A stretch of 64,000 bases of DNA. It comes from Candidatus Woesearchaeota archaeon (GTDB lineage Archaea > Nanobdellota > Nanobdellia > Woesearchaeales > UBA119). The notes below the pieces were generated by a model that worked only from the letters and a program-made list of their open reading frames with translations, ran no database searches and was not told the DNA's origin. Position 1 is the first letter of the stretch. Every line of letters begins with the position of its first letter. The position numbers were made by a program, and so were the translations under genes. This document shows, piece after piece, positions 1 to 64,000 of this stretch. The stretch is from assembly GCA_035363095.1 (NCBI GenBank), contig DAOSEK010000001.1, forward strand, positions 17,233 through 81,232. Reading direction: 5' to 3'.

Positions 1-44
1 TTTGGTTGATAATTAAGTTAGTATTTCTTTTGAGTAAAAATGTT

Positions 45-419
45 TTATTTTTTGGTTAGCTCTTTTTTTTGGGTATAGGTTAAAAGTGATGTTTTCTCCT
101 GAGGATTTGAAAGTTTTAATTTAACTATCCAAGCCTCATAAGGAGATTTATTAATTAGACTTGGTTCCTCAAAAACTTTTTGGTTTATCTCAATTACTTC
201 ACCAGACAATGGACTTTGAAGGTGTCCAGACCATTTTACAGCTTCTAGTGATACATAGACCTCCCCTTTTTTTATGACTTGAGAGATTTTTGGAAGGTTT
301 ATAAATATAAATTCTTTTACCTTGTTTGCGGATTCTTTGGTGATTCCTATTGTTGCAATACCAGAGTCAAGATTTATCCAAGATTCGTTTTCATCAAAGA
401 AAAGTTCTTTTTCATCCAT
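45..419 (-). CDS. gcvH: Glycine cleavage system H protein (lipoyl carrier)
   Basis: The 124 aa ORF carries the lipoyl-lysine motif LEAVKWSGHLQSPLSGEVIEINQKV...PYEAWIVKLKL, matching the GcvH consensus ESVKAxSDxxxPxSGEVxExN...PY..GW. The N-terminal GIT..ESANK...INLP region also fits. Confidence 0.75.
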   Translation of the reverse strand: MDEKELFFDENESWINLDSGIATIGITKESANKVKEFIFINLPKISQVIKKGEVYVSLEAVKWSGHLQSPLSGEVIEINQKVFEEPSLINKSPYEAWIVKLKLSNPQEKTSLLTYTQKKELTKK

Positions 420-1002
420 TTTTACACCTCTTATTTTGTATTTTGATTGGAGTTTTTTTGATTGATTGGGATGTTTGTTGATATTTATTATTTTAAAAAA
501 TGTTTAATTGGTATTTAATATTATCTTTTTGTTTGGTAAGTTATTGTTAAATTTATCAATGTGTTGATGTTTATATGAATTTTTAGGAGATTAAATTTTT
601 TAAGTGTAAATTTCAAGTGTATATTCTAGGAGTCTATTTTTTTTAATTTATTTTGTGATTATTGGATTTTGGTTTGAAAGAACTTATAAATGTTTTTTTC
701 ATTTTATGAAAAACTATGTTGGGTTGTAAATGGGTTTTCAGTGGTTTGTTGATGAATTGGGTGATTGTAACTGTAAACTGTTTCTTAGATTAAAGTTTAA
801 TGGATTAGATGATTTGAGAATCATTTTGAGACTGTTTATATGATAACTTTAATAGAGCTATTTTCAAATGAGTGAATTGTTATTGACCAGAATGATAAAA
901 AGTGAAGAATAAAAAAAATGAAAAAGTTTAGATAAAATAACGCTATTTGTTTTTTATTTTGTTAGATAAATTATTAAGCGTTTAGTGATTTTATCTAAGT
1001 TT

Positions 1003-1620
1003 TTATTCAGCAATTCCTGTGCATCTGTAGTTTATTTCTGCTTCGTTTGTGTTTATGTTAATTACGCAAGCAGGAGAGCAACCTTGCATTTCAATTGCAA
1101 CATCTATCCACCATGTTCCGGTGATAGGATTACACTGTTGAGTTCCCTCTATTATTTGAGCTATTGTTCCTTCATGAATGCATTTTTCAGAGGCTATTTG
1201 TTTTGCTTCATCTAAAGGCATAATATTTCTTGTTTCATCGCTTTGGCAATATTCTCCAAAGAGTTCGTATAATTCTTCGGGAGTATTTTCTTTTTCAGGT
1301 TGTGTTGGCTCATCAGATTCTTCTGGAGTTTCTTCTGGAATTTCTAAATCGGGTGTTTCTGGTTCAATTGTTTCTTCTTTTTCTTCAATCTCAGATTCTT
1401 CGGTTATAGGTTCGTCTGATTCATTATCAATAATTTCAATGGGAGTTTGGGACTCATCTGTGTTTGGAGTTGAATCTAACTCTGAAATAGTGTCCTTGTT
1501 GGCTCCATCGCCATTATTTGCGTCTTGGCTTATACATCCCTGGAATGTAATTAGGGATATGCAAACTAACAGTACTACAAAAAATTTATTCAATGTTTTT
1601 CTCATTTCTAATTCCTCCAT
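1003..1620 (-). CDS. Secreted or lipoprotein-like hypothetical protein
   Basis: An N-terminal signal peptide (LLVCISLITFQGC) is followed by a long acidic E/P/T-rich linker and a C-terminal Cys-containing domain. No catalytic motif was recognised. Confidence 0.5.
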   Translation of the reverse strand: MEELEMRKTLNKFFVVLLVCISLITFQGCISQDANNGDGANKDTISELDSTPNTDESQTPIEIIDNESDEPITEESEIEEKEETIEPETPDLEIPEETPEESDEPTQPEKENTPEELYELFGEYCQSDETRNIMPLDEAKQIASEKCIHEGTIAQIIEGTQQCNPITGTWWIDVAIEMQGCSPACVININTNEAEINYRCTGIAE

Positions 1621-2043
1621 ATTTGTGGTGCAACCTAATGAACACTTATTTGTTTGTATATTACACCTCTTTTTTGGTTATTATTTAACTACCTATTTAT
1701 AAAAATTACTTTTATACTAGATAGATTGTAATTGATTTTAGAAATAAATATTTTAAAAGAGATTGTTTTAAGAAAGAAAGTTATATTTAAGTGATTTTAT
1801 TTTTCTTTATGTTATTATAGAGGGTTTTTTATTAGATGGGTTTTTTAAGGGTATCAATTGAAAAAAATTGTAGTAAGTTGATTTTGTGAGATTCTCACTC
1901 ATTTTGAATGGTCTGATCTTTTGGTCTTAAGTGAGAAGAAAGCTTTTGATTTAAGGATTAAAAATGATATTTCAGACAAAAATTACTTTTACTATTTGCA
2001 AGATGCCCCATGGTATTTATCTTTTAAGGGTTGTTCTTTTATT

Positions 2044-3105
2044 TTAGAATGATTCATTGTAGGTTTTTTTTAATTGAAGGATGAAATCAGCTAAGTCTTG
2101 TTCTTTTATGTGAGCACCACAGGCATGTTCATGACCACCACTATTGCTTCCTTGGAAGTTCTTGAGTGTTTTTTCTAAAATTGATGGAAGTACTGCTATT
2201 GAAGAACGAACACTCATTTTTACAAAACCATTTGTTCTTCTTCCTACGACAATCAGTTTTTGAGGGTATAAATAGAGTAACTCATTTGATAGTTCTTTTG
2301 TGAAACTTGTTTTTGTGCCATCGTAAATGTAGAATAAGAATTTTTCATCATTTGATTTTTTTGTGTTTGATGATAGGTTTTTTGCTTGAGTTAAGTGTTC
2401 TATATATTCTTCGTTTAGTTTTGAGTAATGCCTATGTATTAATTTTCCTTTTGAGGTAGTTTGATGAAGTATTTCGTATGGTGAGTCTATCTTTATTAGA
2501 ACTTTAATTGCTCTGTTGACATCTTGACTTTTACCTTTTAAGACAAATGATATTATTTTTATTAGATTACCAAGTTCTGTTGAGAAAAGTGCTTTTGCAG
2601 GGTCAGTTATGCTTGCGTCCAAAAGATCTGGGTATTTGTCAGAGAATTCTTTTGAGAACTTTGGAAGTGTCCAGTCTCCTACTGAACCTATCATTGCAAT
2701 CCAAAGGTTTTCTTTAAATATTTCATAAGATATTTCGGATACAGATTTTGTTATTGAAGGCTCATTAATTCTTGGGTTTAGATATGTTAGAGTCTCTTTT
2801 GTAATTTTACTTGGCTCATGGTGGTCTATCCAAATGATAGGTACTTGACATTCTTCTATAAACTGTTTTGAAACCATTGGTTTGTCAAGTATGAATACCT
2901 TGTCAGCGTTGTATTCTTCAACTTTTCTTAGGAAAGAGTATTTTAATTCTGGACTACTTTTAACTACCAAACCTTTTCCTTCTTTTTTGAATTTGTAAAA
3001 CTGTAGGAATGATGAGAGACCATCTGGATCATCATCAAAGAAATATATTGGACGTTTTGATTCAATTAATTCTTGTTTTGCTTTTTGTATATCCAATTTG
3101 ACCAA
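2044..3105 (-). CDS. DHH/DHHA1 family phosphoesterase (NrnA or RecJ-like nuclease or nanoRNase)
   Basis: A DHH motif (IIWIDHHEP) lies in the N-terminal half. A DHHA1-type GGH motif (GSNSGGHEHACGAH) lies near the C-terminus. The protein is 353 aa. Confidence 0.7.
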   Translation of the reverse strand: MVKLDIQKAKQELIESKRPIYFFDDDPDGLSSFLQFYKFKKEGKGLVVKSSPELKYSFLRKVEEYNADKVFILDKPMVSKQFIEECQVPIIWIDHHEPSKITKETLTYLNPRINEPSITKSVSEISYEIFKENLWIAMIGSVGDWTLPKFSKEFSDKYPDLLDASITDPAKALFSTELGNLIKIISFVLKGKSQDVNRAIKVLIKIDSPYEILHQTTSKGKLIHRHYSKLNEEYIEHLTQAKNLSSNTKKSNDEKFLFYIYDGTKTSFTKELSNELLYLYPQKLIVVGRRTNGFVKMSVRSSIAVLPSILEKTLKNFQGSNSGGHEHACGAHIKEQDLADFILQLKKTYNESF

Positions 3106-3388
3106 CTCATTATCGGTAAAAGAAGTTAGTTTTTAAAGGTTTTCATATCGGACTCAGAGGGCACTTTTATTCAATTTCAAGTTCAATCAAATATATAAAA
3201 GCAGGTTATATGTCTTTTTGATTGCATTATTCTTATTTATCTGAATTTTTTTATTAAAATTATTCGTGAGTACTACAAGATGTGATAAATTAACCAAAGT
3301 ATGCACATGACGGATTCATTAAATCAAAGTGTTTTATCAAATAAGTAAACTATTTTATGGGATTAATACTGTTTTGTGTTATTAGAAG

Positions 3389-4201
3389 TTACCAGATTTT
3401 ATAGCAGTAAAGCTCTTCGTAAAAAACAGCTTTTTTGTTTATTAATAAAAAATTAATTTTATGTTTAGAAAGTAGAACTAAGAATTTATCTAGTATTATA
3501 CTTGATACAATGATTAGTGCCTTACCATTTGGTTTTAGGTATTCTTTGAATGATTTCAAAAATTTTTCTATTATTTCGGTTCCTATTTTACCACCATTTA
3601 AAGCGATATCATTTAGTGTTAAATCAGATTCATCAGGAAGGTACGGCGGATTAAATATGATATAATCAAATATCTTTTTGGTTTTTCCTTTTCTAAGCCA
3701 CATACGATTCATAAAAATATCAATTGAGAAGTTCTCAAGAAAAGAGAATAGGTTACTTTGGAAGAACCAAAGGTTTCCTTTTGATTCTATTCGTGAGTAG
3801 GATTCTGAGGCTTTGATTGCTAAAGGATTGATATCTAAACCTATCCCAAATTCTATTTGAGGAGATAGGGAACAAAGGACATAACCACTGCCACAGCCCA
3901 TTTCAAGGACTATTCCTTTTACAATGCTTTTGGAAGATTCTTTTAATAGGGTGCTATCTTCTCTTGGAAAATATACTTCACTAAACAACTTGGGTTCTTG
4001 ATTTTTGTTATATTGATTTTTGTTGTTATCTTTATTGACCTTGTTGTTATTAATATATCTCTTAGAACCTTTCAGAGTTGATTTTTTAAAAGATTTTTTT
4101 TGAGAAATTTTTGCGAAAGGACCCCGTATTGAAAGAATTTTTTTGTCTTTTGATTTTTTTTTGTTGGAAGTTTGTTTTTTTCCTTTTTGGGTCAAATCCA
4201 T
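3389..4201 (-). CDS. HemK/Mtq2-like class I SAM methyltransferase (N5-glutamine or N6-adenine type)
   Basis: A SAM-binding motif (VLEMGCGSG) and the NPPY motif (IIFNPPYLPDE) are present. The VYFPREDSTLL segment resembles the Mtq2/HemK N-terminal part. An unusual ~70 aa K/N-rich N-terminal extension precedes it. Confidence 0.6.
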   Translation of the reverse strand: MDLTQKGKKQTSNKKKSKDKKILSIRGPFAKISQKKSFKKSTLKGSKRYINNNKVNKDNNKNQYNKNQEPKLFSEVYFPREDSTLLKESSKSIVKGIVLEMGCGSGYVLCSLSPQIEFGIGLDINPLAIKASESYSRIESKGNLWFFQSNLFSFLENFSIDIFMNRMWLRKGKTKKIFDYIIFNPPYLPDESDLTLNDIALNGGKIGTEIIEKFLKSFKEYLKPNGKALIIVSSIILDKFLVLLSKHKINFLLINKKAVFYEELYCYKIW

Positions 4202-4544
4202 TTTCCCTCGTTTTTTTCTTAAACAAGTAATATTTAGGGGTAATTTAATCCATTTATAAAAATTTCTATAAAAAATATTGAAATTATAATATAAATTTTA
4301 AATTTATAGAGGAGAAAGCGTAGGGATTAAAGATATTTTTGTTTTGGGATTATATTTTTTAATAGGTTTAATAATTATTCCAATAAATTATTCCCATATT
4401 ATAAGGTATAAGGTTTTTCTATAAGGTATAAGGTTTTTCAATGGGATTAGAATTTATTAGGATATCAAAGTATAAATAAAATAAAAAAAAGAAGAAACCA
4501 ATGCATAGGAAGGAAACGTGTTTTTAAGATTAAATCCAGAATAG

Positions 4545-7500
4545 ACTATTGGTGGTCGCATGCTGAATGTCTCGCGTGAGCTTGACACTTACACACCGAC
4601 TCCATCAAACGGGTCTTCTTCCCGTGTCCTAAGTCTCTTTTCTAGGTGGGCTTCGTACTTAGATGCTTTCAGTACTTATCCCTTAAGGCGTAGCTGCCCG
4701 GCGTGCCTTGTCAGACAACCGGTAGACCAGAGGCCTCGGTTCCCCGTTCCTTTCGTACTAGAGGATCCTTCCTATCAGACTATTTCGCACTTCCAGTAGA
4801 TATTAAACCAACTGCCTCACAGCGTTGTGAACCCAGCTAACGATCCCTTTTAATGGGTGAACACCCCCACCCTTGGTCGCTTCTGCACGACCAGGATAGG
4901 AAGAGCCGACAGCGATGTAGCAAGCCTAGCCGTCGATATGAACTCTCGGGCTAGACAACTCTGTTATCCCCGGAGTAACTTTTCGGTCATCTCTATCCCC
5001 CATCAAGGAGATATAGAGGTTCGCTAGACCAGACTTTCGTCTCTGGATCCGTTCATGTTCGGGATCCAGTCAAGCTGGCTTATGCTCTTGCACTCAACTT
5101 CGGATTTCCAACCCGAATGAGCCAACCTTTGGGCTCCACTGATACCTTTTCAGCGGAGGACCACCCCAGTCAAACTGTCTATCAATGGGTGTCTTAGATT
5201 TCTCTAGTTAGTGGGGTAAGCTCTGAAGGGTGGTTTCTCAACTTTTGTCTACACTTGACCTAGCGACCAAGCTTTAGCAACTCCCACCTAGCCTGCACAT
5301 CAAAACTCACTCCACAGCCACAGACTACAGTAAAGTTTCACGGGGTCTTCACGTCCCACTGGAAGACACTGGCCTTTACACCAGTAAAGAGAGTTCAGGG
5401 GATTCTAACCGGGGACAGTGGGGGCCTCGTTACGCCATTCATGCAAGTCGCCATTTAAACGACAAGGTATTACGCTACCTTAAGAGAGTTATAGTTACTC
5501 CCGCCGTTTACCAGCTCTTAGCTCCGTTGAACCGAAGTTTGAAGTACTGGCACTGGGCAGACTTCACCAACTATACAAATCCTTTCGAATTAGCAGTTAG
5601 CTATGTTTTTGTTAAACAGTCGGACCCCCCTAGTCACTGAGCCCTGAAATCGCATTCTTAAGAAAACAATCACAGGGACCCCTTATCCCTAAGTTACGGG
5701 GCCAATTTGCCGAATTCCCTCGATTAGATTATATCCCTCACGCCTTGGGCTACTCACCCAGGGGCACCTGTGTCGGTTCTCGGTATGGTTACTTAGAATC
5801 TATGTAAATTCCCTTTTCACTGTCTCCTGGGCTCAGCCTAACAACCATAAGCTGCTCATCGAACATTTAGTTTTTTTCTCATCGTTACGATACTCGAAAA
5901 ACATGTTGTTCTTGAATCAAGCGACGGCTTGACTAGACCTACCCTGAAGAGTCAGAAATTTACCTTTCGTTACCGCAAATATCTAAGTAGTACAGGAATA
6001 TTAACCTGTTTCCCTTTCCCGGGATTGCCAGTTAGGCATCCGGTTAGGACCAACTAACCCTTGACTGATTTGCATTGTCAAGGAACCCTAGCCCTTTCGG
6101 CGACAGGGACTCTCACCCTGCTTAGATCCTACTACCGCCAAGATTCTCATTTAAACAAGGTCCACACCCTCTTACAAAGATGCTTCTGCCCTTGCAAAAC
6201 GCCAGTCTACAACGAAGCTTTTGGCTTGTCTATGGTATCGGTAACTGATTTAGCCCCGTCCATCTTCAGGGCTTATTGCCTCGAAGGGTAAGCTGTTACG
6301 CACTTTTTAAAGGATGGCTGCTTCTAAGCCAACCTCCTCTTTGTCTTAGGCAATAAACACCTTTCACCCTTTAACACTTAACCAGTATTTAGGGACCTTA
6401 ACCATAGTCTGGGTTGTTCCCCTCTCGCAATACAAGCTTATCCCGTATTGCCTTCTCTTGGAATCTAAGGCTCATGGCACATTCGGAGTTTGACAGAAAA
6501 CCGAGGGATTTCTCCCCCTAAATCCCCTATCAGTATCTCTACAGCGCCTGACACCTCCTCCAAGGCTTGACTACCGCCAATTTCGACTGGAACCAGCTAT
6601 TCCCGCACTCGATTGGCTTTTTACCCCTACACCCAGGTCAGAAGAACGCTTGTACACAGAACCTCTGCAGGCCTCCACGAGGTTTTACCCCCGCTTCACC
6701 TTGCCCAGGCGTAGATCGTGCGGCTTCGGGTCAAACCCTTGTGACTTCGGGCACATTAATACCCAGTCCCTTACTTTATCAGCTGCGGACTTTTCGGTTT
6801 CCCTACGAGTGCTCTGTGAAAACAGATTACTCTCGCCACAAAAGTATACTCCTTGGCACGTTATTCGAAACGGACGACAGAACACATTACGTGCCCTGTC
6901 GAGGTATAACCATCAGGTTTCAGGTTCTTTTAACTCCCTATCAAGGGTTCTTTTCAACGTTCCCTCACGGTACTATTCGCTATCGGTCTTGAAATGTGTT
7001 TAGGGTTGGAGGTTGATGCCCCCCGTCTTAACGCCTAATTTCCAATAGACGCTACTCTTGGACTCACTAGATTCTTGTTCAGTTACTCATACGGGACTTT
7101 CACCCTCTATGGTATCCCTTTTCCAGAAAATTTCTGATTCCCAAATATCAAGAATACGAAAGTGGCCAACACCACATCTCTGATATATTGCTATACCAGA
7201 TTCAGTTTGCCCTTAAACCGTTTTCGGTCGCCCCTAATAACGGCATCCCAATTGGTTTCTTTTCCTGCGGGTACTAAGATGTTTCAATTCCCCGCGTTCC
7301 CCCTTCTTTCGAAGTATCCTTAAAGGATATGAAGTCACATTAGGAAATCTCCGGTTCAATGTTTGCATGCAACTCGCCGGAGCATATCGCAGCTTGCCAC
7401 GTCCTTCTTCAGCATTTCAAGCCTAGTCATCCACCTGATGGCGTAGTAGGATTAATCTCTACGCTTCCTTCCTATGCACGGCCTCATCAACATGACTTAA

Positions 7501-7560
7501 GTGATATTTAAGCCAAAGCCAAATTTGGGTAATTTGGCATCTTAGCCCTTGATCCGGCAT
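4545..7560 (-). rRNA. rrl: 23S (large subunit) ribosomal RNA, boundaries approximate
   Basis: On the reverse complement there is a GC-rich, stop-codon-dense stretch of ~3 kb with conserved LSU segments. The 3' region reads ...GATGGAGTCGGTGTGTAAGTG... (compare E. coli GATAGGCCGGGTGTGTAAGCG). It lies downstream of tRNA-Ala in the archaeal 16S-tRNAAla-23S arrangement. The ORFs the track lists inside it are spurious. Confidence 0.85.
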
Positions 7561-7667
7561 AATAGATATGCCGAACTGCATTTTCAAATAAGCATCATCC
7601 AAAGTAATTCTGGACGATACCATATGATACATTGAAAACATAATTTGTTGAAAACATTAACTTTAAA

Positions 7668-7740
7668 TGGACCCGTCGGGATTCGAACCCGAGGCCTCCG
7701 CCTTGCAAGGGCGGCGCTCTACCAGCTGAGCTACAGGCCC
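7668..7740 (-). tRNA. tRNA-Ala (anticodon TGC) in the 16S-23S spacer
   Basis: The reverse complement reads GGGCCTGTAGCTCAGCTGGTAGAGCGCCGCCCTTGCAAGGCGGAGGCCTCGGGTTCGAATCCCGACGGGTCCA. It has a 7-bp acceptor stem with a G3-U70 pair, anticodon loop CTTGCAA and T-loop TTCGAAT. CCA is not encoded. Confidence 0.9.
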
Positions 7741-7920
7741 GTCTTTGCTTAGCGTATCAGCCTAATTGCTTAGTCCAAATCGCTAGGTAATTTGATTATG
7801 ATTTTTGTAAAATTTCTAAAAATATGAATAAAGGCTGCTTTAAGATTAATTTTATCATATTTTTCATCTAACTGATGATTGTATGAATTTTTTATTTTGC
7901 AAATTTAATTTTGAAAATAA

Positions 7921-9394
<1,474 letters not shown>

Positions 9395-9636
9395 AAGTTT
9401 TTTAGTCGCAAAGCTAATTTATTAGAAATCTTAAAGCAGCCTGATTCATACTTAACGAAAAAAGTTAAGCATACATAGACCCCGAACAAAAATATTTGCT
9501 ATGAAACTTGGTGGCGATAATTGTCGAGTAATTGTAGGGGAATCTTGTCCCATTTATAAACGTTTCGATTGGAAGATGTTTTATTTTAAAAGCTAATTTA
9601 ATGAAATTTTTTAAAATTGGAGTTTAATTTATTAAT

Positions 9637-9896
9637 GAAAAACCTCAGCATAAATGCCTGGGTATCTCGTGAATATTCGAGATTAATCCTTGCATGAATC
9701 AGTCTATTCTTACTTTAGCTTGAAAAATCAATAACCTTACCCTAACAGGCGAGGTATGTTGGTAATATGAAAGCATGCGCTGTATTAAAGCGAGGTTGTT
9801 GATTACAAAAAAGCGTACCAAGCCCTCTTATTGAAACACGAGGTATGCTTTTCTATTGACCAATGTATGCGAATGAACTGGATTTAATGAAATCAG
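9637..9896. repeat. Composite structured intergenic repeat, arranged A1(+)-B(+)-C(+)-A2(+)
   Basis: The first half of module A (gaaaaacctcagcataaatg...gcatgaatcagtctattc) is followed by module B (a ~75-bp element with 12-bp terminal inverted repeats, aaccttaccc...gcgaggttgttgat). Module C follows (acaaaaaagcgtaccaagccctc...acgaggtatgcttttctatt), then the 3' part of module A (caatgtatgcgaatgaactggatttaatgaaat). The same arrangement occurs in reverse at 14944-15207. Confidence 0.8.
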
Positions 9897-9996
9897 AATA
9901 TAGATTTAATTATTTTGAGATTTTTATTTCTCGACTTAAATAATGGATATTTTATTCTAGAAACTTGTTAATCTCATAATTCACAGATAAGTGATA

Positions 9997-10066
9997 AGTT
10001 ATTTCATACTAAGTTATTTCATACTAGGTTATTTCATACTAGGTTATTTCATACTAAGTGATTTCA
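9997..10066. repeat. Tandem direct repeat, 4 x 17 bp (gttatttcatactaRgt), followed by degenerate gatttca-containing copies
   Basis: The array can be read directly between 9998 and 10065. Related half-units (gtgatttcacaaaatgatttcagaataagcgatttcaaat) follow to ~10100. An AT-rich degenerate repeat zone (ttaatgatattt...) lies at 10120-10200. Confidence 0.8.
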
Positions 10067-10315
10067 CAAAATGATTTCAGAATAAGCGATTTCAAATAAT
10101 TCGAACCAATTTATGCTATATATATATTAATGTTATTAATGATATTTGTATTAATGATATTTATGTTAACAATATTTATGTTAATAATTCTTAATAAATA
10201 CGGATTGATTTAGAATGGGAGGGCTTTTTAAATAGGAGATTTGTCTGATTAGTTCTTTTGTTGGGTTGTTTTGATGAGTTGTTTTGATTAATTCCTTGTT
10301 AAATAAATTCTTATG

Positions 10316-12040
10316 TTAGTAGGTTCTTTTGTAATATTTAGTATGGAGTAGGTTATGAGCAATTTCACTTCCAGGCTTTTTTAGATATTCAGAATATAGT
10401 TTTTTTATCTGTGGATTTTCATGGCATTTTCTGATTGGGTTTTTTGAGTCATTTTGATATATTGCTTTTGCTCTGGCTAAAATTATTTCTTCGCTAGAAG
10501 GTATAGGCTGACCTCCACCACCTATACAACCGTGAGGGCAGGCCATTATTTCTACAAAATCAAGCTCGATTTTTTTTGATAAAATCATTTCAATTAGTTC
10601 TTTTGCTTTTGAGAGTGTATTTATGCTTGCAAATCTTAACAATTTTTCGTTAAGGTTTATTTCACCGTATTTTGATTGGGTGAATTGACGTAATTCTTTG
10701 AATTCTATTTTTTCTAAGGGTTTTCCTGTTGCAGATTCGTAAGCTGTCCTTAATGATGCTTCCATTACTCCTCCACTTGAGCCAAAGAGAGTTCCAGCCC
10801 CAGAAGATCTGCCTAATGGATTGTCAAATAGAGAGTCTAAAAGTATTGGAAAGTTTATTCCAGCACCTCTTATCATTCTTCCAAGTTCTCTAGTTGTTAG
10901 AGAATAGTCTACCTGCCCTTTAACTTCAGGTCTTGCGATATCAAATTTTTTTGATAGGCAAGGCATTATTGAAACTAAAACTATATTTTTAGAATCTATC
11001 CCTATTACTTCTGAGAAATAAGTTTTAACGATACTTCCAAGCATTTGATGTGGGCTTTTACAGGTTGAAAGATTTGGTATTAGGAAATGATATGAGTCTT
11101 CAACCATCTTTACCCAAGATGGACAGCAAGATGTAAACATTGGAAGGGGATTGTTTGATTTATTAGATAACCGTTCTAATAATTCGTTTGCCTCTTCGAT
11201 TATTGTTAAATCAGCCCCAAGTTCGGTATCAAATATATAATCAAATCCAAGCATCTTAAGAGCGGTTGGGATTTTTCCAGTCACTATAGTTCCAAAAGGC
11301 ATGCCAAATTCTTCGCCTAATGAAACTCTTATTGATGGTGCAACCTGTGCAATCACTATTTTCTTTTTGTCGTTTATTGCTTTTAATACGTTATCAATAT
11401 CGCTTTTTTCTTCAAGAGCACAAGTTGGGCAGTTTATTACACACTGGCCACAATGGGTACAATTGGTCTGGATTATAGTTTTGTTAAATGCTGGACCAAC
11501 TTCAAAATTTCCGCCTTTGTTTCGATAATCAATACAATCAATATCCTGCAACTGATCACATACCTGAACACAAAGTCCACACTTTATACAACGTGAAGGA
11601 TTTTTGATAAAGGCGGGTGATGAGTCATCTATTTTTGTAAATGAATAAGAAGTTTTTTCGTCAGGAACATTGTAATAAGGGGTGATTGATAGGTTTAGTT
11701 CATTTGCATAGGCTAAAAGTTTGCAATCTATCATCTTATTGCAAAGTAAACAATCAGATTGGTGATCAGATATCAAGAGTGCAAGATTTGTTTTTCTTGC
11801 TTGAATAACTTTTTGGGAGTTAGTGTTAATAACCATTCCTTCTTGGATATATGTAGAGCAGGCGGTTAGGAGATTTTCTCTGCCAACTACCTCTACAACA
11901 CAAAGTCTGCATGCTGCTCTAGGTTCTAATTTTTCATGATAACAAAATGTTGGGATTTCAATTCCCACTTTTTTAGCAGCATCAAGTATTGTAAGTTTTT
12001 CATTAAATTCATAATCCAGTTCATTTATTATTACTCGCAA
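10316..12040 (-). CDS. hydA: [FeFe]-hydrogenase catalytic subunit (H-cluster domain with N-terminal 2Fe-2S and multiple 4Fe-4S ferredoxin domains)
   Basis: The H-cluster motifs are present: L1 (FTSCCPSW), L2 (IMPCLSKKFD) and L3 (EIMACPHGCIGGGGQP). There is an N-terminal plant-type 2Fe-2S Cys pattern (CYHEKLEPRAACRLC). Two CxxCxxCxxxCP motifs are present (CIKCGLCVQVCD and CTHCGQCVINCP). Confidence 0.85.
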   Translation of the reverse strand: MRVIINELDYEFNEKLTILDAAKKVGIEIPTFCYHEKLEPRAACRLCVVEVVGRENLLTACSTYIQEGMVINTNSQKVIQARKTNLALLISDHQSDCLLCNKMIDCKLLAYANELNLSITPYYNVPDEKTSYSFTKIDDSSPAFIKNPSRCIKCGLCVQVCDQLQDIDCIDYRNKGGNFEVGPAFNKTIIQTNCTHCGQCVINCPTCALEEKSDIDNVLKAINDKKKIVIAQVAPSIRVSLGEEFGMPFGTIVTGKIPTALKMLGFDYIFDTELGADLTIIEEANELLERLSNKSNNPLPMFTSCCPSWVKMVEDSYHFLIPNLSTCKSPHQMLGSIVKTYFSEVIGIDSKNIVLVSIMPCLSKKFDIARPEVKGQVDYSLTTRELGRMIRGAGINFPILLDSLFDNPLGRSSGAGTLFGSSGGVMEASLRTAYESATGKPLEKIEFKELRQFTQSKYGEINLNEKLLRFASINTLSKAKELIEMILSKKIELDFVEIMACPHGCIGGGGQPIPSSEEIILARAKAIYQNDSKNPIRKCHENPQIKKLYSEYLKKPGSEIAHNLLHTKYYKRTY

Positions 12041-12168
12041 ATAAACACCTTTTTTTGATTGAATATCTTATTTTTTGAATTTTTATTTCGTTTTTTCTCT
12101 ATTTCTTACTATATTATTTTTTTATATTATTATACTTCATATCGTTATTTTTTATAATATTATTTTTT

Positions 12169-14328
12169 TTAATTAACTTCTTTTCCGGTCATATCTACTT
12201 TTATTATTGAATTTATAGGACATGATTGAACGCATTTTCCGCAATGAATGCATTTGTCTTGGAGTATTATGTGTTTTTTTCCTGTTTGACCATAGATAGC
12301 GTTCACAGGACAAACTGAATAACAATTATGGCAACCTATACAGCTATCAATTATTTTGTATGTGATTTTTGATTTGGCTACTTTTGATAGATATTCATCT
12401 TTAAAATATTTTAATGAGGACAGTATTGGGTTTGGAGCGGTTTGACCTAAACCGCAAAGGGAGTTTTCCTTTACATAATGTGCGAGTTTCTCTATTTTTT
12501 GGATATCCTGAATTGAACCATCTTTTGATATGATTCTTTCAAGCATATATTTCATTTGCCTAGTTCCTTCTCTACAAGGGGTACATTGGCCACAGCTTTC
12601 TTTTGATGTAAAATCCAAGAAATAATGGGCGAGTTCTAATATGGAGTTTGTTTCATCAAGCACTATCATTCCACCACTTCCAACTATTGAACCGGCTTCT
12701 TTTAATGATTCATATCCTATTTTGAGATTTTTAAGTGAATAGGGGATACAACCTCCAGAAGGACCTCCCGTCTGTATTGCTTTTATGTGACTGCCGTTAA
12801 GAGAACCACCACCTATTTTTTCGATAATTACTGATAATTTTTCACCGAAATTTACTTCGATGAGACCTGTGTTTTTTATGTTGCCACTTAGTGCTAAGAC
12901 TAGGGTGCCACCTGAATTTTCATCTCCTAATTCTGAAAACCATTCTGCACCATTTTTTAGGATTAGAGTTACGCAACAATATGTTTTTACATTGTTTATG
13001 TTTGTTGGCATTGAATATATTCCTTGACTTGCAGGATAAGGTGGTCTTGGTCTTGGATTGCCTCTATTTCCCTCAATTGAATGGATTAGTGCAGTTTCTT
13101 CACCGCATACAAATGCACCTGCGCCACTCATAAGTTGAAGATCAAAATCAAAACCTAAGTTTAATACGTTTTCTCCAAGAAATCCTCTTTCATACATGGT
13201 TTGAATGGCTTTTTTAAGGGTTGACTCTGCTAAAGGGTATTCTTTTCTTAGGTAGATGAAGCCTTTTTTCGCGCCTGTTACGAAAGCACAGATTAGCATA
13301 CCCTCAAGTAGTAAGTAAGGGTTACTTTCAAGAATGCCTCTATCCATGAATGCACCAGGGTCGCCTTCATCGGCATTACATACGATGTATTTTAAGGGTA
13401 TTATGCGATTGTTATCAATTTTATTTGGATTTGTTTTTGAAGTGTTATCTGGTGTGTTGTTTAAATCGTTATTTGAAGGAAGTTTTGCATCTTTTAGTAA
13501 CCTCCATTTTTTTGCTGTTGGGAATCCAGCGCCTCCTCTTCCTCTCAGTTTTGATTTTTCTAGGTTTAATAGAGTTTTTTCGCTTCCTTCAAATACTGCG
13601 TTTTTAAGGCCTATAAAACCACCTAGATGAATATATTCTTCAAGGTTTAAGGGATTGATAAAGCCACAATCTTTTAGTATCACCCTGTTTTGATGTTTGA
13701 AAAAAGGTATATCGGCAAAGTAGGGATATGATTTTTTTTCATCTGAGAATGTTTTTTCTGAGAGTATTTTGTTGTCTATGATCGAAGCGATAATAGAACT
13801 TGCATCACTTGGTTTGAGATGACAGTAGAATATGTTTTGTGGTTGTATTATTGCCGTTGGACCTACTTGACAAAAGCCATGACACCCAGTCTGTTTGATT
13901 TGGATGGAAATTTTTTTTGAGTTTAGAAGGGATTTGTTTTCAATTATTGTTTTTTTTATTGCAGAAATTATGTCTAATGAATCGCGGGATTTGCAACCCG
14001 TTGCCCCACAAACACAGATGGTGTATTCGCTTATGGTATGTTTTTTTGTTATATTCTTTTTTGATGTATTTTCTTTTGAACTAGGTTTTTTTATATGAGA
14101 TTTTTTTATATGAGGGCTTTTTGTTCTTTTGATTTTTTTTGTTGTGTTTTTAATCGCAAGGGTATCAGTGACAAGGGTATTAGTGATTGGGTTATTATTA
14201 GGATTATTAGGATTAGTATTATTAGCATTATTATTATTAGGAGTAGTATTATTAGTTACTGGATCACTAGTTAAAGTTTTTAATTTTGTTGTTTTCTTTT
14301 TTTGATTTTTGTTTTTTGGGTTTTTCAT
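12169..14328 (-). CDS. hydB: NuoF-like flavoprotein subunit of a bifurcating-type hydrogenase (HydB), with an N-terminal low-complexity extension
   Basis: A thioredoxin-like 2Fe-2S domain is present (ICVCGATGC...CHGFCQVGP). An NADH/FMN-binding 51-kDa-type core follows (GRGGAGFP, GAGAFVCGEETALIHSIEG). A 4Fe-4S site (ESCGQCTPCREG) and two C-terminal ferredoxin motifs (CIGCHNCYSVCP and CIHCGKCVQSCP) are present. The first ~100 aa are N/T/P/K-rich low complexity. The start codon overlaps the hydC stop by 4 bp (ATGA). Confidence 0.8.
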   Translation of the reverse strand: MKNPKNKNQKKKTTKLKTLTSDPVTNNTTPNNNNANNTNPNNPNNNPITNTLVTDTLAIKNTTKKIKRTKSPHIKKSHIKKPSSKENTSKKNITKKHTISEYTICVCGATGCKSRDSLDIISAIKKTIIENKSLLNSKKISIQIKQTGCHGFCQVGPTAIIQPQNIFYCHLKPSDASSIIASIIDNKILSEKTFSDEKKSYPYFADIPFFKHQNRVILKDCGFINPLNLEEYIHLGGFIGLKNAVFEGSEKTLLNLEKSKLRGRGGAGFPTAKKWRLLKDAKLPSNNDLNNTPDNTSKTNPNKIDNNRIIPLKYIVCNADEGDPGAFMDRGILESNPYLLLEGMLICAFVTGAKKGFIYLRKEYPLAESTLKKAIQTMYERGFLGENVLNLGFDFDLQLMSGAGAFVCGEETALIHSIEGNRGNPRPRPPYPASQGIYSMPTNINNVKTYCCVTLILKNGAEWFSELGDENSGGTLVLALSGNIKNTGLIEVNFGEKLSVIIEKIGGGSLNGSHIKAIQTGGPSGGCIPYSLKNLKIGYESLKEAGSIVGSGGMIVLDETNSILELAHYFLDFTSKESCGQCTPCREGTRQMKYMLERIISKDGSIQDIQKIEKLAHYVKENSLCGLGQTAPNPILSSLKYFKDEYLSKVAKSKITYKIIDSCIGCHNCYSVCPVNAIYGQTGKKHIILQDKCIHCGKCVQSCPINSIIKVDMTGKEVN

Positions 14329-14810
14329 TTTTTATTTAGAGAATGTTTTTTTAGTATATCTTTTATTTTCTCTTTGTTTAGGTTTCCATATATTTTTCCA
14401 TTTATCATTGCAACGGGTGCAAGTGCACAAGCTCCAAGGCATCTTACTTCCTGAAGAGAAAATGCTAAGTCTTTTGTGGTTTCTCCAAGTTTTATTCCAA
14501 GTTCGGTTTCAAATATTTTTATTATTTCAAGACTGCCTTTCACTCTACAAGCAGTCCCATCACAGACTTGAATTGATATTTTTCCGTTTTTTTGAAAACT
14601 AAAGTAGCTGTAAAATGATAGTATGCTAAATATTCTTGATAGGGGAATTTTTAATTCTGTTGAGATGAAGTCTGCATCATCTGGGGATACAAATCCCTGT
14701 TTTTCTTGAATTTCTATTAGTAAAGATAATAGGTTTAGCCTTTTTTGTTTAGTGTGATTGTGTACTATTGTTTTAACCTCATTTGAGATGTTTGTGTTTA
14801 AATTTGTCAT
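14325..14810 (-). CDS. hydC: NuoE-like thioredoxin-fold [2Fe-2S] subunit (HydC)
   Basis: The 161 aa ORF has the NuoE/HoxE Cys pattern (CDGTACRVKGS...CLGACALAPVAMINGKIYG). It is translationally coupled to hydB. Confidence 0.75.
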   Translation of the reverse strand: MTNLNTNISNEVKTIVHNHTKQKRLNLLSLLIEIQEKQGFVSPDDADFISTELKIPLSRIFSILSFYSYFSFQKNGKISIQVCDGTACRVKGSLEIIKIFETELGIKLGETTKDLAFSLQEVRCLGACALAPVAMINGKIYGNLNKEKIKDILKKHSLNKK

Positions 14811-14943
14811 GATGTATCCTTCTTTGGGTGCTGATTTTTTATTTTTGTTAATTTATTGTAAAAAGGTTTTTTATGAATTTTTCAAAGATTTTAAATAGAT
14901 TTGAAATTCAATTGTGAATTAGTTTGAAACTCTAAATTAGTTT

Positions 14944-15207
14944 GATTTCATGAAATCCTAGTTCATTTTGTATACTTTGGTTAATAGAAAAGCATACCGC
15001 GTGTTTCAATAAGAGGGTTTGGTACGCTTTTTTGTAATCAACAACCTAGCTTTAATACAGTGCATGTTTTTATATTACCTATATGCCTCGCCCTTTAGGG
15101 GGAGGTTGTTGATTTTTCAAGCAAAAAGGTTGAATGAACGGATTCACATAACCTTTAACCTCAATTATTCGCGGGATACCTCGATATGTATGCCAATTTT
15201 TTTCATT
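14944..15207. repeat. Composite structured intergenic repeat, arranged A2(-)-C(-)-B(-)-A1(-)
   Basis: This is the reverse-complement arrangement of the 9637-9896 locus. It reads gatttcatgaaatcc...catactttgg (A 3' part), aaaagcataccgcgtgtttcaataagagggtttggtacgctttttt (C), atcaacaacct...ggaggttgttgat (B, with perfect 11-bp terminal inverted repeats) and ttttcaagc...gaatgaacggattcacat...acctcgatatgtatgcc...ttttcatt (A 5' part). Confidence 0.8.
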
Positions 15208-15525
15208 ATGATTTTGTACTAATGTTTATTTTCCTTTTAATGTTACCTAAATTTGACTGTGTTGATATTTAGTTGAGTGTATAATTTGATTGTAAAGATA
15301 CTATTAAATGAAGTAATGTATAGACCACTACGTTTTATCCTGAAAACAAGATTATTTAAAGCTTTTTATTTTAAAATCTAATAAAAAAGTGCACTAAAAG
15401 AGTGTTTTTTCTATTTTGTTTAGTTTCATTTGTTCTTTTGGATATTGTTCTTGAATATTTTGTTTTAATGTGAGCATAACCAGTTTGTCGAGTAGAGCAT
15501 ATTAGATAAAAAAATGAGGAAAATA

Positions 15526-15860
15526 TATGTTGAGAAGAGAAAGGTAGGGTAAATGAAAAGGTGTTGAGGAAAGAAATATAAGTTGAGTTAAGAGATGTTG
15601 AGAAAAGAAAGATAGGGTAAATGAAGAGATGTTAAAGATAGAGATATAAGTTGAGTTAAGAGATGTTGAGAAAAGAAGTATAGGGTAAATGAAGAGATGT
15701 TAAAGATTGAGATATAAGTTGAGTTAAGAGATGTTGAGAAAAGAAGTATAGGGTAAATGAAGAGATGTTAAAGATTGAGATATAAGTTGAGTTAAGAGAT
15801 GTTGAGAAAAGAAAGATAGGGTAAATGAAGAGATGTTGAGGTAAGAAATGTAAAGTAAGG
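15526..15860. repeat. Tandem direct repeat (minisatellite-like), ~4.5 copies of a 67-69-bp unit built from two ~34-bp half-units sharing aagagatgtt
   Basis: Units start at ~15580, 15649, 15717 and 15784 (aagttgagttaagagatgttgagaaaagaaRKatagggtaaatgaagagatgttaaagatWgagatat). A partial copy lies upstream and another downstream. Stop codons occur in all frames. There are no interspersed unique spacers, so this is not CRISPR. Confidence 0.85.
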
Positions 15861-16003
15861 AAATTTATACACCTTCAAAAAACATATAGCTTCAAAAGGA
15901 ATAGATTAAGACAAGTATGAAATAATGTTTTTGTTGTGCGCAAAGTTAGGGATACTTGCAAATAGAAAGAGATAAATATTATTAGAAAAAATGCTTTGGT
16001 AAT

Positions 16004-17203
16004 ATGTTGATAGGCATTGTAGGAAAACCAAATGTTGGGAAATCGACTTTTTTTAAGGCTTCGACTTTAGCGGATGTTTATATTGCGAATTTTCCGTTTG
16101 CAACAATTAAGCCCAATCATGGGGTAGGCTTTGTCAAGGTTAAATGTGTTGATGAGTTTTTTAATGTGCAATGCATGCCTAAACATGGATATTGTATTAA
16201 TCATAACAGGTTTGTTCCGATTGATATGATTGATGTTGCTGGTCTTGTTCCCGGAGCTTTTGAAGGTAAGGGAATGGGTAATCAATTCTTGGATGATTTA
16301 AGGCAAGCGGATGCTTTAGTTCATATTATTGATGCTTCAGGAAGCACTAATGAGAAAGGAGAGAGTGTAGAAATTAATTCTTATGACCCTGCAAATGATA
16401 TTCGATTTTTGGATACAGAGATTGATATGTGGTTTTTAGGGATTTTTAAGAAGGTTTGGAGTAGGTTTTCAAGGCAGGTTATGCAGGAACATGAGGAGAT
16501 TTCTAAGGCCATTGCAAAACAGTTTACTGGGCTTGGTGCTGATGAGGATATGATTAAAGATATTGCTAATTCTTTGTCTTTGAAAGAGAAGGCTATTACT
16601 TCTTGGAGTGATGAGGATCTTAGCAGATTTGTTAAAGAAATTAGAAGGAGAACTAAGCCGATGGTAATTGCTGCAAATAAGGCAGATACACCTTGTGCAA
16701 TGGAGAATATTGAGAGGCTTAGAAAAGAGTTTTCGGATTATAAGATCATTCCATGCTCAAGTGAGGCTGAACTTGCTTTAAGAGAGGCAGGGAAAAAAGG
16801 GCTTATTGAGTATATTCCCGGAGAATCAGATTTCAGGATTTTAAAAGAGGATAGTCTTGATGAAAAACAAAAGAGGGCTTTAGAGTTTATTAGAAATTCT
16901 GTTTTGAAAAGGCTTGGCTCTACAGGGGTTCAAGAGATATTAAATACTTGCGTTTTTGATGTTTTAAGATATGTTTATGTTTTTCCAGGGGGAGTTAGTA
17001 AACTTGAGGATCAATACGGAAATGTGCTTCCGGATTGCTTTTTAATGAAACCCGGCTCTACAGCTTTAGATTTTGCATATAAGGTTCATAGTGATATTGG
17101 AGATAATTTTGTAAAGGCGATTGATGTGAAAAAGAAGATGCCTGTTGGAAGAGATTTTGTGCTTTCAAATGGGGATGTTATTGAGATTATGACAAGGAAA
17201 TGA
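16004..17203 (+). CDS. YchF/OLA1-family P-loop GTPase/ATPase (archaeal Ygr210-type with C-terminal TGS-like domain)
   Basis: The N-terminus IGIVGKPNVGKSTFFKASTLADVYIANFPFATIKPNHGV matches the YchF G1 region (GIVGLPNVGKSTLFNALT...ANFPFCTIEPN). A C-terminal TGS-like beta-grasp is present (GDVIEIM). Confidence 0.75.
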   Translation: MLIGIVGKPNVGKSTFFKASTLADVYIANFPFATIKPNHGVGFVKVKCVDEFFNVQCMPKHGYCINHNRFVPIDMIDVAGLVPGAFEGKGMGNQFLDDLRQADALVHIIDASGSTNEKGESVEINSYDPANDIRFLDTEIDMWFLGIFKKVWSRFSRQVMQEHEEISKAIAKQFTGLGADEDMIKDIANSLSLKEKAITSWSDEDLSRFVKEIRRRTKPMVIAANKADTPCAMENIERLRKEFSDYKIIPCSSEAELALREAGKKGLIEYIPGESDFRILKEDSLDEKQKRALEFIRNSVLKRLGSTGVQEILNTCVFDVLRYVYVFPGGVSKLEDQYGNVLPDCFLMKPGSTALDFAYKVHSDIGDNFVKAIDVKKKMPVGRDFVLSNGDVIEIMTRK

Positions 17204-17352
17204 AACAGTATGAGATGGCTTTAAGGTTTATTAGATTTAATAAAAAAATTATCATAATCTTTCGTGCTTTGCCTTTTTAATTTTTGAAATTTTGCGTTTT
17301 AGAGTATCTTAGAGGTTGCCATTTAAAAACTCAACTGTACTACTATTCAAAT

Positions 17353-17482
17353 GAAAAATCTCGGCGTAAATTCCCCAAGTATCTCAGGGATAGTCGAGGT
17401 TAAACGTTATGTTAATCAGTCTAGTCAAACTTTCAGCTTTAAAAATTAACCAAAGTATGGGAATTACAGATTCATATAATTA
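17353..17482 (+). repeat. Degenerate solo copy of repeat module A
   Basis: The copy reads gaaaaatctcggcgtaaat...gatagtcgaggttaaacg...aaccaaagtatgggaattacagattcatataat. It is collinear with module A (gaaaaacctcggcataaatg...gatagtcgaggttaatcc...accaaagtatgcgaatgacggattcatgaaat). It lies in the convergent 3' region between the GTPase and the flaJ-like gene. Confidence 0.65.
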
Positions 17483-19648
17483 AGCCATAAACTGACTTAT
17501 CCCTACTGTTATCAGGCTAAACATTATTGAGACTACTGTTGAAACTAAGAAATAAAGAATTATTCCTCGGGATAGGCTTTTTCCTAGGGTGTATTTTCTA
17601 TATACTGAATCCTCACCTTTTTCTATGGTTGATGCAAGGTAAGACATGATGATTATGACTTCTACTACATAAATACCTACTACTATTTGGAAGAAATATG
17701 TTGGAATGCCAATACTGAATATACTTTGGAACTGTCCTGCAGCACCTGGAACACTTTCGCCTCCAAGCCCTGCAGAGTTTATTGCGTTGCTTTTTTCATT
17801 TACTAGGTTGATTATGTTTGATAAAAGCCCGGTAATACCTACGACTACTCCGCCGATTACAGGTGTCAAAAAGTTCATTTGGGATTTTATGCTTGTTATG
17901 ATATCGGATAATAGATCCCTAAGTCTTTCGTTGACTCTATGGATTTGTTTTAGGTATTCTGAAACGTTAAGCATTGCAATTGATGCGATTAGTGGTCCTT
18001 TGGTCACGCTTTGGGATAATACTTTCATTGAGCTTTCTATCATGTTTGAAGGGTAATACATAATAGCACCGTGTTTCCTATCAAAGATAGCTTCGTTTAT
18101 CCCCATTCCAAGCCTTTTTATGTTGTCAGCTATTATTCTGAAAAATCTTCCGATTAGGTTATCGCCACCAATTGTTGCTACATTTTCTATTGCTAGTTCT
18201 GCAGGGATTCCATCTGCAAGCCTATTTCCTAATTGAAATAATGCTGAGCTAAATTGTTTTTCTAGAAGTGCTGCTTCTTCTCTTTGCTTGTTGATTGCTG
18301 AGTATTTTATGTTAAAGTAGATTGCAATTGAGAGTCCAAATGCTAGTGATATGAAAAGAGATAGTATTACTGCACCTATGCCAAAGGGACCTATGTATTG
18401 CTCAGTTTGCTGATTTAAGGTATATCCTAAAAAGTTCATTACTGAAGGGATTATTTCAATATCAAATGTTGGATCCATTGCGTGCATTATGAGCGGGCTT
18501 AAACCTATTAAGAAAAGAACCAAGAATACGCTTATGGCTGCAAGGATAGGGGATATTGAAAATTTAAGGCCTGCAAAGTTAATCTGCTTTTTTGGAGGTG
18601 CAGAGATTAAAAGCTCTTCTTCTATTCCTCCACCACCATAACCTGTGGGTCTTGTTGAAAGGATTTGGATAGCCATGTAAAATACTGCAAATGGCAAAAG
18701 AACATCATATAGCAATAGTATGTGATACCATTTTACTCCTTCCATTAGTCCGGCAACTAAAGGAAGCATTATCAGACTTAGTATGGGAAGCACAATCCCA
18801 ATCATGTTTAAAGAGTCTATTGGACCTTTAAGGTCTTGGGCAAAATGAAGCATTTTTTCATATGTTTCATCAAGTATGAATGATAGGGCTCTGTTTAGGA
18901 TTTCTATTCTTCGGGTTTCAGAGCCTTCGTAAAGGGAGCTTTCAATTATCCTGAATACTTCTATGAATTCATCATTATATCCTTTCCATCTCATTAAATA
19001 GTTGTTTAGGGAATCTTTTAGGGTTCTGAATTTTCCGGATTCTACGTCCCAAAGGATTTTTTTAAAATCTATTGATAATGGCGGGATTAGATGGTTTGCT
19101 GCAAATCTTATTGCAAGCTCAAGATTTGAGGTGTGTCTCATGTAGGTTACAATATAAAATATTGAGAGAACCATTTGGTTTGATGATTTCATTCTCCAGC
19201 GTGTTGCAAGGATTGAAGGGATTTTTTGCAAGGGGATCATTGCAAACATCCCTAATGCTAAAAAGAAAAATATCATGAAAAAATCATAATTTTCATTTAG
19301 AAAACCGACTAGGGCAATTGTGAATATTGCTAAAAGCATCCCGATAAGTGGGAAGAATACTGAAAAGCTTGTGGCACCTTCAGGTGTAATGTTTAGGTGA
19401 CATGTTTCTATATCGTATTCAAGTTGATTTCTTGTTTTTTTGTCAGGAGCTACTTTTAAAAGATTTTCAGATAGACTGCAAAGTTTTTCATAAAATGATA
19501 GCTTTGGTTTTTCCATCTCTTTTTTAAATTCTTTGTAATCTGCGGAGATTATGTTTTCTGCATTGTCTTCAGGGCTGTTTGAGATAAGAGAGGCAATTCT
19601 CTTTTTGTATTTGGCTGCTATCTCTTTTGTGTATTCATCTTGGTTCAT
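17480..19648 (-). CDS. Polytopic membrane protein, putative FlaJ/TadC-like type IV pilus or archaellum assembly platform
   Basis: The 722 aa protein has many predicted TM helices separated by cytoplasmic domains. It lies immediately downstream of, and co-oriented with, the FlaI-like ATPase. The family assignment rests on context and topology and not on a motif. Confidence 0.5.
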   Translation of the reverse strand: MNQDEYTKEIAAKYKKRIASLISNSPEDNAENIISADYKEFKKEMEKPKLSFYEKLCSLSENLLKVAPDKKTRNQLEYDIETCHLNITPEGATSFSVFFPLIGMLLAIFTIALVGFLNENYDFFMIFFFLALGMFAMIPLQKIPSILATRWRMKSSNQMVLSIFYIVTYMRHTSNLELAIRFAANHLIPPLSIDFKKILWDVESGKFRTLKDSLNNYLMRWKGYNDEFIEVFRIIESSLYEGSETRRIEILNRALSFILDETYEKMLHFAQDLKGPIDSLNMIGIVLPILSLIMLPLVAGLMEGVKWYHILLLYDVLLPFAVFYMAIQILSTRPTGYGGGGIEEELLISAPPKKQINFAGLKFSISPILAAISVFLVLFLIGLSPLIMHAMDPTFDIEIIPSVMNFLGYTLNQQTEQYIGPFGIGAVILSLFISLAFGLSIAIYFNIKYSAINKQREEAALLEKQFSSALFQLGNRLADGIPAELAIENVATIGGDNLIGRFFRIIADNIKRLGMGINEAIFDRKHGAIMYYPSNMIESSMKVLSQSVTKGPLIASIAMLNVSEYLKQIHRVNERLRDLLSDIITSIKSQMNFLTPVIGGVVVGITGLLSNIINLVNEKSNAINSAGLGGESVPGAAGQFQSIFSIGIPTYFFQIVVGIYVVEVIIIMSYLASTIEKGEDSVYRKYTLGKSLSRGIILYFLVSTVVSIMFSLITVGISQFMA

Positions 19649-19781
19649 TGTAAAAGCCCTTTTTTAAGTCAGTATGAGTCTTTTTATGCCTTAGCGATGT
19701 GCAAAGATCTAAAGTGAAAATATTTTAAGACCAATTTGAAATTAAGTTTTTATTTTGAAAAAAACTAATGTTAAAAATCTG

Positions 19782-22079
19782 TTAGGATAAGATTTTTTTC
19801 TTCCATTTGCTTTTTTTAACTTCTTCGATTAGCCAATCAGACCATCTTTGAAATATTTTGTCGCTATCAAGTTTTCCGTGTTTTGAGAGCACGTAATCAG
19901 AGGATCTGTGAAATTCATCGTTTGCAAGGATTACAAAGTCGGCTTCTAAGAGATCGGGGTTATTTAATTTGTCTGAGATTTTTACAATTTCTTCTTTGAT
20001 TTTGGCTCTAAGTATTATGTTGCTCCATAGAGCGTCCCAGTTTCCAGCCCATTCTTTTACATTGGATGCGATGGATTTGAGTATTTCAGAGTCTCCATGG
20101 ATTAGGTCATCTGAAGGCACTAATTCATCTCTTTTTGAGTCATATTTCATTATGTCTACAAATCCGTTTTCTGCTAAAGGGTCTTGCTCCCAGTTTTTTC
20201 TTACTTCAGTTATTTGGGTAATTCTTCTCCATTTGTGAAGCCCATCAGCAGATTTTATTGGGTTTGCGACAATAATTATATCTGTTGCCTTAAATGAGGT
20301 TTTTGGAACTTGAAGGTCGTTTACAACTCTATCAAAAACTCCGTAAGGACTATCTCCGTGAATTGTTCCTGCTACTACGTTTGCAAGTGCTCCTACTCTC
20401 ATTGCTTCATAAAGTGCTTTTGCTTCTGTGCTTCTTACTTCGCCTACTATAAGGCAGGAGTCTCCAAGACGAAGCGTTGTTCTTATTCCTTCGTCTGCTG
20501 GAACTTCAGAAGAGTTTTTTGTTAGAGCCGCTGCAACTTTCATTGATTGTATGTTATAGTTTAAATCCCTTAGGGAATCTGTGGGAAGCTCTAGTGTATC
20601 TTCTATTGTGATTATTCTTAGTGTGCGCATTATTTCAGTCATCATGGAGCCTAAAAATGAGGATTTTCCAGCACTCCTTGTTCCAGCTACAAGTATTGTT
20701 CTTGCACCATCAATTAGGAAGCTAATTATGCCTGCAGCTAAAGGGTTTATCATCCTTGCTTTGATGAATAATGGAAGTGTCCATGGTTTGTCCCTATGCC
20801 TTCTAAATGCGTATGCTAAGCCTGTTGGATTTAGAGGTGCAGAAATCACGGCTACTCTTGCTCTTGAGGATTCTAATGCGATATCAGTATCTAAAATGGG
20901 GTTTGCTTCATCAAGGGGTCTTCCTGAAATCATTCTTAGTTTTGAAGCCCAAGATTCTGTTTCGTTTATTGTGGGTATTATGTTAGTAGTGCATTCATGG
21001 TATTGCTCATGAATTAGAAATATTGGTGTTCGTCCTTGCGGACTATTTACTACTAGATCTTGGATTTTAATATCTCCCATTACTACTTCTATTAGTCCGA
21101 AACCTACTGTGTATCTTACTAGAATTTTTGCGATTTCGTTAATTTCTTCTTCTGTGAAGTTTAGATGTTTGTATTCTGATAGTTCTTCTATTAGACCTCT
21201 TCCTATCTGAAAGAATATTTCTCTCATTCTTTTTGGATCAACAAATTCAGATTTTTTAGGTTTGTGTTCAGAGATTATGTTTCTTGCGGTTTCAAGGATT
21301 GAGTATTTTTCTTCTGAAAGCCTGAATTCAGGCGGGATTATATGATACATTTTTTGGATTGAACTAGGTTCTTCAAAGACTGTTACTTCGGTGCCATCTG
21401 GGAGTTCATAAGAATCAATTGCTAAGGCATCTTTTGGATATGATGCCATTAGCTTTGTGTACATAAAATCAGGCTTGACACTTGGGTTTAGGATATTTCT
21501 ATAGATTGTTCTATCTCCAATTTCAATTCCTGCAAGATATGGGTTTGCTGAGATTATTAGTCTTGTTTTTTTTAGTTCGCCAATTACTAAGTCAAATTTT
21601 TGGATTAATTCTTGAAGGTATATTTTTTTGTTTTCGTCTTCAGAGTTTTTTTGAAGGATTTTTAGTTCTCTTGATTGACGAAGGAGTCTTACATAAGCAC
21701 CTATTGGGTCTTCTAAGAGATATTCTTGGATTATCTTTTTGAATTCTACAAAATTATCACTTATTTCTCTATAGGGGTTAGATAAATCATTTGAGATTGA
21801 AATAAATGATGTTAGTTTTTTATTTTTTTGAAATTTGATATAGAGTTTTACTAGTTCAACAAGCATTATTGTTTGATGGAAATCGTATTCGTAGTCCCTG
21901 TGCTTGTTCATTATTATTTTTGTAGAAAGTTCTGTTTCCCCTAAGGCTCTTAGTACATTTTTCATGCAGGATTTGTTGTCTTCAATTGAGGGAGAATAAG
22001 GACAATTTCGGCAATCAAATTTAAGGACTGTTTCTTCTCCTTCTCTTATTGATTCAAAGGGGCATATGTTTTCTTCCAT
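19782..22079 (-). CDS. FlaI/VirB11/TadA-family secretion ATPase (archaeal type IV pilus or archaellum assembly ATPase) with a long N-terminal extension
   Basis: Walker A (LVAGTRSAGKSSFLGSMM) and the Walker B/Asp box (CLIVGEVRSTEA) are present, followed by a His box region (GTIHGDSP). The N-terminal ~60 aa carry four Cys residues (CPFESIREGEETVLKFDCRNCPYSPSIEDNKSC). Confidence 0.75.
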   Translation of the reverse strand: MEENICPFESIREGEETVLKFDCRNCPYSPSIEDNKSCMKNVLRALGETELSTKIIMNKHRDYEYDFHQTIMLVELVKLYIKFQKNKKLTSFISISNDLSNPYREISDNFVEFKKIIQEYLLEDPIGAYVRLLRQSRELKILQKNSEDENKKIYLQELIQKFDLVIGELKKTRLIISANPYLAGIEIGDRTIYRNILNPSVKPDFMYTKLMASYPKDALAIDSYELPDGTEVTVFEEPSSIQKMYHIIPPEFRLSEEKYSILETARNIISEHKPKKSEFVDPKRMREIFFQIGRGLIEELSEYKHLNFTEEEINEIAKILVRYTVGFGLIEVVMGDIKIQDLVVNSPQGRTPIFLIHEQYHECTTNIIPTINETESWASKLRMISGRPLDEANPILDTDIALESSRARVAVISAPLNPTGLAYAFRRHRDKPWTLPLFIKARMINPLAAGIISFLIDGARTILVAGTRSAGKSSFLGSMMTEIMRTLRIITIEDTLELPTDSLRDLNYNIQSMKVAAALTKNSSEVPADEGIRTTLRLGDSCLIVGEVRSTEAKALYEAMRVGALANVVAGTIHGDSPYGVFDRVVNDLQVPKTSFKATDIIIVANPIKSADGLHKWRRITQITEVRKNWEQDPLAENGFVDIMKYDSKRDELVPSDDLIHGDSEILKSIASNVKEWAGNWDALWSNIILRAKIKEEIVKISDKLNNPDLLEADFVILANDEFHRSSDYVLSKHGKLDSDKIFQRWSDWLIEEVKKSKWKKKILS

Positions 22080-22308
22080 TTTTTTTCAAATCATTTGTAC
22101 TTTTTTGTAGATAGCTTTTTTAGTAGTTTTGTTATTGTGAAAAATTTGATAGTTATTTTGTATAATCTATTTTAATTTAAGACCACTTGTGTTTTTAATT
22201 AATTGATTTGTTTTTAAATTTTGTTTTTTTTAAAGAGAATATTAGGGATATTATGACTATTTTGCAATGGTTACAAAATATTATTATATGAAAGGTATAA
22301 TTTTTTGA

Positions 22309-22776
22309 ATGATGGAACAAGGAAGACAGTATAATCAGGTTTCAGGTCAGCCTGCTCAACAGGGTCAAGATAGGGATTTGTTTAAGAGTCCAGATTCAAA
22401 GGTTGCAATTTCACAGTTTTCTAAATATTCTGAAAGGCTTGATGATATTGAGAATAAAACAAGACTTATTGAGGATAGACTTAGTGTTTCATCAAAGAAG
22501 GTTGAGCTTTTAGAGCAGAACCTTATTAAGCTTGCTAAGGAAACTAATTCAAATTTAAATGAGATAAATATTAAGATTAAGGAGATTGATAATTCAATTA
22601 AGGAGCTTAATCAAAGATTTTTGCAACTTGCCGGAGAGGCTATTGGTTTTGCTAAAAAAGAGGATGTTGAAGCGATTAAGAAGTATTTAGAATTTTGGAA
22701 TCCTGTTGAGTTTGTTACAAGGGAAAGTGTTGATAAGATTTTGAATTCAAGGTTAAAGGGAAAGGATATGCGGTGA
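22309..22776 (+). CDS. Hypothetical coiled-coil protein
   Basis: The 155 aa protein has a Q-rich N-terminus followed by heptad-like coiled coil. It is divergent from the flaI-like gene. Confidence 0.45.
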   Translation: MMEQGRQYNQVSGQPAQQGQDRDLFKSPDSKVAISQFSKYSERLDDIENKTRLIEDRLSVSSKKVELLEQNLIKLAKETNSNLNEINIKIKEIDNSIKELNQRFLQLAGEAIGFAKKEDVEAIKKYLEFWNPVEFVTRESVDKILNSRLKGKDMR

Positions 22777-22829
22777 AAAAGGTTAAGTTTATATATTTAT
22801 TTTGTTTGAAAAGGATGGTGGTCTTTTAA

Positions 22830-23489
22830 ATGGAGAATACAGTGCCAGTTGATTTTGTGCTTAAGTTAAGGAATTTGGGATATTCAAATCAGCAGATAAT
22901 AGAGGCTTTGCAAGCTCAAGGGTTTAAATCACACCAAATTTATGATGCTTTAAGCCAAGCGGATATGAATGATTCTAGGGTAAGAGAGGTGCCTTTTGAG
23001 AATGGTAATTTAGATGAAAGCCCAAAACAAGCATCTATTGAGTACCCACAACAACAAGAGACTGGGTATGCTAATTATCCCCAAGGACAAGCAGGGCTTG
23101 ATACGGATATGGTAGATAAAATTCAGCAGATCTCTGAACAGATTATTGAGGAGAGATGGACTGATATTGTTAATAATATGAGAAAGGTTGCGGAGTGGAA
23201 GGAACGAACTGAGGATAGAATTAAGAATGTTGAGTTGAAACTTGGAGTTTTAACAGAGCAGGTGAAATCTATTGAGGAATCGGTTCTTGATAGGATGAAA
23301 CAATATGATACACATGTTGTGCAGTTTTCAAGTGATTTTAAGGCGATGGAGATGGTTTTTAAGGATGTTATACCAAAATTCACTCAAGGGATTCAAGAAC
23401 TATCAAGGCTTGTTGATGATTTTAAAGAGAAAGTTAGCCCTAATTCCGTAAAGGGCAAAGCTGATGGAAATTCTATTGTAAGAAAGTAA
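22830..23489 (+). CDS. Hypothetical protein with a UBA-like N-terminal helix bundle and a coiled-coil C-terminal half
   Basis: The N-terminus DFVLKLRNLGYSNQQIIEALQAQGF resembles a UBA/CUE-type fold. The remainder is charged coiled coil. Confidence 0.45.
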   Translation: MENTVPVDFVLKLRNLGYSNQQIIEALQAQGFKSHQIYDALSQADMNDSRVREVPFENGNLDESPKQASIEYPQQQETGYANYPQGQAGLDTDMVDKIQQISEQIIEERWTDIVNNMRKVAEWKERTEDRIKNVELKLGVLTEQVKSIEESVLDRMKQYDTHVVQFSSDFKAMEMVFKDVIPKFTQGIQELSRLVDDFKEKVSPNSVKGKADGNSIVRK

Positions 23490-23521
23490 AAAAATATTAA
23501 AAATACTTTTACAATGTTCTA

Positions 23522-24487
23522 CTATTTGTTTTGTTTGTGTTCGTATATTTGACTAAGAACATAAGCGGTGCTAGGCAACATTGCAAAATTGTTTATCAAT
23601 CTAGGAATAGAATTAAAATCGGCGGAAAGTATGACAGGATGTTCTTTTATACTTTCTAAATTGCCATAACATCTTTGAGCGATTTCTTTGAGACTAAGTG
23701 GTGTTATAATCTCAACTGATAAAAATGGAATTGTATCTCTATCATCAGTAAAATAAGATGACCCTATGTTAATTTCATTGGCGTTCAATTTATATTCTTC
23801 AACCATTTCAGTGAGTATTATATTTTTAAAATAATCAGTGATATTAAAGTCTTCTTTGTTATGATCTTTTGGGAATTCAGGGGTTCCTCCTGAAAAAGCA
23901 ATGCAATCTGCAGAAATACCTAATCCTTTTGCTCTTTTTACTAAACTTATCTTTTCTCCATTCTCTGGAAGCAACACAAATGCAAATGCAAAATATCTAG
24001 CTAAATCATCCAAACACAGATTATAAATAGGTAGTAGCTCTTTTATTGTTTTTCCAATAGGATACTCATCGGGCAATAATTCAGCAGGGATTGCCTTGGG
24101 TGTTGTTGCCTTGAAATCAAAGTATCCTCCTTTTTTTGTTGTCAACGGTAAACTTACACCGCCAGCGACCACCATTATTGAACCATTAAACATTCCTTTT
24201 TTTGATAAGGTTTCTTCTAATGCTTCTCGGTAAGGTTTTAAAGGATTGGGAACTTCATATTCGTTATCAAATACTTCTATTAAAAGCTCTTCAATATTCT
24301 TGAACACAGCAATTTTTTTCAGTGTCTCTTCGAGTTTAGAAATATTTAATCCATTAATTGCCCCATCTATAGAAGAACACATCTGCGATAGATCATTTGA
24401 GGAAATCTCAGGATCCAATGAACATAAATGAAGGGGAGAACTTCCATCACCTAAATCATAATTGAACTCAATAGTAGTATTTTTCAT
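23522..24487 (-). CDS. Hypothetical protein (321 aa)
   Basis: The ORF has sustained coding potential. No motif could be assigned confidently. Confidence 0.4.
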   Translation of the reverse strand: MKNTTIEFNYDLGDGSSPLHLCSLDPEISSNDLSQMCSSIDGAINGLNISKLEETLKKIAVFKNIEELLIEVFDNEYEVPNPLKPYREALEETLSKKGMFNGSIMVVAGGVSLPLTTKKGGYFDFKATTPKAIPAELLPDEYPIGKTIKELLPIYNLCLDDLARYFAFAFVLLPENGEKISLVKRAKGLGISADCIAFSGGTPEFPKDHNKEDFNITDYFKNIILTEMVEEYKLNANEINIGSSYFTDDRDTIPFLSVEIITPLSLKEIAQRCYGNLESIKEHPVILSADFNSIPRLINNFAMLPSTAYVLSQIYEHKQNK

Positions 24488-24623
24488 GTTTCGAGATAAT
24501 ATCTGCTTGTTTAATAATTTATAGCTACTTTAGGGTAGAAAATGTTAAAAAGGATTTTTCATTTTAGTATTATGTTTTTGATACATGATGTTTAATAGGT
24601 TTCTCATACTAAAATTAATATTT

Positions 24624-24753
24624 GATTTCGTGAAATCCAGCATCATTTCGCATACTTTGGTCTGGAGGCCAAAAGTTTGAATAGACGGATTCACATAACG
24701 TTTAACCTCGACTATTCTAAAGATACCTCGCCATTTATGCAAAGGTTTTTCAT
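24624..24753 (-). repeat. Solo full-length copy of repeat module A (reverse orientation)
   Basis: The copy reads gatttcgtgaaatccagcatcatttcgcatactttggtctggaggccaaaagtttgaatagacggattcacataacgtttaacctcgactattctaaagatacctcgccatttatgcaaaggtttttcat. It is the reverse complement of the module A consensus. Confidence 0.85.
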
Positions 24754-24933
24754 TTATTGGTGTTTTGAATATTTAAATATTTCACCATGCTTAATGCAAT
24801 AACAAAAAGATTTATAAATTCACCATTAATTCCAAGTGATAACGTGTGTTATTGAGATTAGAATGTTTATTTAAACATGATATGTTTTAATTAGAATAGA
24901 TGATTTAGAGATTATAAAATTAAGGTTTTGAAA

Positions 24934-25626
24934 ATGGCAAAAGTCAGCAATAAGACGATTAGTAAGGTTGTTAAGAAAAAATGGTTTAAGATTTATGCTC
25001 CTCAGATGCTTGGAAATGCTTTTGTTGGAGAAAGTTTTGTGGATAGTCAAGAAAAGCTTTTGGGAAAGACTATAACGGCAAATCTTGGAACACTTACTAA
25101 TAAGTCTAAGAATTCTTATGTTAATGTTAAACTGCTTTGTGATAAGTTGATTGGAAAAGATGGAGCAGGAACAAATATAATTGATTATAATATGTCTTCC
25201 TCAGCAATTAAGAGAATGGTAAGACTTAGAAGAGATAGACTTGATGCTTCTTTTGTTTGTGAAACTAAAGATAATAAATTTGTAAGGGTTAAATATATGA
25301 TTATTACTGTTAGTAATGCTTCAACTACTAAAAAGACACTTCTAAGAAATGCAGCAAGGGCTCTTATTGCTAAATATGTTATGAGTATGCCTTATGAGGA
25401 TTTTGCTAATAGCGTTATAGGTTTTGGAATGCAAGGAGATATGAGAAAAGCATTATCAAAGATTTATCCTGTTAAAAGTGTGGATATTAGACAGTTTACT
25501 TTGGTTGAGAAAAAGACTTTTACTTTTATAGAGAAAGGAGAAGGCTTTGATATTTCTAAGTTACAAAGCCAAAAGAAGCCAGTTAAGGAAAAGGAAGAAG
25601 AGGATACAACAGGACAGGAGAGCTAA
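24934..25626 (+). CDS. rps3ae: 30S ribosomal protein S3Ae (eS1)
   Basis: The N-terminus MAKVSNKTISKVVKKKWFKIYAPQMLGNAFVGES matches eS1 (KKKWYxIxAPxxFG). The track start at 24928 is a TTG. The first ATG is at 24934. Confidence 0.8.
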   Translation: MAKVSNKTISKVVKKKWFKIYAPQMLGNAFVGESFVDSQEKLLGKTITANLGTLTNKSKNSYVNVKLLCDKLIGKDGAGTNIIDYNMSSSAIKRMVRLRRDRLDASFVCETKDNKFVRVKYMIITVSNASTTKKTLLRNAARALIAKYVMSMPYEDFANSVIGFGMQGDMRKALSKIYPVKSVDIRQFTLVEKKTFTFIEKGEGFDISKLQSQKKPVKEKEEEDTTGQES

Positions 25627-26826
25627 ATGTCTTGCAAAAAGTTTTTTACAGATATTAAATTTTTTGATGACCACTCAGTTTTGATGGATAATTTTTCTTT
25701 TCCAGTTTCTAAAGAAGATTTGTTGGATGCCGGCGCAATAGATGTGGGTTTTGATTTTTTGGAGTTTGAGGATGACACTGCTCTGAATAGTATTCTAAAT
25801 GTAATTGAGAAAGGGTTATCAAATCTTAAAAGCAATTTTACGAATAAATCCGCAACATATCTTCATAAGGGACTTAGTATACCATTAATTGGACATGTTG
25901 GGTTTGGAATTATTGATAGAGGGACTAATGCAATTGAGCTTAAACCTGTTAGTGGATGCAATTTGAAGTGTTTGTTTTGCTCAGTTGACCAAGACCTAAG
26001 AAGCAGGGATTTTGTTATTGAAGAGGAGTTTTTGATAAGCGAGCTTGAGAAGTTATTAAATCTTAAGAAAAATAAATGTTATGTGTTTATTAATGCGCAT
26101 GGCGAACCTTTGTTTTATTCACCACTAAATAGACTATTTAGAGATTTGAAATCCAATAATAAGGTTAAAGGAATTATACTTATTACTAATGGAAGCGTTT
26201 TGTCTAAGAGAAAGATTGATGAGTTTTTTGAATGTGGTCTTAACCAAATAAATATTTCTATACATTCTCTTGACCAAAAGAAGGCTAGGGTGCTGTCAGG
26301 GGTTAGTGGATATGACTTGAATAAGATTTTAGATAATATTATTTATGCACAAAAAAAAGGGATAAGAATAGTTGTTGCTCCGGTTGTTTTGTTTAATTCA
26401 AAAAGACTTGAGAAAATGAAAATCCCTTTTAATGAATCAGATATGTTTGAAATAGCCAAGTTTTGTAAGAAGCATAATTTTTTGTTTTCTGCTCAAAATT
26501 ATTTAAGTTATAAGCTTGGAAAAAGAATTTCTAAGGAAAAAGATTTTGATGAGTTTTATGTTTTTTTGGATGAGATTAAAGAAAGGTTTGGTAAAGATAT
26601 TTTTGATTTGGGAATGGAAATAATAAAGGATAATGTACTAAAAAACCCATTTAGAAAGGGCGAGATTGTGAGATTAAAAAAGGGTTTTACGGGGTTTTTT
26701 AATGATGAATCCATTTGTGTTTTAAGAGACCGGCTTGTGAGTGTTGTAGGTTCAAATAATAGAAACGAATTTAATGTAAAAATAATTAGAACTAAGGATA
26801 ATATTATTAAGGCTATCACTTTGTAA
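25627..26826 (+). CDS. Radical SAM domain protein with a C-terminal TRAM-like domain
   Basis: A CX3CX2C motif is present (GCNLKCLFCSVD). The C-terminus (KGEIVRLKKGFTGFF...SVVG) has the character of a TRAM-like beta-barrel. The start codon abuts the S3Ae stop (TAAATG). Confidence 0.65.
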   Translation: MSCKKFFTDIKFFDDHSVLMDNFSFPVSKEDLLDAGAIDVGFDFLEFEDDTALNSILNVIEKGLSNLKSNFTNKSATYLHKGLSIPLIGHVGFGIIDRGTNAIELKPVSGCNLKCLFCSVDQDLRSRDFVIEEEFLISELEKLLNLKKNKCYVFINAHGEPLFYSPLNRLFRDLKSNNKVKGIILITNGSVLSKRKIDEFFECGLNQINISIHSLDQKKARVLSGVSGYDLNKILDNIIYAQKKGIRIVVAPVVLFNSKRLEKMKIPFNESDMFEIAKFCKKHNFLFSAQNYLSYKLGKRISKEKDFDEFYVFLDEIKERFGKDIFDLGMEIIKDNVLKNPFRKGEIVRLKKGFTGFFNDESICVLRDRLVSVVGSNNRNEFNVKIIRTKDNIIKAITL

Positions 26827-26908
26827 GAGTTTCTAAGGGTATTTTTAGAGTTGATAAAATTTTTTGAGAATTATTAGAAAAAGAAAAAAAAAGAAAAAAA
26901 GGTTATTT

Positions 26909-29080
26909 TTAACCTGTTATTTCTACGTCGCTTAGTTTTGTGCCTTTGACTTTCACTTCTGTCTTGCCTTCAAATTTCGTTGCATAGGTTGCATATGAAC
27001 CTAGAACTTTGGTAGCCAAAAGTGTGTCTTGTCCTTCAGCGCCTGCGACAAGCAATTGGTACTTATCACCGTTTGTGAAGAGTCTAATCATAGCTTCACC
27101 AGGGGTAAATCCATCACCACAGTTGTCTCCACCAACACCTAGTAAGGCAGCAGCTGCACTATTTGCGCAAGGTCCACCAACTACGATATAGTGGTCATTT
27201 TTCACTGCATCAGCTGAAGAGAGGTCACTATCGAGTATTGCTAATCCTACTGGAAGTGGGCTTGCGCCTACTCTCTTGACAGTTCCTGAAACTGCTTGCT
27301 CTCCAACACCAACGGTTAGCTCGTTGCCTGATGAGCTAACGGATTTGCCCGCATAGACTTGGTATCTTACTGCGTCTTCTACAATCTCAAATCCTGCTGA
27401 CTTTCCAGAGTTTGAGTAAGAAGTTACCTTTGTTCCATAGTCTGTCTTTGAACCTACCCTTACTGCAATGTCATCTCCATCTAGAACGTTTACGTTGGTC
27501 CAACCTGCAGTTTCATCGATTCCTGCTATTATCAGTTCGGTGTATCCTGCAAGCTCTGGCTCAGTAATTACTAGATCGCTTCCATCGAATTCTACTGTGT
27601 ATACCTTATCAGAGTCATCATCTATCCAGAAGTCTGCAGCCTCGCCTGCATCATTCGTGTTGAGATTAAATGTAGGTAAGTCATCATCTTTCACATTTGT
27701 AATCTTGATTAAGTCCCATGTGTCTATGTCAAAGGTAAATGTTCTTCCTGCATACTCTTCTCCAACATCCATGTAAACGTTACTTCCTGTCCTTATTTCA
27801 AGATTTCCATCACTATTAATTTTTACATCAAAGGTGCCTGTGACTGGACTTGAAAGTTCAGTAAATCCAAGTTCTAAGTAATCAAGCATACCAAGAGATT
27901 GACCTTTGTACAAATACTGGTTGTCATCAAAGATACATTCCCAATCATCCTCATTTTCACCAGGTGCATTTACACTGATTTCTATTAGCAATTCAGGTGA
28001 TGTATAGGTTCCACCAAGCTCTAGTGTATCAAGGCTCCAAATCTCATCAGCATCTAGATAGTCTCCAACTGATTTTTCACCACTTGTGAAACTAATCTTA
28101 CCAAAGTATTCACTTGTGGATGCATCGTAGCTAACTTCATCTACAACTACATCAATTGACATATCATCATCGTCATCATATAATACATCTCCATTGGTTC
28201 CTTCATCAATTGTAGCTTGGTCTACTTCAACACCATCGTTTAGCAAGGCAACTGTAATTCTTCCTGTATCGCTTCCAACATTCTCAGAGATTCTTACAAC
28301 CTTTAATGTGTATCCTGGATAACCAAAGGCATCTAGCTGTATCTCATCTCCCCTGATAACATATGCATCGGAGTTGGTCCTCTTAAGCATCAAATCTTCG
28401 CCGGTTAATGAAGTATACTTATCCGATTTTGAAGCTGCACTCACATCTACACCTGTTGCTACTACTTGATACTTTACTCCAAACAAATCGATGTTGTATT
28501 TGAATTCTTCACTATCACCAGATCTTCTCAAGATTCTATCCACTGCACTTTTTAATTCTGAAGTTTTATCTTCATAACTATAGTCAAAAGTGTCTACGCT
28601 AATAGCTTCTTGTGGTTCACAATCGGAATCTCCATCTCCAGCAGTTATTTCTATTACTAAATCTTCAGTAATTTTATCATTTCCAAATCCCTTCATAAAT
28701 GACCACTCGGAATCCCGGTATCTAAACTTTAGAGATCTGTCCTCTCCTTTCATTGGCATCTCATCAACAGTTGTTACTCCATCAGCTTCTAGTTGATCAA
28801 AAGCAACTGCGTTTGCAACACTACCTATAGCAGTTTCAATTACAACTTGTCCTTGTCCAGAAGCACCTGTAAATGATGCTGCTACATTAACAGAACCAAC
28901 GATATCAATTGCTAAAGCTTTTGAGCCTACAACAATCTTGCCGTTATATCCTGTTGAGCCTGCAAATGGTGATGGATAATCTCCTAAATCTACAGCCATT
29001 GCACTGCCTATTGTTGCGCCAAGCATTAATACGCCTGCACTAAGCGCAACTATCTTCCTCATTACTTTCATTCCTTTCAT
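26909..29080 (-). CDS. Secreted surface (S-layer-like) protein
   Basis: The signal peptide is MKGMKVMRKIVALSAGVLMLGATIGSAMA. The 723 aa mature protein is acidic and Thr/Gly/Asp/Val-rich. The gene body appears GC-richer than its neighbours, suggesting codon bias of a highly expressed gene. Confidence 0.6.
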   Translation of the reverse strand: MKGMKVMRKIVALSAGVLMLGATIGSAMAVDLGDYPSPFAGSTGYNGKIVVGSKALAIDIVGSVNVAASFTGASGQGQVVIETAIGSVANAVAFDQLEADGVTTVDEMPMKGEDRSLKFRYRDSEWSFMKGFGNDKITEDLVIEITAGDGDSDCEPQEAISVDTFDYSYEDKTSELKSAVDRILRRSGDSEEFKYNIDLFGVKYQVVATGVDVSAASKSDKYTSLTGEDLMLKRTNSDAYVIRGDEIQLDAFGYPGYTLKVVRISENVGSDTGRITVALLNDGVEVDQATIDEGTNGDVLYDDDDDMSIDVVVDEVSYDASTSEYFGKISFTSGEKSVGDYLDADEIWSLDTLELGGTYTSPELLIEISVNAPGENEDDWECIFDDNQYLYKGQSLGMLDYLELGFTELSSPVTGTFDVKINSDGNLEIRTGSNVYMDVGEEYAGRTFTFDIDTWDLIKITNVKDDDLPTFNLNTNDAGEAADFWIDDDSDKVYTVEFDGSDLVITEPELAGYTELIIAGIDETAGWTNVNVLDGDDIAVRVGSKTDYGTKVTSYSNSGKSAGFEIVEDAVRYQVYAGKSVSSSGNELTVGVGEQAVSGTVKRVGASPLPVGLAILDSDLSSADAVKNDHYIVVGGPCANSAAAALLGVGGDNCGDGFTPGEAMIRLFTNGDKYQLLVAGAEGQDTLLATKVLGSYATYATKFEGKTEVKVKGTKLSDVEITG

Positions 29081-29401
29081 TTAAAAAAACACCTCCGTGT
29101 TAAAAAACTCTCTTCTACTTTTGTGCGTTTGGTTTGCTAGAAATCCTTGTCCATCCGGTTGCCCATTGATGAACACTAGGTAATAGGATGAAAAAACTAC
29201 TATATAAATCTTTCTGATTTCTTGACGGAAAAATCTGTTTTTTTATTCACTTGACAGTGGTGTTTACGTATTTTTGAGAAGATTTGAAGAGTATATTATT
29301 GGATTTTTTTATTGGATATTTTCGAATAATTACTTTAGTAATAATATCACTTTAGTAATAATATCCAACAAATTTAAAGAATACAAGCAAAAGTTAATAT
29401 A

Positions 29402-29659
29402 ATCAACAACCTCACCCTAAAGAGCGAGGTATGTTGGTAATATAAAATCATACGCTACGTTCAAGCGAGGTTGTAGATTTCATGAAATCCAGCATCACTT
29501 CGCATACTTTGGTCTTTCAAGCCAAAGTGAGAATAGACGGATTCATCCAAGGATTAACCTCGACTATCCTAAAGATACCTCGACATTTATGCCGAGGTTT
29601 TTCATTACAAAAAAGCGTACCAAGTCCTCGTGTTTAAACACGAGGTATGCTTTTCTATT
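29402..29659. repeat. Composite structured intergenic repeat, arranged B(+)-A(-)-C(+)
   Basis: Module B reads atcaacaacctcaccctaaagagcgaggtatgttggtaatat...gcgaggttgtagat. A full module A copy follows in reverse orientation (atttcatgaaatccagc...ccgaggtttttcat). Module C follows, with a perfect central palindrome (acaaaaaagcgtaccaagtcctcgtgtttaaacacgaggtatgcttttctatt). Confidence 0.85.
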
Positions 29660-29726
29660 AATGAAAAACTAGTATGCAGTACAATTGTTCAGAAAAAGAT
29701 TGTGTATAAGCTACAATAACAAAATA

Positions 29727-29810
29727 TGTGGGGGCAAGGATTTGAACCCTGGTAGGCACTAAGCCAACAGGTCCTAAGCCTGTCCCGTTTGACCGCTCCG
29801 GCACCCCCAC
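29727..29810 (-). tRNA. tRNA-Leu (anticodon TAG), class II with long variable arm
   Basis: The reverse complement reads GTGGGGGTGCCGGAGCGGTCAAACGGGACAGGCTTAGGACCTGTTGGCTTAGTGCCTACCAGGGTTCAAATCCTTGCCCCCACA. The acceptor stem is perfect, the anticodon loop is CTTAGGA and the extra arm is ~15 nt. Confidence 0.85.
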
Positions 29811-30097
29811 TTTGAGAAAAAAGAAAAACTAATACTTTAAATATTTATCTAATTCAAATATGAGTGTTTAGATTATTATTTGTTTTTTTGGAGAGTTAGT
29901 TATCTTTGTGCTAAGGATTTTTTACTGTTGCTTTTAGAGACATACTATGGCAGATTTTTAGTTTTAATGAAGAAAAGACATAGGCAATGATATTATATGT
30001 CCGAAGATATTTAAATAGTTATTAGATATAGTTGTATTATATTAACGAAATTATTAGGAGAATTAAATTGATGAGAAAGTAATAAAGGGTGAAAAGT

Positions 30098-30604
30098 ATG
30101 AAGGTAGGAATTATTTCAGATACTCATTCAAACATTGCTTCTATTAAAAAATCATGTAAGATATTTAATGAACAGAATATAAATGTAATATTGCACTGTG
30201 GTGATATTACATCAGAGGATGCATTAAGGGAGTTTAGAGATTTTAAGTTGTATTTTGTATTTGGAAATATTGATGCTAACAAGGATGAGCTTGAGAGAAC
30301 ATCAAATGAATTGGGCTTTTATTGTCTAAAAGAAGAGGGTGCGATTATTTTGGACAAAAGAAGAATAGCATTAATACATGGCGATAATAAAAAGAGGCTT
30401 TTGGAAATAATTGAACAACAAGAATTTGATATTATTTTGACGGGACACACTCATAAGAAAGAAGCGTATTTTTTTGGGAAAACACTTGTAATTAATCCCG
30501 GCGCACATAATCCTATAAACACTCTTCGAGAGAATAGAACTATTGCAGTGTTAGATTTGGATAAAGCACTAACCGCTGAAAATGTCAGCTTTTTTTCAAT
30601 ATAG
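30098..30604 (+). CDS. MJ0936/YfcE-family metallophosphoesterase
   Basis: The motifs are GIISDTHSN, HCGDITS, GNIDAN, LIHGDN and TGHTHKKE, in the canonical calcineurin-like order. The track start at 30089 is a GTG. The first ATG is at 30098. Confidence 0.75.
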   Translation: MKVGIISDTHSNIASIKKSCKIFNEQNINVILHCGDITSEDALREFRDFKLYFVFGNIDANKDELERTSNELGFYCLKEEGAIILDKRRIALIHGDNKKRLLEIIEQQEFDIILTGHTHKKEAYFFGKTLVINPGAHNPINTLRENRTIAVLDLDKALTAENVSFFSI

Positions 30605-30675
30605 TAGTCTATTTAGTGGTTGGAGAATGTTTACAAGGAAAAAAATAGGAACAAAAGATAAGAAAAAAAGAAAGA

Positions 30676-31947
30676 TTAGCCCCACTTTTTTATTGCCAGA
30701 GCTAATTCAGGGTGATTTTGGGCATATTTTTTTAAGGAAATTTTTGATAGGCTTGCGTCAAGTGCCTGTCTTATTGCTTTAGCTCCTTGAGTCGTTCCTT
30801 TAGGATGGCCATGACATCCACCACCAAATTGAAATACTGTGTGAACGCCAAAGATTTTGCATAGTGCGGGGATATGCCCTGGATGAAGTCCGCCTGAACT
30901 TACCGCAAGCGTGGGTTTTATTTTGCTCCAGTCTTCTGTTAGAGATTCCATTTCAATCTTATCGGCCTCAATTTCATTAAATATTATTTTAACTTCGCTT
31001 TCTGAACCTTGCATTTTGCCAACGGCTGTTCCAATATGAACTAAGTCTACTCCTGCAAGTCTTGATATTTTTGCGATTACAAGCATTGAAACACCATGAT
31101 GGGGATTTCTTGTGATTGCGGCATGCATTGCTCTGTGAGCATGGATTATTAGCCCTTTTGAGTTGTTTCTAAGGGTTTGAAGTGCTCCAAAACCAGTTGT
31201 TAGAATATCTACCATAATGGTTTCTCCACCTAAAGATTTTACATAATCAAGACGTTTTAGCATCTCTAAAGATTCTGCAGTAACGTTTGCAAGGTATAGC
31301 TTTTTTTCGCCTGTTTTTTGCTCTGCTTTTCTTTTTTGTTCAAGGGTTTTTTTAATTCTTTCTCTGAATTTGTTAAATGTCATGTTTGTGAGATTTTCAT
31401 CATCTTTTACTATGTCTATTCCACCAACCCACGCGTCGTAGGCTACTTTTGCATGTTCGGTTGCGCTTAGACCCACTTTTGGTTTTATTATTGTTCCTAC
31501 AAATGGACGATTGTATACACCTGTTATTTTTCTAATCCCTTCGATACCATGCAAGGGACCTTTGAATGATTCTATGTACTTTTTTGGGAAGTATATGTTT
31601 TCAAGTCTTAGTGTGTTTAATAATTTCATTCCAAATATGTTTCCGGCAATTGCTGATAGGAGTTGAGGAAGATTGCCTAGTTCGAAAAGCTCAATTGGAT
31701 ATGCAATTTTTATTTTGTATAAATTTTTGGAGATTTTTGTTATTGAATAAACGTGAGGGGATAGTCTTTTTTGTATTGAGCTTGTTAGGGTGTATATGTC
31801 TGTCCATGTGCCTATTGAACTTTCTGCAGCAATTTGTGAGGAAACAGATTCTATTGAGTTTGATTTTGCTTTAGAAACTAAGTAATAACAGATTAGTTCT
31901 TCTTTTTTTGGAATATACTCTAAATCAACGTATTCGAATTTTTTCAT
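30676..31947 (-). CDS. rbcL: Ribulose-1,5-bisphosphate carboxylase/oxygenase large subunit, archaeal form III-like
   Basis: The lysine-carbamate and catalytic loop region is GTIIKPKVGLSATEHAKVAYDAWVGGIDIVKDDENLT. The C-terminus has GGLHPGH and FQFGGGCHGHP. The protein is 423 aa, typical of form III. Confidence 0.85.
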   Translation of the reverse strand: MKKFEYVDLEYIPKKEELICYYLVSKAKSNSIESVSSQIAAESSIGTWTDIYTLTSSIQKRLSPHVYSITKISKNLYKIKIAYPIELFELGNLPQLLSAIAGNIFGMKLLNTLRLENIYFPKKYIESFKGPLHGIEGIRKITGVYNRPFVGTIIKPKVGLSATEHAKVAYDAWVGGIDIVKDDENLTNMTFNKFRERIKKTLEQKRKAEQKTGEKKLYLANVTAESLEMLKRLDYVKSLGGETIMVDILTTGFGALQTLRNNSKGLIIHAHRAMHAAITRNPHHGVSMLVIAKISRLAGVDLVHIGTAVGKMQGSESEVKIIFNEIEADKIEMESLTEDWSKIKPTLAVSSGGLHPGHIPALCKIFGVHTVFQFGGGCHGHPKGTTQGAKAIRQALDASLSKISLKKYAQNHPELALAIKKWG

Positions 31948-32191
31948 TTAATACCACCTTTTTGTTTTTTGTATTCAAGATTAAATCTTTTAAGATAGTT
32001 TTGTATGTCTCGAAAGTAGCGTCTCTTAACTATAGCACGCCTTGATTATATATGGTGTGTCTGGGCAATAGTATATCTTGACTACCTTTGTTATTTAAGG
32101 GCTTTTGTTTATATATTTTGTGATGGATTTTCTTAATTGAAGATTTTTGGAAAAAAATATAAAGCAAAGGCTTTTCCAGCTTGAAATGGAT

Positions 32192-32264
32192 GGGCTCGTT
32201 GTCTAGTGGCTATGATGTCGCCCTTACAAGGCGAAGGTCGCCAGTTCGAATCTGGTCGGGCCCA
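32192..32264 (+). tRNA. tRNA-Val (anticodon TAC)
   Basis: The sequence is GGGCTCGTTGTCTAGTGGCTATGATGTCGCCCTTACAAGGCGAAGGTCGCCAGTTCGAATCTGGTCGGGCCCA. The anticodon stem TCGCC/GGCGA encloses loop CTTACAA. The T-loop is TTCGAAT. A T-tract follows. Confidence 0.8.
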
Positions 32265-32340
32265 TTTTTTAATTTTTGCTTTTGTTTTTGTCGTCTTTAA
32301 TGACATTATTTAACAATAAAGGATTAAGGGTGATCTTTTT

Positions 32341-33420
32341 ATGATGAAGGTAAATAATCTTAAACAATATGTTTCTAGAAAGATTTTGTCAAGTGATGAT
32401 GCTATGAAAAAAATTTCTTTTTTTAAGGAACAGGGAAACAAAGTTGGATTATGCCATGGGGGTTTTGATTTGATCCACCCAGGACATTTCAAGCATTTTG
32501 AATCAGCAAAAAATAAATGCGATGTTTTGTTTGTTTCTATTACAGCTGATAATTTTGTGACAGATAGGAAAGGTTTTGGAAGACCAATTTATACAGAAAA
32601 TTTAAGGGCTTACATGACTGCTTGTTGTGAGTTTGTGGATTTTGTTGTGATATCAAATTATAAGCTAGGGGTTGATGTTATTAATTTGTTAAAACCTAAT
32701 CTTTATATTAAAGGACCTGATTTTATAAATAAAAATACCCCCGGGATTACTGCTGAGAGAGAGGCAATTTTAGGTGTTAATGGGGAAATGGCGTATACTA
32801 CTGAGGATGCGATGTCTACTACGGGAATCATTGAGTACATAAAGAATGTGGTTGATAGAAAGGAAGTTCTTTTGGTAATAGATAGGGATGGTACAATAAT
32901 TGAGAATAATGACTTTTTTGGAAAAAATGATAACTGGAAAGAGGAACTTAAATATAATTTAGGGGTTGTTAATGCGCTATCTACACTTCAGACTAAATAC
33001 AATACTACCAATGTTGTTGTTACAAATCAAGGGGGTGTAGCTAGGAAACTATTTGATTGCAAAAGAGTGGAAGAGATTAACAAACAGATTGATTTGGATT
33101 TGAAAGGCTTGGGTATTAGGATAGATAACTGGCAGTATTGTCCTGATATTGATTCTAAGTATGCATCACTTCACCCTGAGTTTGATTTGGATAAAAGGTT
33201 TGTAAAAGATGTTACTAAAAGAAAGCCAAACACTCAGATGGTTTTGGATTCTCTAAAAGAGCTGGGAAAGGGTATTGAAAGCTTTTCAAAGGTTATAGTT
33301 TTAGGAGATAGAGAGGAAGATGGGAATCTTTCTAAAAACCTTGGTGCTAACTTTATTGATGTTAATGAAAAAGGTTATGATGAGATAATATCTCAAGCCA
33401 AGACATTTTTAGATGAATGA
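32341..33420 (+). CDS. Fusion protein: N-terminal HxGH nucleotidyltransferase (RfaE-II/HldE-C, RibL/TagD-like) plus C-terminal HAD-IIIA phosphatase (GmhB-like)
   Basis: The N-terminal half has GLCHGGFDLIHPGHFKHF, the HxGH cytidylyl/adenylyltransferase signature. The C-terminal half has HAD motif I (LLVIDRDGTIIEN), motif II (VVVTNQGGV) and motif IV (VLGDREEDG). Confidence 0.65.
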   Translation: MMKVNNLKQYVSRKILSSDDAMKKISFFKEQGNKVGLCHGGFDLIHPGHFKHFESAKNKCDVLFVSITADNFVTDRKGFGRPIYTENLRAYMTACCEFVDFVVISNYKLGVDVINLLKPNLYIKGPDFINKNTPGITAEREAILGVNGEMAYTTEDAMSTTGIIEYIKNVVDRKEVLLVIDRDGTIIENNDFFGKNDNWKEELKYNLGVVNALSTLQTKYNTTNVVVTNQGGVARKLFDCKRVEEINKQIDLDLKGLGIRIDNWQYCPDIDSKYASLHPEFDLDKRFVKDVTKRKPNTQMVLDSLKELGKGIESFSKVIVLGDREEDGNLSKNLGANFIDVNEKGYDEIISQAKTFLDE

Positions 33421-33630
33421 TTTTTCTATATATTTTTTAATTTTAGGTTTGAGAGAAGTTCCTTTAAGGAACATTGATACTTGTTTTTGCAATGAACTTC
33501 ATTTATAATATGTGAAATACATTAATAGCCATTAAATATGAAGTGATAATGTATATTATGCAATGTTGTGCTTTAAGACAATAAATTTTTTTATTAATTA
33601 AATTCTTTCTTATCAACAAATTGTATAAGG

Positions 33631-34635
33631 GTGATTATTTTGAATAATTCAGAAGAATATGCAAAATCCAAGTTGGGATTCTTAAATGATGCATTAAAAA
33701 ATCAAATGTTAGTGGATGAGAATGATATCGAAGAGATTCTAACCCCTCGCAGTTTTTCTGTATATCGGGCTGCAAAACCTTATTATCTTAAAGCTGCAGG
33801 AAAGGATTATGGATTTGATCTAAGACATATTTATGTGTCCTTAAAAATAGCCATAGCATTATCAGACTCTATCGATGCGAATAGTAACGTTATTGTACCT
33901 GCAATTTTGGTTCATGATGCAGGCAGATACAAGACCCCAGTAGGAGTAGACAAGATTAATCATTCTTCTTTTGCTCAAAGACTTATTCATATGCTTGAAG
34001 GTTCTTTACTTGCAAGAGAGCAACTTCCTTTGAAAGAAAATGGTTATAGCACATCACAAATCAATGATATTAGTGATATTATAGCAGTTCATGATTGGTC
34101 TTATCTCAGAAATTTTGATATTCCAAGTGAACTTGCCAACAAAGAAAATTCAGAGTTAGTTGTAGAATTTGGCGATACTAAAAGATCAATTGAATCAATT
34201 TTTGAGGAGTTGAGTAGAATTAAAGAAAAAGGGATTATGAATACTGAAGAGTTTAAGATTGTTGAGGATGCTGATAGATTAAATGTACCTGCTACCGCAA
34301 GCTTTTTGAAGGATTATTGGAAAACAAATTACTCTAATTTCACGCCACTTGAGTTTTTCTTTTTGAGACAAAGTTATTTTGGGATTTTTGACGAAGATAA
34401 TGCAAGGCAAGAAGGGCTTAGTAGGGAGCGAATAGAATACATTCTTAAAAAAACTAAGCACCAAAAAATCAATTTTGAAGAAGCTCGCGAAATTGTCAGT
34501 CGCATAATACTCGAAAAAAAGCCAATTGTAAAACAAGGCGTTTTAGATCTTCAAGAGTTTAATACGGAGGATTTTCCAAGATTGTTGGAATCTGAACTTG
34601 CTTCGGAGAATTATTTATTAGGACATGTTCTTTAG
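33631..34635 (+). CDS. HD-domain phosphohydrolase-like protein
   Basis: The spaced H...HD...D pattern is present (PAILVHDAGRYKT ... IAVHDWSYL). The start is uncertain: GTG at 33631, or TTG at 33640 after an aagggtga Shine-Dalgarno-like site. Confidence 0.5.
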   Translation: MIILNNSEEYAKSKLGFLNDALKNQMLVDENDIEEILTPRSFSVYRAAKPYYLKAAGKDYGFDLRHIYVSLKIAIALSDSIDANSNVIVPAILVHDAGRYKTPVGVDKINHSSFAQRLIHMLEGSLLAREQLPLKENGYSTSQINDISDIIAVHDWSYLRNFDIPSELANKENSELVVEFGDTKRSIESIFEELSRIKEKGIMNTEEFKIVEDADRLNVPATASFLKDYWKTNYSNFTPLEFFFLRQSYFGIFDEDNARQEGLSRERIEYILKKTKHQKINFEEAREIVSRIILEKKPIVKQGVLDLQEFNTEDFPRLLESELASENYLLGHVL

Positions 34636-34647
34636 ATTATTTTTTTG

Positions 34648-35026
34648 ATTTAATGAAATCCTCGCTCATTTGCATACTTTGGTTAATAGAAAAGCATACC
34701 TTGTATTTCAACAAGAGGACTCGGTACGCTTTTTTGTAATGAAAAACCTCGGCATAAATGTCGAGGTATCTTTAGGATAGTCGAGGTTAATCCTTGCATG
34801 AATCCGTCTATTCTAATTTTGGCTTGAAAGACCAAAGTATGCGAATGACGGATTCATGAAATCTACAACCTCTCTGAACGTAGCGTATGCTTTTATATTA
34901 CCAACATACTCGTCCTTTAGGACAAGGTTGTTGATTTTTCAAGCCGAAGTAAGAAAGGAAGCGTGTATGGAGCAAAAGACCTTAACTTCTTGTGAGATAT
35001 CTTGATAGTTATGCCAATGTTTTTAA
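34648..35026. repeat. Composite structured intergenic repeat, triple-nested: A2(-)-C(-)-[A(+) full]-B(-)-A1(-, degenerate)
   Basis: It reads gatttaatgaaatcctcgctcatttgcatactttggttaat (A 3' part, reverse), then aaaagcataccttgtatttcaacaagaggactcggtacgctttttt (C, reverse). A full module A follows in forward orientation (gaaaaacctcggcataaatgtcgaggtatctttaggatagtcgaggttaatccttgcatgaatccgtctattctaattttggcttgaaagaccaaagtatgcgaatgacggattcatgaaat). Then comes B in reverse (atctacaacctc...aaggttgttgat), then ttttcaagccgaag... (A 5' part, reverse, degenerate). Confidence 0.8.
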
Positions 35027-35155
35027 CTTATTTTTGTAGTTGGTTAATAGAGAAGTAAGTATTATGATAATGGCTTTTAATTTTTTTTGGATTAGTTTCG
35101 TAGTGGGTTTTGAAAATGGTTAATTATTTAAACAGATTGTTTTTTTGAACCGTAT

Positions 35156-36985
35156 ATGTCTCACATAAATAACAAGCAAAAATATTTAGATGAGAAATAT
35201 AGTTGGGATATTAGCGATATAATTAAAAGCGAGGAGGAATTTTTTGCGCTTTGTGAAGAGCTTAAATCAGATTTAGCAGTTATTGAAGGGTTTAAGAAAG
35301 ATCTTTCTCCTAATATGAGTCAAGAGGAGTTTTCAAAGATTGTGAGTTTTAATGAAGTGGTTTCTAAAAAAGGAGCAAGGCTTTTGGGGTATGTTGGATT
35401 GATGTCTTCTATGGATATAAAATCACAAGAGGTGATGAAATATTCAAGGGTGTTGGAAAGGCTTGAACTTGCAATGGGAGATAAGGCAAGATTTTTTTCT
35501 CATTGGATTATGGGACTTAAGGTTGAAGGAATTGATGTTTTAGATGATGAGAATGCAAAAAGGCTTTTTAGGAGCAACCCTTTTTTAGAGAGTAGTTTTT
35601 TACATAAAAGGGAAGCCGCTAAGCATGCTTTGTCTGAAAGAGAAGAACAAATTATTCATCGAAAAGAGATGTATGGTATTGATGTTGTTGGAGAGTTATA
35701 CGATCATATTGTAAATGATTTTTCTTTTGAAATAAGGGTTAAAGAAAGGAAGAAAAAGATTTCAAATTTAAGTGAACTTACTAAATATTTTTATAGCAGA
35801 AATCGAGAGGAGAGGGTGTCTGCTTATAAGAGTCTTTTGGATACTTATTCAAAACATAAGGAAAAGTTTTTTTCTATTTATTCAGCAATTATTAAGGATT
35901 TGAATGTTGATGTGTCTTTAAGAAATTTTAAAAGTCCTATTTCAGCAGTAAATTTTTCTAATGAACTTTCTGAAGAAGCGGTTAATGCTCTTATTAGTTC
36001 TTGTGAGGATAATGAGGAGATTTTTAGGGAATTTTTCAGACTTAAAAAAAGAATATTAGGTATAAGCGATTTTGGAAGAGAGGATGTTTATGCTCCTTTA
36101 GGTTTAGAAAGAAATCAAAAAAGGTTTAGTTATGCTCAGTCAAAAAAGATTATTATGGATAGTTTTGAGGGATTTTGTAAGGATTTTAAGAGAAAGGCAA
36201 CAGAGATTATTGATTCAAGGCATGTTGATGTTTACCCAAAAGAGAATAAACGTTCAGGTGCTTTTTGTGCGCCTATTTCTCCAGATATAAGGCCTTATGT
36301 TCTAATGAATTTTACAGGTACAAGAAATGATGTTTCAACACTTGCGCATGAGTTAGGTCATGGGATACATGCTATCTACTCGTCTAAGTTGCCTATGAGT
36401 GTATATAACGCTTCTATTCCCCTTTGTGAGACTGCTTCTGTCCTTTGCGAAACAATTGTTGCTCAAAGGTTGTTTGATAGTCTTACAGATGTTGAGAAGA
36501 TCTCGTTTTTAGGGGAAAGGATTATGAATAGTTATGCAACTATTTGCAGACAAAATAGGTTTATTATTTTTGAGATTAAGGCACATGATCTTATTACAAA
36601 TAACAATGTTGGAGAAGAGGAGTTATCAGAGCTTTATTACTCAAATATTTCTAAGCTTTTTGGTGATTCTTTGAAGGTTTCAAAAGATTTTAGATGGGAA
36701 TGGTGCTATATCCCACATATTATCCACTCCCCGTTTTATTGTTATTCTTATAGTTTTGGGAATCTTTTGTCTTTGTCAATTTATAATCGATATAAGAAAG
36801 AAGGGTCAAGGATTGTTGATGATGTTTTGAGGATTCTATCCAGTGGCTCAAGTGAGAATCCTGAAAAACTTTTGATGTCTTGTGGATATGATGTTACTAA
36901 AAAGGAGTTTTGGGATAATGGATTTAGTACAATTAATGAGTGGGTTTCAAAGTTAAGATTGCTTGCTCAAAAGAGTGGATTATGA
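35156..36985 (+). CDS. pepF: Oligoendopeptidase F (M3B family zinc metallopeptidase)
   Basis: The HEXXH zinc site is TLAHELGHGIHAIYS. The 609 aa protein has the conserved M3-type C-terminal half. Confidence 0.8.
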   Translation: MSHINNKQKYLDEKYSWDISDIIKSEEEFFALCEELKSDLAVIEGFKKDLSPNMSQEEFSKIVSFNEVVSKKGARLLGYVGLMSSMDIKSQEVMKYSRVLERLELAMGDKARFFSHWIMGLKVEGIDVLDDENAKRLFRSNPFLESSFLHKREAAKHALSEREEQIIHRKEMYGIDVVGELYDHIVNDFSFEIRVKERKKKISNLSELTKYFYSRNREERVSAYKSLLDTYSKHKEKFFSIYSAIIKDLNVDVSLRNFKSPISAVNFSNELSEEAVNALISSCEDNEEIFREFFRLKKRILGISDFGREDVYAPLGLERNQKRFSYAQSKKIIMDSFEGFCKDFKRKATEIIDSRHVDVYPKENKRSGAFCAPISPDIRPYVLMNFTGTRNDVSTLAHELGHGIHAIYSSKLPMSVYNASIPLCETASVLCETIVAQRLFDSLTDVEKISFLGERIMNSYATICRQNRFIIFEIKAHDLITNNNVGEEELSELYYSNISKLFGDSLKVSKDFRWEWCYIPHIIHSPFYCYSYSFGNLLSLSIYNRYKKEGSRIVDDVLRILSSGSSENPEKLLMSCGYDVTKKEFWDNGFSTINEWVSKLRLLAQKSGL

Positions 36986-37096
36986 TTTTTATAATTTTAG
37001 TTTTGTTTATTGTATGAGGAATTTTTTTTAATAAAAGTGTGTTTAGCTTATGTTTTTTTTAGATTTTTTTATGTGGTATGTGTTCTTGTGTGAATT

Positions 37097-37220
37097 GATT
37101 TCGTGAATCCGACATTTGTATAATTTGCTTTTGAAACCAAAAGTTTGAAGATACGGATTTGTTAAACGATTAACCTCAACTGTCCTAAAGATACCTCCGA
37201 ATTTATGCTGAGGTTTTTCA
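37097..37220 (-). repeat. Solo copy of repeat module A (reverse orientation)
   Basis: It reads gatttcgtgaatccgacatttgtataatttgcttttgaaaccaaaagtttgaagatacggatttgttaaacgattaacctcaactgtcctaaagatacctccgaatttatgctgaggtttttca. Like the 24624 copy, it is followed by ttattgg. Confidence 0.8.
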
Positions 37221-37346
37221 GTTATTGGTTATTTGTTTTTTGTTAATGTGATTATTTTTAAGGGTTTAACAACTTTAAAGTCACAAAGAAAGATTTATTA
37301 AAAGGTTTCTAAAAGGTTCTAGTTATATATTTGAAAGGGTTCTAAA

Positions 37347-38705
37347 ATGAAGCAATCATCAGATAAGGGTTTTAGTAATAAAATTAACAAGCTTGGAATT
37401 GGTAAGAAAAAGAAGCTCAATAAGGATCTTTCTTTGGTTGAACTTGTGATGTATGGAGTAGGGGTTATGATTGGAGCTGGGATTTATGTTTTGATAGGTA
37501 AGGCTTCTGGGATTGCAGGATATAGTGTTTGGCTTTCTTTTATACTTGCCTCAGTGATTGCAGGGCTTAGTGGGCTTAGTTATGCTGAGATGAGTTCTAT
37601 GTTTTCTTCAAGCTCTGCGGAGTATGAGTATTGTGAAAATAGTTTTAATAAGAAGTGGATTGCAAAGACAATTGGTGTTCTTAAGCTTGCAACTTTGATT
37701 ATAGGAATGAGTGCTGTAAGCCTTGGTTTTGGGGGGTATATGAGCAGGCTTTTAGGTCTTTCTTCGGTGATCTGGGGATTTGTTCTTTTGACAGGAGTAT
37801 TTTTGCTTAATTTGTTTAGGATTAGGTTTTTAAGTAAGCTTAATAATTGGATTGTTTTAGTTACTATTCTGGGTCTTTTTGCGATTATTGTTTCAGGGGT
37901 TTTTCATATTCAATCAACTGAGCATTTTTTTGAGTTTAAGGAAGGATTTACTCCGGTGTTTGCTGGTGCAGCGCTTATTTTCTTTGCATTTTTAGGTTTT
38001 GAAGATCTAGTGAGTTTGGGAGAGGAATCTAAGTCTGCTAAGAAAAACATGCCTAAGGCTTTGGTGCTATCACTTGTGATTGTAGCGATAATTTATATGC
38101 TTGTTTCCTTTGTTTCTGTTGGAGTTTTAGAACCAAAAGAGCTTGCAAGTTCTGATTCTCCAATGAGTGAGGTTGCAAATGTTACTATGGGAAAAATGGG
38201 TGGGTTTGTTACAAGTATTATTGCTCTGATTACTACTTCTTCTACAGTTTTGATTATGTTTTTGTCTTTTACAAGAATGGCTTATGGGATTTCAAAAAAG
38301 AAGGTTATTCCAAAGATTTTTCAGGTTTTAAATAATAATAGTGTACCTGTTTTTGCAGCGGTTTTAGGTTATATTCTTTGCGTTTTGATTGTTTTTACAG
38401 GAGATATATCCAGTGTTGCAGGGATTACTGATTTTGGCGCACTTTCGATTTTTGCAAGTGTTAATCTTGCAAATATATTCTTGAGGTATAAAAAACCAAA
38501 TCTCAAGAGAGGTTTTAAGACACCTCTTAATGTGGGAAAATTCCCAGTAGTGAGTGCGCTTGGGTTAGTAAGTGCTGTTTGGATGATTTTACATTTGGAA
38601 GTTATTGTGATTTTTGCAGGAATGGGAATTGTTTTGGGAATAATTTTTTTATTTGTGATTATTGACAAGATTTTGAAAATGAAGGTTTTAAATTCCAAGA
38701 GTTAG
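37347..38705 (+). CDS. APC-superfamily amino acid/polyamine permease
   Basis: The 452 aa protein has ~12 TM segments. Its N-terminal region is characteristic of APC transporters (ELVMYGVGVMIGAGIYVLIGKASG). Confidence 0.7.
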   Translation: MKQSSDKGFSNKINKLGIGKKKKLNKDLSLVELVMYGVGVMIGAGIYVLIGKASGIAGYSVWLSFILASVIAGLSGLSYAEMSSMFSSSSAEYEYCENSFNKKWIAKTIGVLKLATLIIGMSAVSLGFGGYMSRLLGLSSVIWGFVLLTGVFLLNLFRIRFLSKLNNWIVLVTILGLFAIIVSGVFHIQSTEHFFEFKEGFTPVFAGAALIFFAFLGFEDLVSLGEESKSAKKNMPKALVLSLVIVAIIYMLVSFVSVGVLEPKELASSDSPMSEVANVTMGKMGGFVTSIIALITTSSTVLIMFLSFTRMAYGISKKKVIPKIFQVLNNNSVPVFAAVLGYILCVLIVFTGDISSVAGITDFGALSIFASVNLANIFLRYKKPNLKRGFKTPLNVGKFPVVSALGLVSAVWMILHLEVIVIFAGMGIVLGIIFLFVIIDKILKMKVLNSKS

Positions 38706-39066
38706 GGGTTTGTGTATGAATTTAATGGGCGTAAAGTGAGAATTGAATGGGAATCTTTAGGTAAGAAAAAAGAGTTTTTGATAAGTGCTTTTTTTAGTTT
38801 AATTTTTCGGGGTTGAGATTGGTTATTGATATTATTACTATTTTATTGTTATCATTGTTATTATTAATTATTATCAATTTGTTTTTGGCGAGTGCTATTT
38901 GAGTTAATGAATTGGTGTTTTTGCATGTTTTTTTATTGATAGGATTTTTAGGTATAAGTAATAAGGAAAGGATTTAGAATAAGATTCACAACTAGAATTC
39001 TTGAATTAATAAATTCAATCGTTCACAACAGATTTTATGGTGTTTATGCCTTAAAAAGTCATTTAT

Positions 39067-41058
39067 TTAGTTTTGCATCTTTTTTAGGTTTGAGAGGATT
39101 TTTTCATTGGAGTCCCATTCCAGAGCTTGTTCTAATACTTCAACAATGTTTGTTACAGGTATTAGTTTTACTTTTGATAGTCTTTCTTTTGGAACAACAA
39201 TATCTTGAATGTTTGATTTTGGAACTATTATGTTTTTAACCCCTGTATCAATTGCAGCGTCTACTTTTGCTGATACCCCACCTACTGGGAGAACTTCTCC
39301 TCTCACTGAGAGGCTTCCCGTCATTGCGAAGTTTTGTTTTACTGGGATTTTTTTAAGGGCTGAGATTATTGCTGTTGCTACTGCTACACTTGCAGAATCG
39401 CCTTCTACTCCTTCGTAGGTTTGAAGGAACTGGATATAGACATCATATTTATCGTTTATGTCTTCGCCAAAGAATTTTTTTATGATTGCAGATACATTTT
39501 TTACTGCTTCTTTGGCTATTTCGCCTAATTTTCCAGTTGCGATAAACTCGTTCTTTTTTCCACCAGGTGTTATCTCTGCTTCGATTGGTAAGAGTATCCC
39601 TGAGAAAACTGGGGATGAACCCATTACTGCAAGACCATTTACCCTTCCTATTCTTATTCCGTTTGTTACTATTACTTCGTATTCTTTTTTTCTTAAGACA
39701 TAACTATCAGCTATTTGTTGTTCAAGGGTTCTTGCGATTTGTTTTGCTCTGACTACGTGGTCCCTATCTACTAGGTTAGCTTTGTTTTCAAGGGCTAAGT
39801 CGCCTGCTGCGCGGACTATTCCACCAAGGTCTCTAAGTAAGAGACTTAGATGTCCTTTTCGATTTGAACGTCTTTTTGCTTCAAGGATTATTTCTTCTAC
39901 TGCTTCTTTTGTGAAGTGTGGTATTTTTCCATCTCTTGATACTTCTTGGGCGATGAATTGAGCGATTTTAAATCTATTCTCTGGAGTGTCTTGGAAGGTA
40001 TCTTTCATGTATACTTCATATCCATATCCTCTTATTCTAGATCTTAGGGCGGGATGCATGTTCTTTATGGTATCTATGTTTCCTGCAGCGAGAAGAATAA
40101 ATTTGCAGGGTACTGGTTCGGTCCTAACCATAGCTCCTGCACTTCTTTCGCTTTGACCTGTTATTGGAAATTGCCCCTCCTGAAGCGCTGTTAAAAGGTC
40201 TTGTTGGGTATGTGCTTTTAGTGTTGCAATTTCATCTATGAATAATACGCCCATGTTGGCTTTGTGTATCATTCCTGCTACTACTCTCATGTGTGCAGGG
40301 GTTCCTAATCCCCCACTTTGGAAGGGGTCATGTAATACGTCGCCAAGCAAGGCTCCTGCATGAGCACCAGTTGCATCGTAAAATTGGCTTTTGTCTTTGT
40401 TGAAGTTATCAACTATTATGTAGGGTGTGTTTTGGGATGCTGTTTTTCTTTGACCTAGATTGATAAAAAGCATGAATGCGCCTAATAAAAACCATGAGCC
40501 GATAAGAGTTGCAGCGCCCATTATATCACCGTAATGAGCCCTGATTAACCAAGGGGCTATTATTGAGACTATTAGAAGAATTATTATGATAAAACCACTG
40601 TTTTTGAGGCTATTTTGGATTGAAAGGTTTGCTACTGATATTAGTTCTCTTCCTTTGCCTGCTGGAACAGATCTTATTAGAGGCTGGTTTTCATCGTGTG
40701 GATTTGGATAAGACAGCACATCAACAAGGTTTTCTTTTGGCAAAAGCTTTGCTAAAGCCATTCCAAGCATGCTTTTTCCTGTTCCAGGTTCTCCGATTAA
40801 AAGTACATGTCTTCTTTGTGTTGCTGCTTTTTTGATTATTTCAACTGCACCTTCCTGACCGATTACTTGGTCTATTAGGTCAGTTGGTACTTTTATTTCT
40901 GAGGTGTTGTTGTAGTTAAAAGTAGAAGGTTCTTTATTTGTTTGAATATTAGTTGTTTGAGTGGACTCTATTTTAATCTGTTGAGAAGCATTTTCTTTTT
41001 TGGACTCTTCTTTTTTAGGCTCTTCTTTTTTAGGTTTTTGATTTTTTGTAGTAGGCAT
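39067..41058 (-). CDS. lonB: Archaeal-type membrane-bound Lon protease (LonB)
   Basis: The AAA+ Walker A is [16 protein letters not shown] helices are inserted in the ATPase domain. The C-terminal protease domain has the catalytic Ser ([16 protein letters not shown]) and a downstream Lys. Confidence 0.85.
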
Positions 41059-41439
41059 GGGATTATAAGCATTACAAGGTAATATAAAAGTTTTTCCTAA
41101 TGGATTTTTATTGATGGATTTTGGAGGATTTTTTGTATTTTTTAGGAAGTATGTTAATTATCATAAAATTCTTTAATGTTCTTTTTTTGTGATTTAGCAA
41201 TTGAGATTTAGCACCACGAGTTTTGTTTTCCAAGTTAGTAATACCATCTTTATTGAACTTCTTTTACCATTGATATAAAGTTTTTATTTATATTTTGTCT
41301 TCTATTGATTTGAGCCATAGTAGGTACACCTAATTTCATTTTCTTAGCGCACTAAATTTTTACTATTATCTAATATCTAACTTTTAACTTTTTGCCAGTT
41401 TTTTGCAAGTTATAAAATAATATGGAGAATGTATTTTTC

Positions 41440-42490
41440 GTTATTATAGTATAAGACATAAATAACGCATACTTTATATAGTAATTGTACCATTATGTTC
41501 TTATGATAAACTTACAAACTCGTGAACTCTTTCTTAAGTGGAAAAAAGAAGGTAAAACGCAACAAAACATCGCTGAATTAGTGGGTTGTAATCAATCTGC
41601 GGTTAGTCGTTTATTAGTAAAGCACAAAAAGATGAGAAGTGTCAAGAACATTCCTCGTAGTGGTCGACCAACACCGCTAACAAAGGAAACACTTACTAAA
41701 CTCAAAAAAGAGTTTAAAAAACAGACAAGAGCGGCAAATAAAAAATTTTGTTCAATCGACACAAAACTATTTTCTCAATTAATTGAAAAAGAGGCGAATA
41801 AAAAATACACCACAAGACATATTGAAAGAATTATGCACAAATAGGGGGTTTTTTAATAACTAATCGTTCACAGCATATCAAAAATGATCCGAAAAAAATG
41901 CAGAATTTCGTGAAGATTTTAAAAAAAACAAAAAACAATATATTTGGGTCCTGAAATTATAGCAATAGACGAAGCAAGTTTTCAATTAACAACAACCTAC
42001 AAAAAAATTTTGTTTTCTCGTGGAGAAACACCGCTAGGTGCATTTTTTTGGAGCAACAAAAAACTTATAACTTTTGGTGCTTTAACAAGCGAACACAAAT
42101 TCTACTACGATTTTTATTACTTACAAAATAGTTTAACATTCAAACACTTTTTAAGAACCTTGTTTGAAAAATTAGACAAGAAAAAGAAATACTTTTTGAT
42201 CTTAGACAACGTAGGATTTCATAAAACGATATGCCTAAAAAATTTACTCTAAGAATACTCCCATCAAATAAGTGTCGAGCATATTCCACCTTTCTCTCCC
42301 GAACTAAATCCAATAGAAACATGCTGGAAAGTAACAAAAAATTATATGACACTATCCTAACATTTCAAAGACCTATACGAAATGCAAGAAAAGTTAGAAA
42401 ATTTTTGGTCAGAACAGATTTTTATGCAAGATTTTATGCGTTACTTATGTCGCCAACTACTATAATATTACTAAATAGAACAAATGTATT
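41440..42490 (+). mobile_element. Decayed IS630/Tc1-mariner-family insertion sequence, boundaries approximate
   Basis: ORF 41485-41844 is the HTH N-terminal part of an IS630 transposase (QQNIAELVGCNQSAVSRLL...RSGRPTPL). ORF 41944-42252 carries the DDE core (IDEASF...LDNVGFHKT). After an in-frame TAA at 42250 the same frame continues with the third acidic residue region (SVEHIPPFSPELNPIETCWKVTKNY), ending at 42357. The HTH and DDE parts lie in different frames. Confidence 0.75.
41944..42357 (+). pseudogene. IS630-family DDE transposase catalytic domain interrupted by an in-frame stop
   Basis: See the mobile_element entry. The D, D and E motifs are present but are split by a TAA at 42250-42252. 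The catalytic domain is separated by a frame change from the upstream HTH ORF. Confidence 0.65.
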
Positions 42491-42536
42491 TTACGATAAC
42501 GAAAAATTATTAAGCATAAAGGGCAAAGAAAAATAC

Positions 42537-43820
42537 ATGAAACGAACCTTGACAGTAGATGTTGCTGATAGAATTGGCGAGAAAGTTAAGATATGTGGCA
42601 GGGTATCTAATATAAGGATTTTCAAGGAAGTTGAATTTTACATTATTAGAGACAGGACAGGAGAGATTCAGGCTGTTTTTGAATCACAAAATGCTTTTAA
42701 AAAAGACGTTAAGAAGAATGCCATTGTTGAAGCCTATGGAGAGATAATTAGTGAAAATAGAGCTCCAGGGGGTTTTGAGCTAATAGTTGAAAGAATTGAT
42801 ATTTCATCTGAACCTCTGATTTCGCAACCTATTTCAACAGAGTCATGGTCAAAAACTAACATTGATTTAGAATTGGACAACAGAGCAATTTCACTTAGAA
42901 ATCCTGCAAATATAGATATTTTTGAACTTCAAAGTGCCATAGCAAAATACTTTAGAGATTTCTTTAGCAATCAAGATTTTGTAGAAGTATTTACACCAAA
43001 AATCGTAAGTAAAGGAGTCGAATCAGGTTCAAAAACGTTTAAATTAAATTATTTTGGACATCAAGTAGAACTAGCACAAAGTCCACAACTTTATAAGCAA
43101 ATCTTAGTAGGTACACAACTTGAAAGAGTGTTTGAAATTGGACATGCTTACAGAGCAGAATTGCATGATACTCCAAGGCATTTAAATGAGTTTATTAGCA
43201 TGGATGTGGAGATGTCTTACATTGATTGTTTAGACGATCTTTTAAAACTTGAAGAATCGTTTTTACATCAGCTCTTTTCAGAAATTAATATAAATTTCAA
43301 GGATATGTTAAATAGGAGAAAAATTGAACAACTGCCAGAAATAAAGAATATTCCAAGGGTGGCTTATGAAGAACTAAAAAAAATGTACAAAAAAATTAGG
43401 AAACATGAAGTTTCGATAAAGGATAGCAATTTAGAAAAATTTGCCTGTGACTATTTTATGGAAACAGAAAAGCTACCACTTGTGTTTATTACACATTTTC
43501 CATTAGTACAAAGACCATTTTACACAAAGCCGTCAGATGATGGAGTTTGTTCCGAGTCTTTTGATTTAATATATAGTGGATTAGAAATTACATCAGGTAG
43601 CATGAGAATTCATCAATATGACTTACTTAAAGAAAGCTTAAGAAAGTATAAGATTGATGAGGGAGGGATTAAATCTTATTTACAAGCATTTGAAGGTGGA
43701 ATGCCAAAACACGGTGGGTTTGCCATTGGACTTGAAAGATTGACATCACAAATTCTCAATCTGGATAATGTAAAACTAGCATCGCTATTTCCAAGAGATC
43801 GAAAGAGATACGTTCCCTGA
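42537..43820 (+). CDS. Class IIb aminoacyl-tRNA synthetase of the AspRS/AsnRS type (paralog 1)
   Basis: An N-terminal OB-fold anticodon-binding domain is present (VKICGRVSNIRIF...IIRDRTGEIQAVFE). Class II motifs are present (QSPQLYKQ, FEIGHAYRAELHDTPRHLNEFISMDVEM, GGFAIGLERL). The C-terminus is LFPRDRKRYVP. The track ORF start at 42231 reads through IS630 remnant sequence. The likely start is the ATG at 42537 (MKRTLTV). Confidence 0.7.
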   Translation: MKRTLTVDVADRIGEKVKICGRVSNIRIFKEVEFYIIRDRTGEIQAVFESQNAFKKDVKKNAIVEAYGEIISENRAPGGFELIVERIDISSEPLISQPISTESWSKTNIDLELDNRAISLRNPANIDIFELQSAIAKYFRDFFSNQDFVEVFTPKIVSKGVESGSKTFKLNYFGHQVELAQSPQLYKQILVGTQLERVFEIGHAYRAELHDTPRHLNEFISMDVEMSYIDCLDDLLKLEESFLHQLFSEININFKDMLNRRKIEQLPEIKNIPRVAYEELKKMYKKIRKHEVSIKDSNLEKFACDYFMETEKLPLVFITHFPLVQRPFYTKPSDDGVCSESFDLIYSGLEITSGSMRIHQYDLLKESLRKYKIDEGGIKSYLQAFEGGMPKHGGFAIGLERLTSQILNLDNVKLASLFPRDRKRYVP

Positions 43821-43826
43821 AAAATG

Positions 43827-43926
43827 AAAAATCTCAATATAAATATTCAATGTATTTCGCAAATAGTTGAGGTTAATTTTTTGTGAGTCCATCTCTTCTC
43901 ACGTTGGTATTAGGACCAAAGTATAT
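43827..43926 (+). repeat. Degenerate partial copy of repeat module A
   Basis: The copy reads gaaaaatctcaatataaatattcaatgtatttcgcaaatagttgaggttaatttt...ggaccaaagtatat. It is collinear with the module A 5' part and the accaaagtat segment. Confidence 0.5.
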
Positions 43927-43983
43927 AAAATAATTGATCCACAAAATCAAAATTAGATAAAGTAACTTGTGAGGTGTAACAGG

Positions 43984-45018
43984 ATGTATGGTAAAAAAAA
44001 GTCAGTGTTGATATTGAAAACAGGCGGTACTATTGCGATGGAGAAAAATAGTCTAGGGGTTTTAGCACCAACATCAAATGGTTTTATTGATAAAATACCT
44101 GGTATCGGAGATATAGCTAAAATTGATACGATAGACCTCATGAATATAGACAGCACTAATATGACTACAGAATATAGAACAAAAATAGCAAGTGAGATTT
44201 ATAAGAAATATTTTCACTACGATGGCTTTGTGATTACGCATGGAACGGATACAATGGTAGATACTGCTGCCGCGTTGAATTACATGTTGCAAGACATTGG
44301 CAAACCAATAGTTCTAACAGGTTCCCAAATTCCTATTTCTGCGGGTGCCAGTAGCGATGCAATGAGAAATATATATCTTGCAGTAAAGACAGCAACATCT
44401 GATTTTAGAGAAGTAGTTATTAGTTTTGGTAACTATGTTCTTAGAGGAAATCGAGCAATTAAAAAAAGTGAATGGGAATTTGATGCATTTGATACACCTC
44501 GGGCAGGATACCTTGCAGAAGCTGGAATTGAGTTTATATTATCTGACTCGCGAATACCTAGAAACAAAAAAACACCAAAACTATATGCCAATTTTGATTC
44601 TAAAGTAAATTATATATCTCAAACTTCAGGAGGCCAAAATTCTCCAATAAAGTATTATGCTGATAACCCCAGAGATATAAGTGGCTTAGTTATTGAGGGT
44701 TATGGTGCAGGAAATATTCAAACACACCTACTACCAAGCCTTCAGAGGATGACCAAAATGGGAAAAATAATAGTAGTTACAACAAATTGTCTAAATGGCA
44801 GAGCAGATTTAAACCTTTATGAAGTAGGAGATTTGGCGATGAAAAGTGGTATTTTATCTGGGAAAGACATGACATCACACACTGCAGTACAAAAGCTTAT
44901 GTGGGCGTTAGGAATTTCAAAAAACATAACAGACAAGTATCATAAAATACAAAAAGTCAAAGAACTCTTTTACAAACCTATTGGTAGAGACATAGAATTG
45001 TCGTATAGCCTACGCTAA
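43984..45018 (+). CDS. Type I L-asparaginase
   Basis: The N-terminal TGGTIAM threonine motif is present (VLILKTGGTIAMEKN). GTDTM and a second Thr/Lys region are present. The protein is ~345 aa. The GTG track start at 43969 was replaced by the ATG at 43984, which lies 8 nt after a gaggtg Shine-Dalgarno-like site. Confidence 0.75.
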   Translation: MYGKKKSVLILKTGGTIAMEKNSLGVLAPTSNGFIDKIPGIGDIAKIDTIDLMNIDSTNMTTEYRTKIASEIYKKYFHYDGFVITHGTDTMVDTAAALNYMLQDIGKPIVLTGSQIPISAGASSDAMRNIYLAVKTATSDFREVVISFGNYVLRGNRAIKKSEWEFDAFDTPRAGYLAEAGIEFILSDSRIPRNKKTPKLYANFDSKVNYISQTSGGQNSPIKYYADNPRDISGLVIEGYGAGNIQTHLLPSLQRMTKMGKIIVVTTNCLNGRADLNLYEVGDLAMKSGILSGKDMTSHTAVQKLMWALGISKNITDKYHKIQKVKELFYKPIGRDIELSYSLR

Positions 45019-45317
45019 AATTTGTCCAAAAATAGTAAAAAAAAGACTACTCAGAGAAGATTAAGCATGGCAAAAAAGAAATTATTATATTGTCATCACT
45101 TTGAAAATTGTTGATAGCAAATTTGAACCAACGGAAAATTTAAAATGTTTTTATGTGTGGCAATTAAGAAATATCTTTTATGTGAAGTATATTGCATATA
45201 GAGTTTTGTTTGGAGATCATAAATTGTTAATTATACCAAATAATTACATGTTACTTTTGAAAAGAATTTAACATTTTTTCAAAGGATAATTATTTAAATA
45301 GAATACGGGGATTTGCA

Positions 45318-46664
45318 ATGATTAAAACAAGATTTATTGAAGAGATTATTAAGGACAACAAAGAAGGTAATGAACAGGTTCACGGATGGATAATTGGAAA
45401 AAGAAAATCAAAAAACTATATTTTTTTAGATATTAAAGATAGTACTGGGGTTATTCAAGTTGTACTAAACAAAAAAAAAAATGTTAACGAAGATATTGAT
45501 TATATCAAAAATCTTAAATTAAACTCTGCAGTGAGTGTAACTGGGGCGTATAATAATTCTAGAAATCAGCCTGAGATTATTGCATCATTTTACAAAATAG
45601 AAAAAGAAGCAACATTAAATTTACAGCCAAATCCAAGTAATCCACTCTTAAATCCTTTTAATGAAAATTTTATTAAGCATTTAACTAAACATCCCACATT
45701 TTACATTTCTAATAGGAAGTTAGCTACCGTTTTAAAAATAAAATCAAGATTTAGACATAATCTGGCGAGTTGGTTTTGGAGCAATAAATATGTCCAAATG
45801 GAACCCCCCGAGTTCACAAATCAAACTCTTTATGATGATAATGGTGCTTTTTGGATTAACTTAAATGGTCAAAAGATATCATTATCTAGATGTGCAACAT
45901 TTCATTTAGAACCTGGGATAATAGCTTACGAAAAAGTATTTTGCATAACTGAAACTCACGCAAACGAAATGAGTAGGTCTAAGAGACATTTAGCAGAATT
46001 TACACATCTTAAAGCAGAACTCGCGTGGGCAAATTTAGAAGATTTGATGAGTATTGCTGGAAAGATGCTTTATGAAACAGTCAGACAAACAGTTAGTGAT
46101 TGTCAGAAAGAAATTGAAATATTGGGTTTAGGTAATATTATTGAAGATAAAATAAATAGACTTAATCCCAAGAACTACAAAATTATATCCTATGATGATG
46201 CAATTGAATTGATAAAGAAAAAAGGAAAATCATTTGACTACGGAAAAAGTTTGTCTAATAAAGATGAAGAAATCCTTACCTTGGCACACAATAATTCTTT
46301 GTTATGGATTAAATTTATTCCTTGTACTGCAGAAGGGTTTCCTTTTAAGCGCAAAAATGATACTCCTCATTTAACAATGGTAAGTGATTTAATTGCTCCT
46401 GGAGGATTTGGTGAGATTTTGGGTATTGCTGAAAAAATAACAGACTATGATGAATTACTATCTAGGATGAAAGAAAAAGGAAAAGATACGCCTGAACAAC
46501 TAGAAAGGTACAAAGATTATTTAGATTTGAGAAAATGTGGTTTACCAGAACATGGTGGAATTGGTATGGGAATTGAACGTGTGGTAAGATTTTTGCTAGA
46601 TTTAAAACATGTGAGATATACAAGACCTTTTCCTGTAATCCATAAAACAAAAATTAATTTCTAA
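45318..46664 (+). CDS. Divergent AspRS/AsnRS-like class II aminoacyl-tRNA synthetase paralog (paralog 3)
   Basis: An OB-fold-like N-terminus is present (VHGWIIGKRKSKNYIFLDIKDSTGVIQVV). A motif-2-like segment (FHLEPGIIAYEKVFCITETHANEMSRSKRHLAEFTHLKAEL) and motif 3 (GLPEHGGIGMGIERVVRFL) are present. It lacks the canonical FPRDxxRLxP ending and ends PFPVIHKTKINF. Confidence 0.6.
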   Translation: MIKTRFIEEIIKDNKEGNEQVHGWIIGKRKSKNYIFLDIKDSTGVIQVVLNKKKNVNEDIDYIKNLKLNSAVSVTGAYNNSRNQPEIIASFYKIEKEATLNLQPNPSNPLLNPFNENFIKHLTKHPTFYISNRKLATVLKIKSRFRHNLASWFWSNKYVQMEPPEFTNQTLYDDNGAFWINLNGQKISLSRCATFHLEPGIIAYEKVFCITETHANEMSRSKRHLAEFTHLKAELAWANLEDLMSIAGKMLYETVRQTVSDCQKEIEILGLGNIIEDKINRLNPKNYKIISYDDAIELIKKKGKSFDYGKSLSNKDEEILTLAHNNSLLWIKFIPCTAEGFPFKRKNDTPHLTMVSDLIAPGGFGEILGIAEKITDYDELLSRMKEKGKDTPEQLERYKDYLDLRKCGLPEHGGIGMGIERVVRFLLDLKHVRYTRPFPVIHKTKINF

Positions 46665-46737
46665 AGTTAAATATAAGTTGTTCTCTTCAAAAGAACAAAT
46701 CTTACAGGTTTTTGGTGTTAATAATGAACCTCTCCCC

Positions 46738-47170
46738 CTAAAAGAAGGAGTATCTGTTAAGCGATTGTTGGTTAATAACAGCTCGATTTGATTGTGCGAT
46801 ATAATTTTTTATTACCTCTGCGGTTACATTACCAACACTTCGAAAAAAATTTCTAGGACTCCAAAGATGCCCCTTCCTGAAATAACCTCTCAACCACTTG
46901 TGCTTTTGGAAAAGCTTATAAGAGCTGTATCCCTTTAAGAGGTTGAACGCCTTTGAAACGCTCATTGTTGGTGGCACTTCAACAAAAAAATGAACGTATC
47001 AGTCATAACTTAAAGTTCGTATAATTGCATCCCATAACGTGATATGGCCTCTTTTAATATTACTTCACAGTCAGCCTTTACCCATGGGAATTTGAAACAA
47101 TCCCATGCATATTTTGGTTTCCATACCAGATGAAAACTGTTTTGTCCAACGCTGTGTGCGAAATTTGTTA
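46738..47170 (-). pseudogene. tnpA: IS200/IS605-family Y1 (HUH) transposase tnpA, disrupted by a stop plus frameshift
   Basis: Minus-strand translation gives the N-terminal part MEITNFAHSVGQNSFHLVWKPKY...PWVKADCEVILKEAISRYGMQLYEL*. After a one-base frame change it gives YVHFFVEVPPTMSVSKAFNLLKGYSSYKLF...WLRGYFRKGHLWSPRNFFRSVGNVTAEVIKNYIAQ. Together these match the IS200 TnpA consensus (HxH...PKY...DHVHLLV.IPP..SVS...LKG.SS...W...YF..SVG). Confidence 0.75.
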
Positions 47171-47290
47171 TTTCCATTTAGCTCATCTCCGAAGAGCAAA
47201 GCTCACGCTAACTTCGGGTGGTTAGTGCGTGGCGCAAAAAATTTTCGCTCGCCACGTATTTTTTTATTTTAGAAAAGAAAAAGATTTGTG
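47170..47290. mobile_element. GC-rich hairpin-bearing IS200/IS605 end region
   Basis: Two perfect palindromes are present: ccgaag...cttcgg and cgtggcgcaaaaaattttcgctcgccacg. They lie adjacent to the tnpA pseudogene. The local composition contrasts with the AT-rich surroundings. Confidence 0.5.
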
Positions 47291-47589
47291 TAAAAAAGAC
47301 AAGCCTTCAGTCTAAAGACTGAGGTATTTAATACGTTTAACTAGAGAATTATCTTATAGCTCAAATTTTTTTGAACTAAAATTATGAAACCCTATAGGAA
47401 TCCTTGTGCACTTTATCAAATGCCTCACAGGTCAGTTTTTTCATTTATTCAGTTGAAGTAACATATGAACCTGCCCAAAACTATTTTATTGCTTAAGAGA
47501 AATTTAAATTTTTAGAATCTCAACGTATCGAACTAATAGATAATTTTATAAATGAGTCTTTTTTTCTTTTTGGAAGTATTGATATTTTT

Positions 47590-47662
47590 GGCTCCGTAGC
47601 TCAGTAGGTGGAGCGCACGACTGTTAATCGTGAGGTCGGCAGTTCGAGGCTGCCCGGAGCCG
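47590..47662 (+). tRNA. tRNA-Asn (anticodon GTT)
   Basis: The sequence is GGCTCCGTAGCTCAGTAGGTGGAGCGCACGACTGTTAATCGTGAGGTCGGCAGTTCGAGGCTGCCCGGAGCCG. The anticodon stem CACGA/TCGTG encloses loop CTGTTAA. A T-tract follows. Confidence 0.85.
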
Positions 47663-47702
47663 CTTTTTTACTTGTCATGTGTAGATAAGGAGTGTTATAT
47701 GA

Positions 47703-48995
47703 ATGAAAATTTCCGAACTAAAAGAAGGAATGGAGAATATTGAAATTTATGCTTCAGTTCAAGATACAAAAGCAATTGGGAAGATAATTTTTTTAAAGTT
47801 AAGAGATGACAGCGGGCTTGTCCAACTCACTTGCATTGAAGGAAGTGATATACCTTTTGATGGCATTAAATCTATAAAAAAGGAGTTTTATGTAAGAGTA
47901 AAAGGGGATGTAAGAGCTTCTAAAAATGAAGGGAGTATTGAAATCATTCCAAAACATATTATAGTTGTTTCTGAAAGTTCAGGTGATTTACCATTCAAGA
48001 TAAATAATGAATTTGAGAAGGTTTCTCAGGATAAAAGGTTAGATTGGCGCTCTTTGGATTTGCGAAGCTTAAGATTACAATCTATTTTCAAGATACAATC
48101 AGCGATTGTGGAAGGTATTACACAAGAGTTATTTTCTAAAGGATTTCGAATTTCATTTACGCCTTGTTTACTGAATACTGCATCAGAATCAGGTTCTGAG
48201 GTGTTCCCAGTCATATATTTTGACAAAGAAGCATTTCTCAGACAAGACCCACAGCTACATAGGCAACTTACTATTGCTGGTGGAGCCAAAAAGATATTTG
48301 ATTTGGGTCCAGCTTGGAGAGCAGAAAAATCACATACAAAGTACCATCTATGTGAGCACAGGGTTTGTGCGGTAGAATGCGCAGATATTGAAGATGAACG
48401 TGACATTATGAGAGTCGAAGAGTCTTTGATAGTCTCAGCAATTAATAAAGTTAATCAAACTTGCAAAGATGAATTAGAAAGACTAAATACAAGCATTTGT
48501 GTTCCTAAAACACCCTTTCCAGAGTTGACTTTCCCTGAAATATTCTCGATTTTGAAAGAAAGTGGAAAGGAAACTTTCGACAGCGAAGATTTGGATAAAG
48601 AAGCAGAGCAAATTTTAGCTAAATATGTTAAGGATAAATATGACTCAGATTTTTATTTTGTTAACAGATTTGCTTTCTCGATAAAGCCATTTTATGTAAT
48701 GAGAATAGATGATAATCCTAAACGGGCAAGATCTGTGGATTTGTATTATAAGGATCTAGAGTTGAGTTCTGGTGGACAACGAGAGCACAGATATGAGTAT
48801 TTGATGAGAAACATTGAAGAAAAGGGTGTTAAAATCTCTGAGGTTGAATGGTTTGTGAAATTCTTTAAGTATGGCGTTGCGCCTCATGGGGGATTTGCTT
48901 TAGGAATAGAAAGATTAACACTCGCACTTACTAAAAGTGAAAATATTAGAGATTGTGTACTGTTTCCAAGAGATCCAGAGAGGTTAAATCCATGA
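47703..48995 (+). CDS. aspS: Aspartyl-tRNA synthetase, archaeal type (paralog 2; likely non-discriminating given the downstream gatCAB)
   Basis: An OB-fold N-terminus is present (IGKIIFLKLRDDSGLVQLTC). The class II core and the ending APHGGFALGIERLTLALT...VLFPRDPERLNP are present. The Shine-Dalgarno site aaggagtg lies 9 nt upstream. The stop overlaps the gatC start (ATGA). Confidence 0.8.
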   Translation: MKISELKEGMENIEIYASVQDTKAIGKIIFLKLRDDSGLVQLTCIEGSDIPFDGIKSIKKEFYVRVKGDVRASKNEGSIEIIPKHIIVVSESSGDLPFKINNEFEKVSQDKRLDWRSLDLRSLRLQSIFKIQSAIVEGITQELFSKGFRISFTPCLLNTASESGSEVFPVIYFDKEAFLRQDPQLHRQLTIAGGAKKIFDLGPAWRAEKSHTKYHLCEHRVCAVECADIEDERDIMRVEESLIVSAINKVNQTCKDELERLNTSICVPKTPFPELTFPEIFSILKESGKETFDSEDLDKEAEQILAKYVKDKYDSDFYFVNRFAFSIKPFYVMRIDDNPKRARSVDLYYKDLELSSGGQREHRYEYLMRNIEEKGVKISEVEWFVKFFKYGVAPHGGFALGIERLTLALTKSENIRDCVLFPRDPERLNP

Positions 48996-49273
48996 GAATA
49001 GATGAACAAACTATTGAAATTTTGTCCAATATTTCTAAATTGAAACTAAGTGCTGATGAACAGAATCATATGATAGTTGATCTTAAAGGCATTCTTAATG
49101 CTTTTATAGCAATACAAGAAATTGATGTTCATAATTTGGAAAGTGCCATATTGCCCATTCACTTTGAGAACTGTATTAGGAATGATGAAGCCAGGGTTTT
49201 TGAAGAAGATGCTACATCAACAGCAATATATATTATCGATAATTTTATAATCGGTCCGAGGACTTTAGAATGA
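48992..49273 (+). CDS. gatC: Asp/Glu-tRNA amidotransferase subunit C
   Basis: The ~93 aa ORF is coupled by ATGA overlaps to aspS upstream and gatA downstream. Its size and position are typical for GatC. The track start (48953) lies inside aspS. The ATG at 48992 (MRIDEQTIE) was chosen. Confidence 0.65.
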   Translation: MRIDEQTIEILSNISKLKLSADEQNHMIVDLKGILNAFIAIQEIDVHNLESAILPIHFENCIRNDEARVFEEDATSTAIYIIDNFIIGPRTLE

Positions 49274-50697
49274 TTATAGAACACATAAATAACGTGAATT
49301 GTGAGAAAATAGACTTAACATCGTTTGCTAAATCTGTTATTGATGAGATAAAGGATATAAACTCGAAGATTTACTGTTTCAATTGTGTTTGCGAGGATTC
49401 TGCACTAAAGGATGTCCAGATAGTGAGTAAACGCAAAAAACTGGAAAAAGGAACCCTTGCAGGGTTAATAATTTCTGTAAAAGATAACATTTGCGTTAAA
49501 GATGTTGAGACTACAGCAGGTTCAAAAATCCTTTCAGGATATAAGCCAGTATTCAATGCAACGGTTGTTGAAAAGCTCAAAATGGAAGGAGCGATAATAG
49601 TAGGAAAAACTTCTATGGACGAGTTTGGATTTGGTGGCTTTAATATTAATACAGGAGTAGATTTTAAGGTCCCTTTAAATCCAATAGACCTCAAAAGAAG
49701 TACAGGAGGTTCTAGTGGAGGAAGTGGAGCAGTAACAAAAGTAGTTGATTTTGCTCATGTTTCGATTGCTGAAAGCACAGGTGGTTCTATTGAATGTCCA
49801 GCATCATTTTGTGGGGATGTTGGTTTTTGTCCAACATATGGTAGGATAAGCAGGTTTGGTCTTATTTCATATGCCAATTCATTAGACAAAATTGGTATAT
49901 TGTCAAAAGATGTGGAGGATATAATCCCTGTTTTTAATGCAGTTGCAGGTAAGGACAATAAAGATCCTACTTGCATAACTGATACAATTAAACTAAAAAA
50001 AGCAATAGCAAAAAAAAAATTTAAAATTGGTATAATTAGTGAGTCATTTGATGACTATATTGCCGATTATATTAAAGAACATCTAAGGGTACTAATAAAT
50101 CTAATCAAGAAGAAGCATGAAATTTTTGAAGTTTCTTTACCTTTCACTTTTAAGTACGGAGTGCCAACATATTACATAATTGCTACAAGCGAAGCATCAA
50201 CAAATCTTTCCAAATTCTGTGGGTTAAGATATGGAATTCAGGCAGATCCAAAGACTAAGACATTTTCCAATTTTTTTTCAGAAATAAGGTCTGAGAATTT
50301 GGGAAAAGAAGCAAAACGTAGGATTTTACTTGGAACCTATGCTAGAATGGCAGGTTATAGAGATGAATATTATCTCAAAGCAACAAAAGTCAGGCGACTT
50401 ATAATAGATGAATATAAAGAGGCTTTCAAAAAGTATGATGTTTTAATTTCTCCAACCACCCCAATGTGTGCACCATTATTTTCAGAAATATCGAAGATGG
50501 ATGTTGTGGAACAATATTTGTTTGATCAATTAACAGTTGGTCCAAATCTCGCAGGTTTACCTCATGCATCAATCCCTTTTGCAAAATTCGGTGAAATGCC
50601 TTTAGGACTAATGGTTGTTTCAGATCACTATAAAGAACAGGAACTCATTGATTTTCTGTTTGAAATTGAGAAGGTTGGTAAGGAGAATGGAATTTAA
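49270..50697 (+). CDS. gatA: Asp/Glu-tRNA amidotransferase subunit A (amidase family)
   Basis: The amidase signature is GGSSGGSGAVTKVVDFAHVSIAESTGGSIECPASFCG (GGSSGG...TGGS(I/V)R-type). The protein is 475 aa. Confidence 0.85.
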   Translation: MIIEHINNVNCEKIDLTSFAKSVIDEIKDINSKIYCFNCVCEDSALKDVQIVSKRKKLEKGTLAGLIISVKDNICVKDVETTAGSKILSGYKPVFNATVVEKLKMEGAIIVGKTSMDEFGFGGFNINTGVDFKVPLNPIDLKRSTGGSSGGSGAVTKVVDFAHVSIAESTGGSIECPASFCGDVGFCPTYGRISRFGLISYANSLDKIGILSKDVEDIIPVFNAVAGKDNKDPTCITDTIKLKKAIAKKKFKIGIISESFDDYIADYIKEHLRVLINLIKKKHEIFEVSLPFTFKYGVPTYYIIATSEASTNLSKFCGLRYGIQADPKTKTFSNFFSEIRSENLGKEAKRRILLGTYARMAGYRDEYYLKATKVRRLIIDEYKEAFKKYDVLISPTTPMCAPLFSEISKMDVVEQYLFDQLTVGPNLAGLPHASIPFAKFGEMPLGLMVVSDHYKEQELIDFLFEIEKVGKENGI

Positions 50698-52105
50698 TCA
50701 AGAGGTAATTATAGGTTTGGAAACACATATTGAAGTAGATACATTATCTAAATTATTTTGCTGTTGCCCACGTACTGGGATAGACACTCCTAATTCCAGA
50801 GTATGTCCTATTTGTCTTGGTCATCCTGGAGCGAGACCTTTTTTAAATGGCAAAGTCTTGGCAGCTGCAGTCAAATTGGCTTTAGCGATTGATGGTCAGA
50901 TTACAGAAAAAGTTGTGTTTTCCAGAAAAAACTACTTTTATCCTGATATGGCAAAGAATTTTCAAATAACTCAATTTGAAAGTCCACTGTCACAGAAGGG
51001 GTCTGTGAAATTAAATTCCGGTAAGTTAGTTAAAATAAGAAGACTTCATATTGAGGAAGACCCTGCGTCTTTAGTCTATCCGAAAACTATGAGAGATTCT
51101 CAATATGTTTTAATTGACTATAACAGATCAGGTATCCCACTTATTGAGTTGGTAACTGAACCAAGTATTAATTCTCCAAGAGAAGCAAGAGAATATATGA
51201 ACAAGCTCATGTCCATTTTAAGTTACCTTAAGATTTTTGATGTGAATTCCTGTGTCATCAAAAGTGATGCTAATATATCTATAAGAGATAGTGATTATAC
51301 ACGTGTTGAAATCAAGAATATAAGCGGAATTAAGGAGATTGAAAAAGCCCTTTCTTACGAGCTGATGAGACAGCGATCTTTGATACGCAGAGGAATTAAG
51401 ATTGTTAAAGAAACTAGAGGCTGGAACAAAGTAGGAAAAACGACTTTTAGCCAGCGAACGAAGGAAAGCGAAGAAGATTATGGGTATATTTCAGAGCCTG
51501 ATCTTCCCGAAATAGTTATCACACCAGAATATATACGGAAGAATAAGGATGAAATTCCTGAATTACCAGCACAAAAGCAAGTAAGATTTGTTGAAAAGTA
51601 TAAACTTAATGAGGATGATTCATTCGTATTGACTAAGGAACCTGAGATTGCAGATTTATTTGAGAACGTCGCAAAGGTGATTGATTCAAATATCGCTGCT
51701 AACTGGATAAGAGGTGAGATTTTGCGCGTTCTGAATTATAACAAAAAAAGATTGAATGATTCTTACTTATCTGCTGAGAGAATAATAGATTTACTGAAGT
51801 TATTATGTGAAAATAAGATCTCTAAAAATATGGCTCAAAATTTTTTGGAAAGAATGATTACTGAGAATTTTTCTCTCAGAGATTACATTTTGAACAATAA
51901 TATTTCGCAGATTTCGGATGACAAAATATTGACAGATATTGCAAAAAAGGTGCTAAATGAGGAAAAAATTGCATTAGAAGATTATTTGAGTGGTAAGGAA
52001 AAAGCGCTTGATTATATCATTGGAAAATGTATGGCACTTTCAAAGAGTAAGGCCGACCCAATAAAGATCAACAAGATACTATTGACTCTAATAAGAACGC
52101 GTTAA
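50687..52105 (+). CDS. gatB: Asp/Glu-tRNA amidotransferase subunit B
   Basis: The motifs are GLETHIE, CPICLGHPGA, RKNYFYPD and HIEEDPAS. A C-terminal YqeY-like tail is present. The start was set at the ATG at 50687 (MEFNQEV), which overlaps the gatA stop. The track ORF begins upstream, inside gatA. Confidence 0.85.
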   Translation: MEFNQEVIIGLETHIEVDTLSKLFCCCPRTGIDTPNSRVCPICLGHPGARPFLNGKVLAAAVKLALAIDGQITEKVVFSRKNYFYPDMAKNFQITQFESPLSQKGSVKLNSGKLVKIRRLHIEEDPASLVYPKTMRDSQYVLIDYNRSGIPLIELVTEPSINSPREAREYMNKLMSILSYLKIFDVNSCVIKSDANISIRDSDYTRVEIKNISGIKEIEKALSYELMRQRSLIRRGIKIVKETRGWNKVGKTTFSQRTKESEEDYGYISEPDLPEIVITPEYIRKNKDEIPELPAQKQVRFVEKYKLNEDDSFVLTKEPEIADLFENVAKVIDSNIAANWIRGEILRVLNYNKKRLNDSYLSAERIIDLLKLLCENKISKNMAQNFLERMITENFSLRDYILNNNISQISDDKILTDIAKKVLNEEKIALEDYLSGKEKALDYIIGKCMALSKSKADPIKINKILLTLIRTR

Positions 52106-52210
52106 CTGCTAAGATTCTAATAGGACATATAATAAATACTCTATCTTGGATGAGTTAGTAAACAAATTTCTATTGTTGATTAATTGTATTTTGAGTGTTT
52201 TTTTAGTTCT

Positions 52211-53575
52211 CTATGCGAAAAGATAATTTTCTATTTCCCAATCAGTAACTATTAGCTGATTGTAGTTTTGCCATTCCTTTTCTTTTATATCAATGTATCG
52301 TTTAAAATAGCTTTCTCCAAGCATGTTTAACATTAGTTGACTTTGCTTAAAGTAGGTAATTGATTCAAATAGCGATGTTGGAAGAGTAGTTATTCCTTTT
52401 TTTGATAAATCTAATGCGTTTTCTTTGAAGACATTAGTGTTAGTATCTTTCATAATGTCTAGTTTTTTATCAATTCCTTCCAAACCTACATGCAAAAGAG
52501 CTGCAAAAGCAAGATAGGGAGAACATAAACCATCAGGACTTCTTATTTCAGCATGTGTATGATGATTAGCAACTATTGAAGATATTGGCACTCTGATTAA
52601 GGCGGAACGATTGCCTACGCCCCAACAAATATATACTGGTGCTTCGTGATCAGGAACAAGCCTTTTGTAAGAGTTGATACAAGGATTTAATATCAATGCC
52701 ATTTCTTTAGCAAAGAAAAGTTGAGCCTGAATAAAATTCCTTGCTAGATTCGAAAGATGTAATTGATCAATAGGATTGTAAAACAAAGAGTTTCCTGACA
52801 AATCTTCTAAACTGAAGTGTATATGCATTCCACTGCCTGCACATTTAGAGAATGGTTTTGGCATAAAAGTTGCCAACAGACTATGTTTTTGTGCTACAGT
52901 TCTAATAACTTCTTTCATTATCATTATTCTATCCGCAGTTATCAAAGGGTCACCATATTCTAAACCTATTTCATGTTGCCCCGTTCCTACCTCGTGGTGT
53001 GCCTTATCAACAGGCAGTCCAATAGATTTTAAATTATTTAGTATTTCCAAACGAATTTCATTTGACTTGTCTTTAACTTGATGATCTAAGTATGAACCAT
53101 TGTAATCGAAGGAAGGTGGAACAATCTTATCTCCCTTTTTTTCTACAAGAAAAAATTCAATTTCTGGTCCTACTTTCAAATTGAACCCTTTTACTCTTGC
53201 TTTATCTAGGGTTTGTTTAAGAATAGTTCGAGGTGAACAGCTATGAAGTAGGTTTTCTTTGCTATACACATCACAAAATACTCTCTTAACTAGAGCACCC
53301 GATTCATTTTGTAGAATAAAGTTGTTATTAAGGTTAGGTTTCAGGTACATGTCACTATCATATATCTCTTTAAATCCTTTCACTGAAGAACCATCAAACC
53401 ATATTCCTGAGTTTTTAGATTTTTCAAAGGAATCTTTTGTTAGTTGTATAACTTTAGGATTACCCAGAATATCACAAAATTCTAGTTCAACAAATTGAAA
53501 TCCATTATTAAATTCTTCATTAGTCTCATTGCCATAATTATTGATTAATTCTTCTTTATTGCTTATTTCATTCAT
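52211..53575 (-). CDS. glnA: Glutamine synthetase type I
   Basis: The ATP-binding signature is KPFSKCAGSGMHIHFSL (GSGMHxHxS). The protein is 454 aa. It is divergently adjacent to an Lrp-family regulator. Confidence 0.85.
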   Translation of the reverse strand: MNEISNKEELINNYGNETNEEFNNGFQFVELEFCDILGNPKVIQLTKDSFEKSKNSGIWFDGSSVKGFKEIYDSDMYLKPNLNNNFILQNESGALVKRVFCDVYSKENLLHSCSPRTILKQTLDKARVKGFNLKVGPEIEFFLVEKKGDKIVPPSFDYNGSYLDHQVKDKSNEIRLEILNNLKSIGLPVDKAHHEVGTGQHEIGLEYGDPLITADRIMIMKEVIRTVAQKHSLLATFMPKPFSKCAGSGMHIHFSLEDLSGNSLFYNPIDQLHLSNLARNFIQAQLFFAKEMALILNPCINSYKRLVPDHEAPVYICWGVGNRSALIRVPISSIVANHHTHAEIRSPDGLCSPYLAFAALLHVGLEGIDKKLDIMKDTNTNVFKENALDLSKKGITTLPTSLFESITYFKQSQLMLNMLGESYFKRYIDIKEKEWQNYNQLIVTDWEIENYLFA

Positions 53576-53710
53576 TTTTCACACCTTTGGTAACTTAAAA
53601 AGATAATAACCGATACTTTATTAATATTTTGTCTAAAAAAGTTAACAAATTACAGCTTATAACCGAAAAAAATATATATTTGATAGCTTAATCATATATT
53701 TTGAGTAATA

Positions 53711-54175
53711 ATGAAAGCAAATGAAAAGTGGGAACTAGATGAATTAGATCGGAAAATAATAAGATATCTTCTGCAAAATGCAAAGGCATCTTTTAGAAAG
53801 ATTTCAAGAGCTTTAAGGATAACCTCAGTTACAGCTCTTAATAGAATAAAAAAACTTGAAGAAAAAGGAATAATTATAGGCTATTCAGTTAAGCTTGATA
53901 TGGAAAAAGCAGGTTTTGATGTTAATGCAATAATAAAACTTCGCATTTCAAAAGGAAAGTTATTTGAAGTTGAAAAAAAGATTGCGATACATAAAAGAGT
54001 TGTTGCTGTATATGATGTCACTGGTGATTTTGATTGCATTATAATAGGTAAGTTTAAATCCAGAAAGGAACTGGATGTGTTTCTAAAAGATACTCAAACC
54101 TATGACTTTATCGAGAGAACTGAAACTATTCTCATTCTTAATGTAATAAAAGAGGATAATATTGCCGATATATAA
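53711..54175 (+). CDS. Lrp/AsnC-family transcriptional regulator
   Basis: An N-terminal HTH (LDELDRKIIRYLLQNAKASFRKISRALRITSVTALNRIKKLEEKGII) is followed by a RAM/ACT-like effector domain. Confidence 0.8.
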   Translation: MKANEKWELDELDRKIIRYLLQNAKASFRKISRALRITSVTALNRIKKLEEKGIIIGYSVKLDMEKAGFDVNAIIKLRISKGKLFEVEKKIAIHKRVVAVYDVTGDFDCIIIGKFKSRKELDVFLKDTQTYDFIERTETILILNVIKEDNIADI

Positions 54176-54377
54176 ACCTTACAAATGTTTGATAATCTGC
54201 TTGATTGGCTTGGTTCTCATATCAATGTAATGCCAGAATGATCTATGAATTTCTTATTAAAGAGTTGATTTTAAGATTGAAAACTTCTTACCGAACAGCA
54301 AGTTAATAAATGATTAGCAAAGTTTCTGAATACCTTTCAATAAGAAATATACGACTATTAAAAAAATAAAGAAAGAT

Positions 54378-54884
54378 TTACTTCTTTTCCATTTTGCCAT
54401 GGGCGTTATTGAAGAATTTTTCTACTGAAAAATCGTTTGGATTTAGACCTTCGCCATTTCCAGATATTGGTTTGTCTGCTGGTCTTTGATTGCTAGCTTG
54501 TATTTTTTTTTGTATTTCAGGCTTTAGGCTTTGGTTTTGTTCAAGACGTTTGAGCCGTTCATCAACCTCTTGCATGTTTTTGTCATTTTGCTCTGCGTAT
54601 TTTGTTAGAAAATCAGAGAATGTTTTTAGTGTTTTTTCAAGGGATTCTATTTTGTTTAATACCTCTTTATTGTCCCCATCACAACTGCATTCTTTGTGGT
54701 TGCAATTGCATTCTTGTTCTTTTTTCTTGGTTTCACCACAGACTACTGATACTTCGCCTTCTGTTTTTACCATGTTTTGCTCTTCAATCATTTTGTGGGC
54801 TTCTTCATAGTTTTTAGCAATACCCCTATCAACCAAATCTTTTGCGAGTTTTGTAGCGTCTTGTAATCTTGATACATCAAACAT
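54378..54884 (-). CDS. Hypothetical coiled-coil protein with a compact Cys/His cluster
   Basis: The 168 aa protein has the cluster QECNCNHKECSCDGD embedded in charged helical sequence. Confidence 0.45.
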   Translation of the reverse strand: MFDVSRLQDATKLAKDLVDRGIAKNYEEAHKMIEEQNMVKTEGEVSVVCGETKKKEQECNCNHKECSCDGDNKEVLNKIESLEKTLKTFSDFLTKYAEQNDKNMQEVDERLKRLEQNQSLKPEIQKKIQASNQRPADKPISGNGEGLNPNDFSVEKFFNNAHGKMEKK

Positions 54885-55274
54885 TTATACCACCTTATTT
54901 TGTGTTGGTTTGTTGTTATTTCTAATTATATAAATAACTTTTGCTTTGGTATGCACTCTTTTGGTTTAAACTAGACTGTTTTTTAAGGTTGAATTTTTTA
55001 ATGGTATTTTTTAGTGTATAATAATGAGTTTTTGTTTGTTGATGGGTGTTAGGAGTTAATTAGATGTTTTGGATATGTAAAAGGATTTTACAAAAGCAGT
55101 CGTTAATTCTGTAATAGTTACTTCTGTGGCCACTACTTCTACAGTCGTTACTTGTGAGTTTATAGAATTTGTTTTATGCTAAAGGCTTAATGAAGAAAGA
55201 AAGGTTTTTAGTTGAATTGTCTAATGGATTAATAAAGAGAGAACATAAATAAGAGAAAATGAAGGGATTATAGT

Positions 55275-56000
55275 ATGATTAATTCAAATGAGTTGTTGAG
55301 ATTGCTTTATAAAAGACTTGAATGTGAAAGAAGTGAGGAAAAAGCGTTGGTGTATCAACGATTTTTTAAGACGGGTAAAGGCGAATATGGGGAAGGGGAT
55401 GTTTTTTTAGGTTTGAGTGTTCCAAAACAAAGAGAGATTGCTAAGGAGTATAAGGATTTGGATTTTGAGTCTTTAGGTGTTTTGATGGATAGTAAGATTC
55501 ATGAGCATCGACTTTGTGCTCTTTTGATTTTGGTTGAGAATTTTGAGAGATGCTATAGATTAAAGGATGATTTTGGAAAGGAAAGGATTTGCCAATTTTA
55601 TCTTAATAAGGTTAAAGGGATTAATAATTGGGATTTGGTAGATTTGTCAGCACCAAAGATTTTAGGATGTTATTTTTATGAGTTGGATAGAAGGATTCTT
55701 TTTGAGTTTGCAAGGGATAGTAATCTCTGGCTTAGGAGGATTGCTGTTGTGTCAAGCTTTTATTTTATTAAAAAGGGAGATTATGGTTTTACTCTTGAGG
55801 TTTGTGAGATGCTTTTAGGGGATAAGCAGGATTTAATACATAAGGCTTGTGGGTGGATGCTTAGGGAGATTGGTAAGAGGGATGTTTTTGTTTTGAAGGG
55901 CTTTTTGGATAGGCATTTTAGGGTTATGCCAAGGACTATGCTTAGATATTCTATTGAAAGATTAAGTGATATAGAGAAGGGCTTTTATATGAAGAGGTAG
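55275..56000 (+). CDS. DNA alkylation repair protein (AlkD/AlkC-like HEAT-repeat glycosylase family)
   Basis: The segments KALVYQRFFKTGKGEYGEGDVFLGLSVPKQREIAKEY and WDLVDLSAPKILG...WLRRIAVVSS match the DNA_alkylation (AlkD-like) family pattern. Confidence 0.7.
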   Translation: MINSNELLRLLYKRLECERSEEKALVYQRFFKTGKGEYGEGDVFLGLSVPKQREIAKEYKDLDFESLGVLMDSKIHEHRLCALLILVENFERCYRLKDDFGKERICQFYLNKVKGINNWDLVDLSAPKILGCYFYELDRRILFEFARDSNLWLRRIAVVSSFYFIKKGDYGFTLEVCEMLLGDKQDLIHKACGWMLREIGKRDVFVLKGFLDRHFRVMPRTMLRYSIERLSDIEKGFYMKR

Positions 56001-56062
56001 ATGAACTTTAGATGTTTTTGCGAGGGTTATTAGGATTTAAGGTTTTTTTTGGAGTTAGTTAA

Positions 56063-56638
56063 TTATTCTTTAAAAATTTGCACTTGGAATTTATAGAATT
56101 CTATTTCTTTTGTGTTTTGCCATTCTAGTTTGGGTAGTCCTGCTTTTTTGCAGAGGTTTGATAGGAATTCTTCTTTTGAAAATCCCCACTCAGTTGCTAC
56201 TTGAGGAAGAAACAATGCCGAGCTAAGTCCCTTTTTAAGAAGTATTCCATCGATGCCAAGGGTTATTGATGATAATAGCTCTTCTTTTGTTTTGGCAATT
56301 ATTTTTTCAAATGGGGATAGATAGGAGATTTCGATTTTTATTTGGTCTAGTTCGCTTTTTGTGAGTGGAGGAAATCTTGGGTCGTTGAATGCTGCGGATA
56401 TGCTGGCTTTTTTTGTTGCGTCAATGATTGAGTAGATTGGCTCAATAAAGCCAATGCATCCTCTTAATTCATTGTTTTTTGAAAGGGTTACAAATAGACA
56501 TCCTTTTTCTTTTAGAAATTGGTTTTGTTCGGATTGAGAATCTATTGTTTGGGTTTTCCCAGTTAGTATTTTAGTTATCTGGAACCTAGCTATCTTTATA
56601 AGTTGCTCTCCTTGTTTGGTTGATAGCTTATTTAACAT
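56063..56638 (-). CDS. AMMECR1-domain protein
   Basis: The conserved LRGCIG motif is present (NELRGCIGFIEP). The protein is 191 aa. Confidence 0.7.
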   Translation of the reverse strand: MLNKLSTKQGEQLIKIARFQITKILTGKTQTIDSQSEQNQFLKEKGCLFVTLSKNNELRGCIGFIEPIYSIIDATKKASISAAFNDPRFPPLTKSELDQIKIEISYLSPFEKIIAKTKEELLSSITLGIDGILLKKGLSSALFLPQVATEWGFSKEEFLSNLCKKAGLPKLEWQNTKEIEFYKFQVQIFKE

Positions 56639-56900
56639 TTGAAAGTTCTTTTTTGAATTTTGAGAAATTATCTTTTATTTTTTCTGCAGCCATTTTTAGG
56701 GCTTCTTTAGGAGAGATATCTTTTGTTTTTAGTATAAATTCTGGTTTTCCTGTTAGTGGGTGATCAATTGAGTAGGTTGCTATTTCAACGCCTTGGATTG
56801 AGTAGAGGGTGTCTACTAAAATGTTTGAGAAAGTGTGATCCATTTCTGGTAGAACAAATCTCATTTTAGTTTTTGTTTCTTCGATTATGTCTATTTTCAT
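56628..56900 (-). CDS. rpoL: DNA-directed RNA polymerase subunit L (Rpo11)
   Basis: The ~90 aa protein has an RBP11-like dimerisation fold (HTFSNILVDTLYSIQGVEIATYSIDHPL). It lies adjacent to ribosomal protein L11. Confidence 0.6.
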   Translation of the reverse strand: MKIDIIEETKTKMRFVLPEMDHTFSNILVDTLYSIQGVEIATYSIDHPLTGKPEFILKTKDISPKEALKMAAEKIKDNFSKFKKELSNVK

Positions 56901-56912
56901 TTTTATCAGGTT

Positions 56913-57392
56913 TTATTTGATTTTATCGTCAAACTTGTTGTTGTTGATTTCTTGTATTGCTTTGTCAGCAATCATGCCCTCAACATAGACTCCCATGGAT
57001 CTACAGGTGCCTGCTACTTCTTTTACCTTTTCTTTTAAGGTTGTGCCTAAAAGGGCGTCGCTTTTCATTTTTGCGATTTTTGCTAATTGCTCTATTGTTA
57101 AATCGGCGACTTTATCTTTTATAGGATTGCCTGCACCTTTTGGTATCCCAGCTTCTTTTTTGATTAACTCTGCACAGGGAGGAGTTCCTACTGAGATTGT
57201 GTATGCTTTTGTTTGGTCATCTACTTCAACTTTTACAGGAACTTGCATTCCTTTAAATTCAGCAGTTTTTTTGTTTATATCTAAAACAACTTGACCTATA
57301 TTGACTCCAAGTGGACCTAAGGCCGGACCTAACGGAGGAGCGGCTGTTGCTTTTCCGCCTTCAATTAAAACTTCAACACTTTTTTTTGCCAT
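56913..57392 (-). CDS. rpl11: 50S ribosomal protein L11 (uL11)
   Basis: The segment VEVLIEGGKATAAPPLGPALGPLGVNIGQVVLDINKKTAEFKGMQVPVKV is strongly conserved in L11. Confidence 0.85.
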   Translation of the reverse strand: MAKKSVEVLIEGGKATAAPPLGPALGPLGVNIGQVVLDINKKTAEFKGMQVPVKVEVDDQTKAYTISVGTPPCAELIKKEAGIPKGAGNPIKDKVADLTIEQLAKIAKMKSDALLGTTLKEKVKEVAGTCRSMGVYVEGMIADKAIQEINNNKFDDKIK

Positions 57393-57472
57393 AATGAAAA
57401 CACCTTGATTATGAATGATAAATGGAATTTAGATTGATTTATAAATCTTTTTGTTATTGGTTTAAAAGACGT

Positions 57473-58513
57473 TTAGTAGTTTGGTTCTTCATCGTTAAAG
57501 AATTCATTTTCATCAACAAAGAATACATCGTTTCGTTCTTGGGATGGTGGTTTTATGGATTTTTTGTGAGGATGTTTGTTTTCATCAAGGGTTTCTTTTT
57601 GTTCTAAATTTGCTGTGTTTTGGGTGTTTTGATTTTTGTTTGTTTCTTTGTGTGAGGGTTGATTGGAAGGGATTGTTGTGGTTTTTTCTTTATTTGGGCT
57701 TTTTGTTTTTGCTTTTTTGTTTTGATTTGTTTTTATGGGTTTTAGTTGTTGAGTGTTTGTCTGTTTTTGTATTTTTGGTTCGAATTGGGTTATGTATTTT
57801 TGGTAATCTTCTCTTAGCTCTTCAAGGTCTGAGATATCTTTTTCTGATAGGTGGTTGTGGATTTTTTCGGCTATAGTTGTTGCTAACTGGTAAGCAAGTT
57901 TTGCTTTGTATATGTTCTTTTTTTCTAGCATGAGATAGAATATATCTATTGAGTTTTGGAGCTTTTTTTGTTGTGTTGTTATGATGAATTCTTTTTGTTT
58001 TTGTTCGTTTAGATTCCTTGTTATTATGAATGGGATTGCGAAGAAGAGGGCGTATAGTCCAAGTAGGATTATCCAAAAGTCTATGGGGTTTTTTTGGGCA
58101 AATGCTTTTAAGTTTGAGGTTTTTTCAGATTTATTTACGCATACTGATTTTAAGGGGTCGCATGCAAGGGTTTGGCAGTCTTTATCTGTTTTGCATTTTT
58201 GACCTAACTTGCAAGGCTCACATAATTCTCCTGCACAGTCAATGTCTGTTTCATCGTAGTCAAGGATTGAGTTTTGGCAGTGTGTTTGAAATTGGTGGTC
58301 ACAGTTGATTGTTTCTATTAGAATATATTCTGAACCACATTTATTTACGTCATAGCATAATCTTATTTTGGTACCGTTCTCAAAGCATTGTGAGTAGTTC
58401 ATGCAAACGCTTCTGTATCTGCAATCGGGAGTGGGAAGTGTTTGGGCAGATATTGAACTAACTAAAGCGAATGCTAGTGATAGTGCCAAAAATAATACAA
58501 ACCTTTTCCTCAT
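57473..58513 (-). CDS. Hypothetical secreted/membrane protein with a Cys-rich ectodomain and a K/Q-rich cytoplasmic tail
   Basis: A signal peptide is followed by ~20 Cys in ~110 aa, then one TM helix, then a charged low-complexity tail. Confidence 0.5.
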   Translation of the reverse strand: MRKRFVLFLALSLAFALVSSISAQTLPTPDCRYRSVCMNYSQCFENGTKIRLCYDVNKCGSEYILIETINCDHQFQTHCQNSILDYDETDIDCAGELCEPCKLGQKCKTDKDCQTLACDPLKSVCVNKSEKTSNLKAFAQKNPIDFWIILLGLYALFFAIPFIITRNLNEQKQKEFIITTQQKKLQNSIDIFYLMLEKKNIYKAKLAYQLATTIAEKIHNHLSEKDISDLEELREDYQKYITQFEPKIQKQTNTQQLKPIKTNQNKKAKTKSPNKEKTTTIPSNQPSHKETNKNQNTQNTANLEQKETLDENKHPHKKSIKPPSQERNDVFFVDENEFFNDEEPNY

Positions 58514-58607
58514 GAGAGCTTTATAGAATAAGATTCTTTAAAAAGCTTTTGATGTGGCAAGGGGCTTTAACAGATTCTCTTATAATTGTTTTGATTTCAT
58601 GATGGAC

Positions 58608-58662
58608 GAAAAATCTCGAATATGCACGAGATGCCCCGGCATTTAGGCTGAGGTTTTTCATT
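58608..58662. repeat. Palindromic fragment derived from the 5' end of repeat module A (hairpin)
   Basis: The sequence gaaaaatctcgaatatgcacgagatgccccggcatttaggctgaggtttttc has arms gaaaaatctcg and ctgaggtttttc that form a ~11-bp stem. The first arm is the module A 5' terminus. The element lies ~65 nt downstream of the L37e stop. Confidence 0.6.
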
Positions 58663-58725
58663 TGATAATCAAAATAGTGATAAAGAATATGTCTATTAAT
58701 TAAAATTAAATTAAATTAAAAAATA

Positions 58726-58893
58726 TTAATCCTTTTTTTGCCAAGAGAATGATCGTATCCTTGGACTATATCCATAGCCACAGCTTGAGCATATTCCTGT
58801 TTTTCTGTGATAAGAACGATTTCCGCAACGTCTGCATCTTATGTGAGATGCTTTTTTGTTTCTTCTTCCTTGTGAAGGGGTTCCTTTTGCCAT
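58726..58893 (-). CDS. rpl37e: 50S ribosomal protein L37e (eL37), a small ORF absent from the ORF track
   Basis: Minus-strand translation gives MAKGTPSQGRRNKKASHIRCRRCGNRSYHRKTGICSSCGYGYSPRIRSFSWQKKD (55 aa). This has the C4 zinc-ribbon pattern (CRRCG...CSSCG) typical of eL37. It lies directly downstream of the LSm gene, as in the conserved archaeal LSm-L37e operon. Confidence 0.8.
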   Translation of the reverse strand: MAKGTPSQGRRNKKASHIRCRRCGNRSYHRKTGICSSCGYGYSPRIRSFSWQKKD

Positions 58894-58924
58894 TATGTCA
58901 TCAGCTCAAAAATTAAAAGAAAAT

Positions 58925-59155
58925 CTATTTCTCAGCTAAGGATATTACAGTGATTGTATCTCCTCTTATGAAAACGTTTCCTATTTTTCTTTTTGTTTCT
59001 CCGTCCATTCTTTCTTCTGCATCAGTTAGAGAAACGTTAATGTGAATATCAAATGCGCTTAGCACACCAATGTATTGTCGATTGTTCTTTAAATCAACGA
59101 TTATTCTTTTGTTTCTTGCAGCATTTAAAGCATCTAGCGGTCTTGCTTGGTCCAT
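58925..59155 (-). CDS. Sm-like archaeal protein (LSm/SmAP)
   Basis: The 76 aa protein has Sm1/Sm2 motifs (RIIVDLKNNRQYIGVLSAFDIHINVSL...NVFIRGDTITVI). Confidence 0.8.
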   Translation of the reverse strand: MDQARPLDALNAARNKRIIVDLKNNRQYIGVLSAFDIHINVSLTDAEERMDGETKRKIGNVFIRGDTITVISLAEK

Positions 59156-59415
59156 ATTAAAAACACCCCAAATAAAATAAGTTAGTTTGGTGGTGTAAGT
59201 GTTTGTTTATAAATTTAACTGATGGTCTATTGTTTGAACAAAGAATGTTCTATCTGATTGGAGAGAGCCACGATTTTTACGAAAATTCTCAGTTTTTTGG
59301 AAAAATAGTTGTTAAAATGCAGGATAAATATTAAGATGTTGCTATTTTACAGGATTTGACTGGAAAACGCTTAAGTAGAGAGATAGGTTTATATGGTTAT
59401 AGGCGCGAATGCAAG

Positions 59416-61794
59416 ATGGTATTAAATGAGTTTGATGGTCTGGATTTTTTTGTGGATTCTCTTTTTGGTAGCGATAGCTTTGTTAGGCAATATAATGATC
59501 TGATATTTAGGGATGAGATTAAGGGAGTGATACCTAGGATTTTTGATGATTTGAGGGGGAATGTTAGTTTTAATGATTTGCTTTTTAATGCGTATTGCGA
59601 TTTTGGGAATGATGCTATTTTTGAGGAGGCACTTGAAAAGTTTGGGAGTGATTATTCTTTTGATGAAGAGGTTGTTGGGGAGTTAAAGGAAGATAAATTT
59701 GATTTTAAAGAACAGGATAGGATTACTAATAAGAGCCAGTTGATGAGGCCTAAAAGGCTTTTGGGTTTTTATGCTAATGCAAGGGAAACAAATAGGCTTT
59801 ATTCTGAGATTAAGGACTTTAGAGAGGAAGAGATTATTTCTACTTTGAAAGAGATAAGGGATAAAGGGTTAAGCAGACCTTATCAGCTAAATCTGGATAT
59901 GATTAGGAATATGTATGGGCAGTTTGAGAAGGCTAAGATTGTTCTTGATTATATTGGGAAATCAATGAGTGGGAATAGTAAAGATTTTAACGATCTTAGG
60001 AAGAAGGCAGATTTTATATCCGATGAACTTTTAAAAAGGGATAGGGATTTTATAACTAAGGATTCGTTTGATATTGAAGATTATCTTGATTCTAACGATG
60101 GGATTGAGAATGTTGAAGGGATTTTAAGATACAAAAAAGAAAATGCTAGTATTGATAATTCTTTTTATAATCCTAAGAGAATTAAGGGGCTTGATTTTTT
60201 AGAGTTTTCTGAAAAAGATGAATTAAGAGAAGGAGAAAATTTTGAAGTTTTAAGTGAAAAAGAAATTGAACAGCTTAGCGATTCCTCTAGTCTATTCTTT
60301 AGTGGATTATTATATAGTAGCCTTGTACTCAATCTCAAATTAAAAATAGAGACAAACATGGCAAAACGACTTCTTGATTTCCGTGATTTTCCGTATCTGA
60401 TTACTCTTGAGGAGGTTTATGATTCAACTAAATCTTTTGATGGTGAGATTGATACATTAAGAGATATTTTGCGCGATATTGAGAATCTAAAGAGAAAAAA
60501 GCTTTCTGGCGAGTATAGTAATCTTGATTTTGATGAGAAAAGAGTTGAGGAATTTTCTAAATTATTAGATGAGATTGACAAGTTTAAGGAAAAATTCACG
60601 ACAACAAGCGAGTATAAGGAGCTTGACCTAAAAGAAGCCCTTAGTAAAAGATATGGGGATGGAAAGGGCTACTTATATTCTGTTCTATCAGGTCTTACGA
60701 ATCAATATGGCGAATTTTATTCGGGGATACTACAAGAAGTGCATAATTTTGAGGGACATATAAAACGTAAAGATACTAAAAATCTAATTCCTTCCGATAT
60801 TGATGGTAAAACCACTAAGCTTTTTGAAGAGCTCAAGGGGCATATAACACAATTAGAACCAAGCATTGGAAAGGCTGGTGAGATCTTTTCAGAAAGTGGC
60901 GCTTTTGGAACGCTTTATCATGATGTTGATAGGATGAAAGAGAGGATTTTGGGAAGCGCTAAGGAGAGTGAGGGTAATATTTCTGGAGATGATGGGGAAA
61001 ATAAAATCGAAGAAGAGACTAATTTGAGAGTAGTTGATAAGGTTAAACTTGAAAGGGTTTATGACATTTCTAGATATAAATGTAGGGATATTGGACAATA
61101 TGTTAAGGATGTTAGTAAGGTTTTGAAGGAGAAGCTAGGGGATGAATTTCCTGACAAGATTTCGGATATTTTTGATGTGAAAATATATGCTAAGGATGAT
61201 GACCCTAATAAGATTTCTGGAGAGGATAGATTGAAATGTGTTGAGGATAGGCTTAATGTGATTTTTAATCAGTATTTTAGCTTCCCCAGAGAAGGAAAGA
61301 ATCCTGATTATGAGATTTTGCCTTTGATAGATGAGACATTTAGCCATTTTTCTGAGAATAATAAAAAGGACAGGCACTTTGTTAAGGAGCTAAACAAAGC
61401 GGTTAAGGCAAGGGATATTTCTGTTCTTTCTTATGAATCTTTATTAAAGATTCAAAATGAGTTTTTTGGAGAGTATAGGGTTCCTGCGTTTGGGGGGCAC
61501 GATTTTACTTTAAGCCTATTTATGAATAAAAATGAATTAGATAGAGCAAATAAGGAACTATCAGATGTTCTTAAAATAGATAAGAACGCTGATTATGAGG
61601 GGTTTTATAATGAAAGGGGAGATGTTGCAAAGAGGAAAATAGAAGGGCTTTTTTGTGGCGATTATTACAAGGGCACTAAGGGAAAAACTATGGAAGAAGA
61701 GGGTTTAGAAGCAAAAGCAAAGGAGATTGGCAGATTATTTACTGATCCTAAAGATTTTTATAATTTAGAAATTAAGATTAAATCTTTAATATAG
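59416..61794 (+). CDS. Large acidic hypothetical protein (~792 aa from the first in-frame ATG)
   Basis: The long ORF is rich in D/E/K/F/Y with coiled-coil-like stretches. No catalytic motif was recognised. The track start at 59356 is TTG. Confidence 0.5.
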   Translation: MVLNEFDGLDFFVDSLFGSDSFVRQYNDLIFRDEIKGVIPRIFDDLRGNVSFNDLLFNAYCDFGNDAIFEEALEKFGSDYSFDEEVVGELKEDKFDFKEQDRITNKSQLMRPKRLLGFYANARETNRLYSEIKDFREEEIISTLKEIRDKGLSRPYQLNLDMIRNMYGQFEKAKIVLDYIGKSMSGNSKDFNDLRKKADFISDELLKRDRDFITKDSFDIEDYLDSNDGIENVEGILRYKKENASIDNSFYNPKRIKGLDFLEFSEKDELREGENFEVLSEKEIEQLSDSSSLFFSGLLYSSLVLNLKLKIETNMAKRLLDFRDFPYLITLEEVYDSTKSFDGEIDTLRDILRDIENLKRKKLSGEYSNLDFDEKRVEEFSKLLDEIDKFKEKFTTTSEYKELDLKEALSKRYGDGKGYLYSVLSGLTNQYGEFYSGILQEVHNFEGHIKRKDTKNLIPSDIDGKTTKLFEELKGHITQLEPSIGKAGEIFSESGAFGTLYHDVDRMKERILGSAKESEGNISGDDGENKIEEETNLRVVDKVKLERVYDISRYKCRDIGQYVKDVSKVLKEKLGDEFPDKISDIFDVKIYAKDDDPNKISGEDRLKCVEDRLNVIFNQYFSFPREGKNPDYEILPLIDETFSHFSENNKKDRHFVKELNKAVKARDISVLSYESLLKIQNEFFGEYRVPAFGGHDFTLSLFMNKNELDRANKELSDVLKIDKNADYEGFYNERGDVAKRKIEGLFCGDYYKGTKGKTMEEEGLEAKAKEIGRLFTDPKDFYNLEIKIKSLI

Positions 61795-61890
61795 TTTGTT
61801 AAAAAAATGTAATTTTTTGGTAGATGTACAATCAATTTCCAAACGTAAGTTTTGCTATTTTTTTCAACTAAAGGAGGAGTTCAATGCAAA

Positions 61891-63303
61891 TCACGCGAAC
61901 GTGTTCTTTTTAAAACACTCATCGTATGCATTTTTAAGATCTAAAATTCTCTTAGAAATAATGGCATTATTGCCCGTCTCTTGAATATAAAAGGCACTAT
62001 ATTGTTGCACAAGCCCACTCAATCTTCTCATCAAATCGGTATCATTTTTTTCAAGTGATTCTAATTTGACAAGCAAATTACTACAAAAAGGTATAAATTT
62101 TTTAATTGCGTCTGGCGTTACCTTTTTGGTTAAAATTTCTTTGATATTTGTGATTATTGAATCAATCATATTGATTTCGTCATTTGTTGCTTTAGAACTT
62201 CTTAGGGTCAATTCTTTAGTTAATCTAGACAACTGTTCTTGGTTTTTGTCAAAGGAAGTGTCTTTATCAATCATCTCTTTTAATTCATTGATTACATCGC
62301 TAAATGACCTGTTTTTCAAGGTAGATATAGGTGTTTTCATAGCACTAGCAACGTTTAAATTAAGCGTTCCCGCCAGTTCTATTAAATACTTTTCGAAACC
62401 ATTAATATCTGCCTTATAATCTTCGATTAAGTCATTTATTTTTATTAAGCCAGTTAAAGTATTTGTAATATCGGCATCTATCATTTTTTCGTTTTGAAAA
62501 TAAGCTTTTAGTTCTTCGGCTCTTTTAAGCATAGCATCCAAGGCATCTCTCGTACGAAAACTATTGACACTTGAATTCCTTATCACTTCCGAAAGTAGTG
62601 ATCTTAGAATCTTAATTAATTCTTCTTCCTTATACCCTGTTCTTGCTTTGGTACCAAGGATATTGTTTATACTTTGCAGATAAATACCTTCGTTTGTGGT
62701 GTCACTCATCTCCTTACCCCAGTGCTTACGAAGTTTGGTTATTCCTGAACTTCCGATATGCCCAAGGCCTGCTGCGCCCGTTCTAAAGGGATCGCCAAAG
62801 GCGGATTCACCAAACAACCAATTTGTGCCCCATACGATTATTACTATTACAAGCATCCAAAACCAAAATATCCCTGCAGTTGTGCCAAAGGCAACAAGTT
62901 CAACTACTGAAGGAACTAAAGGGGTTACAAACATTGCAAGCAAGGTAAAACCTATTGTAAAAACGGTCTTTGAGGTTTCAACACCTGATAAACCTCTTTC
63001 ACGTGCCTTAGAAAATGGAGGGACTATTCCAAAAATAATATCAAGTATAGGATATACTATCATAAACACCAAAACCAAAAGCCACCAAGGTGCAAGGACT
63101 GTAGTAATCTTACCTTGTATATAAATTGGAAACGGAACCTGAACCTTGAATGCCGAAGCTAGTTGAGAATTGAATTTTTGGCTTCCAAAGCCAAAGGTTG
63201 TAGTAGTCTGAAGATTGTCCCAACCACTTGTTTGAGAAAGTGCAAAATAGGGTAGCATTAAAGCTAAAAGAACTAAAAGTATGCATAAATACCTAAACTT
63301 CAT
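61891..63303 (-). CDS. Hypothetical membrane protein with a signal peptide, a conserved PWWLL TM module and a long C-terminal coiled-coil domain
   Basis: The N-terminus reads MKFRYLCILLVLLALMLPYFALSQTSGW...VPFPIYIQG...APWWLLVLVFMIVYPILDIIFGIVPPFSK. It is paralogous to the 63362-63820 protein. Confidence 0.55.
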   Translation of the reverse strand: MKFRYLCILLVLLALMLPYFALSQTSGWDNLQTTTTFGFGSQKFNSQLASAFKVQVPFPIYIQGKITTVLAPWWLLVLVFMIVYPILDIIFGIVPPFSKARERGLSGVETSKTVFTIGFTLLAMFVTPLVPSVVELVAFGTTAGIFWFWMLVIVIIVWGTNWLFGESAFGDPFRTGAAGLGHIGSSGITKLRKHWGKEMSDTTNEGIYLQSINNILGTKARTGYKEEELIKILRSLLSEVIRNSSVNSFRTRDALDAMLKRAEELKAYFQNEKMIDADITNTLTGLIKINDLIEDYKADINGFEKYLIELAGTLNLNVASAMKTPISTLKNRSFSDVINELKEMIDKDTSFDKNQEQLSRLTKELTLRSSKATNDEINMIDSIITNIKEILTKKVTPDAIKKFIPFCSNLLVKLESLEKNDTDLMRRLSGLVQQYSAFYIQETGNNAIISKRILDLKNAYDECFKKNTFA

Positions 63304-63361
63304 TTGCTTTCCACCAAAACTAAATCAACACTTTGAAAATTGTATATAAATAACTTTCGTT

Positions 63362-63820
63362 TTAAAACCTATATCTATGTTCCCTTTTATCAAACATGGT
63401 CATCATAAGCCAAAGGAATATAACAACAATCAGTATATAAATCCACCATTTAACAATAAGCACACCTGTTGATATTGCATGCAAAAGATTTGGTATTAAA
63501 GGTGAAGCGAACATAGAAAGCAACGTAAGACCAAGTGAAAAAACAATCTTTGAATTATCATTTGGGCTTTTTGAAAAAGGCGGGACCATGCCAACTAAGA
63601 TTTCAAGCAAAGGAAAAACCACCATAAACACAAGTAACAACAGCCACCAAGGAGTTCCTAGTAAAACAAGCCTTCCAGAGCTATAAACTGGGAAGGGCAC
63701 TGACACAGAAATAAGGCCTTTAGAATCCGAAGAAATCCCATTAAAACCACCGGTTTGTGCTACACCTAAGGATATTACTACAATAAAAAAAATAGTAGCA
63801 AGGATTATTAACCTTTTCAT
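63362..63820 (-). CDS. Hypothetical small membrane protein, a paralog of the N-terminal module of the 61891-63303 protein
   Basis: It shares the ...QTGGF...VPFPVYSSG...TPWWLLLLVFMVVFPLLEILVGMVPPFSK block. An aaggagg Shine-Dalgarno site lies ~8 nt upstream. Confidence 0.55.
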   Translation of the reverse strand: MKRLIILATIFFIVVISLGVAQTGGFNGISSDSKGLISVSVPFPVYSSGRLVLLGTPWWLLLLVFMVVFPLLEILVGMVPPFSKSPNDNSKIVFSLGLTLLSMFASPLIPNLLHAISTGVLIVKWWIYILIVVIFLWLMMTMFDKREHRYRF

Positions 63821-64000
63821 TTACATATAACCTCCTTTATGGAGAAGACCATTGAGTATATTTGGAAGCTTTTTTGTGATAAACCAAACAGAAAGTATAA
63901 GTACAACTATTAGAAATACCCCGTACTCTAATTCTATTGCTGCGAAAAACAAAGCACTTAATACCATTAATAGTTTTGTCATCATCAAAACAAGCAAGCT
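63821..64000 (-). CDS. Partial ORF for a small hydrophobic protein (5' end outside window)
   Basis: Minus-strand translation gives ...MMTKLLMVLSALFFAAIELEYGVFLIVVLILSVWFITKKLPNILNGLLHKGGYM*. The stop abuts the start of the next gene. Confidence 0.4.
   Translation of the reverse strand, partial: SLLVLMMTKLLMVLSALFFAAIELEYGVFLIVVLILSVWFITKKLPNILNGLLHKGGYM

Follow-up and report, generated by a model that had tools for sequence, protein, structure and literature searches.

PATEs, which occur in Haloquadratum walsbyi and other haloarchaea (Dyall-Smith et al. 2011, PMC3119063), are defined by near-terminal palindromes, a 4-5 nt targeting sequence, a longer distance to the palindrome at the 5' than at the 3' end, and the absence of both inverted terminal repeats and target duplication; mobile elements are often nested within each other (PMC3119063). 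PATE-like elements are also present in Geobacillus stearothermophilus (PMC10055086), and ISDra2 inserts 3' of 5'-TTGAT-3' via single-stranded DNA (PMC2806898).

The window analysed here is a stretch of 64,000 nucleotides from a member of the Woesearchaeota, a DPANN archaeon with a GC content near 33%. Two repeat families in it, A and C-B, are very probably PATEs, that is, miniature elements without a transposase that derive from an IS200-type element of the IS200/IS605 family, and the kind of selfish DNA to which they belong is already well understood. Like PATEs, both are too short for a transposase, lack terminal inverted repeats and target duplication, carry near-terminal palindromes related to those of IS200/IS605, are preceded on the left by a conserved targeting word of 4-5 nt, have a greater tip-to-palindrome distance at the left end than at the right, and exist as many heterogeneous copies, often nested in other mobile elements, alongside resident IS200-type genes that are mostly or all pseudogenes. 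They differ from the haloarchaeal PATEs in their Woesearchaeota host, in their unrelated sequences and in their likely parent, a tnpA-only IS200 of ~0.6 kb rather than an IS1341/tnpB-type element. In addition, A and C-B nest reciprocally via their own target words, whereas nesting in Haloquadratum mostly involves unrelated SMR-A repeats.

With ISDra2 of Deinococcus radiodurans, A and C-B share insertion 3' of TTGAT, subterminal hairpins and the lack of target duplication, but ISDra2 is autonomous, with tnpA and tnpB, whereas A and C-B are 122-132 bp long, non-coding and known here from sequence; unlike ISDra2, they also tolerate TTCAT, TTAAT, TTTAT and TTGGT as targets. The IS200/IS608 type resembles the 616-bp element of the window and its intact relatives in being tnpA-only, in having left and right hairpins on the same strand and in a right-end tip that resembles the target word, although the copy in the window is dead and the target word of IS608, TTAC, differs from the word here.

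Anatomy and recurrence of the repeats

A first-pass annotation of this DNA had described three recurring intergenic modules, A, B and C. Their recurrence is far above chance: CATGAATCCGTC, with one mismatch allowed, matched five times (0.14 expected), ATCAACAACCTC seven times (0.40 expected) and CCTC-N8-16-GAGGTAT six times (0.09 expected), and repeat finding returned the long pairs, one of them 168 nt at 94% identity (29499-29666 versus 34678-34845). BLASTN with module A located full copies (34741, 29477, 24625, 37098, 17353 and 43826), split copies (9637/9858, 15109/14944 and 34931/34648) and fragments (3293 and 58612). All the loci listed earlier are present with the sequences assigned to them, with refined boundaries (for instance, 43926 became 43945), and every copy is intergenic, as had been reported (Table 1).

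The three modules, however, are really two elements. Across ~0.9 Mb of related DNA, B adjoins C in 73 C copies and is separated from it by an A-sized insert in 17 others; the four unpaired C or B matches all lie less than 100 nt from the end of a stored locus. B and C as independent modules were thus rejected, since they were never found apart in this DNA. C-B is 131-132 bp long, with the former C as its left end and the former B as its right end, and reads (hairpins in square brackets, ^ marking the element boundary) TT(G/C)AT^TAATAGAAAAGCATA-[CCTCGTG-loop-CACGAGG]...CATA-[CCTCGCYC-TTTA-GGGYGAGG]-TTGTTGAT^. A measures 122-128 bp, occurs with a long and a short form of its left end, and reads TTGAT^TTC(A/G)TGAATCC...CATAC-[TTTGG-loop-CCAAA]...GATAC-[CCTCGGCA-TTTA-TGCCGAGG]-TTTTTCAT^. 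Both families have a subterminal hairpin at each end, and their right ends consist of a hairpin plus 8 nt, ...TTCAT or ...TTGAT. The hairpins noted earlier in A are real: as a single strand, A folds at -23.7 kcal/mol (z = -5.6), and a long hairpin of 12 bp sequesters its left tip.

Table 1. Copies of A and C-B and the IS200-type element in the window, with elements oriented like tnpA of the parent IS
Feature	Position	Strand	Remarks
A-like copy, doubtful, very degenerate	1883..2020	+	3' of TTGAT; nhmmer E = 0.0015 only
A left-end fragment, 30 nt	3293..3322	-	3' of TTGAT; up to TTTGGT
A split by complete C-B	9635..9891	-	A right-end part 9635-9726, left-end part 9859-9891; CTGAT is upstream flank in sense orientation; ~250 nt upstream of 16S rRNA gene
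C-B within this A	9727-9858	same orientation as A	3' of TTGGT, A left-end hairpin loop
A split by C-B	14947..15206	+	A left-end part 14947-14981, right-end part 15114-15206; TTGAT flank 14942-14946; mirror image of 9635 locus (repeat pair 160 nt, 88%)
C-B within this A	14982-15113		
Solo A, diverged	17351..17478	-	74% to reference; TTAAT flank; 5 extra nt, TAATT, exactly at C-B insertion point
Solo A, 127 bp, long-form left end	24627..24753	+	Directly 3' of TTGAT; in divergent gap upstream of S3Ae gene
C-B carrying A	29402..29660	-	B half 29402-29478, C half 29606-29660; 3' of a TTCAT
A inside this C-B	29479-29605	+	3' of T(T/A)GAT on C-B antisense strand
Three-level nest, outer A	34650..35027	+	34650-34683 plus 34936-35027
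Middle C-B of nest	34684-34738 plus 34861-34935	+	In outer A's left-end loop
Inner A of nest	34739-34860	-	At antisense TTGAT of C-B
Solo A, 122 bp, short-form left end	37100..37221	+	3' of TTGAT; right-end tip mutated to TTCAG
Solo A, strongly diverged	43824..43945	-	67%; 3' of TTGAT
Decayed IS200-type insertion sequence, 616 bp	46724..47339	-	90% DNA identity to intact L032-L034
Internally deleted A	58596..58661	+	3' of TTGAT; left-end tip (~10 nt) joined to right half (~56 nt); right-end model 45.4 bits

Target sites, nesting and insertion polymorphism

Of 83 distinct A contexts, 52 have TTGAT, a word with a background frequency of 0.0027, as the five letters immediately 5' of the element, 23 have a one-mismatch variant of it and the remaining 8 a more different word; among contexts with no recognisable B or A right end upstream, TTGAT precedes 33 of 56. 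C-B is located 3' of TTGAT, TTCAT, TTAAT, TTTAT or the TTGGT of A. Where A is absent, the intact C/B junction reads GGTTGTTGAT^TACAAAAAAG, and the A-filled junction reads GGTTGT(T/A)GAT^A^TACAAAAAAG. Because TTGAT is already there in the uninterrupted junction, and because it is missing between A copies in five cases where one directly follows the TTCAT tip of another, the word is the target and not part of the element.

The systematic nesting described earlier, up to the three-level nest, is borne out, and it follows from each element carrying target words after which such elements insert. The antisense strand of C-B holds TTGAT at the C/B junction, as part of the B inverted repeat, where A sits in the opposite orientation, and the left-end hairpin loop of A holds TTGGT, where C-B sits. 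The earlier placement of B-C within the long hairpin of A was right, but the actual loop is that of the small inner TTTGG/CCAAA hairpin. Right-end tips ending in TTCAT or TTGAT are targets too and give head-to-tail tandem copies.

A comparison of empty and filled sites, suggested at first pass, yielded two orthologous pairs in related strains, both precise and free of duplication. For A, the filled site (L087) reads ...GGTTTTTGAT^121 nt^TTAGTTAGGGG and the empty one (L077) ...GGTTTTTTAT^TTAGTTAGGGG; for C-B, the corresponding sites are ...AAATCTTTCAT^131 nt^TATTTAAATATAG (L095) and ...AAATCTTTCAT^TATTTAAATATAG (L086). As the flank GGTTTTTGAT resembles the A right-end tip GGTTTTTCAT, repeat-mediated deletion is an alternative for the L087/L077 pair only, and the boundaries are ambiguous by 1-3 nt (shared ATT), so that a fixed 3-nt ATT duplication is, strictly speaking, still compatible with them. 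One related strain lacks the entire nest at 34650..35027 together with the adjacent HD-domain gene, the solo A at 24627 is kept in every strain copy found, and a B::A composite like that at 29402 recurs in L002 with other flanks at 96% identity.

Relationship to IS200 and proposed mechanism

A match to Pfam Y1_Tnp (E = 1.3e-13) confirms the tnpA pseudogene noted at first pass (46738-47177), which carries a frameshift and a stop inside the HUH motif. Its intact 146-aa homologues retain HUH and the catalytic Tyr and match solved Y1 transposases, including the ISDra2 and IS608 TnpA; homology to ISDra2 TnpA (structures 2XM3/2XMA) reaches E = 3e-14. The decayed element has a left-end hairpin, CCTCAGTCTTTAGACTGAAGG, and the right end ...GGGGGAGAGGTTCAT. 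Its intact relatives, whose ends were delimited from independent insertions, have a right end of hairpin plus 8 nt, ...GGTTCAT, and a left-end hairpin ~15 nt in, which is the geometry of A and C-B.

A model of 59 A right ends (E = 3.6) placed its best matches within the IS loci exactly over the right end of the IS, from one end of the model to the other, and over the left-end hairpin, and one of 40 C-B left ends matched best exactly at the IS left-end terminus (E = 0.15); neither value is significant alone, and the weight lies in rank and exact position. The A right-end hairpin resembles the IS left-end hairpin at z = 5.1 (none of 500 shuffles was as good), and the A right-end model also picks up the right end of B (E = 0.02-0.03). 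The IS200 group of the decayed copy is thus the likely source of A and C-B, as judged from these ends, and we infer that a TnpA, putatively of this group, moves them. A Y1 (HUH) transposase acting in trans would bind the subterminal hairpins of the top strand in single-stranded DNA, cut the left end after the flanking TTGAT-like pentamer and the right end after the TTCAT/TTGAT tip, and release A or C-B as a single-strand circle, which would re-insert 3' of another TTNAT-like pentamer without target duplication ("peel and paste").

Several observations count against the PATE reading. The similarity of the A and C-B ends to known IS ends is modest, the A left-end stem TTTGG/CCAAA differs from CTCGG/CCGAG of the IS, and the long A hairpin has no IS counterpart. 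G.T and A.C mismatches in the hairpins show no strand asymmetry, copies within the window show no orientation bias (5-6 in + and 5 in - sense), and an intact tnpA was found neither in the window nor in any of the 74 A-bearing metagenome loci. On the other side stand features observed directly, namely the anatomy, the target rule, the absent target duplication, the presence/absence polymorphism and the likeness to the ends of tnpA-bearing relatives, and they uphold the earlier suggestion of PATE/MITE-like elements moved by a Y1 transposase of the IS200/IS605 type.

Alternative explanations

A multi-copy structured ncRNA family (sRNA, terminator or regulatory hairpin cassette), conserved by selection for RNA function and spread by duplication or recombination, is an unlikely reading. 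Predicted folding is strong on both strands, the long A hairpin contains one covarying pair (A-T to G-C), the right end is a terminator-like hairpin followed by T5, and all copies are intergenic. However, Rfam gave no match even at E <= 1, in keeping with the first-pass view, which recognised no known RNA family; copies face either way with respect to the adjacent genes, stems are decayed in copies whose identity is as low as 67%, and there is no preference for G.T wobbles over A.C. In addition, precise presence/absence at TTNAT sites and nesting in hairpin loops are not expected of an RNA gene. Individual copies of these PATEs could nevertheless have been exapted as terminators or sRNAs.

Even less probable is a REP/REPIN-type system, also raised at first pass, whose short palindromic repeats depend for their maintenance on a domesticated Y1 transposase present as a single copy (RAYT). 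The protein superfamily (HUH/Y1), the hairpin-rich intergenic repeats and a mosaic clustering reminiscent of BIMEs are shared with it, and BOX elements of Streptococcus pneumoniae are likewise mosaic, hairpin-rich and intergenic. Unlike any of these, A and C-B have a parent IS, are polymorphic for insertion, follow a target word in one direction and differ between their left and right ends; their units of 122-132 bp also contrast with inverted doublets of 20-40 nt palindromes. No RAYT was found here; the relatives of tnpA are classic multi-copy IS200 with their own ends in at least three genomic contexts, and the resident tnpA is a pseudogene that the repeats do not flank.

The least probable reading treats module B, for which a TIR transposase had been suggested at first pass, and perhaps the long A hairpin as a classical TIR-MITE that depends on a DDE transposase, despite the 12-bp inverted repeat of B (ATCAACAACCTC/GAGGTTGTTGAT) and the IS4/IS5-type transposases of related strains (DDE_Tnp_1 genes in L123-L125 and L128), since B always accompanies C, none of B, C-B and A has a flanking target-site duplication, no similarity to DDE elements was seen, and both arms of the B inverted repeat have the IS200 right-end format, a hairpin plus 8 nt ending in TTGAT.

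Structure of the repeat elements

Judged by sequence, the two intergenic repeats A (121-128 bp) and C-B (128-132 bp), in neither of which an ORF is possible, can be regarded as palindrome-associated transposable elements (PATEs), that is, transposase-less IS200/IS605 derivatives, as they show every sequence-level feature of the PATE definition from Haloquadratum, which also covers a tip lying farther from its palindrome on the 5' side and mobile elements that are often nested (PMC3119063). The first-pass annotation had favored non-autonomous elements of IS200/IS605 type and was thus right in essence. The recurrence it described is real, in that diagnostic words far exceed the shuffled expectation, repeat pairs reach 168 nt at 94% identity, and BLASTN with its module A returned six complete and three split copies as well as two fragments. 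The repeats cover 1749 nt, or about 2.7% of the window, and the described nesting was correct at all four composite loci, whose boundaries we then refined.

The division into separate modules B and C did not hold, because C reads as a left end and B as a right end of a single element, C-B. Across approximately 0.9 Mb of related sequence, C directly adjoins B in 73 cases and is parted from it by an A-sized insert in 17, and the 4 unpaired C or B matches all lie <100 nt from the end of a stored locus. The termini are TTCATGAA...GGTTTTTCAT for A and TAATAGAA...GGTTGTTGAT for C-B, so that neither whole element has terminal inverted repeats; the 12-bp inverted repeat of B lies within C-B, on one side. 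Hairpins lie near both termini in A and C-B, and the hairpin-rich character noted at first pass was borne out by single-stranded folding of A (z = -5.6 and -6.5 against shuffles on its two strands). A also carries a 12-bp long hairpin that sequesters its left tip.

Two irregular copies touch on the nesting. One full A copy contains five additional bases exactly at the C-B insertion point (TTGGT/TAATT/TTTAAAGC, slashes marking the insertion point), possibly what is left of a C-B after deletion of its core, and an A left-end fragment is likewise followed by TAATTT. In the related locus L008 (2474-2500), the right-end tip occurs three times in tandem after an A copy (GGTTTTTCATTTA GGTTTTTCATTTA GGTTTTTCATTT).

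Resemblance to an IS200-type insertion sequence

The window holds one IS200-type element with the architecture of an autonomous IS and a broken tnpA. The tnpA ORFs match Pfam Y1_Tnp and, once translated, reveal one frameshift plus a stop within the HUH motif. With the reconstructed TnpA as query, 258 homologues, mostly of 146 aa, were retrieved from metagenomes; of these, P0001 (91% identical) and P0051 retain HVH and the catalytic Tyr and match solved Y1 transposases, including the ISDra2 and IS608 TnpA. The contigs coding for these place the same IS in different genomic contexts, and its ends are thereby defined: the left end starts approximately 15 nt ahead of the hairpin ...ATA-CCTCGG-TCTTTAG-GCCGAGG, and the right end consists of a hairpin plus 8 nt, finishing ...GGTTCAT.

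The ends of A and C-B follow the same format. The reverse complement of module A as first drawn ends GATA-CCTCGGCA-TTTA-TGCCGAGG-TTTTTCAT, and that of B ends CATA-CCTCGCTC-TTTA-GGGTGAGG-TTGTTGAT, both in the right-end format of the IS. About 24 nt from its start, A has CATAC-TTTGG-TCTTTCAAG-CCAAA, which corresponds to the left-end hairpin of the IS, ATAC-CTCGG-TCTTTAGG-CCGAG, except that both arms differ. C, in reverse complement, reads TAATAGAAAAGCATA-CCTCGTG-TTTCAA-CACGAGG-ACTTGG and resembles the IS left end at an equal offset. The 12-bp long hairpin of A has no equivalent in the parent IS.

Simple local alignment between the ends of the elements and those of the IS found the correct features, and the right half of A aligned with the 3' end of the tnpA-only IS. 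Its z-scores were mostly just 1-2.4 (5.1 between the right-end hairpin of A and the left-end hairpin of the IS), and we therefore relied on the rank and position of covariance-model matches. Among the IS loci, a model built from 59 A right ends matched best precisely at the right end of the IS, over the full length and up to the terminus (E = 3.6); its next match was the IS left-end hairpin, and in the window it found the right end of B (E = 0.02-0.03). A second model, from 40 left ends of C-B, had its top match precisely on the left terminus of the P0051-type IS (E = 0.15). Taken as E-values, 3.6 and 0.15 are weak, and the weight of these matches lies in their rank-1 positions among tens of thousands at both termini, correctly ordered and on the same strand as tnpA. 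This similarity suggests that the palindromes of A and C-B are related to IS200/IS605 ends.

Target sites and mobility

A profile search of all collected DNA gave 216 A matches in 83 distinct contexts and 129 C-B matches in 43. The pentamer 5' of A is TTGAT in 52/83 contexts, where 0.27% per position would be the background, and differs from it by one mismatch in a further 23 (TTCAT, TAGAT, TTAAT, CTGAT, TTTAT and three single variants); the remaining 8 have more than one mismatch, 3 of these being A-model matches within composite elements. C-B, which itself ends in TTGAT, follows TTGAT, TTCAT, TTAAT or TTTAT and, within A, the TTGGT in the loop of the left-end hairpin. TTGAT is part of the target and not of the element, because the uninterrupted junction between C and B already reads GGTTGTTGAT/TACAAAAAAG, with A lying exactly at the slash in filled copies, and because five A copies sit head to tail on the TTCAT tip of another A (TTCAT forms the last five bases of A in 54/83 contexts). 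The target word of ISDra2 is exactly 5'-TTGAT-3' (PMC2806898).

Empty and filled sites could be compared in two orthologous pairs, one for A (L087 filled, L077 empty) and one for C-B (L095 filled, L086 empty), and both showed precise presence or absence with no duplication, with a boundary placement that is ambiguous by 1-3 nt as flank and element tip share (A)T(T) or ATT. Internal empty and filled junctions likewise lacked a target-site duplication, and one B::A composite occurs in different flanks. A further candidate empty site, in L070 compared with L008, was set aside as too diverged to be clean. Around the RuBisCO gene, most copies are common to the strains compared (L123-L128). One related strain (L123 3897-3954, flanks 95-99% identical) is without 1.6 kb that comprises an HD-domain gene and the three-level nest in its entirety; this indel has untidy junctions, and we rejected it as evidence on mechanism.

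Alternative explanations and mechanism

A and C-B are not autonomous IS200/IS605 elements, given their lack of coding capacity. A metagenome scan with an A left-end pattern returned 74 A-bearing loci (approximately 0.6 Mb); tblastn with the TnpA query found no tnpA in them, and hence tnpA adjoining an A left end in 0/74. The REP/REPIN-RAYT system comprises palindromes of 20-40 nt, typically in inverted doublets, with a single-copy RAYT flanked by REPs; A and C-B, in contrast, are directional units of 122-132 bp with distinct ends, the tnpA relatives are multi-copy IS with ends of their own, and neither A nor B nor C flanks the pseudogene, on which grounds this reading was rejected. A TIR transposase had been proposed for module B, which would make B a DDE-dependent MITE; B never occurs solo, shows no target-site duplication, and Pfam annotation of the window found neither a DDE transposase nor a TnpB/OrfB domain. 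For an omega-RNA-bearing PATE, defined by a guide-RNA scaffold near the right end and a TnpB in the genome, the window thus offers no TnpB, and the IS to which the right half of A aligns carries tnpA only. A structured RNA family, for which the strong folding of A might speak, fails on the tested features and has no covariance-model match, with rRNA and tRNA alone passing the Rfam gathering threshold in the whole window and zero matches on the repeats at E <= 1 over 29350-35100, in agreement with the earlier statement that no known RNA family was recognized.

The PATE reading also offers a mechanism. In the "peel and paste" transposition of IS200/IS605 elements, a Y1 transposase acts on single-stranded DNA and inserts the element 3' of a short word with no duplication, which the anatomy of A and C-B fits. 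That a TnpA (Y1, HUH) moves A and C-B in trans is an inference, as is any choice of a particular TnpA. The nesting is explained by the target words that the elements carry themselves, namely an antisense TTGAT at the junction of C and B, TTGGT in the left-end loop of A, and the right-end tips. In search of a pointer to a single functional strand, we compared G.T with A.C mismatches in the hairpins, and found no signal (54 vs 41 and 16 vs 13), the outer C helix even leaning to the antisense strand; orientation relative to GC skew in the window (approximately 5-6 copies plus sense, 5 minus) was uninformative.

Individual copies may possibly have been exapted, for instance the right-end hairpin-T5 as a terminator. 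A far more speculative reading, to which we give very little credence, is that PATEs proliferate without a resident functional transposase and, if the Methanosarcinales label discussed below is right and the Woesearchaeota are episymbionts, are shared with or mobilized by a TnpA across the symbiont-host pair, or that the 12-bp long hairpin of A has been exapted as a terminator, RNA element or transposition brake.

Occurrence in other genomes and significance

The genome of the window also turns up in a number of metagenomes from JGI, ENA and Logan. A scan of the genome collection gave mostly chance matches, with true family members at 5/31 loci, solely in one MAG labeled "uncultured Methanosarcinales archaeon" (CAZTMQ01; four contigs, loci L008, L012, L013 and L021) and one contig binned as "Elusimicrobia bacterium" (MWCF01000041, L002), all of which carry A/C-B repeats. 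These contigs have a GC content of 34-36% and encode proteins that share 85-91% identity and gene order with A-bearing metagenome loci. They have likely been mis-binned or wrongly labeled; the Pfam content of the "Methanosarcinales" contigs is not diagnostic of a taxon.

Our literature searches found no published account of these Woesearchaeota repeats. Among archaeal IS families, IS200/IS605 is the most common (PMC13343696), and the finding leaves the understanding of its biology unchanged. It adds two well-delimited PATE families and a probable IS200 parent for the DPANN archaea, whose mobile elements are little described, and gives a clean sequence-level example in which the Y1 target rule (3' of TTGAT-like words) alone would yield reciprocal nesting and tandem arrays. 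The repeats will fragment assemblies of these genomes, disturb their binning and lead ncRNA searches in them astray, and their consensus ends could be used for masking or as strain markers.

Genomic neighborhood

The window DNA is archaeal, with a GC content of approximately 33%, and its housekeeping genes by Pfam include a HydABC-like [FeFe] hydrogenase, form III RuBisCO, aminoacyl-tRNA synthetases, GatA/GatB and glutamine synthetase.

Coordinates of repeats, mobile-element remains and neighboring features in the window
Feature	Position	Strand	Remarks
A left-end fragment	3293-3322		followed by TAATTT
16S-tRNAAla-23S operon	4528-9393	minus	three further tRNAs elsewhere in window
C-B inside A	9635-9891
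Short tandem repeats	9995-10288		15 bp x 4.8 at 9995-10066; 24-, 15- and 13-bp arrays
HydABC-like [FeFe]-hydrogenase operon	10316-14810	minus	HydA-like 574 aa, NuoF-like 719 aa, NuoE-like 161 aa
15-nt repeats	14036-14332		within NuoF-like gene
C-B inside A	14947-15206
68-bp tandem repeat	15527-15837		4.6 copies, 94% match, 34-bp half-period
A copy with additional TAATT	17351-17478
A inside C-B	29402-29660
Form III RuBisCO large subunit	30676-31947	minus
HPnc0260 match	32229-32366	minus	49.2 bits, gathering score 59
Segment missing in related strain	33426-35108		1.6 kb
HD-domain gene	33631-34635
Three-level nest	34650-35027
aaRS/GatB cluster	42231-52105		class II aaRS paralogues at 42231-43820, 45318-46664, 47703-48995
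Decayed IS200-type element	46724-47339
tnpA pseudogene ORFs	46738-47177	minus

The IS200 pseudogene is inserted midway in a cluster that combines the three class II aaRS paralogues with an asparaginase, tRNA-Asn, a GatA-like amidase and GatB. The three-gene hydrogenase operon, here in an archaeal (Woesearchaeota) genome, encodes a NuoF-like subunit with a repeat-rich N-terminal extension of approximately 90 aa, for which the 15-nt repeats code. A run of short tandem repeats sits between the 3' end of hydA and the nest on the upstream side of the rRNA genes. The 68-bp tandem repeat lies in a divergent intergenic region beside another nest; it is not CRISPR-like, because the entire 68-bp unit is conserved. 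The HPnc0260 Rfam match falls below threshold, overlaps tRNA-Val and is probably spurious. A protein identical to the RuBisCO large subunit is named type III ribulose-bisphosphate carboxylase at NCBI.

Follow-up and report, generated by a model that had tools for sequence, protein, structure and literature searches.

The window analysed here, a 64-kb stretch of DNA whose source carries the label 'Candidatus Woesearchaeota archaeon' (accessions HOI18262-HOI18289), contains a hydCBA operon that probably encodes a functional woesearchaeal hydrogenase: a cytoplasmic, trimeric group A3 [FeFe]-hydrogenase, which lacks the B2 metal site and is predicted, from its sequence and by analogy with bacterial enzymes, to confurcate electrons from NADH and ferredoxin. 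An archaeal [FeFe]-hydrogenase as such is already known since 2024, and the window adds one more well-assembled archaeal example, previously deposited and annotated; the exact Hyd proteins are present in NCBI. What is new, as judged by alignment, is the HydB of an archaeal clade that is devoid of any B2 ligand.

Among the [FeFe]-hydrogenases of archaea, group A3 HydABC is the type with the widest occurrence; Greening et al. (2024, Cell, PMC11216029) reported it in Woesearchaeales, with an acquisition from bacteria, and predicted that it reoxidises NADH and ferredoxin. The initial annotation had treated [FeFe]-hydrogenases as essentially bacterial and eukaryotic, a view that these archaeal enzymes overturned in 2024 (PMC11216029). 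Transcription of group A3 HydABC genes in situ is reported for Woesearchaeota MAGs (PMC11606122). The archaeal enzymes assayed in the 2024 study belong to groups A1, B and E only, and the published structural model of an archaeal A3 enzyme is that of an Altarchaeota (PMC11216029). The DPANN A3 HydABC described in the available parts of both papers resemble the enzyme of the window in host group, subunits, predicted role, inferred origin and absence of HydEFG, whereas these parts make no mention of a loss of B2 or Zn, of the extension and insertion in HydB, or of the Glu-to-Asp exchange in motif L2.

Genomic setting and operon layout

An ORF check placed hydC (14810..14325, 161 aa), hydB (14328..12169, 719 aa) and hydA (12040..10316, 574 aa) on the minus strand, in line with the three co-oriented genes of the initial annotation. 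They code for a NuoE-like, thioredoxin-fold [2Fe-2S] subunit carrying the C1 cluster, a NuoF-like FMN/NADH subunit and the catalytic [FeFe]-hydrogenase subunit, respectively. The translational coupling that had been proposed for all three genes holds for hydC and hydB, for which the ATGA overlap was seen, but not for hydB and hydA, which are separated by a 128-nt spacer (12041..12168, minus strand). This spacer is AT-rich (13% GC) and contains 15-nt tandem repeats, the tandem repeat of this region extending over 12100-12173; the corresponding gap in the relative L008 measures 16 nt. hydA starts with a TTG codon, 6 nt downstream of the Shine-Dalgarno-like motif AGGTG.

The domain of the host is established by an archaeal rRNA operon (4528..9393, minus strand), which is located immediately downstream of hydA and on the same strand as hydCBA. 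It comprises a full-length archaeal 16S gene (9393..7923, minus strand; Rfam SSU_rRNA_archaea, 1449 bits), a tRNA-Ala gene detected by ARAGORN (7740..7668, minus strand) and a full-length 23S gene (7458..4528, minus strand; Rfam LSU_rRNA_archaea, 2636 bits). Archaeal genes flank both sides, encoding S3Ae, S8e, L11, RpoL, LSM, LonB, a type III RuBisCO and archaeal HemK2/RecJ-like proteins. The phylum assignment rests on the labels of the submitters, and one sibling MAG is labelled Methanosarcinales. For the ribosomal protein S3Ae only 7 matches were found, the nearest outside the genus being 42% identical, and this sequence comparison suggests a poorly sampled lineage but does not point to a phylum.

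HydA, HydC and the retained features of HydB

For all three subunits, the best matches among solved structures are electron-bifurcating HydABC complexes, namely those of Thermoanaerobacter kivui, Acetobacterium woodii and Thermotoga maritima (PDB 8a6t, 7q4v/8a5e and 7p5h). The closest for HydA is the bifurcating HydA1 of T. kivui (8a6t_A, 3e-173), for HydB the bifurcating B subunits 7t2r_B (top match, 1e-181), 7q4v_B and 8a6t_B, and for HydC the T. maritima HydC (7p5h_C, 2e-41). These matches and the Pfam domains uphold the initial assignment to a NuoE/NuoF-linked, trimeric type of [FeFe]-hydrogenase. Membership in the trimeric HydABC of HydDB group A3 (NCBIfam 'A6') is further indicated by the position of hydA next to the NuoF-like hydB and the NuoE-like hydC, and by the M3-type N-terminal Fe-S domains that Pfam detects in HydA. 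Against the NCBIfam profile FeFe_hydrog_A6, HydA scores 762.4 bits, 2.6 below the cut-off of 765.

HydA (Pfam Fe_hyd_lg_C, E=4e-88; Fe_hyd_SSU, 2e-23) consists of a [2Fe-2S] domain, a His-ligated [4Fe-4S] domain, a 2x[4Fe-4S] domain, the H-domain and a small-subunit-like tail. T. kivui HydA1 (571 aa) shows the same domain order, including the TSCCPSW motif, and identity to the solved bacterial HydABC enzymes is ~47-55%. The motifs quoted in the initial annotation are exact: FTSCCPSW (11114-11137), MPCLSKKFD (10940-10966) and EIMACPHGCIGGGGQP (10505-10552). They correspond to the group A H-cluster motifs L1 (TSCCPxW), L2 (MPCxxKxxE, with Asp as the last residue) and L3 (ExMxCxxGCxxGGGQP). Besides the proton-relay residue C305, HydA has all four H-cluster cysteines (C306, C361, C501 and C505); a comparison of 120 homologues showed no variation in the cores of the motifs, C501 and C505 included. 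In an HMMER alignment to the CpI chain, the numbering of which reproduces published residue numbers, HydA keeps every H-cluster ligand, and E279, E282, R286, C299, C300, S319, C355 and K358 of CpI are conserved. Thus, the proton-transfer pathway (CpI E279, E282, R286, S319 and C299) is complete, together with K358 near the distal CN ligand.

The last residue of L2 is indeed Asp (D367), as the initial annotation had pointed out, and aligns with CpI E361. Asp occupies this position in 3 of the 120 closest homologues, all from the genus-level lineage of the window, while the other 117, including CpI and T. kivui HydA1, contain Glu. By its sequence, this is a conservative change, and it belongs to the few genus-specific HydA substitutions that adjoin the H-cluster. 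A literature search on CpI E361 returned nothing usable.

HydC (HOI18263.1; Pfam 2Fe-2S_thioredx, E=3.9e-46) conserves the four C1 cysteines in the alignment (VCDGTAC...CLGAC; CxxxxC...CxxxC). HydB (HOI18262.1; Pfam Complex1_51K, E=4e-37) contains the NuoF [4Fe-4S] cluster (B1), preceded by an N-terminal [2Fe-2S] domain (B5) and followed at the C-terminus by a 2x[4Fe-4S] ferredoxin domain (B3/B4). All 16 cysteines that ligate these clusters are retained: C107, C112, C149 and C153; C579, C582, C585 and C625; C663, C666, C669 and C673; and C693, C696, C699 and C703. The AF2 model of HydB has a mean pLDDT of 81.7, with ~90 for the C-terminal domain. The flavobicluster and the ferredoxin branch are therefore represented in full by the FMN site, B1, the C1 cluster in HydC, B3/B4 and B5, and bacterial HydABC share the same B1, B3/B4, B5 and C1 ligands and the FMN/NADH signature. 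The core architecture also equals that of BfuB and BfuC in the Acetomicrobium mobile NiFe-HydABCSL/Bfu family (PMC9304861), from which the top match of HydB, 7t2r_B, comes.

Bifurcating beta subunits are diagnosed by A/E232, M234, F367 and GGPSG at 427-431 in T. maritima numbering (Losey et al. 2020, PMC7311640). HydB displays PGAFMDR (A326, M328), GAGAF (F406), GGPSG (521-525) and the extra Fe-S domains. The F182 diagnostic of Schut et al. was left out, as the alignment with 7t2r_B gave no reliable position for it. At the H338 position of the near-universal EGDPH motif, HydB contains Tyr, which counts against the predicted function.

Loss of the B2 ligands and predicted function of the enzyme

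In HydB of T. kivui, A. woodii and T. maritima, three Cys and one His bind Zn at the B2 site, whereas HydB of the window shows Ser and Lys there and is 10 residues shorter. The A. mobile residues C438, C476, H525, C531 and C536 align with S562 (12643-12645, minus strand), Ile, K649, a gap and a gap, respectively; the second of these ligand positions is C/T476 in the A. mobile numbering (PMC9304861). A shortened linker, LSKVAKSKITYKII (12349..12390, minus strand), stands in place of the AH-x5-C-P-A-x2-C segment and, together with S562, marks the complete loss of the site. The ligands are lost in all nine HydB sequences of the archaeal clade, while each of the 111 other close homologues retains one His and three Cys at the positions of C438, H525, C531 and C536. 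Among diverse representatives that bear the ferredoxin domain, only 2 of 48 lack B2. A literature search on HydB, zinc and DPANN found no paper.

Every solved Bfu enzyme contains a metal at B2, which is Zn in the FeFe enzymes and a penta-coordinate [2Fe-2S] cluster in A. mobile (PMC9304861), and B2 is one of the five conserved BfuB clusters on which the definition of the Bfu family was based (PMC9304861). Schut et al. (2022, PMC9304861) detected the B2 His in 1550 of 1558 BfuB sequences; outside the archaeal clade, it is mainly the homologues without bifurcation that lack it. The role of the site is disputed between two groups, one favouring a Zn hinge for domain movement and the other an electron-carrying [2Fe-2S] cluster. 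Furlan et al. (PMC9499530) proposed B2 as the hinge of the mobile ferredoxin-binding domain, with a gating that is needed for coupling. In a later view, B2 is dispensable for the redox chemistry, and the flavobicluster is formed by FMN, B1 and C1 (PMC12018979). Since the archaeal clade has deleted all B2 ligands and has kept the other hallmarks of bifurcation under selection, it provides a ready-made test case for the function of B2. The 'bifurcating-type' label of the initial annotation thus agrees with the criteria of Losey et al. but requires a caveat, because all B2 ligands are missing, including the His of Schut et al.

By analogy with characterised bacterial HydABC, which do so, the enzyme would, during sugar fermentation, couple the oxidation of NADH to that of reduced ferredoxin at the flavobicluster of FMN, B1 and C1. 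The electrons would then pass to the H-cluster and be released as H2, a confurcation that would in principle be reversible. A bolder proposal, for which the chances appear slightly less than even, is that the HydABC of this clade is a functional bifurcating hydrogenase that operates without a B2 metal and is matured without HydEFG. If true, it would represent a smaller bifurcating core (FMN, B1, C1, B3/B4 and B5) than that of any solved enzyme and a natural experiment that would settle whether bifurcation depends on a Zn or 2Fe site for its conformational gating.

Two other readings of the operon have to be weighed against confurcation. The loss of B2 could uncouple the C-terminal ferredoxin domain or fix it in place, leaving an active hydrogenase that does not bifurcate and performs simple NADH- or ferredoxin-dependent H2 evolution. 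Such an enzyme would be consistent with the strict division between the nine clade members and the 111 other homologues, with the absence of the B2 His, missing in just 8 of the 1558 BfuB sequences (Schut et al.), from non-bifurcating HydB homologues, and with the hinge role in the gating required for coupling (Furlan et al.). The non-bifurcating type of S. wolfei and S. aciditrophicus (PMC7311640) also combines HydA with NuoF/NuoE-like partners, and its B2 His is missing as well. However, its beta subunits are devoid of the extra Fe-S domains, both B3/B4 and the N-terminal clusters, and contain T/S232, K/S/A234 and Y367 and no GGPSG (PMC7311640). HydB of the window shows the opposite, bifurcating state at every one of these diagnostic positions and has only the missing B2 His in common with this type. 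In addition, purifying selection has maintained its ferredoxin domain, and structures from 2025 argue that B2 lies outside the bifurcation site (PMC12018979). A non-bifurcating hydrogenase is considered rather unlikely.

The other reading concerns maturation. If HydEFG were lacking, HydA might never receive its [2Fe] subcluster, and the complex could have another redox role, such as NADH:ferredoxin transfer, or depend on a host or partner. As the initial annotation had noticed, none of the three maturase genes is found in the 64-kb window, nor do they occur within 10 kb beyond each of its ends, or in a non-redundant sample of ~196 kb of coding sequence that represents this and closely related lineages (a sibling MAG and related metagenome contigs). 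The maturases correspond to the families TIGR03956 (HydE), TIGR03955 (HydG) and TIGR03918 (HydF); in the ~196-kb sample, 7 radical-SAM proteins were scored against NCBIfam and 6 P-loop candidates were judged from their sequence only. Within the window, a radical-SAM gene (25627-26826) was rejected as HydE or HydG, being weakly MoaA-like, and a GTPase gene (16004-17203) was rejected as HydF, being YchF-related. Greening et al. (2024, PMC11216029) likewise describe most [FeFe]-hydrogenase-bearing archaea as lacking HydEFG, with a complete set in only 5 of 130 archaeal genomes that contain [FeFe]-hydrogenases. An unmatured HydA is nevertheless very unlikely. HydA conserves all H-cluster ligands as well as K358 and a complete proton pathway, and its gene shows a lower dN/dS (0.04 versus L008) than hydB (0.08) and hydC (0.07), which would be difficult to explain for an unused active site. 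Moreover, the literature includes a cultured H2 producer, Ca. P. syntrophicum, that also lacks maturases, and archaeal [FeFe] enzymes from maturase-less genomes that are active after artificial maturation; the searches for HydEFG also covered only part of the genome. Confurcating H2 production thus remains the preferred reading, and the operon is one more archaeal [FeFe] system in which no maturases were found within the sequence covered, bearing on an alternative route of H-cluster assembly.

Origin of the operon and lineage-specific sequences

The dN/dS values relative to L008 demonstrate that hydCBA is under strong purifying selection. A neighbour-joining clade (P0001-P0008) unites sequences with Woesearchaeota labels, archaeal contexts and the same hydCBA order, and L008, ~80% identical in DNA, also shares the ychF-hydCBA-16S synteny. 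Any transfer of the operon was therefore old. The HydA and HydB trees, which are neighbour-joining or identity-based and include the top 120 matches only, support the clade but not a direction of transfer or a donor. Acquisition from bacteria, as suggested by the initial annotation, agrees with what has been published on the group A enzymes of archaea (PMC11216029). Adjacency to the rRNA operon, which had been taken as a sign of transfer, is not evidence of a recent event, given the uniform GC content and the presence of operon and synteny in relatives. The operon is old and common to a clade of archaeal-context relatives, its bacterial origin being taken from the literature, and it probably moved to the ychF/rRNA locus in the genus of the window.

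An inverted repeat with a 160-nt core, 88% complementary, brackets hydCBA exactly, and the short-read contigs L004 and L005 end inside the repeats. Both observations could mean that the operon is a cassette of recent transfer with terminal inverted repeats as its borders, or that the contig is a bacterial/archaeal assembly chimera. The two arms, which align over ~290 nt, are copy B (9620..9910, minus strand), located between hydA and the 16S leader as part of the genomic context and not of the enzyme, and copy A (14930..15220, plus strand), located in the opposite orientation between hydC and ychF. Both belong to a dispersed family of intergenic repeats of ~260 nt, with at least 56 distinct copies elsewhere, and 66 of 67 copies are intergenic. 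In L008, the operon occupies the same locus but neither copy is present; for both reasons, mobile cassette ends were rejected. A chimera is opposed by at least three other assemblies that are colinear with the window over ychF-hydCBA-16S (L001, L002 and L003, at 99.7-99.98% identity), and the same neighbourhood occurs in the JGI contig Ga0116194_1000128. Where other samples and assemblers yielded longer assemblies, these span both repeats and the hydA-16S junction, across which the GC content is even, and identity to the nearest bacterial HydA reaches only 47-50%. The contig, for which a chimera check had been advised, is genuine, and a cassette or chimera is extremely improbable.

The repeat family is not supported as a structured RNA: it has no Rfam match at E<=1, the RNAalifold energy is only -5.7 and similar for both strands, and no compensatory pairs were found. 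It contains a TTTATAT motif, in keeping with the idea of a portable promoter, but its orientation bias is only ~2:1.

Two segments of HydB are absent from the bacterial HydABC. An N-terminal extension of ~100 aa (14029..14328, minus strand), disordered, of low complexity and rich in Asn, Lys, Thr and Pro, is specific to the genus-level lineage. Its length is 104, 95 or 61 aa in the three sequences of closest similarity, while the other 117 homologues include one with 61 aa and otherwise have at most 37 aa. The extension cannot be aligned with L008, 9-22-nt tandem repeats overlap with its region, and residues 1-94 have a pLDDT <50 in the AF2 model. The second segment is a low-complexity insertion of 31 aa (13393..13485, minus strand), which separates the Gly-rich FMN loop (GRGGAGFPT..KW) from the KYIVCNADEGDPGAFMDR strand. 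At this site, 112 of the 120 homologues have 4 residues, and the lineage of the window has 31, 23 or 43; residues 295-306 within the insertion again show a pLDDT <50.

Organization of the operon and its archaeal host

The presence of a genuine archaeal HydABC-type operon in the window is nearly certain. Three minus-strand ORFs, hydC (14810..14325, 161 aa), hydB (14328..12169, 719 aa) and hydA (12040..10316, 574 aa, with a TTG start), exactly fill the span 10316-14810, in which the initial annotation had placed three co-oriented genes. All three had been described as translationally coupled; an ATGA overlap indeed joins hydC and hydB, but hydB and hydA do not overlap and are separated by a 128-nt spacer (13% GC, with 15-nt tandem repeats), so that coupling is limited to hydC/hydB. 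An AGGTG motif precedes the hydA TTG start by 6 nt, and a 15-nt tandem repeat (4.8 copies) is located at 9995-10066. The reported archaeal rRNA neighbour is also present, as 16S-tRNAAla-23S directly downstream of hydA on the same strand.

A chimeric contig, for which a check had been proposed, is excluded for practical purposes by colinear assemblies, even GC content and archaeal flanks. At least nine contigs, derived from several samples and built with several assemblers, encode the exact HydA protein. Three matching contigs, L001 (88.7-kb, MEGAHIT), L002 (19-kb, SPAdes) and L003, are colinear with the window at 99.7-99.98% identity from the T2SSE ATPase gene via ychF and hydCBA into the 16S gene, and the neighbourhood is identical in layout on an 88.8-kb JGI contig. 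GC content is about 33% all along the window, rRNA genes excepted, and archaeal genes flank both sides (S3Ae, S8e, L11, RpoL, LSM, LonB, type III RuBisCO, HemK2 and RecJ-like).

In NCBI, the window proteins are HOI18262-HOI18289 on a 147.5-kb contig of a MAG labelled 'Candidatus Woesearchaeota archaeon', a phylum of the DPANN kingdom Nanobdellati. A search with S3Ae retrieves hardly any relatives, and the closest one beyond the genus is 42% identical, which fits a sparsely sampled lineage. The sibling MAG GCA_964615385.1 (L008, L014-L025), with a HydA 89% identical, is titled 'uncultured Methanosarcinales archaeon', while the contig L024, which carries a dispersed repeat of this lineage, is placed in a 'Candidatus Saccharibacteria' bin. 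Because these titles conflict with the Woesearchaeota label of the window MAG, at least one label or bin assignment among the three must be wrong.

The window also encodes a type III RuBisCO (HOI18274.1, 30676-31947, minus strand). Enzymes of this type characteristically belong to the AMP-salvage pathway of DPANN archaea, in keeping with the fermentative lifestyle to which the hydrogenase points. Genes for Asn/Asp/Gln-tRNA metabolism form a cluster at 41944-52105, which comprises three paralogous class IIb aminoacyl-tRNA synthetase genes (42231-43820, 45318-46664 and 47703-48995), an asparaginase gene (43969-45018), tRNA-Asn (47590-47663) and gatC, gatA and gatB. Its first synthetase gene is abutted by a 102-aa DDE_3 transposase fragment (~41944-42252).

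HydA, HydC and the maturases

The central claim of the initial annotation, an [FeFe]-hydrogenase operon in an archaeon, is correct but not novel, since such enzymes were described in 2024 by Greening et al. (PMC11216029) and in Microbiome (PMC11606122); this protein is also already annotated in NCBI. Archaea encode [FeFe]-hydrogenases of which group A3 HydABC is the commonest type, found in at least six DPANN phyla and explicitly tied to Woesearchaeales, and several lateral acquisitions from bacteria have been inferred (PMC11216029). Trimeric A3 hydrogenases are present in Woesearchaeota MAGs and transcribed in situ (PMC11606122). Assays of archaeal [FeFe]-hydrogenases have been limited to groups A1, B and E, with no archaeal A3 complex among them (PMC11216029).

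HydA has an M3-type domain order, with a [2Fe-2S] domain, a His-ligated [4Fe-4S] domain, a 2x[4Fe-4S] domain, the H-domain and a small-subunit-like tail. Its score on the NCBIfam model 'NADH-dependent [FeFe] hydrogenase, group A6' is 762.4 bits, just under the cut-off of 765. The best solved match is the bifurcating HydA1 of T. kivui (8a6t_A, 3e-173); A. woodii HydA1 and the [FeFe]-hydrogenase CpI rank lower. The translation contains the three H-cluster motifs exactly as first quoted, and in an alignment whose numbering reproduces the published residue numbers of CpI, HydA keeps CpI E279, E282, R286, S319, C299, C300, C355 and K358. Its L3 cysteines, C501 and C505, are invariant among the best 120 homologues. 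The L2 motif does end in Asp: D367 aligns with CpI E361 and is found in only three of these 120 sequences, the query and its two closest relatives, to which S308, L362, S363 and H503 are likewise limited. A literature search found nothing on the effect of CpI E361D. Of the 120 closest HydA homologues, 70, among them A. woodii HydA1 (7q4v_A), have Ser in place of the second L1 cysteine (CpI C300 column; TSCSP), whereas TSCCP is retained in T. kivui and in the query's clade. HydC is most similar, among solved structures, to the T. maritima and T. kivui proteins and conserves the ligands of its [2Fe-2S] cluster, C1.

As noted initially, the window contains no HydE, HydF or HydG among its radical-SAM or GTPase genes: the radical-SAM gene at 25627-26826 is weakly MoaA-like, and the GTPase gene at 16004-17203 encodes an archaeal YchF-related protein (549 bits). 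The 10 kb beyond each window end contain no maturase candidates either. The search was widened to 62 repeat-bearing loci from this lineage and its close relatives, the sibling MAG among them, whose ORFs of 250 aa or longer add up to ~196 kb of non-redundant coding sequence. Within this sample, none of seven radical-SAM candidates scored against NCBIfam resembles HydE or HydG, and none of six N-terminal P-loop candidates, judged by sequence only, looks like HydF; the latter resemble EF-1alpha, aIF5B, RFC and Rad50-like proteins, among others. The result for the ~196 kb, the window and its flanks matches the published archaeal pattern, in which only 5 of 130 such genomes have the full HydEFG set and an alternative maturation route has been proposed (PMC11216029).

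HydB and the missing B2 site

HydB consists of an N-terminal thioredoxin-like [2Fe-2S] domain, a NuoF FMN domain with a [4Fe-4S] cluster and a C-terminal 2x[4Fe-4S] domain. Its best solved matches are all B subunits of the bifurcating Bfu type (7t2r_B, 7q4v_B, 9n5u_B and 8a6t_B), and every ligand of the cluster sites B1, B3, B4 and B5 is present. It shows all the features used as criteria by Losey et al. 2020 (PMC7311640), i.e., A326 and M328 (PGAFMDR), F406 (GAGAF), GGPSG at 521-525 and the extra Fe-S domains. In the query's clade, Tyr, Phe or Leu replaces the His of EGDPH that 97% of other HydB homologues have.

Pairwise alignments to solved B subunits reveal a deletion of ~10 residues just ahead of the C-terminal ferredoxin domain, where A. 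mobile, A. woodii, 9bov_B and C. saccharolyticus NfnB carry A-H-x5-C-P-A-x2-C. The B2 ligands of A. mobile are C438, C476 (Thr in FeFe enzymes), H525, C531 and C536 (PMC9304861); counted along the 7t2r_B alignment, they correspond in the window HydB to S562, Ile, K649 and two gaps. Of the best 120 HydB homologues, 111 share one His column and three Cys columns with 100% conservation; these columns are lost in all nine members of the query's clade (P0148-P0154, P0156 and P0158, with P0155 outside), which includes HydB of L008 and of the distant relatives L009 and L012. Of 150 representatives at 50% identity, 48 have the ferredoxin domain in canonical position; only two of the 48 lack B2, one of them, the top match, probably standing for the query's clade.

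The T. maritima B2 site binds Zn via three Cys and one His and has been proposed as the hinge of the mobile C-terminal 'bridge' domain of HydB (PMC9499530); in A. mobile, B2 was modelled as an electron-relaying [2Fe-2S] cluster (PMC9304861). Nfn-Bfu structures from 2025 assign bifurcation to FMN, B1 and C1 and argue that B2 is not redox-essential, with metal occupying B2 in every solved family member (PMC12018979). As B2 is one defining feature of the Bfu family as originally defined and its ligands are absent here, this HydABC is filed as a variant and not as a plain member.

The term 'bifurcating-type' of the initial annotation thus agrees with the Losey features but not with the B2 site. 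The main rival reading, a hydrogenase that is uncoupled, i.e., operates without bifurcation, draws on the lost ligands: only 8 of 1558 BfuB sequences lack the B2 His, a residue that non-bifurcating homologues do not have (PMC9304861). Set against the retained Losey features, this rival appears rather unlikely. Judged from sequence, a bifurcating function is roughly an even bet, and the reading we favour, with moderate confidence, is that of a functional HydABC, long resident in Woesearchaeota, which would confurcate NADH and reduced ferredoxin to H2. For research on flavin-based electron bifurcation, the B2-less clade offers a concrete, if modest, starting point.

HydB also carries genus-specific additions: an Asn/Lys/Thr/Pro-rich extension (residues 1 to ~100) and a 31-aa Asn-rich insertion directly after KKWRLLKDA, at a position that comprises 4 residues in 112 of 120 homologues and 31, 23 and 43 in the three closest sequences. 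Both coincide with short tandem DNA repeats and are unalignable between the window and L008. The AlphaFold2 model, built from 48 aligned homologues (mean pLDDT 81.7, pTM 0.77; C-terminal domain ~90), has pLDDT <50 at residues 1-94 and 295-306, i.e., predicted disorder. The added segments resemble repeat expansions that an AT-rich genome tolerates, and not functional domains.

Evolution of the locus and its repeats

The nearest named bacterial HydA proteins (Caldisericota, Marinitoga, Omnitrophota and clostridia) share 47-50% identity with the query. In a neighbour-joining tree of the best 120 matches, the query groups with P0002 and P0003 (89% identity). P0004-P0008 (53-57%) join next, and after them P0117, P0111 and P0009; P0111 is labelled Nanobdellota, whereas the labels of P0007 and of the P0006 cluster read Woesearchaeota. 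All three distant relatives inspected (L009, L010 and L012) have the order hydC-hydB-hydA among archaeal genes (aEF-1alpha, aEF-2, aIF5A, S10 and archaeal ProRS), with a conserved Dus-GCD14 pair directly upstream. In L008, which is the query's closest relative (~80% DNA identity), the order is ychF-hydCBA-16S leader, as in the window. This shared gene order, the archaeal contexts and the L008 synteny indicate that hydCBA is old in this clade; the adjacent rRNA operon, initially taken as a sign of horizontal acquisition, says nothing on recent transfer. In the window genome, a Dus gene lies ~20 kb from hydA, beyond the rRNA operon (20073-20375 of L076, a stretch reaching ~10 kb beyond window position 1), which hints that, in the query's genus, hydCBA reached the ychF/rRNA locus by a rearrangement.

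Against L008, dN/dS is 0.04 for hydA, 0.08 for hydB and 0.07 for hydC, values that are approximate as dS is near saturation; with pN far below pS, all three genes are under strong purifying selection. Their dS (1.6-2.5; pS 0.67-0.72) is far above that of the adjacent ychF (16004-17203; dS 0.68), and the 16S leader is 90.7% identical. The dS gap possibly reflects codon-usage constraint on ychF, or recombination replacing the flanks or the operon.

An inverted repeat of 160 nt (9714-9873 and 14967-15126, 88% complementary) brackets hydCBA, and its arms align across ~290 nt. They belong to two intergenic copies of a dispersed repeat, at 9620-9910 (minus) and 14930-15220 (plus), which also explains the breaks of the short Logan contigs L004 and L005, at 9834 and 15048. 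The arms do not delimit a cassette, since in L008 the operon occupies this locus and neither copy is present. The L008 MAG contains the invariant core 26-mer 12 times, and large JGI metagenome contigs carry it in 50 stretches, with up to eight or more copies per contig. At least 56 distinct copies define a ~260-nt element with a ~150-nt core. The element includes a TTTATAT motif and short segments able to form hairpins, and 66 of 67 cases are intergenic, with a ~2:1 orientation bias toward the direction of neighbouring genes. The element has no match in Rfam, and the copy alignment gives no covariation support for a structure. It could be MITE-like, a promoter/terminator or other intergenic regulatory module, or an sRNA. 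Between ychF and the repeat element, a 68-nt tandem repeat (4.6 copies, 94% matches) occupies 15527-15837, and its copy number varies, L001 and L003 showing a ~98-nt gap relative to the window and L002.

Follow-up and report, generated by a model that had tools for sequence, protein, structure and literature searches.

A cytosine-free tandem array upstream of a YchF-type GTPase gene in a Woesearchaeota chromosome, probably a single-locus minisatellite

Introduction

A long divergent spacer in the genome of a Candidatus Woesearchaeota archaeon carries a regular tandem array upstream of a YchF-type GTPase gene, and the question that this locus raises is whether the repeats are a functional element or a by-product of DNA turnover. 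The original prediction, made from the same DNA, offered three answers: an array of regulator-binding sites, iteron-like elements of a replication origin, or a slippage-prone minisatellite. Here, the array and its surroundings are analyzed computationally in a 64-kb stretch of DNA (the window, from whose first nucleotide all positions are counted), in related genomes and in metagenome assemblies. According to the results, the array is probably a non-coding minisatellite (VNTR) that is limited to a single locus of a Woesearchaeota (DPANN) chromosome and changes by unequal recombination or slippage.

Results and Discussion

Genomic setting of the array

The window contains a complete 16S-tRNA(Ala)-23S operon on the minus strand (4528-9393), three further tRNAs, aminoacyl-tRNA synthetases and housekeeping genes, which identifies it as archaeal chromosomal DNA. 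The matches of the GTPase protein among species-representative genomes are almost only DPANN archaeal MAGs, and the specific titles among these matches are Woesearchaeota, Nanoarchaeota or Nanoarchaeia. The array is housed in a spacer of 1193 bp between two divergently oriented genes:

14325..14810, minus strand: hydC-like gene for a thioredoxin-type [2Fe-2S] subunit (Pfam PF01257), the first gene of a divergent hydCBA FeFe-hydrogenase operon
16004..17203, plus strand: YGR210/YchF-type Obg-like GTPase gene (Pfam PF08438, PF01926, PF02824), the 3' neighbour of the array

The neighbours of hydC are hydB (PF01512/PF10589) and hydA (PF02906/PF02256); the HydABC-type FeFe hydrogenase with its NuoE/NuoF-like subunits is encoded at 10316-14810, and a RuBisCO large-subunit homologue is encoded at 30676-31947. 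The 5' part of hydB (minus strand, 12169-14328) contains 15-bp coding tandem repeats at 14157-14255, which encode an N/T/P-rich low-complexity N-terminus. A 10-aa in-frame deletion of HydB (709 vs 719 aa) in the contigs L110 and L111 constitutes a second VNTR in the same neighbourhood, and a different 12-bp repeat occupies the position of the 15-bp repeats in the hydB of L011, the nearest species representative.

The array extends from -477 to -138 relative to the YchF ATG. It lies, as was first described, between a composite repeat, a dispersed copy of which is located at approximately 14941-15210, and the GTPase start at 16004. Copies of this composite family (the A/B/C locus) are found at 14941-15210 (+), 9633-9895 (-), 24621-24754 (+) and 17350-17450 (-), with further copies at 34644-34749 and 34857-35038 (+) and at 29401-29482 and 29595-29661 (-). 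They share 70-88% identity, contain GC-rich hairpins with T-runs behind them, and are located in spacers that adjoin the rRNA operon, an S-layer-like gene, rpS3Ae and a peptidase gene, as well as on both sides of YchF. The family occurs in this species only, being absent from L011 and 79 other Woesearchaeota loci, and looks MITE/REP-like; its module B contains a TTTTATATTACC box resembling the promoter of the Lon gene. Additionally, small tandem repeats (a 15-mer repeated 5-7 times, 9-, 15- and 24-mers, and a 13-mer in 3.3 copies) form a cluster at 9994-10288, ahead of the rRNA operon and the TTTATAAAT box that belongs to it, and short tandem repeats are also present at 29296-29365, upstream of the S-layer-like gene.

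Anatomy of the array

The existence of the tandem array is confirmed by TRF, which reports 15527-15837 with a period of 68, 4.6 copies, 94% matches, 0% indels and a score of 524, by far the highest in the 64-kb window (the runner-up scores 123). A second call covers 15527-15849 with a period of 34, 9.5 copies and 68% matches. Written in a 34-nt register, the array consists of ten head-to-tail half-units from 15527 to 15866, which amount to five 68-bp units without indels. The 34-bp half-units of the original prediction are therefore retained, whereas its period of 67-69 bp and its 4.5 copies are replaced by a period of exactly 68/34 bp and five units. The order of half-units in the window allele is A1 B1 A2 B2 A3 B3 A3 B3 A2 Bt, and the in-register listing divides the region as follows:

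15493..15526, plus strand: degenerate leading half-unit TAGAGCATATTAGATAAAAAAATGAGGAAAATAT, whose 3' part (GATA..AAATGAGGA) still resembles the tail of an A unit
15527..15594, plus strand: unit 1 (A1+B1), an older, diverged edge unit with its internal core decayed to AAAAGGTGTT
15595..15662, plus strand: unit 2 (A2+B2), with A2 identical to the ninth half-unit
15663..15798, plus strand: units 3 and 4 (A3 B3 A3 B3), a homogenised centre of two identical 68-bp units
15799..15866, plus strand: unit 5 (a copy of A2 plus the degenerate, B1-like terminal half-unit Bt)

The D1 reference copy begins at 15503. A recurring core every 34 bp had been pointed out, and AAGAGATGTT is indeed found in eight exact copies, all in phase, between 15590 and 15837; exact matches elsewhere in the 64 kb number zero. 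The unit variants quoted earlier are also real, with GAAAGATA in A2 vs GAAGTATA in A3 and AGATAGAG in B2 vs AGATTGAG in B3. A1 and A2 agree at 31 of 34 positions and B1 and B2 at 29 of 34, whereas A and B half-units match at approximately 22 of 34. An alignment of the nine distinct half-units shows variation in 21 of its 34 columns, and the columns TGTT, GA, TA and AA are invariant in every half-unit. The longest exact repeat inside the array is 105 bp, at a shift of 68.

These properties are those of a minisatellite: the units are direct, head-to-tail and within 10-100 bp, as seen in both the TRF calls and the register listing, and the centre is homogenised by an identical duplication of A3B3, whereas the edges (A1/B1, Bt and 15493-15526) are degenerate. 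Because B1 and B2 differ at five of 34 positions and A and B half-units at about twelve, the array is not brand new and has persisted.

The array is non-coding, in agreement with the first reading of it. Each plus-strand frame contains 14-15 stops and each minus-strand frame 2-3, and the minus strand of the array is without G, so that no ATG, GTG or TTG start is possible there. No ORF of at least 50 aa overlaps the array in the ORF scan of the window. A coding reading is ruled out by the stops in six frames together with the lack of a start on the G-free strand.

A cytosine-free run

The base-composition scan reveals a feature that was not remarked upon previously:

15499..15869, plus strand: cytosine-free run of 371 nt

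This is the longest run free of any one base in the window, the next longest being 114 nt, and 80 other Woesearchaeota loci, which total 841 kb, contain no base-free run of 120 nt or more. The plus strand of the array comprises 154 A, 103 G, 83 T and 0 C, and the differences among half-units are of the types A/G (14), G/T (7) and A/T (6), with C involved in none. The plus strand of the window shows a G>C skew almost throughout, intergenic DNA included, in which C amounts to 11.5% and the skew to +0.17.

Amplification of a C-free seed accounts for most of the run, and the total lack of C may represent the extreme of the general G>C bias of the strand. Since 21 of the 34 columns vary without C, intergenic DNA contains C at the frequency given above, and the relatives lack runs of 120 nt or more, a strand-specific mutational or selective constraint seems to be at work and to keep C out of the array. 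Why the exclusion persisted as the units diverged from one another is a minor puzzle of base composition.

Copy number differs among near-identical strains

Contigs encoding the identical GTPase protein number at least 23 and derive from many metagenomes, and the identical HydC is likewise found on at least 23 contigs. Three alleles of the array are distinguished in independent metagenome assemblies, each in at least two of them; these assemblies are presumably short-read, so the absolute copy numbers given below are lower bounds, and mixtures within samples are possible:

4 half-units, A1 B1 A2 Bt: L001, L007 and L107, and the IS-interrupted L005, L006, L008, L009 and L010
10 half-units, in the window arrangement: the window and L002
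11 half-units, in another internal order and with two hybrid units: L003 (NCBI GCA_964620695.1) and L004

The array locus is thus present in many independent assemblies rather than in one, and the comparison of copy number among strains that had been proposed yields 4, 10 and 11 half-units in near-identical strains. L001 differs from the window by 0 mismatches over 3737 flanking bases to the right of the array and is exactly 204 bp (3 x 68) shorter. Its short allele corresponds to the window allele minus everything between the two identical A2 copies, and the sequences of B2, A3 and B3 are absent from it. Unit 1 is unchanged in all array alleles. A copy-number difference in whole units among closely related strains is what defines a VNTR, and both the 4/10/11 series of half-units and the 204-bp pair display it. 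The suggestion of a slippage-prone minisatellite is therefore borne out by three alleles in near-identical strains, by the decayed edges and homogenised centre, and by the lack of the array in L011.

In one strain group, the spacer itself is interrupted at approximately 15370 (15370-15374) by an inserted element, which is seen at the contig ends of L005, L006, L008, L009 and L010 (first ~50-140 nt) and at the 5' ends of L110 and L111. The termini of the element are inverted (ACAGTATCTCCGAT...ATCGGAGATACTGT) and accompanied by a target duplication of 3-5 bp; because the contigs break inside it, the element is likely an IS. It splits a promoter-like block that is conserved with L011.

The array is confined to one locus

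L011, with a YchF that is 96% identical at the amino acid level and a hydC that is ~77% identical at the nucleotide level, keeps the hydABC-YchF synteny, a spacer of 557 bp and the promoter-like blocks, and the array is absent from its spacer. The blocks shared by the two spacers are 15284-15376 and AGAAAGAGATAAATAT just upstream of the ATG, and no array separates them in L011. In the middle of the spacer, conservation with L011 is limited to block 15322-15376 (GACCACT..GTTTTATCC...AAGATTATTTAAAGCTTTTTATTTTA). Its minus-strand sequence, AAAAAGC-TTTAAATA, agrees well with a BRE/TATA element, from which a leftward transcript starting at ~15329 is predicted.

No comparable repeat exists within 1.5-2 kb upstream of YchF in 20 relatives, where the only repeats are small and unrelated; in L013, a purine-rich 21-mer is repeated 2.8 times ~900 bp upstream of YchF in a non-syntenic context. 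A search for the half-unit elsewhere in the genome had been proposed; BLAST of the array against the window and the fetched relative and scan loci (L011 onward) returns only the array's own locus, in contigs of the same species. No related array is found in the 80 other Woesearchaeota loci, whose 841 kb contain only three weak repeats with a period of at least 20 and a length of at least 150. When metagenomes are scanned for pairs of cores at a distance of 34 bp, the array's own locus is recovered once (L101) together with 13 unrelated contigs, many of which are unrelated 34-bp tandem repeats from other organisms, and the same scan of viral sequences gives no match. A literature search for repeats in Woesearchaeota found nothing specific. 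The array is young on the species scale and restricted to one locus in the data searched.

Promoter context and a possible regulatory role

A sigma-70 promoter and terminator scan is uninformative for an archaeon; a TATA-pattern scan, with the pattern derived from the upstream regions of the window's own genes, was used instead and is indicative only. A box of the AAAG-N-TTTATAWA type recurs upstream of window genes and is placed either ~30 nt before the ATG, which is a leaderless spacing, or farther upstream in combination with a GGTG Shine-Dalgarno sequence. In the hydC/YchF spacer, such boxes are located at 14890 (+), 15067 (+), 15864 (+) and 15360 (-), of which that at 15067 falls inside the dispersed repeat and that at 15360 inside the block conserved in L011. 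Two boxes are close to the GTPase gene:

15864..15871, plus strand: TATA-like box TTTATACA from the pattern scan, abutting the last half-unit
15972..15979, plus strand: ATAAATAT box, 32 nt before the GTPase ATG, spaced as in the leaderless-looking genes of the window

The TTTATACA box may act as a distal promoter for the GTPase gene, in which case transcription is predicted to start near 15895. The sequence around the ATAAATAT box, AGAAAGAGATAAATAT, is conserved in L011 (L011 5457-5491, 91% identical).

An arrangement in which the array ends at a TATA-like box raises the alternative that it is a cis-regulatory or architectural DNA element, in which a DNA-binding protein, for example an activator, a repressor or a chromatin protein, would occupy ten direct 34-bp sites cooperatively to tune the promoter of the YchF-type GTPase or of hydCBA, with copy number acting as a strain-level expression dial. 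This alternative is unlikely. The position from -477 to -138, the strict 34-bp spacing, the invariant TGTT, GA, TA and AA columns, and the fact that the units diverged yet stayed in register and C-free are all consistent with it, and the sites of Lrp-type assemblies are ~three helical turns apart. A motif of fixed spacing upstream of a promoter is present in a descriptive sense only (34-bp phase, box at 15864, 138 bp from the ATG). However, 34 bp corresponds to ~3.2 helical turns, so that successive sites would be off one helix face, and the array contains no dyad or palindrome, whereas most archaeal regulators bind dyads. The array is absent from L011 despite the conserved promoter blocks there, and the motif is absent from the orthologous YchF promoter in L011 and 19 further relatives. 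Natural strains carry 4 or 10-11 half-units, which indicates that most sites are dispensable, and the conservation of the core is explained by recent copying of units, given that the old edge units have decayed cores. The motif is also not enriched elsewhere: AAGAGATGTT with one mismatch has 12 matches outside the array in the whole window, compared with ~10 expected by chance, and a regulon motif was rejected on this ground.

A more specific proposal, which we regard as distinctly improbable, is that the array is kept as a strand-asymmetric, structure-free multivalent platform that offers ten phased sites to a putative DNA- or RNA-binding protein and in which the exclusion of C is selected. 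If this proposal is true, the exclusion would, for example, keep a displaced strand or a transcript unpaired, and the gain and loss of units would be a heritable, reversible dial on the promoters of the YchF-type GTPase or the FeFe hydrogenase, an archaeal counterpart of bacterial contingency loci. If the exclusion of C reflects selection, it could point to a role at the protein or RNA level; the present evidence demands none.

Possible transcription of the array

A transcript of the array would be a C-free, purine-rich and structure-free repeat RNA, produced by plus-strand transcription as a 5' leader of the GTPase mRNA or as a separate ncRNA, and it might serve as a platform or sponge for an RNA-binding protein or form R-loops. 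For the downstream GTPase gene, the purine-rich strand serves as the sense strand. The minimum free energy of the 340-nt RNA is -16 kcal/mol for the plus strand and 0 kcal/mol for the minus strand, which suggests that an array RNA would be essentially unstructured from either strand, as sponge and scaffold RNAs with single-stranded sites can be. Loss of C from one strand would also fit deamination of an often displaced non-template strand, and the study of Borg elements floats architectural, repeat-bearing RNAs for intergenic repeats (PMC9879509).

Nevertheless, this reading is very doubtful. No nearby box is directed into the array: the nearest plus-strand boxes are those at 14890 and 15067, and T-runs, which are archaeal termination signals, lie between these boxes and the array at 15196-15202 and 15403-15408. 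Because of this combination, the array is probably promoter-upstream DNA rather than part of a transcript. YchF has its own proximal box at leaderless spacing, the array has no match in Rfam at E values up to 10, it is not conserved in L011, and its copy number varies freely. A known RNA family or a stable RNA is ruled out by the negative Rfam result and the folding energies.

Origin, CRISPR and assembly readings

The prediction that the repeats are iterons of a replication origin (ORB-like), which may be extended to a centromere-like partition site, draws on the many direct repeats in a long AT-rich spacer and can be given only a very small probability. No Orc1/Cdc6, Rep or ParA/ParB-type domain is encoded by the flanking genes or by the 26 window ORFs scanned. 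Every unit is direct, with no inverted repeat or dyad within the array, and because one strand is free of C, a G:C-containing dyad is not possible. The cumulative GC skew does not turn at 14-18 kb, L011 is without the array, the 4-unit allele is viable, and no second copy exists in the window. The cumulative skew climbs from 0 to ~4.2 across the window, and on account of this rise the window seems to lie inside one replichore. At 598-623, two tandem 13-mers (TTTTAAGTGTAAA, TTTCAAGTGTATA) appear mini-ORB-like by eye; this candidate was rejected because its other matches in the window are at the level of chance (9 vs 6.9 expected) and no orc1/cdc6 is present.

The array shares with plasmid iterons, ORB and mini-ORB elements the multiple direct repeats in an AT-rich non-coding region. 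Unlike these elements, it has no nearby initiator gene, dyad core or inverted arrangement; its 34-bp period is out of helical phase, it is not conserved, and its copy number is dispensable. A regular period and a short conserved block that alternates with other sequence are likewise shared with CRISPR arrays. A CRISPR array was rejected, as the conserved block is just 10 bp long, the "spacers" of 24 bp amount to two related sequences in alternation, and a period of 34 bp is shorter than that of any known CRISPR. The window contains no match to a CRISPR-type RNA family, and no Cas-type domain is found among the 26 ORFs scanned.

It is equally improbable that the copy-number differences, or the array itself, are an artefact of short-read assembly: the array, at 340 bp, exceeds a typical read, and the flanks of the 4- and 10-unit contigs are identical, as they would be in two different assemblies of a single strain, but every allele is seen again in independent assemblies, for which different assemblers were used, the variants of the long alleles (B2, A3, B3 and the hybrids) are not derivable from the short allele, and the junction of the short allele requires k-mers of at least 61 that the long allele does not contain, and yet this junction occurs in k141 MEGAHIT contigs, a k value that exceeds the longest exact internal repeat. 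Because of these junction k-mers and the variants missing from the short allele, neither form can be explained simply as the other one misassembled, and collapse as the source of the short allele is judged unlikely from the k-mer analysis. The statement that the array is not the artefact of a single collapsed unit is accordingly upheld, as the array is present in other assemblies and its copy number is strain-dependent, not collapsed everywhere.

Comparison with known repeat systems

Mycobacterial MIRU loci consist of intergenic, non-coding head-to-tail units of tens of bp whose copy number is polymorphic between close strains, and they belong to a family that is scattered over dozens of loci in each genome. 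The array resembles them in its head-to-tail non-coding units, strain polymorphism, degenerate edges and whole-unit steps. In contrast to MIRU, its unit is found at a single locus (in the 64-kb window, the same-species contigs and the metagenome scan), and its composite 34+34 substructure and complete absence of C have no MIRU counterpart.

The intergenic tandem repeats of Borgs, extrachromosomal elements of Methanoperedens, are A-biased and turn over rapidly, with partial repeats at their flanks and units whose length is not a multiple of three, and slippage by the archaeal PolB/PolD has been proposed as their mechanism (PMC9879509). The array is similarly archaeal and intergenic, with an A-rich strand, partial flanking repeats and a unit length not divisible by three, and it is likewise fast-evolving, absent from close relatives and variable in unit number within populations. 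It differs in that Borg repeats are essentially perfect and pervasive on the element, whereas the array is imperfect (94%), contains older diverged units and is solitary. Additionally, it resides on a DPANN chromosome beside rRNA, tRNA and housekeeping genes, and it excludes C totally, whereas the Borg repeats are enriched in A.

A model for the origin and turnover of the array

The gain and loss of units between almost identical strains make an ordinary hypervariable minisatellite the most likely explanation of the array, whose lack of cytosine on one strand is its one unusual property. A purine-rich, C-poor 34-bp segment of the long divergent spacer may have been duplicated to give A and B, and the resulting 68-bp dimer would then have been amplified. 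The array would subsequently expand, contract and reshuffle in the 34/68-bp register through unequal homologous recombination or replication slippage between near-identical units. Recombination between the A2 at 15595 and the A2 of unit 5 would yield the 4-half-unit form exactly, and we infer that the short allele arose in this way. Out-of-register exchange has left direct traces in the 11-unit allele, as its hybrid units, and in the short allele, as the exact A2-A2 deletion, and the identical centre with decayed edges is the usual signature of homogenisation by unequal exchange. The spacer as a whole is plastic, as it carries a copy of the dispersed species-specific repeat and, in some strains, an IS insertion. 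The minisatellite so described appears to have no sequence-specific function beyond, at most, altering how far upstream elements stand from the YchF promoter.

Taken as a plain VNTR, the array calls for caution in that contigs may mis-state its copy number, and it is at the same time usable as a strain marker for this uncultured Woesearchaeota population. It documents the turnover of repeats in whole units in a DPANN chromosome, where such loci appear rare.

Follow-up and report, generated by a model that had tools for sequence, protein, structure and literature searches.

Enzymes of NDP-heptose synthesis were reported from archaea in 2024 (PMC11461863, PMC11573728), in a four-activity pathway that starts from sedoheptulose 7-phosphate. 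According to these two commentaries, Tang et al. (2024) described three architectures for heptose nucleotidyltransferases (HENases): monodomain, kinase/nucleotidyltransferase didomain, and isomerase/kinase/nucleotidyltransferase tridomain. The phosphatase GmhB (heptose 1,7-bisphosphate 7-phosphatase) is a stand-alone protein, and a zinc-binding CxH...CxC cap characterises GmhB and HisB-N (PMC9798254). [quoted passage not shown]

The DNA analysed here (the window) is a 64-kb stretch from a small DPANN-type archaeon, and all coordinates are positions within it. An earlier note had placed a phosphodiesterase, a convergent form III RuBisCO, a tRNA-Val and a nucleotidyltransferase-phosphatase fusion side by side, and ORF and RNA calls recovered all four at the positions given there:

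30089/30098-30604, + strand: YfcE/MJ0936-type metallophosphodiesterase (PF12850, 104 bits; TIGR00040, 95 bits; PDB MJ0936, E=1e-20)
30676-31947, - strand: form III RuBisCO large subunit (rbcL), 423 aa (TIGR03326, 552.6 bits)
32191-32265, + strand: tRNA-Val(TAC) (ARAGORN; Rfam tRNA, 61.2 bits)
32341-33420, + strand: nucleotidyltransferase-phosphatase fusion, 359 aa, one unbroken ORF
32422-32844 (residues 28-168 of the fusion), + strand: HxGH nucleotidyltransferase domain, HldC/HldE-domain-II-like (TIGR02199, PF01467, HldC sequence and fold matches)
32869-33366 (residues 177-342 of the fusion), + strand: HAD-IIIA phosphatase domain, GmhB-like, without Zn-cap motifs (TIGR01662; PDB GmhB 4pnh, 3l8e, 2gmw)
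33631-34635, + strand: HD-domain protein downstream of the fusion (PF01966 HD, 25.3 bits)

The metallophosphoesterase start at 30098 is an ATG in frame, and in alignment it coincides with where MJ0936 begins; the protein passes the YfcE model TIGR00040 (cutoff 56.25 bits). Motifs quoted in the earlier note were all found in the translations (IIKPKVGLS and SSGGLHPGH in RbcL; GLCHGGFDLIHPGHFKHF, IDRDGT and LGDREEDG in the fusion). That note fared unevenly overall: its features and its reading of the fusion were supported; a functional meaning of the neighbourhood, and its proposals on archaeal notability and an S-layer link, were not.

Domain annotation of the uninterrupted 359-aa ORF placed PF01467 (CTP_transf_like) at residues 38-132 and the HAD-IIIA model TIGR01662 at residues 177-342, so that both domains are joined in one polypeptide, as had been claimed. 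The same architecture is shared by hundreds of homologues of 345-365 aa (55-64% identity), which rules out mis-assembly as its origin. The family counts no fewer than 459 database clusters and 131 genome matches, mostly from Woesearchaeota and Nanoarchaeota; in some DPANN genomes (L056, L067) the halves are split into two neighbouring genes. Catalytic motifs are invariant across 27 family members, as is an extra segment, 'KGPDFINK-TPGITAEREAI', across the family. The AF2 model (mean pLDDT 90.9) has two alpha/beta domains. Selection on the fusion gene in this lineage is purifying (dN/dS ~0.13 against an 84%-identical orthologue).

The best NCBIfam match of the N-terminal domain is TIGR02199 (rfaE_dom_II) at 91.5 bits, which is below the cutoff of 181.5; the HldE model is also among the best NCBIfam matches of the fusion. 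In PDB searches with family profiles, the best single-domain match was Burkholderia HldC (5x9q; 56.9 bits with A1, 71.6 with A2), a moderate margin over other cytidylyltransferase-fold enzymes (ECT N-domain, 44-63; the Thermoplasma volcanium cytidylyltransferase-like protein 3glv, 33-55; TagD, 37-52). HldC (5xf2) was also the top Foldseek match of the modelled domain (TM 0.77-0.80). Like HldC and HldE domain II, the domain has the HxGH fold and KGxxRP, KGxD(Y/F) and STT motifs. In the site H46-P-G-H49 the first three residues are invariant and H49 is kept in 23/27 sequences, and KGxGRP and S159-T-T are invariant or nearly so. It differs from them in having only ~27% identity, in being fused to a phosphatase where HldE domain II is fused to a kinase, and in carrying the 'TPGITAEREAI' segment. 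The (F/L)xxGxSTT motif, as defined in PMC11461863 and PMC11573728, is degenerate and only in part retained, reading (T/N/D)-(D/E)-P-x-(L/M/F)-S-T-T across the family and T-E-D-A-M-S-T-T in the window; STT is invariant, but the family does not conserve the F/L and G positions. The domain is 40-45% identical to nucleotidyltransferase domains of bacterial nucleotidyltransferase-PfkB fusions that sit beside GmhA.

The C-terminal domain exceeds the TIGR01662 cutoff (56.5 against 44.6 bits) and remains under the GmhB equivalog cutoffs (PRK08942, 64.4 against 178 bits; TIGR00213, 50.5 against 149.6) and under that of the histidinol-phosphatase/GmhB domain model (74.8 bits). Only GmhB and HisB-N were matched by PDB profile searches. 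The nearest solved structures are the E. coli, Burkholderia and Bordetella GmhB proteins, with E. coli GmhB (2gmw/3l8e) as the top fold match. With GmhB it shares a capless HAD-IIIA core and the DxDGT, TNQxG(I/V)AR, RKP and GDxxxD motifs: D181-R-D-G-T185, N229-Q230, R294-K-P296 and G322...D327 (HAD motifs I-IV) are invariant in 27/27 sequences, and (T/S)NQxGVAR is invariant in the family. The zinc-binding motifs, in contrast, are replaced, CxH by C267-P-D269 (D in 23/27) and CxC by (K/V)-T-K before RKP, and the loop is longer (~25 residues; E. coli GmhB has 12). Canonical GmhB genes with the zinc motifs are also present in some of the same DPANN genomes (cluster c36).

Gene context was compared across relatives. 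At 57 full-length fusion loci a GmhA-like gene lay within 3 kb in 19 and a PfkB kinase gene within 3 kb in 24. Of 30 loci in which the fusion was flanked by 5 kb or more on each side, 22 had a GmhA-like isomerase and/or an HldE-domain-I-like kinase within 10 kb, often with the fusion directly beside both. The order fusion(+) GmhA(-) kinase(-) was seen in at least 10 loci, and also in L083. The best NCBIfam matches of these neighbours were gmhA (121.9 bits, cutoff 209) and rfaE_dom_I (126.9 bits, cutoff 345). The loci lie in glycan-synthesis islands with GT2, Wzx, DegT/PseC-type aminotransferases, epimerases and radical SAM enzymes, and clusters in relatives also hold TPP-dependent E1/transketolase-like pairs, B12-radical-SAM enzymes and methyltransferases. 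No GmhA, kinase, epimerase or glycosyltransferase gene was found in the window or in the 12-kb contig of the closest relative (L081), and no flippase gene in the window. The organism may lack part of the pathway; if the pathway is complete, the isomerase and kinase genes must lie elsewhere in the genome.

The product of the gene at 32341-33420 is probably a two-domain enzyme that carries out the final two steps of a beta-type NDP-heptose pathway. Because its best NCBIfam, sequence and fold matches are HldC and GmhB, and because GmhA-like and/or kinase neighbours occur in 22/30 well-flanked relatives, the most likely role of the fusion is conversion of heptose 1,7-bisphosphate into NDP-heptose, with predicted activities of a bifunctional heptose-1,7-bisphosphate 7-phosphatase/heptose-1-phosphate nucleotidyltransferase; the earlier reading of an HldE-C/HldC-like domain joined to a GmhB-like one agrees with this. 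Upstream, a SIS/GmhA-like sedoheptulose-7-phosphate isomerase and a PfkB/HldE-domain-I-like heptose-7-phosphate 1-kinase would supply the bisphosphate. The C-terminal domain would then remove the 7-phosphate from D-glycero-D-manno-heptose 1,7-bisphosphate, with Asp181 as presumed nucleophile and Asp183 as acid/base, after which the N-terminal domain would transfer NMP from an NTP, most likely ATP, to heptose 1-phosphate, and the NDP-heptose would enter surface-glycan synthesis. Domain identities, conserved catalytic motifs, fold, gene context in relatives and purifying selection are observed; substrates, reaction order and nucleotide are predicted. Since all four pathway components score under the NCBI equivalog cutoffs, substrate identity is an extrapolation.

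Two other readings of the fusion were weighed against NDP-heptose synthesis. The cytidylyltransferase fold and HxGH are common to several families, human ECT had the highest summed score in the PDB searches, and the window holds no heptose partner genes, all of which would fit an N-terminal domain of the RibL-type FAD synthetase, TagD or ethanolamine-phosphate cytidylyltransferase kind, fused to a generic phosphatase and unrelated to heptose. The ECT score, however, sums two domains, and per domain HldC scored best, as it did by fold. RibL and TagD, which the earlier note had named as the alternative, fail at the family level: TagD (TIGR01518) reached 29.9 bits (cutoff 165.4) against 91.5 for rfaE_dom_II, PPAT reached 22 bits, and the RibL model gave no match to the fusion at E<0.01 in the NCBIfam search. 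Linkage to GmhA-like and HldE-kinase-like genes is conserved in relatives, and homologous nucleotidyltransferase domains are fused to that same kinase. This reading is very improbable.

The other reading keeps the logic of the cassette in relatives (SIS isomerase, PfkB kinase, HAD phosphatase, HxGH nucleotidyltransferase) and gives it another product, such as a CDP-, UDP- or GDP-linked sugar or another ketose-phosphate-derived backbone, for a DPANN-specific glycan. Every component scores well under the bacterial equivalog cutoffs, the GmhB-type zinc cap is missing, the extra segment is family-invariant, and the TPP-dependent pairs, B12-radical-SAM enzymes, aminotransferases and methyltransferases in the clusters suggest heavily modified sugars; CTP or UTP can also be used by heptose nucleotidyltransferases (PMC11573728). 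Heptose enzymes are nonetheless the best-scoring families for all four proteins. The STTR5 arginine, a marker of NTP-promiscuous enzymes, is absent, the position being L, M or F and never R in 27/27 sequences, and the archaeal homologue sets that Tang et al. tested made ADP-heptose, as the commentaries describe (PMC11461863, PMC11573728). A different product is unlikely, and NDP-heptose synthesis is preferred.

The fusion belongs to the same nucleotidyltransferase family as the HENases of Tang et al., and is new in kind on two counts. A nucleotidyltransferase-phosphatase didomain is absent from the three published architectures, and the zinc-binding cap motifs of GmhB are lost. The didomain is common in DPANN archaea yet outside the described types. 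Its two activities would act one after the other in the pathway; those of HldE, the kinase and the nucleotidyltransferase, do not. We tentatively raise the possibility that DPANN archaea (Woesearchaeota, Nanoarchaeota) and some CPR bacteria have a fourth, undescribed HENase architecture, zinc-cap-less, which with a divergent isomerase and kinase makes an activated heptose, perhaps one other than canonical ADP-D,D-heptose, and that TPP-dependent, radical-SAM and aminotransferase enzymes then build this sugar into a surface glycan particular to the lineage. If so, fusion of the nucleotidyltransferase to a zinc-cap-less GmhB-type phosphatase would couple two consecutive steps. The earlier note suggested that nucleotide-sugar synthesis of this type would be notable in an archaeon. 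In itself it is not, because many Woesearchaeota and Nanoarchaeota carry the family and the 2024 reports already covered archaeal enzymes (PMC11461863, PMC11573728). The suggested role in glycosylating a nearby S-layer-like protein likewise found no backing: the window has no glycosyltransferase, flippase, GmhA or kinase gene, and the protein has 0 N-X-S/T sequons against ~4 expected.

RbcL is a bona fide, ordinary form III enzyme, as the earlier note had it. It exceeds the cutoff of the type III equivalog TIGR03326 (497.45 bits), and its nearest solved structures are archaeal RuBisCOs. It aligned full-length with 6hun, with the KPK, KDDE, HRA, GGLHPG and GGG motifs kept (IIKPKVGLS, GGIDIVKDDEN, IHAHRAMH, VGKM, SSGGLHPGH and QFGGGCHGH align to the same motifs). 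Compared with form III-b RuBisCO of the Thermococcus kodakarensis type, it matches the same equivalog model, keeps all catalytic motifs and has no small subunit; nothing notable differs. Its pathway partners merely lie outside the scanned ORFs of the 64-kb window: a Pfam scan of 37 window ORFs of at least 110 aa, all large ones included, found no AMP phosphorylase or ribose-1,5-bisphosphate isomerase, in line with the observation that neither gene is adjacent. Such missing adjacency is ordinary, not odd, for form III-b.

The phosphodiesterase and rbcL are convergent with a 71-bp spacer, and tRNA-Val(TAC), followed by an oligo-T tract, stands between the RuBisCO promoter region and the fusion gene. 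Convergent and divergent gene orientations, and a tRNA and T-tract in between, make co-transcription unlikely and argue for separate transcription units. The RuBisCO-phosphodiesterase-fusion arrangement was seen again only in the one 84%-identical relative (contig L081). It was not found at three RuBisCO relatives of ~60% identity (L085, L086, L087), whose RuBisCO neighbours differ and are unrelated to those in the window, and 80 other fusion-bearing loci had no RbcL or phosphoesterase within 10 kb of the fusion. The adjacency in these two genomes, the lack of deoA and e2b2 among the scanned window ORFs, and a Metallophos gene 4 kb from RuBisCO in L085 could be taken to indicate a nucleotide- or pentose-salvage module, in which, for example, RuBisCO would be fed with ADP-ribose-like or bisphosphate intermediates processed by the phosphatase/nucleotidyltransferase and the phosphodiesterase, which would stand in for AMP phosphorylase and ribose-1,5-bisphosphate isomerase. 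Against it stand gene orientation, the tRNA, the differing neighbours at the other fusion and RuBisCO loci, and the dispersal of form III-b AMP-pathway genes around a mobile RuBisCO (PMC6389311); the module is hardly credible, and already largely refuted by lack of conservation. A functional meaning of this neighbourhood is not supported, and its synteny is only genus-deep. Adjacency amounts to no more than chance plus shallow synteny: rearrangement in a single genus-level lineage brought RuBisCO, phosphodiesterase and tRNA-Val next to the fusion, with no functional link.

The HD-domain protein downstream of the fusion is absent from the syntenic contig L081. L003 has a 40%-identical homologue 1.7 kb downstream of its fusion, and 5 more fusion loci carry weakly related HD proteins; the HD-domain protein may be loosely associated with fusion loci.

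The window is a low-GC (~33%) archaeal fragment. Its features relevant here were as follows:

4528-9393, archaeal 16S-tRNA-Ala-23S operon
26909-29080 (-), S-layer-like protein with a signal peptide (PF05124, 32.7 bits)
30098-30604 or 30089-30604 (+), metallophosphoesterase of 168 or 171 aa (ORF list; Metallophos_2/YfcE)
30676-31947 (-), RuBisCO large subunit RbcL, 423 aa (ORF list; type III equivalog model)
32191-32265 (+), tRNA-Val(TAC) (tRNA scan)
32341-33420 (+), fusion protein of 359 aa in one uninterrupted ORF, with a CTP_transf_like N-domain and an HAD-IIIA C-domain (Pfam, NCBIfam)

The last four were found at the coordinates reported in the earlier note, every motif quoted there was present in the translations, and the domain calls agreed (Pfam, NCBIfam). 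The phosphoesterase scored 95 bits against TIGR00040 (cutoff 56; NCBIfam), its nearest structure being MJ0936, and RbcL passed the type III equivalog TIGR03326 (552.6 bits, cutoff 497.45; NCBIfam). The phosphoesterase and rbcL genes are convergent across a 71-bp spacer, and rbcL is divergent from the tRNA-Val/fusion pair. Given these orientations, the oligo-T tract behind the tRNA and the fusion gene's own GGTGA ribosome-binding site, a shared transcript is impossible for any of the three protein genes.

Loci of fusion relatives (n = 80) were taken from species-representative genomes (131 of 138 candidate stretches confirmed) and searched by tblastn with 40 window proteins; in none was a RuBisCO or phosphoesterase detected within 10 kb of the fusion. 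The window's gene order (phosphoesterase, rbcL, fusion, M3 peptidase, permease) was seen again on one contig only, from an 84%-identical relative (L081), and a fusion of 64% identity (L083) already lay in a wholly different context. Three loci of RuBisCO relatives (L085-L087; 58-62% identity) had no neighbours in common with the window or with one another, and neither AMP phosphorylase nor R15P isomerase was found near their RuBisCO genes. A functional cluster of RuBisCO with the fusion or with the phosphodiesterase was rejected because no linkage extended beyond the 84%-identical relative (80 fusion loci, 3 RuBisCO relatives). The flanking arrangement described in the earlier note is thus genus-level synteny; its form III assignment and its lack of adjacent AMP-pathway genes were retained, and a tempting but false RuBisCO cluster is removed for this window. 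Among the window ORFs scanned with Pfam (37 ORFs of at least 110 aa, all large ones included), no deoA (AMP phosphorylase) or e2b2 (R15P isomerase) was present. This is unremarkable, since tight co-location of AMP-pathway genes is mainly a feature of form III-c; RuBisCO itself is laterally mobile, and form III-b enzymes are known in Woesearchaeota and Pacearchaeota (Jaffe et al., PMC6389311). The RuBisCO of the window is a form III-b enzyme of ordinary type that stands alone.

The two domains of the fusion were compared with NCBIfam models, PDB profiles and structures. For the N-domain, rfaE_dom_II ranked first (91.5 bits), against 29.9 bits for TagD and 22 for PPAT, and no RibL model was matched (NCBIfam). 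RibL or TagD affinity with no heptose partners, named beforehand as the refuting outcome, was not borne out at family level by profile scores, fold search or gene context in relatives. GmhB/histidinol-phosphatase HAD-IIIA models ranked first for the C-domain (74.8 and 64.4 bits; NCBIfam). In PDB profile searches, using the alignment of 27 family members (A1) or the N-domain only (A2), the best single-domain match of the N-domain was Burkholderia HldC (56.9 bits with A1, 71.6 with A2), ahead of ECT domain 1 (44 and 63), TagD (37 and 52) and a T. volcanium cytidylyltransferase-like protein (33 and 55), and the C-domain matched only GmhB proteins and HisB-N. The AlphaFold model was confident (mean pLDDT 90.9), and its top Foldseek matches were HldC 5xf2 (TM 0.77-0.80, N-domain) and E. 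coli GmhB 2gmw/3l8e (TM ~0.7, C-domain). The proposed union of an HldE-C/HldC-like with a GmhB-like domain was upheld by the top matches of all three approaches. The fusion is very probably a bifunctional heptose-1,7-bisphosphate phosphatase/heptose-1-phosphate nucleotidyltransferase.

Database searches returned at least 459 clusters of fusion relatives at E ≤ 1e-5; among the best 120 of these, nearly all were 345-365 aa long and 54-64% identical. Relatives, where named, were called 'HAD-IIIA family hydrolase [Woesearchaeota/Nanoarchaeota]' or 'rfaE ... nucleotidyltransferase chain/domain'. In alignment A1 the N-domain segments H46-P-G-H49, R76-K-G-x-G-R-P82, K124-G-x-D127 and S159-T-T161 were invariant or nearly so, as were the family-specific segment T133-P-G-I-x-x-E-R-x-A-I and, in the C-domain, D181-R-D-G-T185, (T/S)-N229-Q-x-G-V-A-R235, R294-K-P296 and G322-D...D327. 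The gene is under purifying selection (dN/dS ~0.11/0.86 = 0.13 against L081). The family is large, tightly conserved and widespread in DPANN archaea, and archaeal NDP-heptose enzymes have already been reported as functional, according to two commentaries on Tang et al. 2024 (PMC11461863, PMC11573728); heptose synthesis can no longer be called notable in an archaeon, as the earlier note had it. Nothing specific was found in the literature on heptose synthesis in Woesearchaeota or DPANN, or on the fusion itself. CPR bacterial bins (L025, L058, L059; Gottesmanbacteria and Patescibacteria MAGs) also carry the fusion or its nucleotidyltransferase half, flanked by membrane proteins of 700-800 aa, which suggests CPR-DPANN exchange of the kind already described for RuBisCO. 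Bin taxonomy seems unreliable for many of the other loci, for example where the label is 'uncultured Methanosarcinales'.

ORFs of the 80 loci were clustered at 75% mutual coverage. The commonest neighbours of the fusion were NAD-dependent sugar epimerases/dehydratases (49 of 80 loci), a PfkB kinase of ~356 aa (43 of 80) and a SIS protein of ~189 aa (36 of 80); the best NCBIfam matches were rfaE_dom_I (126.9 bits) for the kinase and gmhA (121.9 bits) for the SIS protein. Further neighbours were GT2 glycosyltransferases, DegT/PseC-type aminotransferases, Wzx-type flippases, B12- and SPASM-radical-SAM enzymes and Zn-alcohol dehydrogenases. Within 3 kb of a full-length fusion, GmhA was present in 19 and the kinase in 24 of 57 loci; where at least 5 kb lay on each side, GmhA and/or the kinase was found within 10 kb in 22 of 30. 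The string fusion(+) GmhA(-) kinase(-) occurred in at least 10 loci and also in L083/L084. In some DPANN genomes (L056, L067) each half of the fusion has a gene of its own, the two lying side by side and likewise beside GmhA and the kinase, and in Bacteroidota and Omnitrophota loci (L073-L080) a PfkB kinase beside GmhA carries a fused nucleotidyltransferase domain with 40-45% identity to that of the window. From this linkage of GmhA, the kinase and both fusion domains, the relatives encode together all four activities leading from sedoheptulose 7-phosphate to NDP-heptose, with the fusion supplying the phosphatase and nucleotidyltransferase steps. Fusion-bearing glycan islands also repeatedly hold transketolases split into N and C halves, or alpha/beta pairs resembling pyruvate-dehydrogenase E1 (for example L024 8205-9065, L027 2275-3339, L025 17261-18217); these could provide sedoheptulose 7-phosphate or attach two-carbon branches to NDP-sugars.

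Other heptose genes were seen in the same set of loci. The nucleotidyltransferase-kinase fusion of L073-L075 and L078-L080 (505-522 aa, at ~10001-11545 in most, 925-2478 in L075) adjoins GmhA in most and has the domain order of E. coli HldE reversed, with the nucleotidyltransferase N-terminal. Among L049, L063, L068, L033 and L066, some carry a second cassette of a stand-alone nucleotidyltransferase, a PfkB kinase and a canonical GmhB with the Zn motif (CPH...CxCRKP), and others an HddA-like GHMP kinase beside GmhA, as in an alpha/GDP-heptose-type route, so several heptose routes coexist in the DPANN group.

The fusion departs from the known enzymes in its cap, scores and architecture. A zinc-binding cap built from CxH and CxC motifs is common to GmhB and HisB-N and has been called unique in the HAD superfamily (PMC9798254), whereas the window fusion has C-P-D and (K/V)-T-K at these positions and a loop about twice as long, and so lacks GmhB's defining feature. 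Canonical Zn-motif GmhB genes (neighbour cluster c36) are present in some of the same DPANN genomes. All four pathway proteins scored below the NCBI equivalog cutoffs. With the zinc cap missing and all scores below cutoff, the fusion would work like HldC plus GmhB but falls short of strict membership of either equivalog. It joins consecutive steps, which HldE does not, and its nucleotidyltransferase/phosphatase didomain is not among the three architectures (monodomain, kinase/NTase, isomerase/kinase/NTase) that two commentaries on Tang et al. 2024 list (PMC11461863, PMC11573728).

In the proposed mechanism, the HAD domain would hydrolyse the 7-phosphate of heptose 1,7-bisphosphate via an aspartyl-phosphate intermediate (D181/D183), and the HxGH domain would then condense the resulting heptose 1-phosphate with an NTP, yielding NDP-heptose. 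The scheme builds on observed domain folds and catalytic motifs, on pathway context and on purifying selection. A PfkB-type kinase with an HxGH-type transferase indicates the beta-anomer route rather than the alpha (GDP-heptose) route of GHMP kinase and NTP_transferase. Enzymes promiscuous for CTP and UTP are marked by an arginine in the '(F/L)xxGRSTT' (STTR5) motif (PMC11573728); this position is L, M or F in 27 of 27 fusion-family sequences, by which ATP is mildly favoured as the nucleotide donor. That the pathway instead uses a different nucleotide or makes a modified sugar appears unlikely.

Within the window, tblastn with 14 neighbour clusters (including GmhA, kinase, epimerase, GT2, DegT and Wzx) gave no heptose partner gene, and no glycosyltransferase, flippase, GmhA, kinase or epimerase was present. 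Matches to the kinase cluster were discarded, being only the nucleotidyltransferase domain of bacterial nucleotidyltransferase-kinase fusions matching the fusion gene itself. The S-layer-like protein has 0 N-X-S/T sequons against ~4 expected from composition; with partner and glycosyltransferase genes also missing from the window, the idea of its glycosylation with heptose was dropped. A second large surface protein (17480-19648), considered as an S-layer-like paralogue, proved not to be one. In the window lineage the fusion is displaced from its usual glycan-island context to beside an unrelated RuBisCO.

The fusion represents a known pathway enzyme in a new domain architecture and is common in DPANN archaea; with its altered GmhB cap the didomain extends the set of three heptose nucleotidyltransferase architectures known from 2024, an advance that is incremental and not conceptual. 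It suggests that many ultra-small DPANN archaea devote resources to surface glycans containing heptose, and such glycans plausibly matter for the attachment of these episymbionts to their hosts. Public database labels for the fusion are generic only ('HAD-IIIA family hydrolase', 'rfaE nucleotidyltransferase domain'), and metabolic reconstruction of DPANN genomes would gain from a more specific one.

Directly downstream of the fusion lies a gene for an HD-domain protein (33631-34635, +), which has no counterpart in L081 despite the synteny there. In L003 a homologue of 40% identity (12783-13757) follows the fusion at 1.7 kb downstream, and weakly related HD proteins of 225-232 aa (cluster c27; profile E=2.6e-9) occur in five more fusion loci (L012, L018, L020, L024, L026); the protein may be loosely associated with fusion glycan clusters. 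Elsewhere in the window, three adjacent genes (10316-14810, -) resemble a HydABC-type [FeFe]-hydrogenase, NADH-linked and possibly electron-bifurcating: a large subunit (H-cluster domain plus small-subunit domain), a Nuo51/NuoF-like FMN/Fe-S subunit and a thioredoxin-like 2Fe-2S subunit, a bacterial-type module within an archaeal genome. At 42231-52105 (+), genes for three class II aminoacyl-tRNA synthetases of the Asp/Lys/Asn type (529, 448 and 430 aa) are interspersed with asparaginase/GatD-like, tRNA-Asn (47590-47663), amidase (GatA-like) and GatB genes, and direct and tRNA-dependent amidation routes apparently coexist there.
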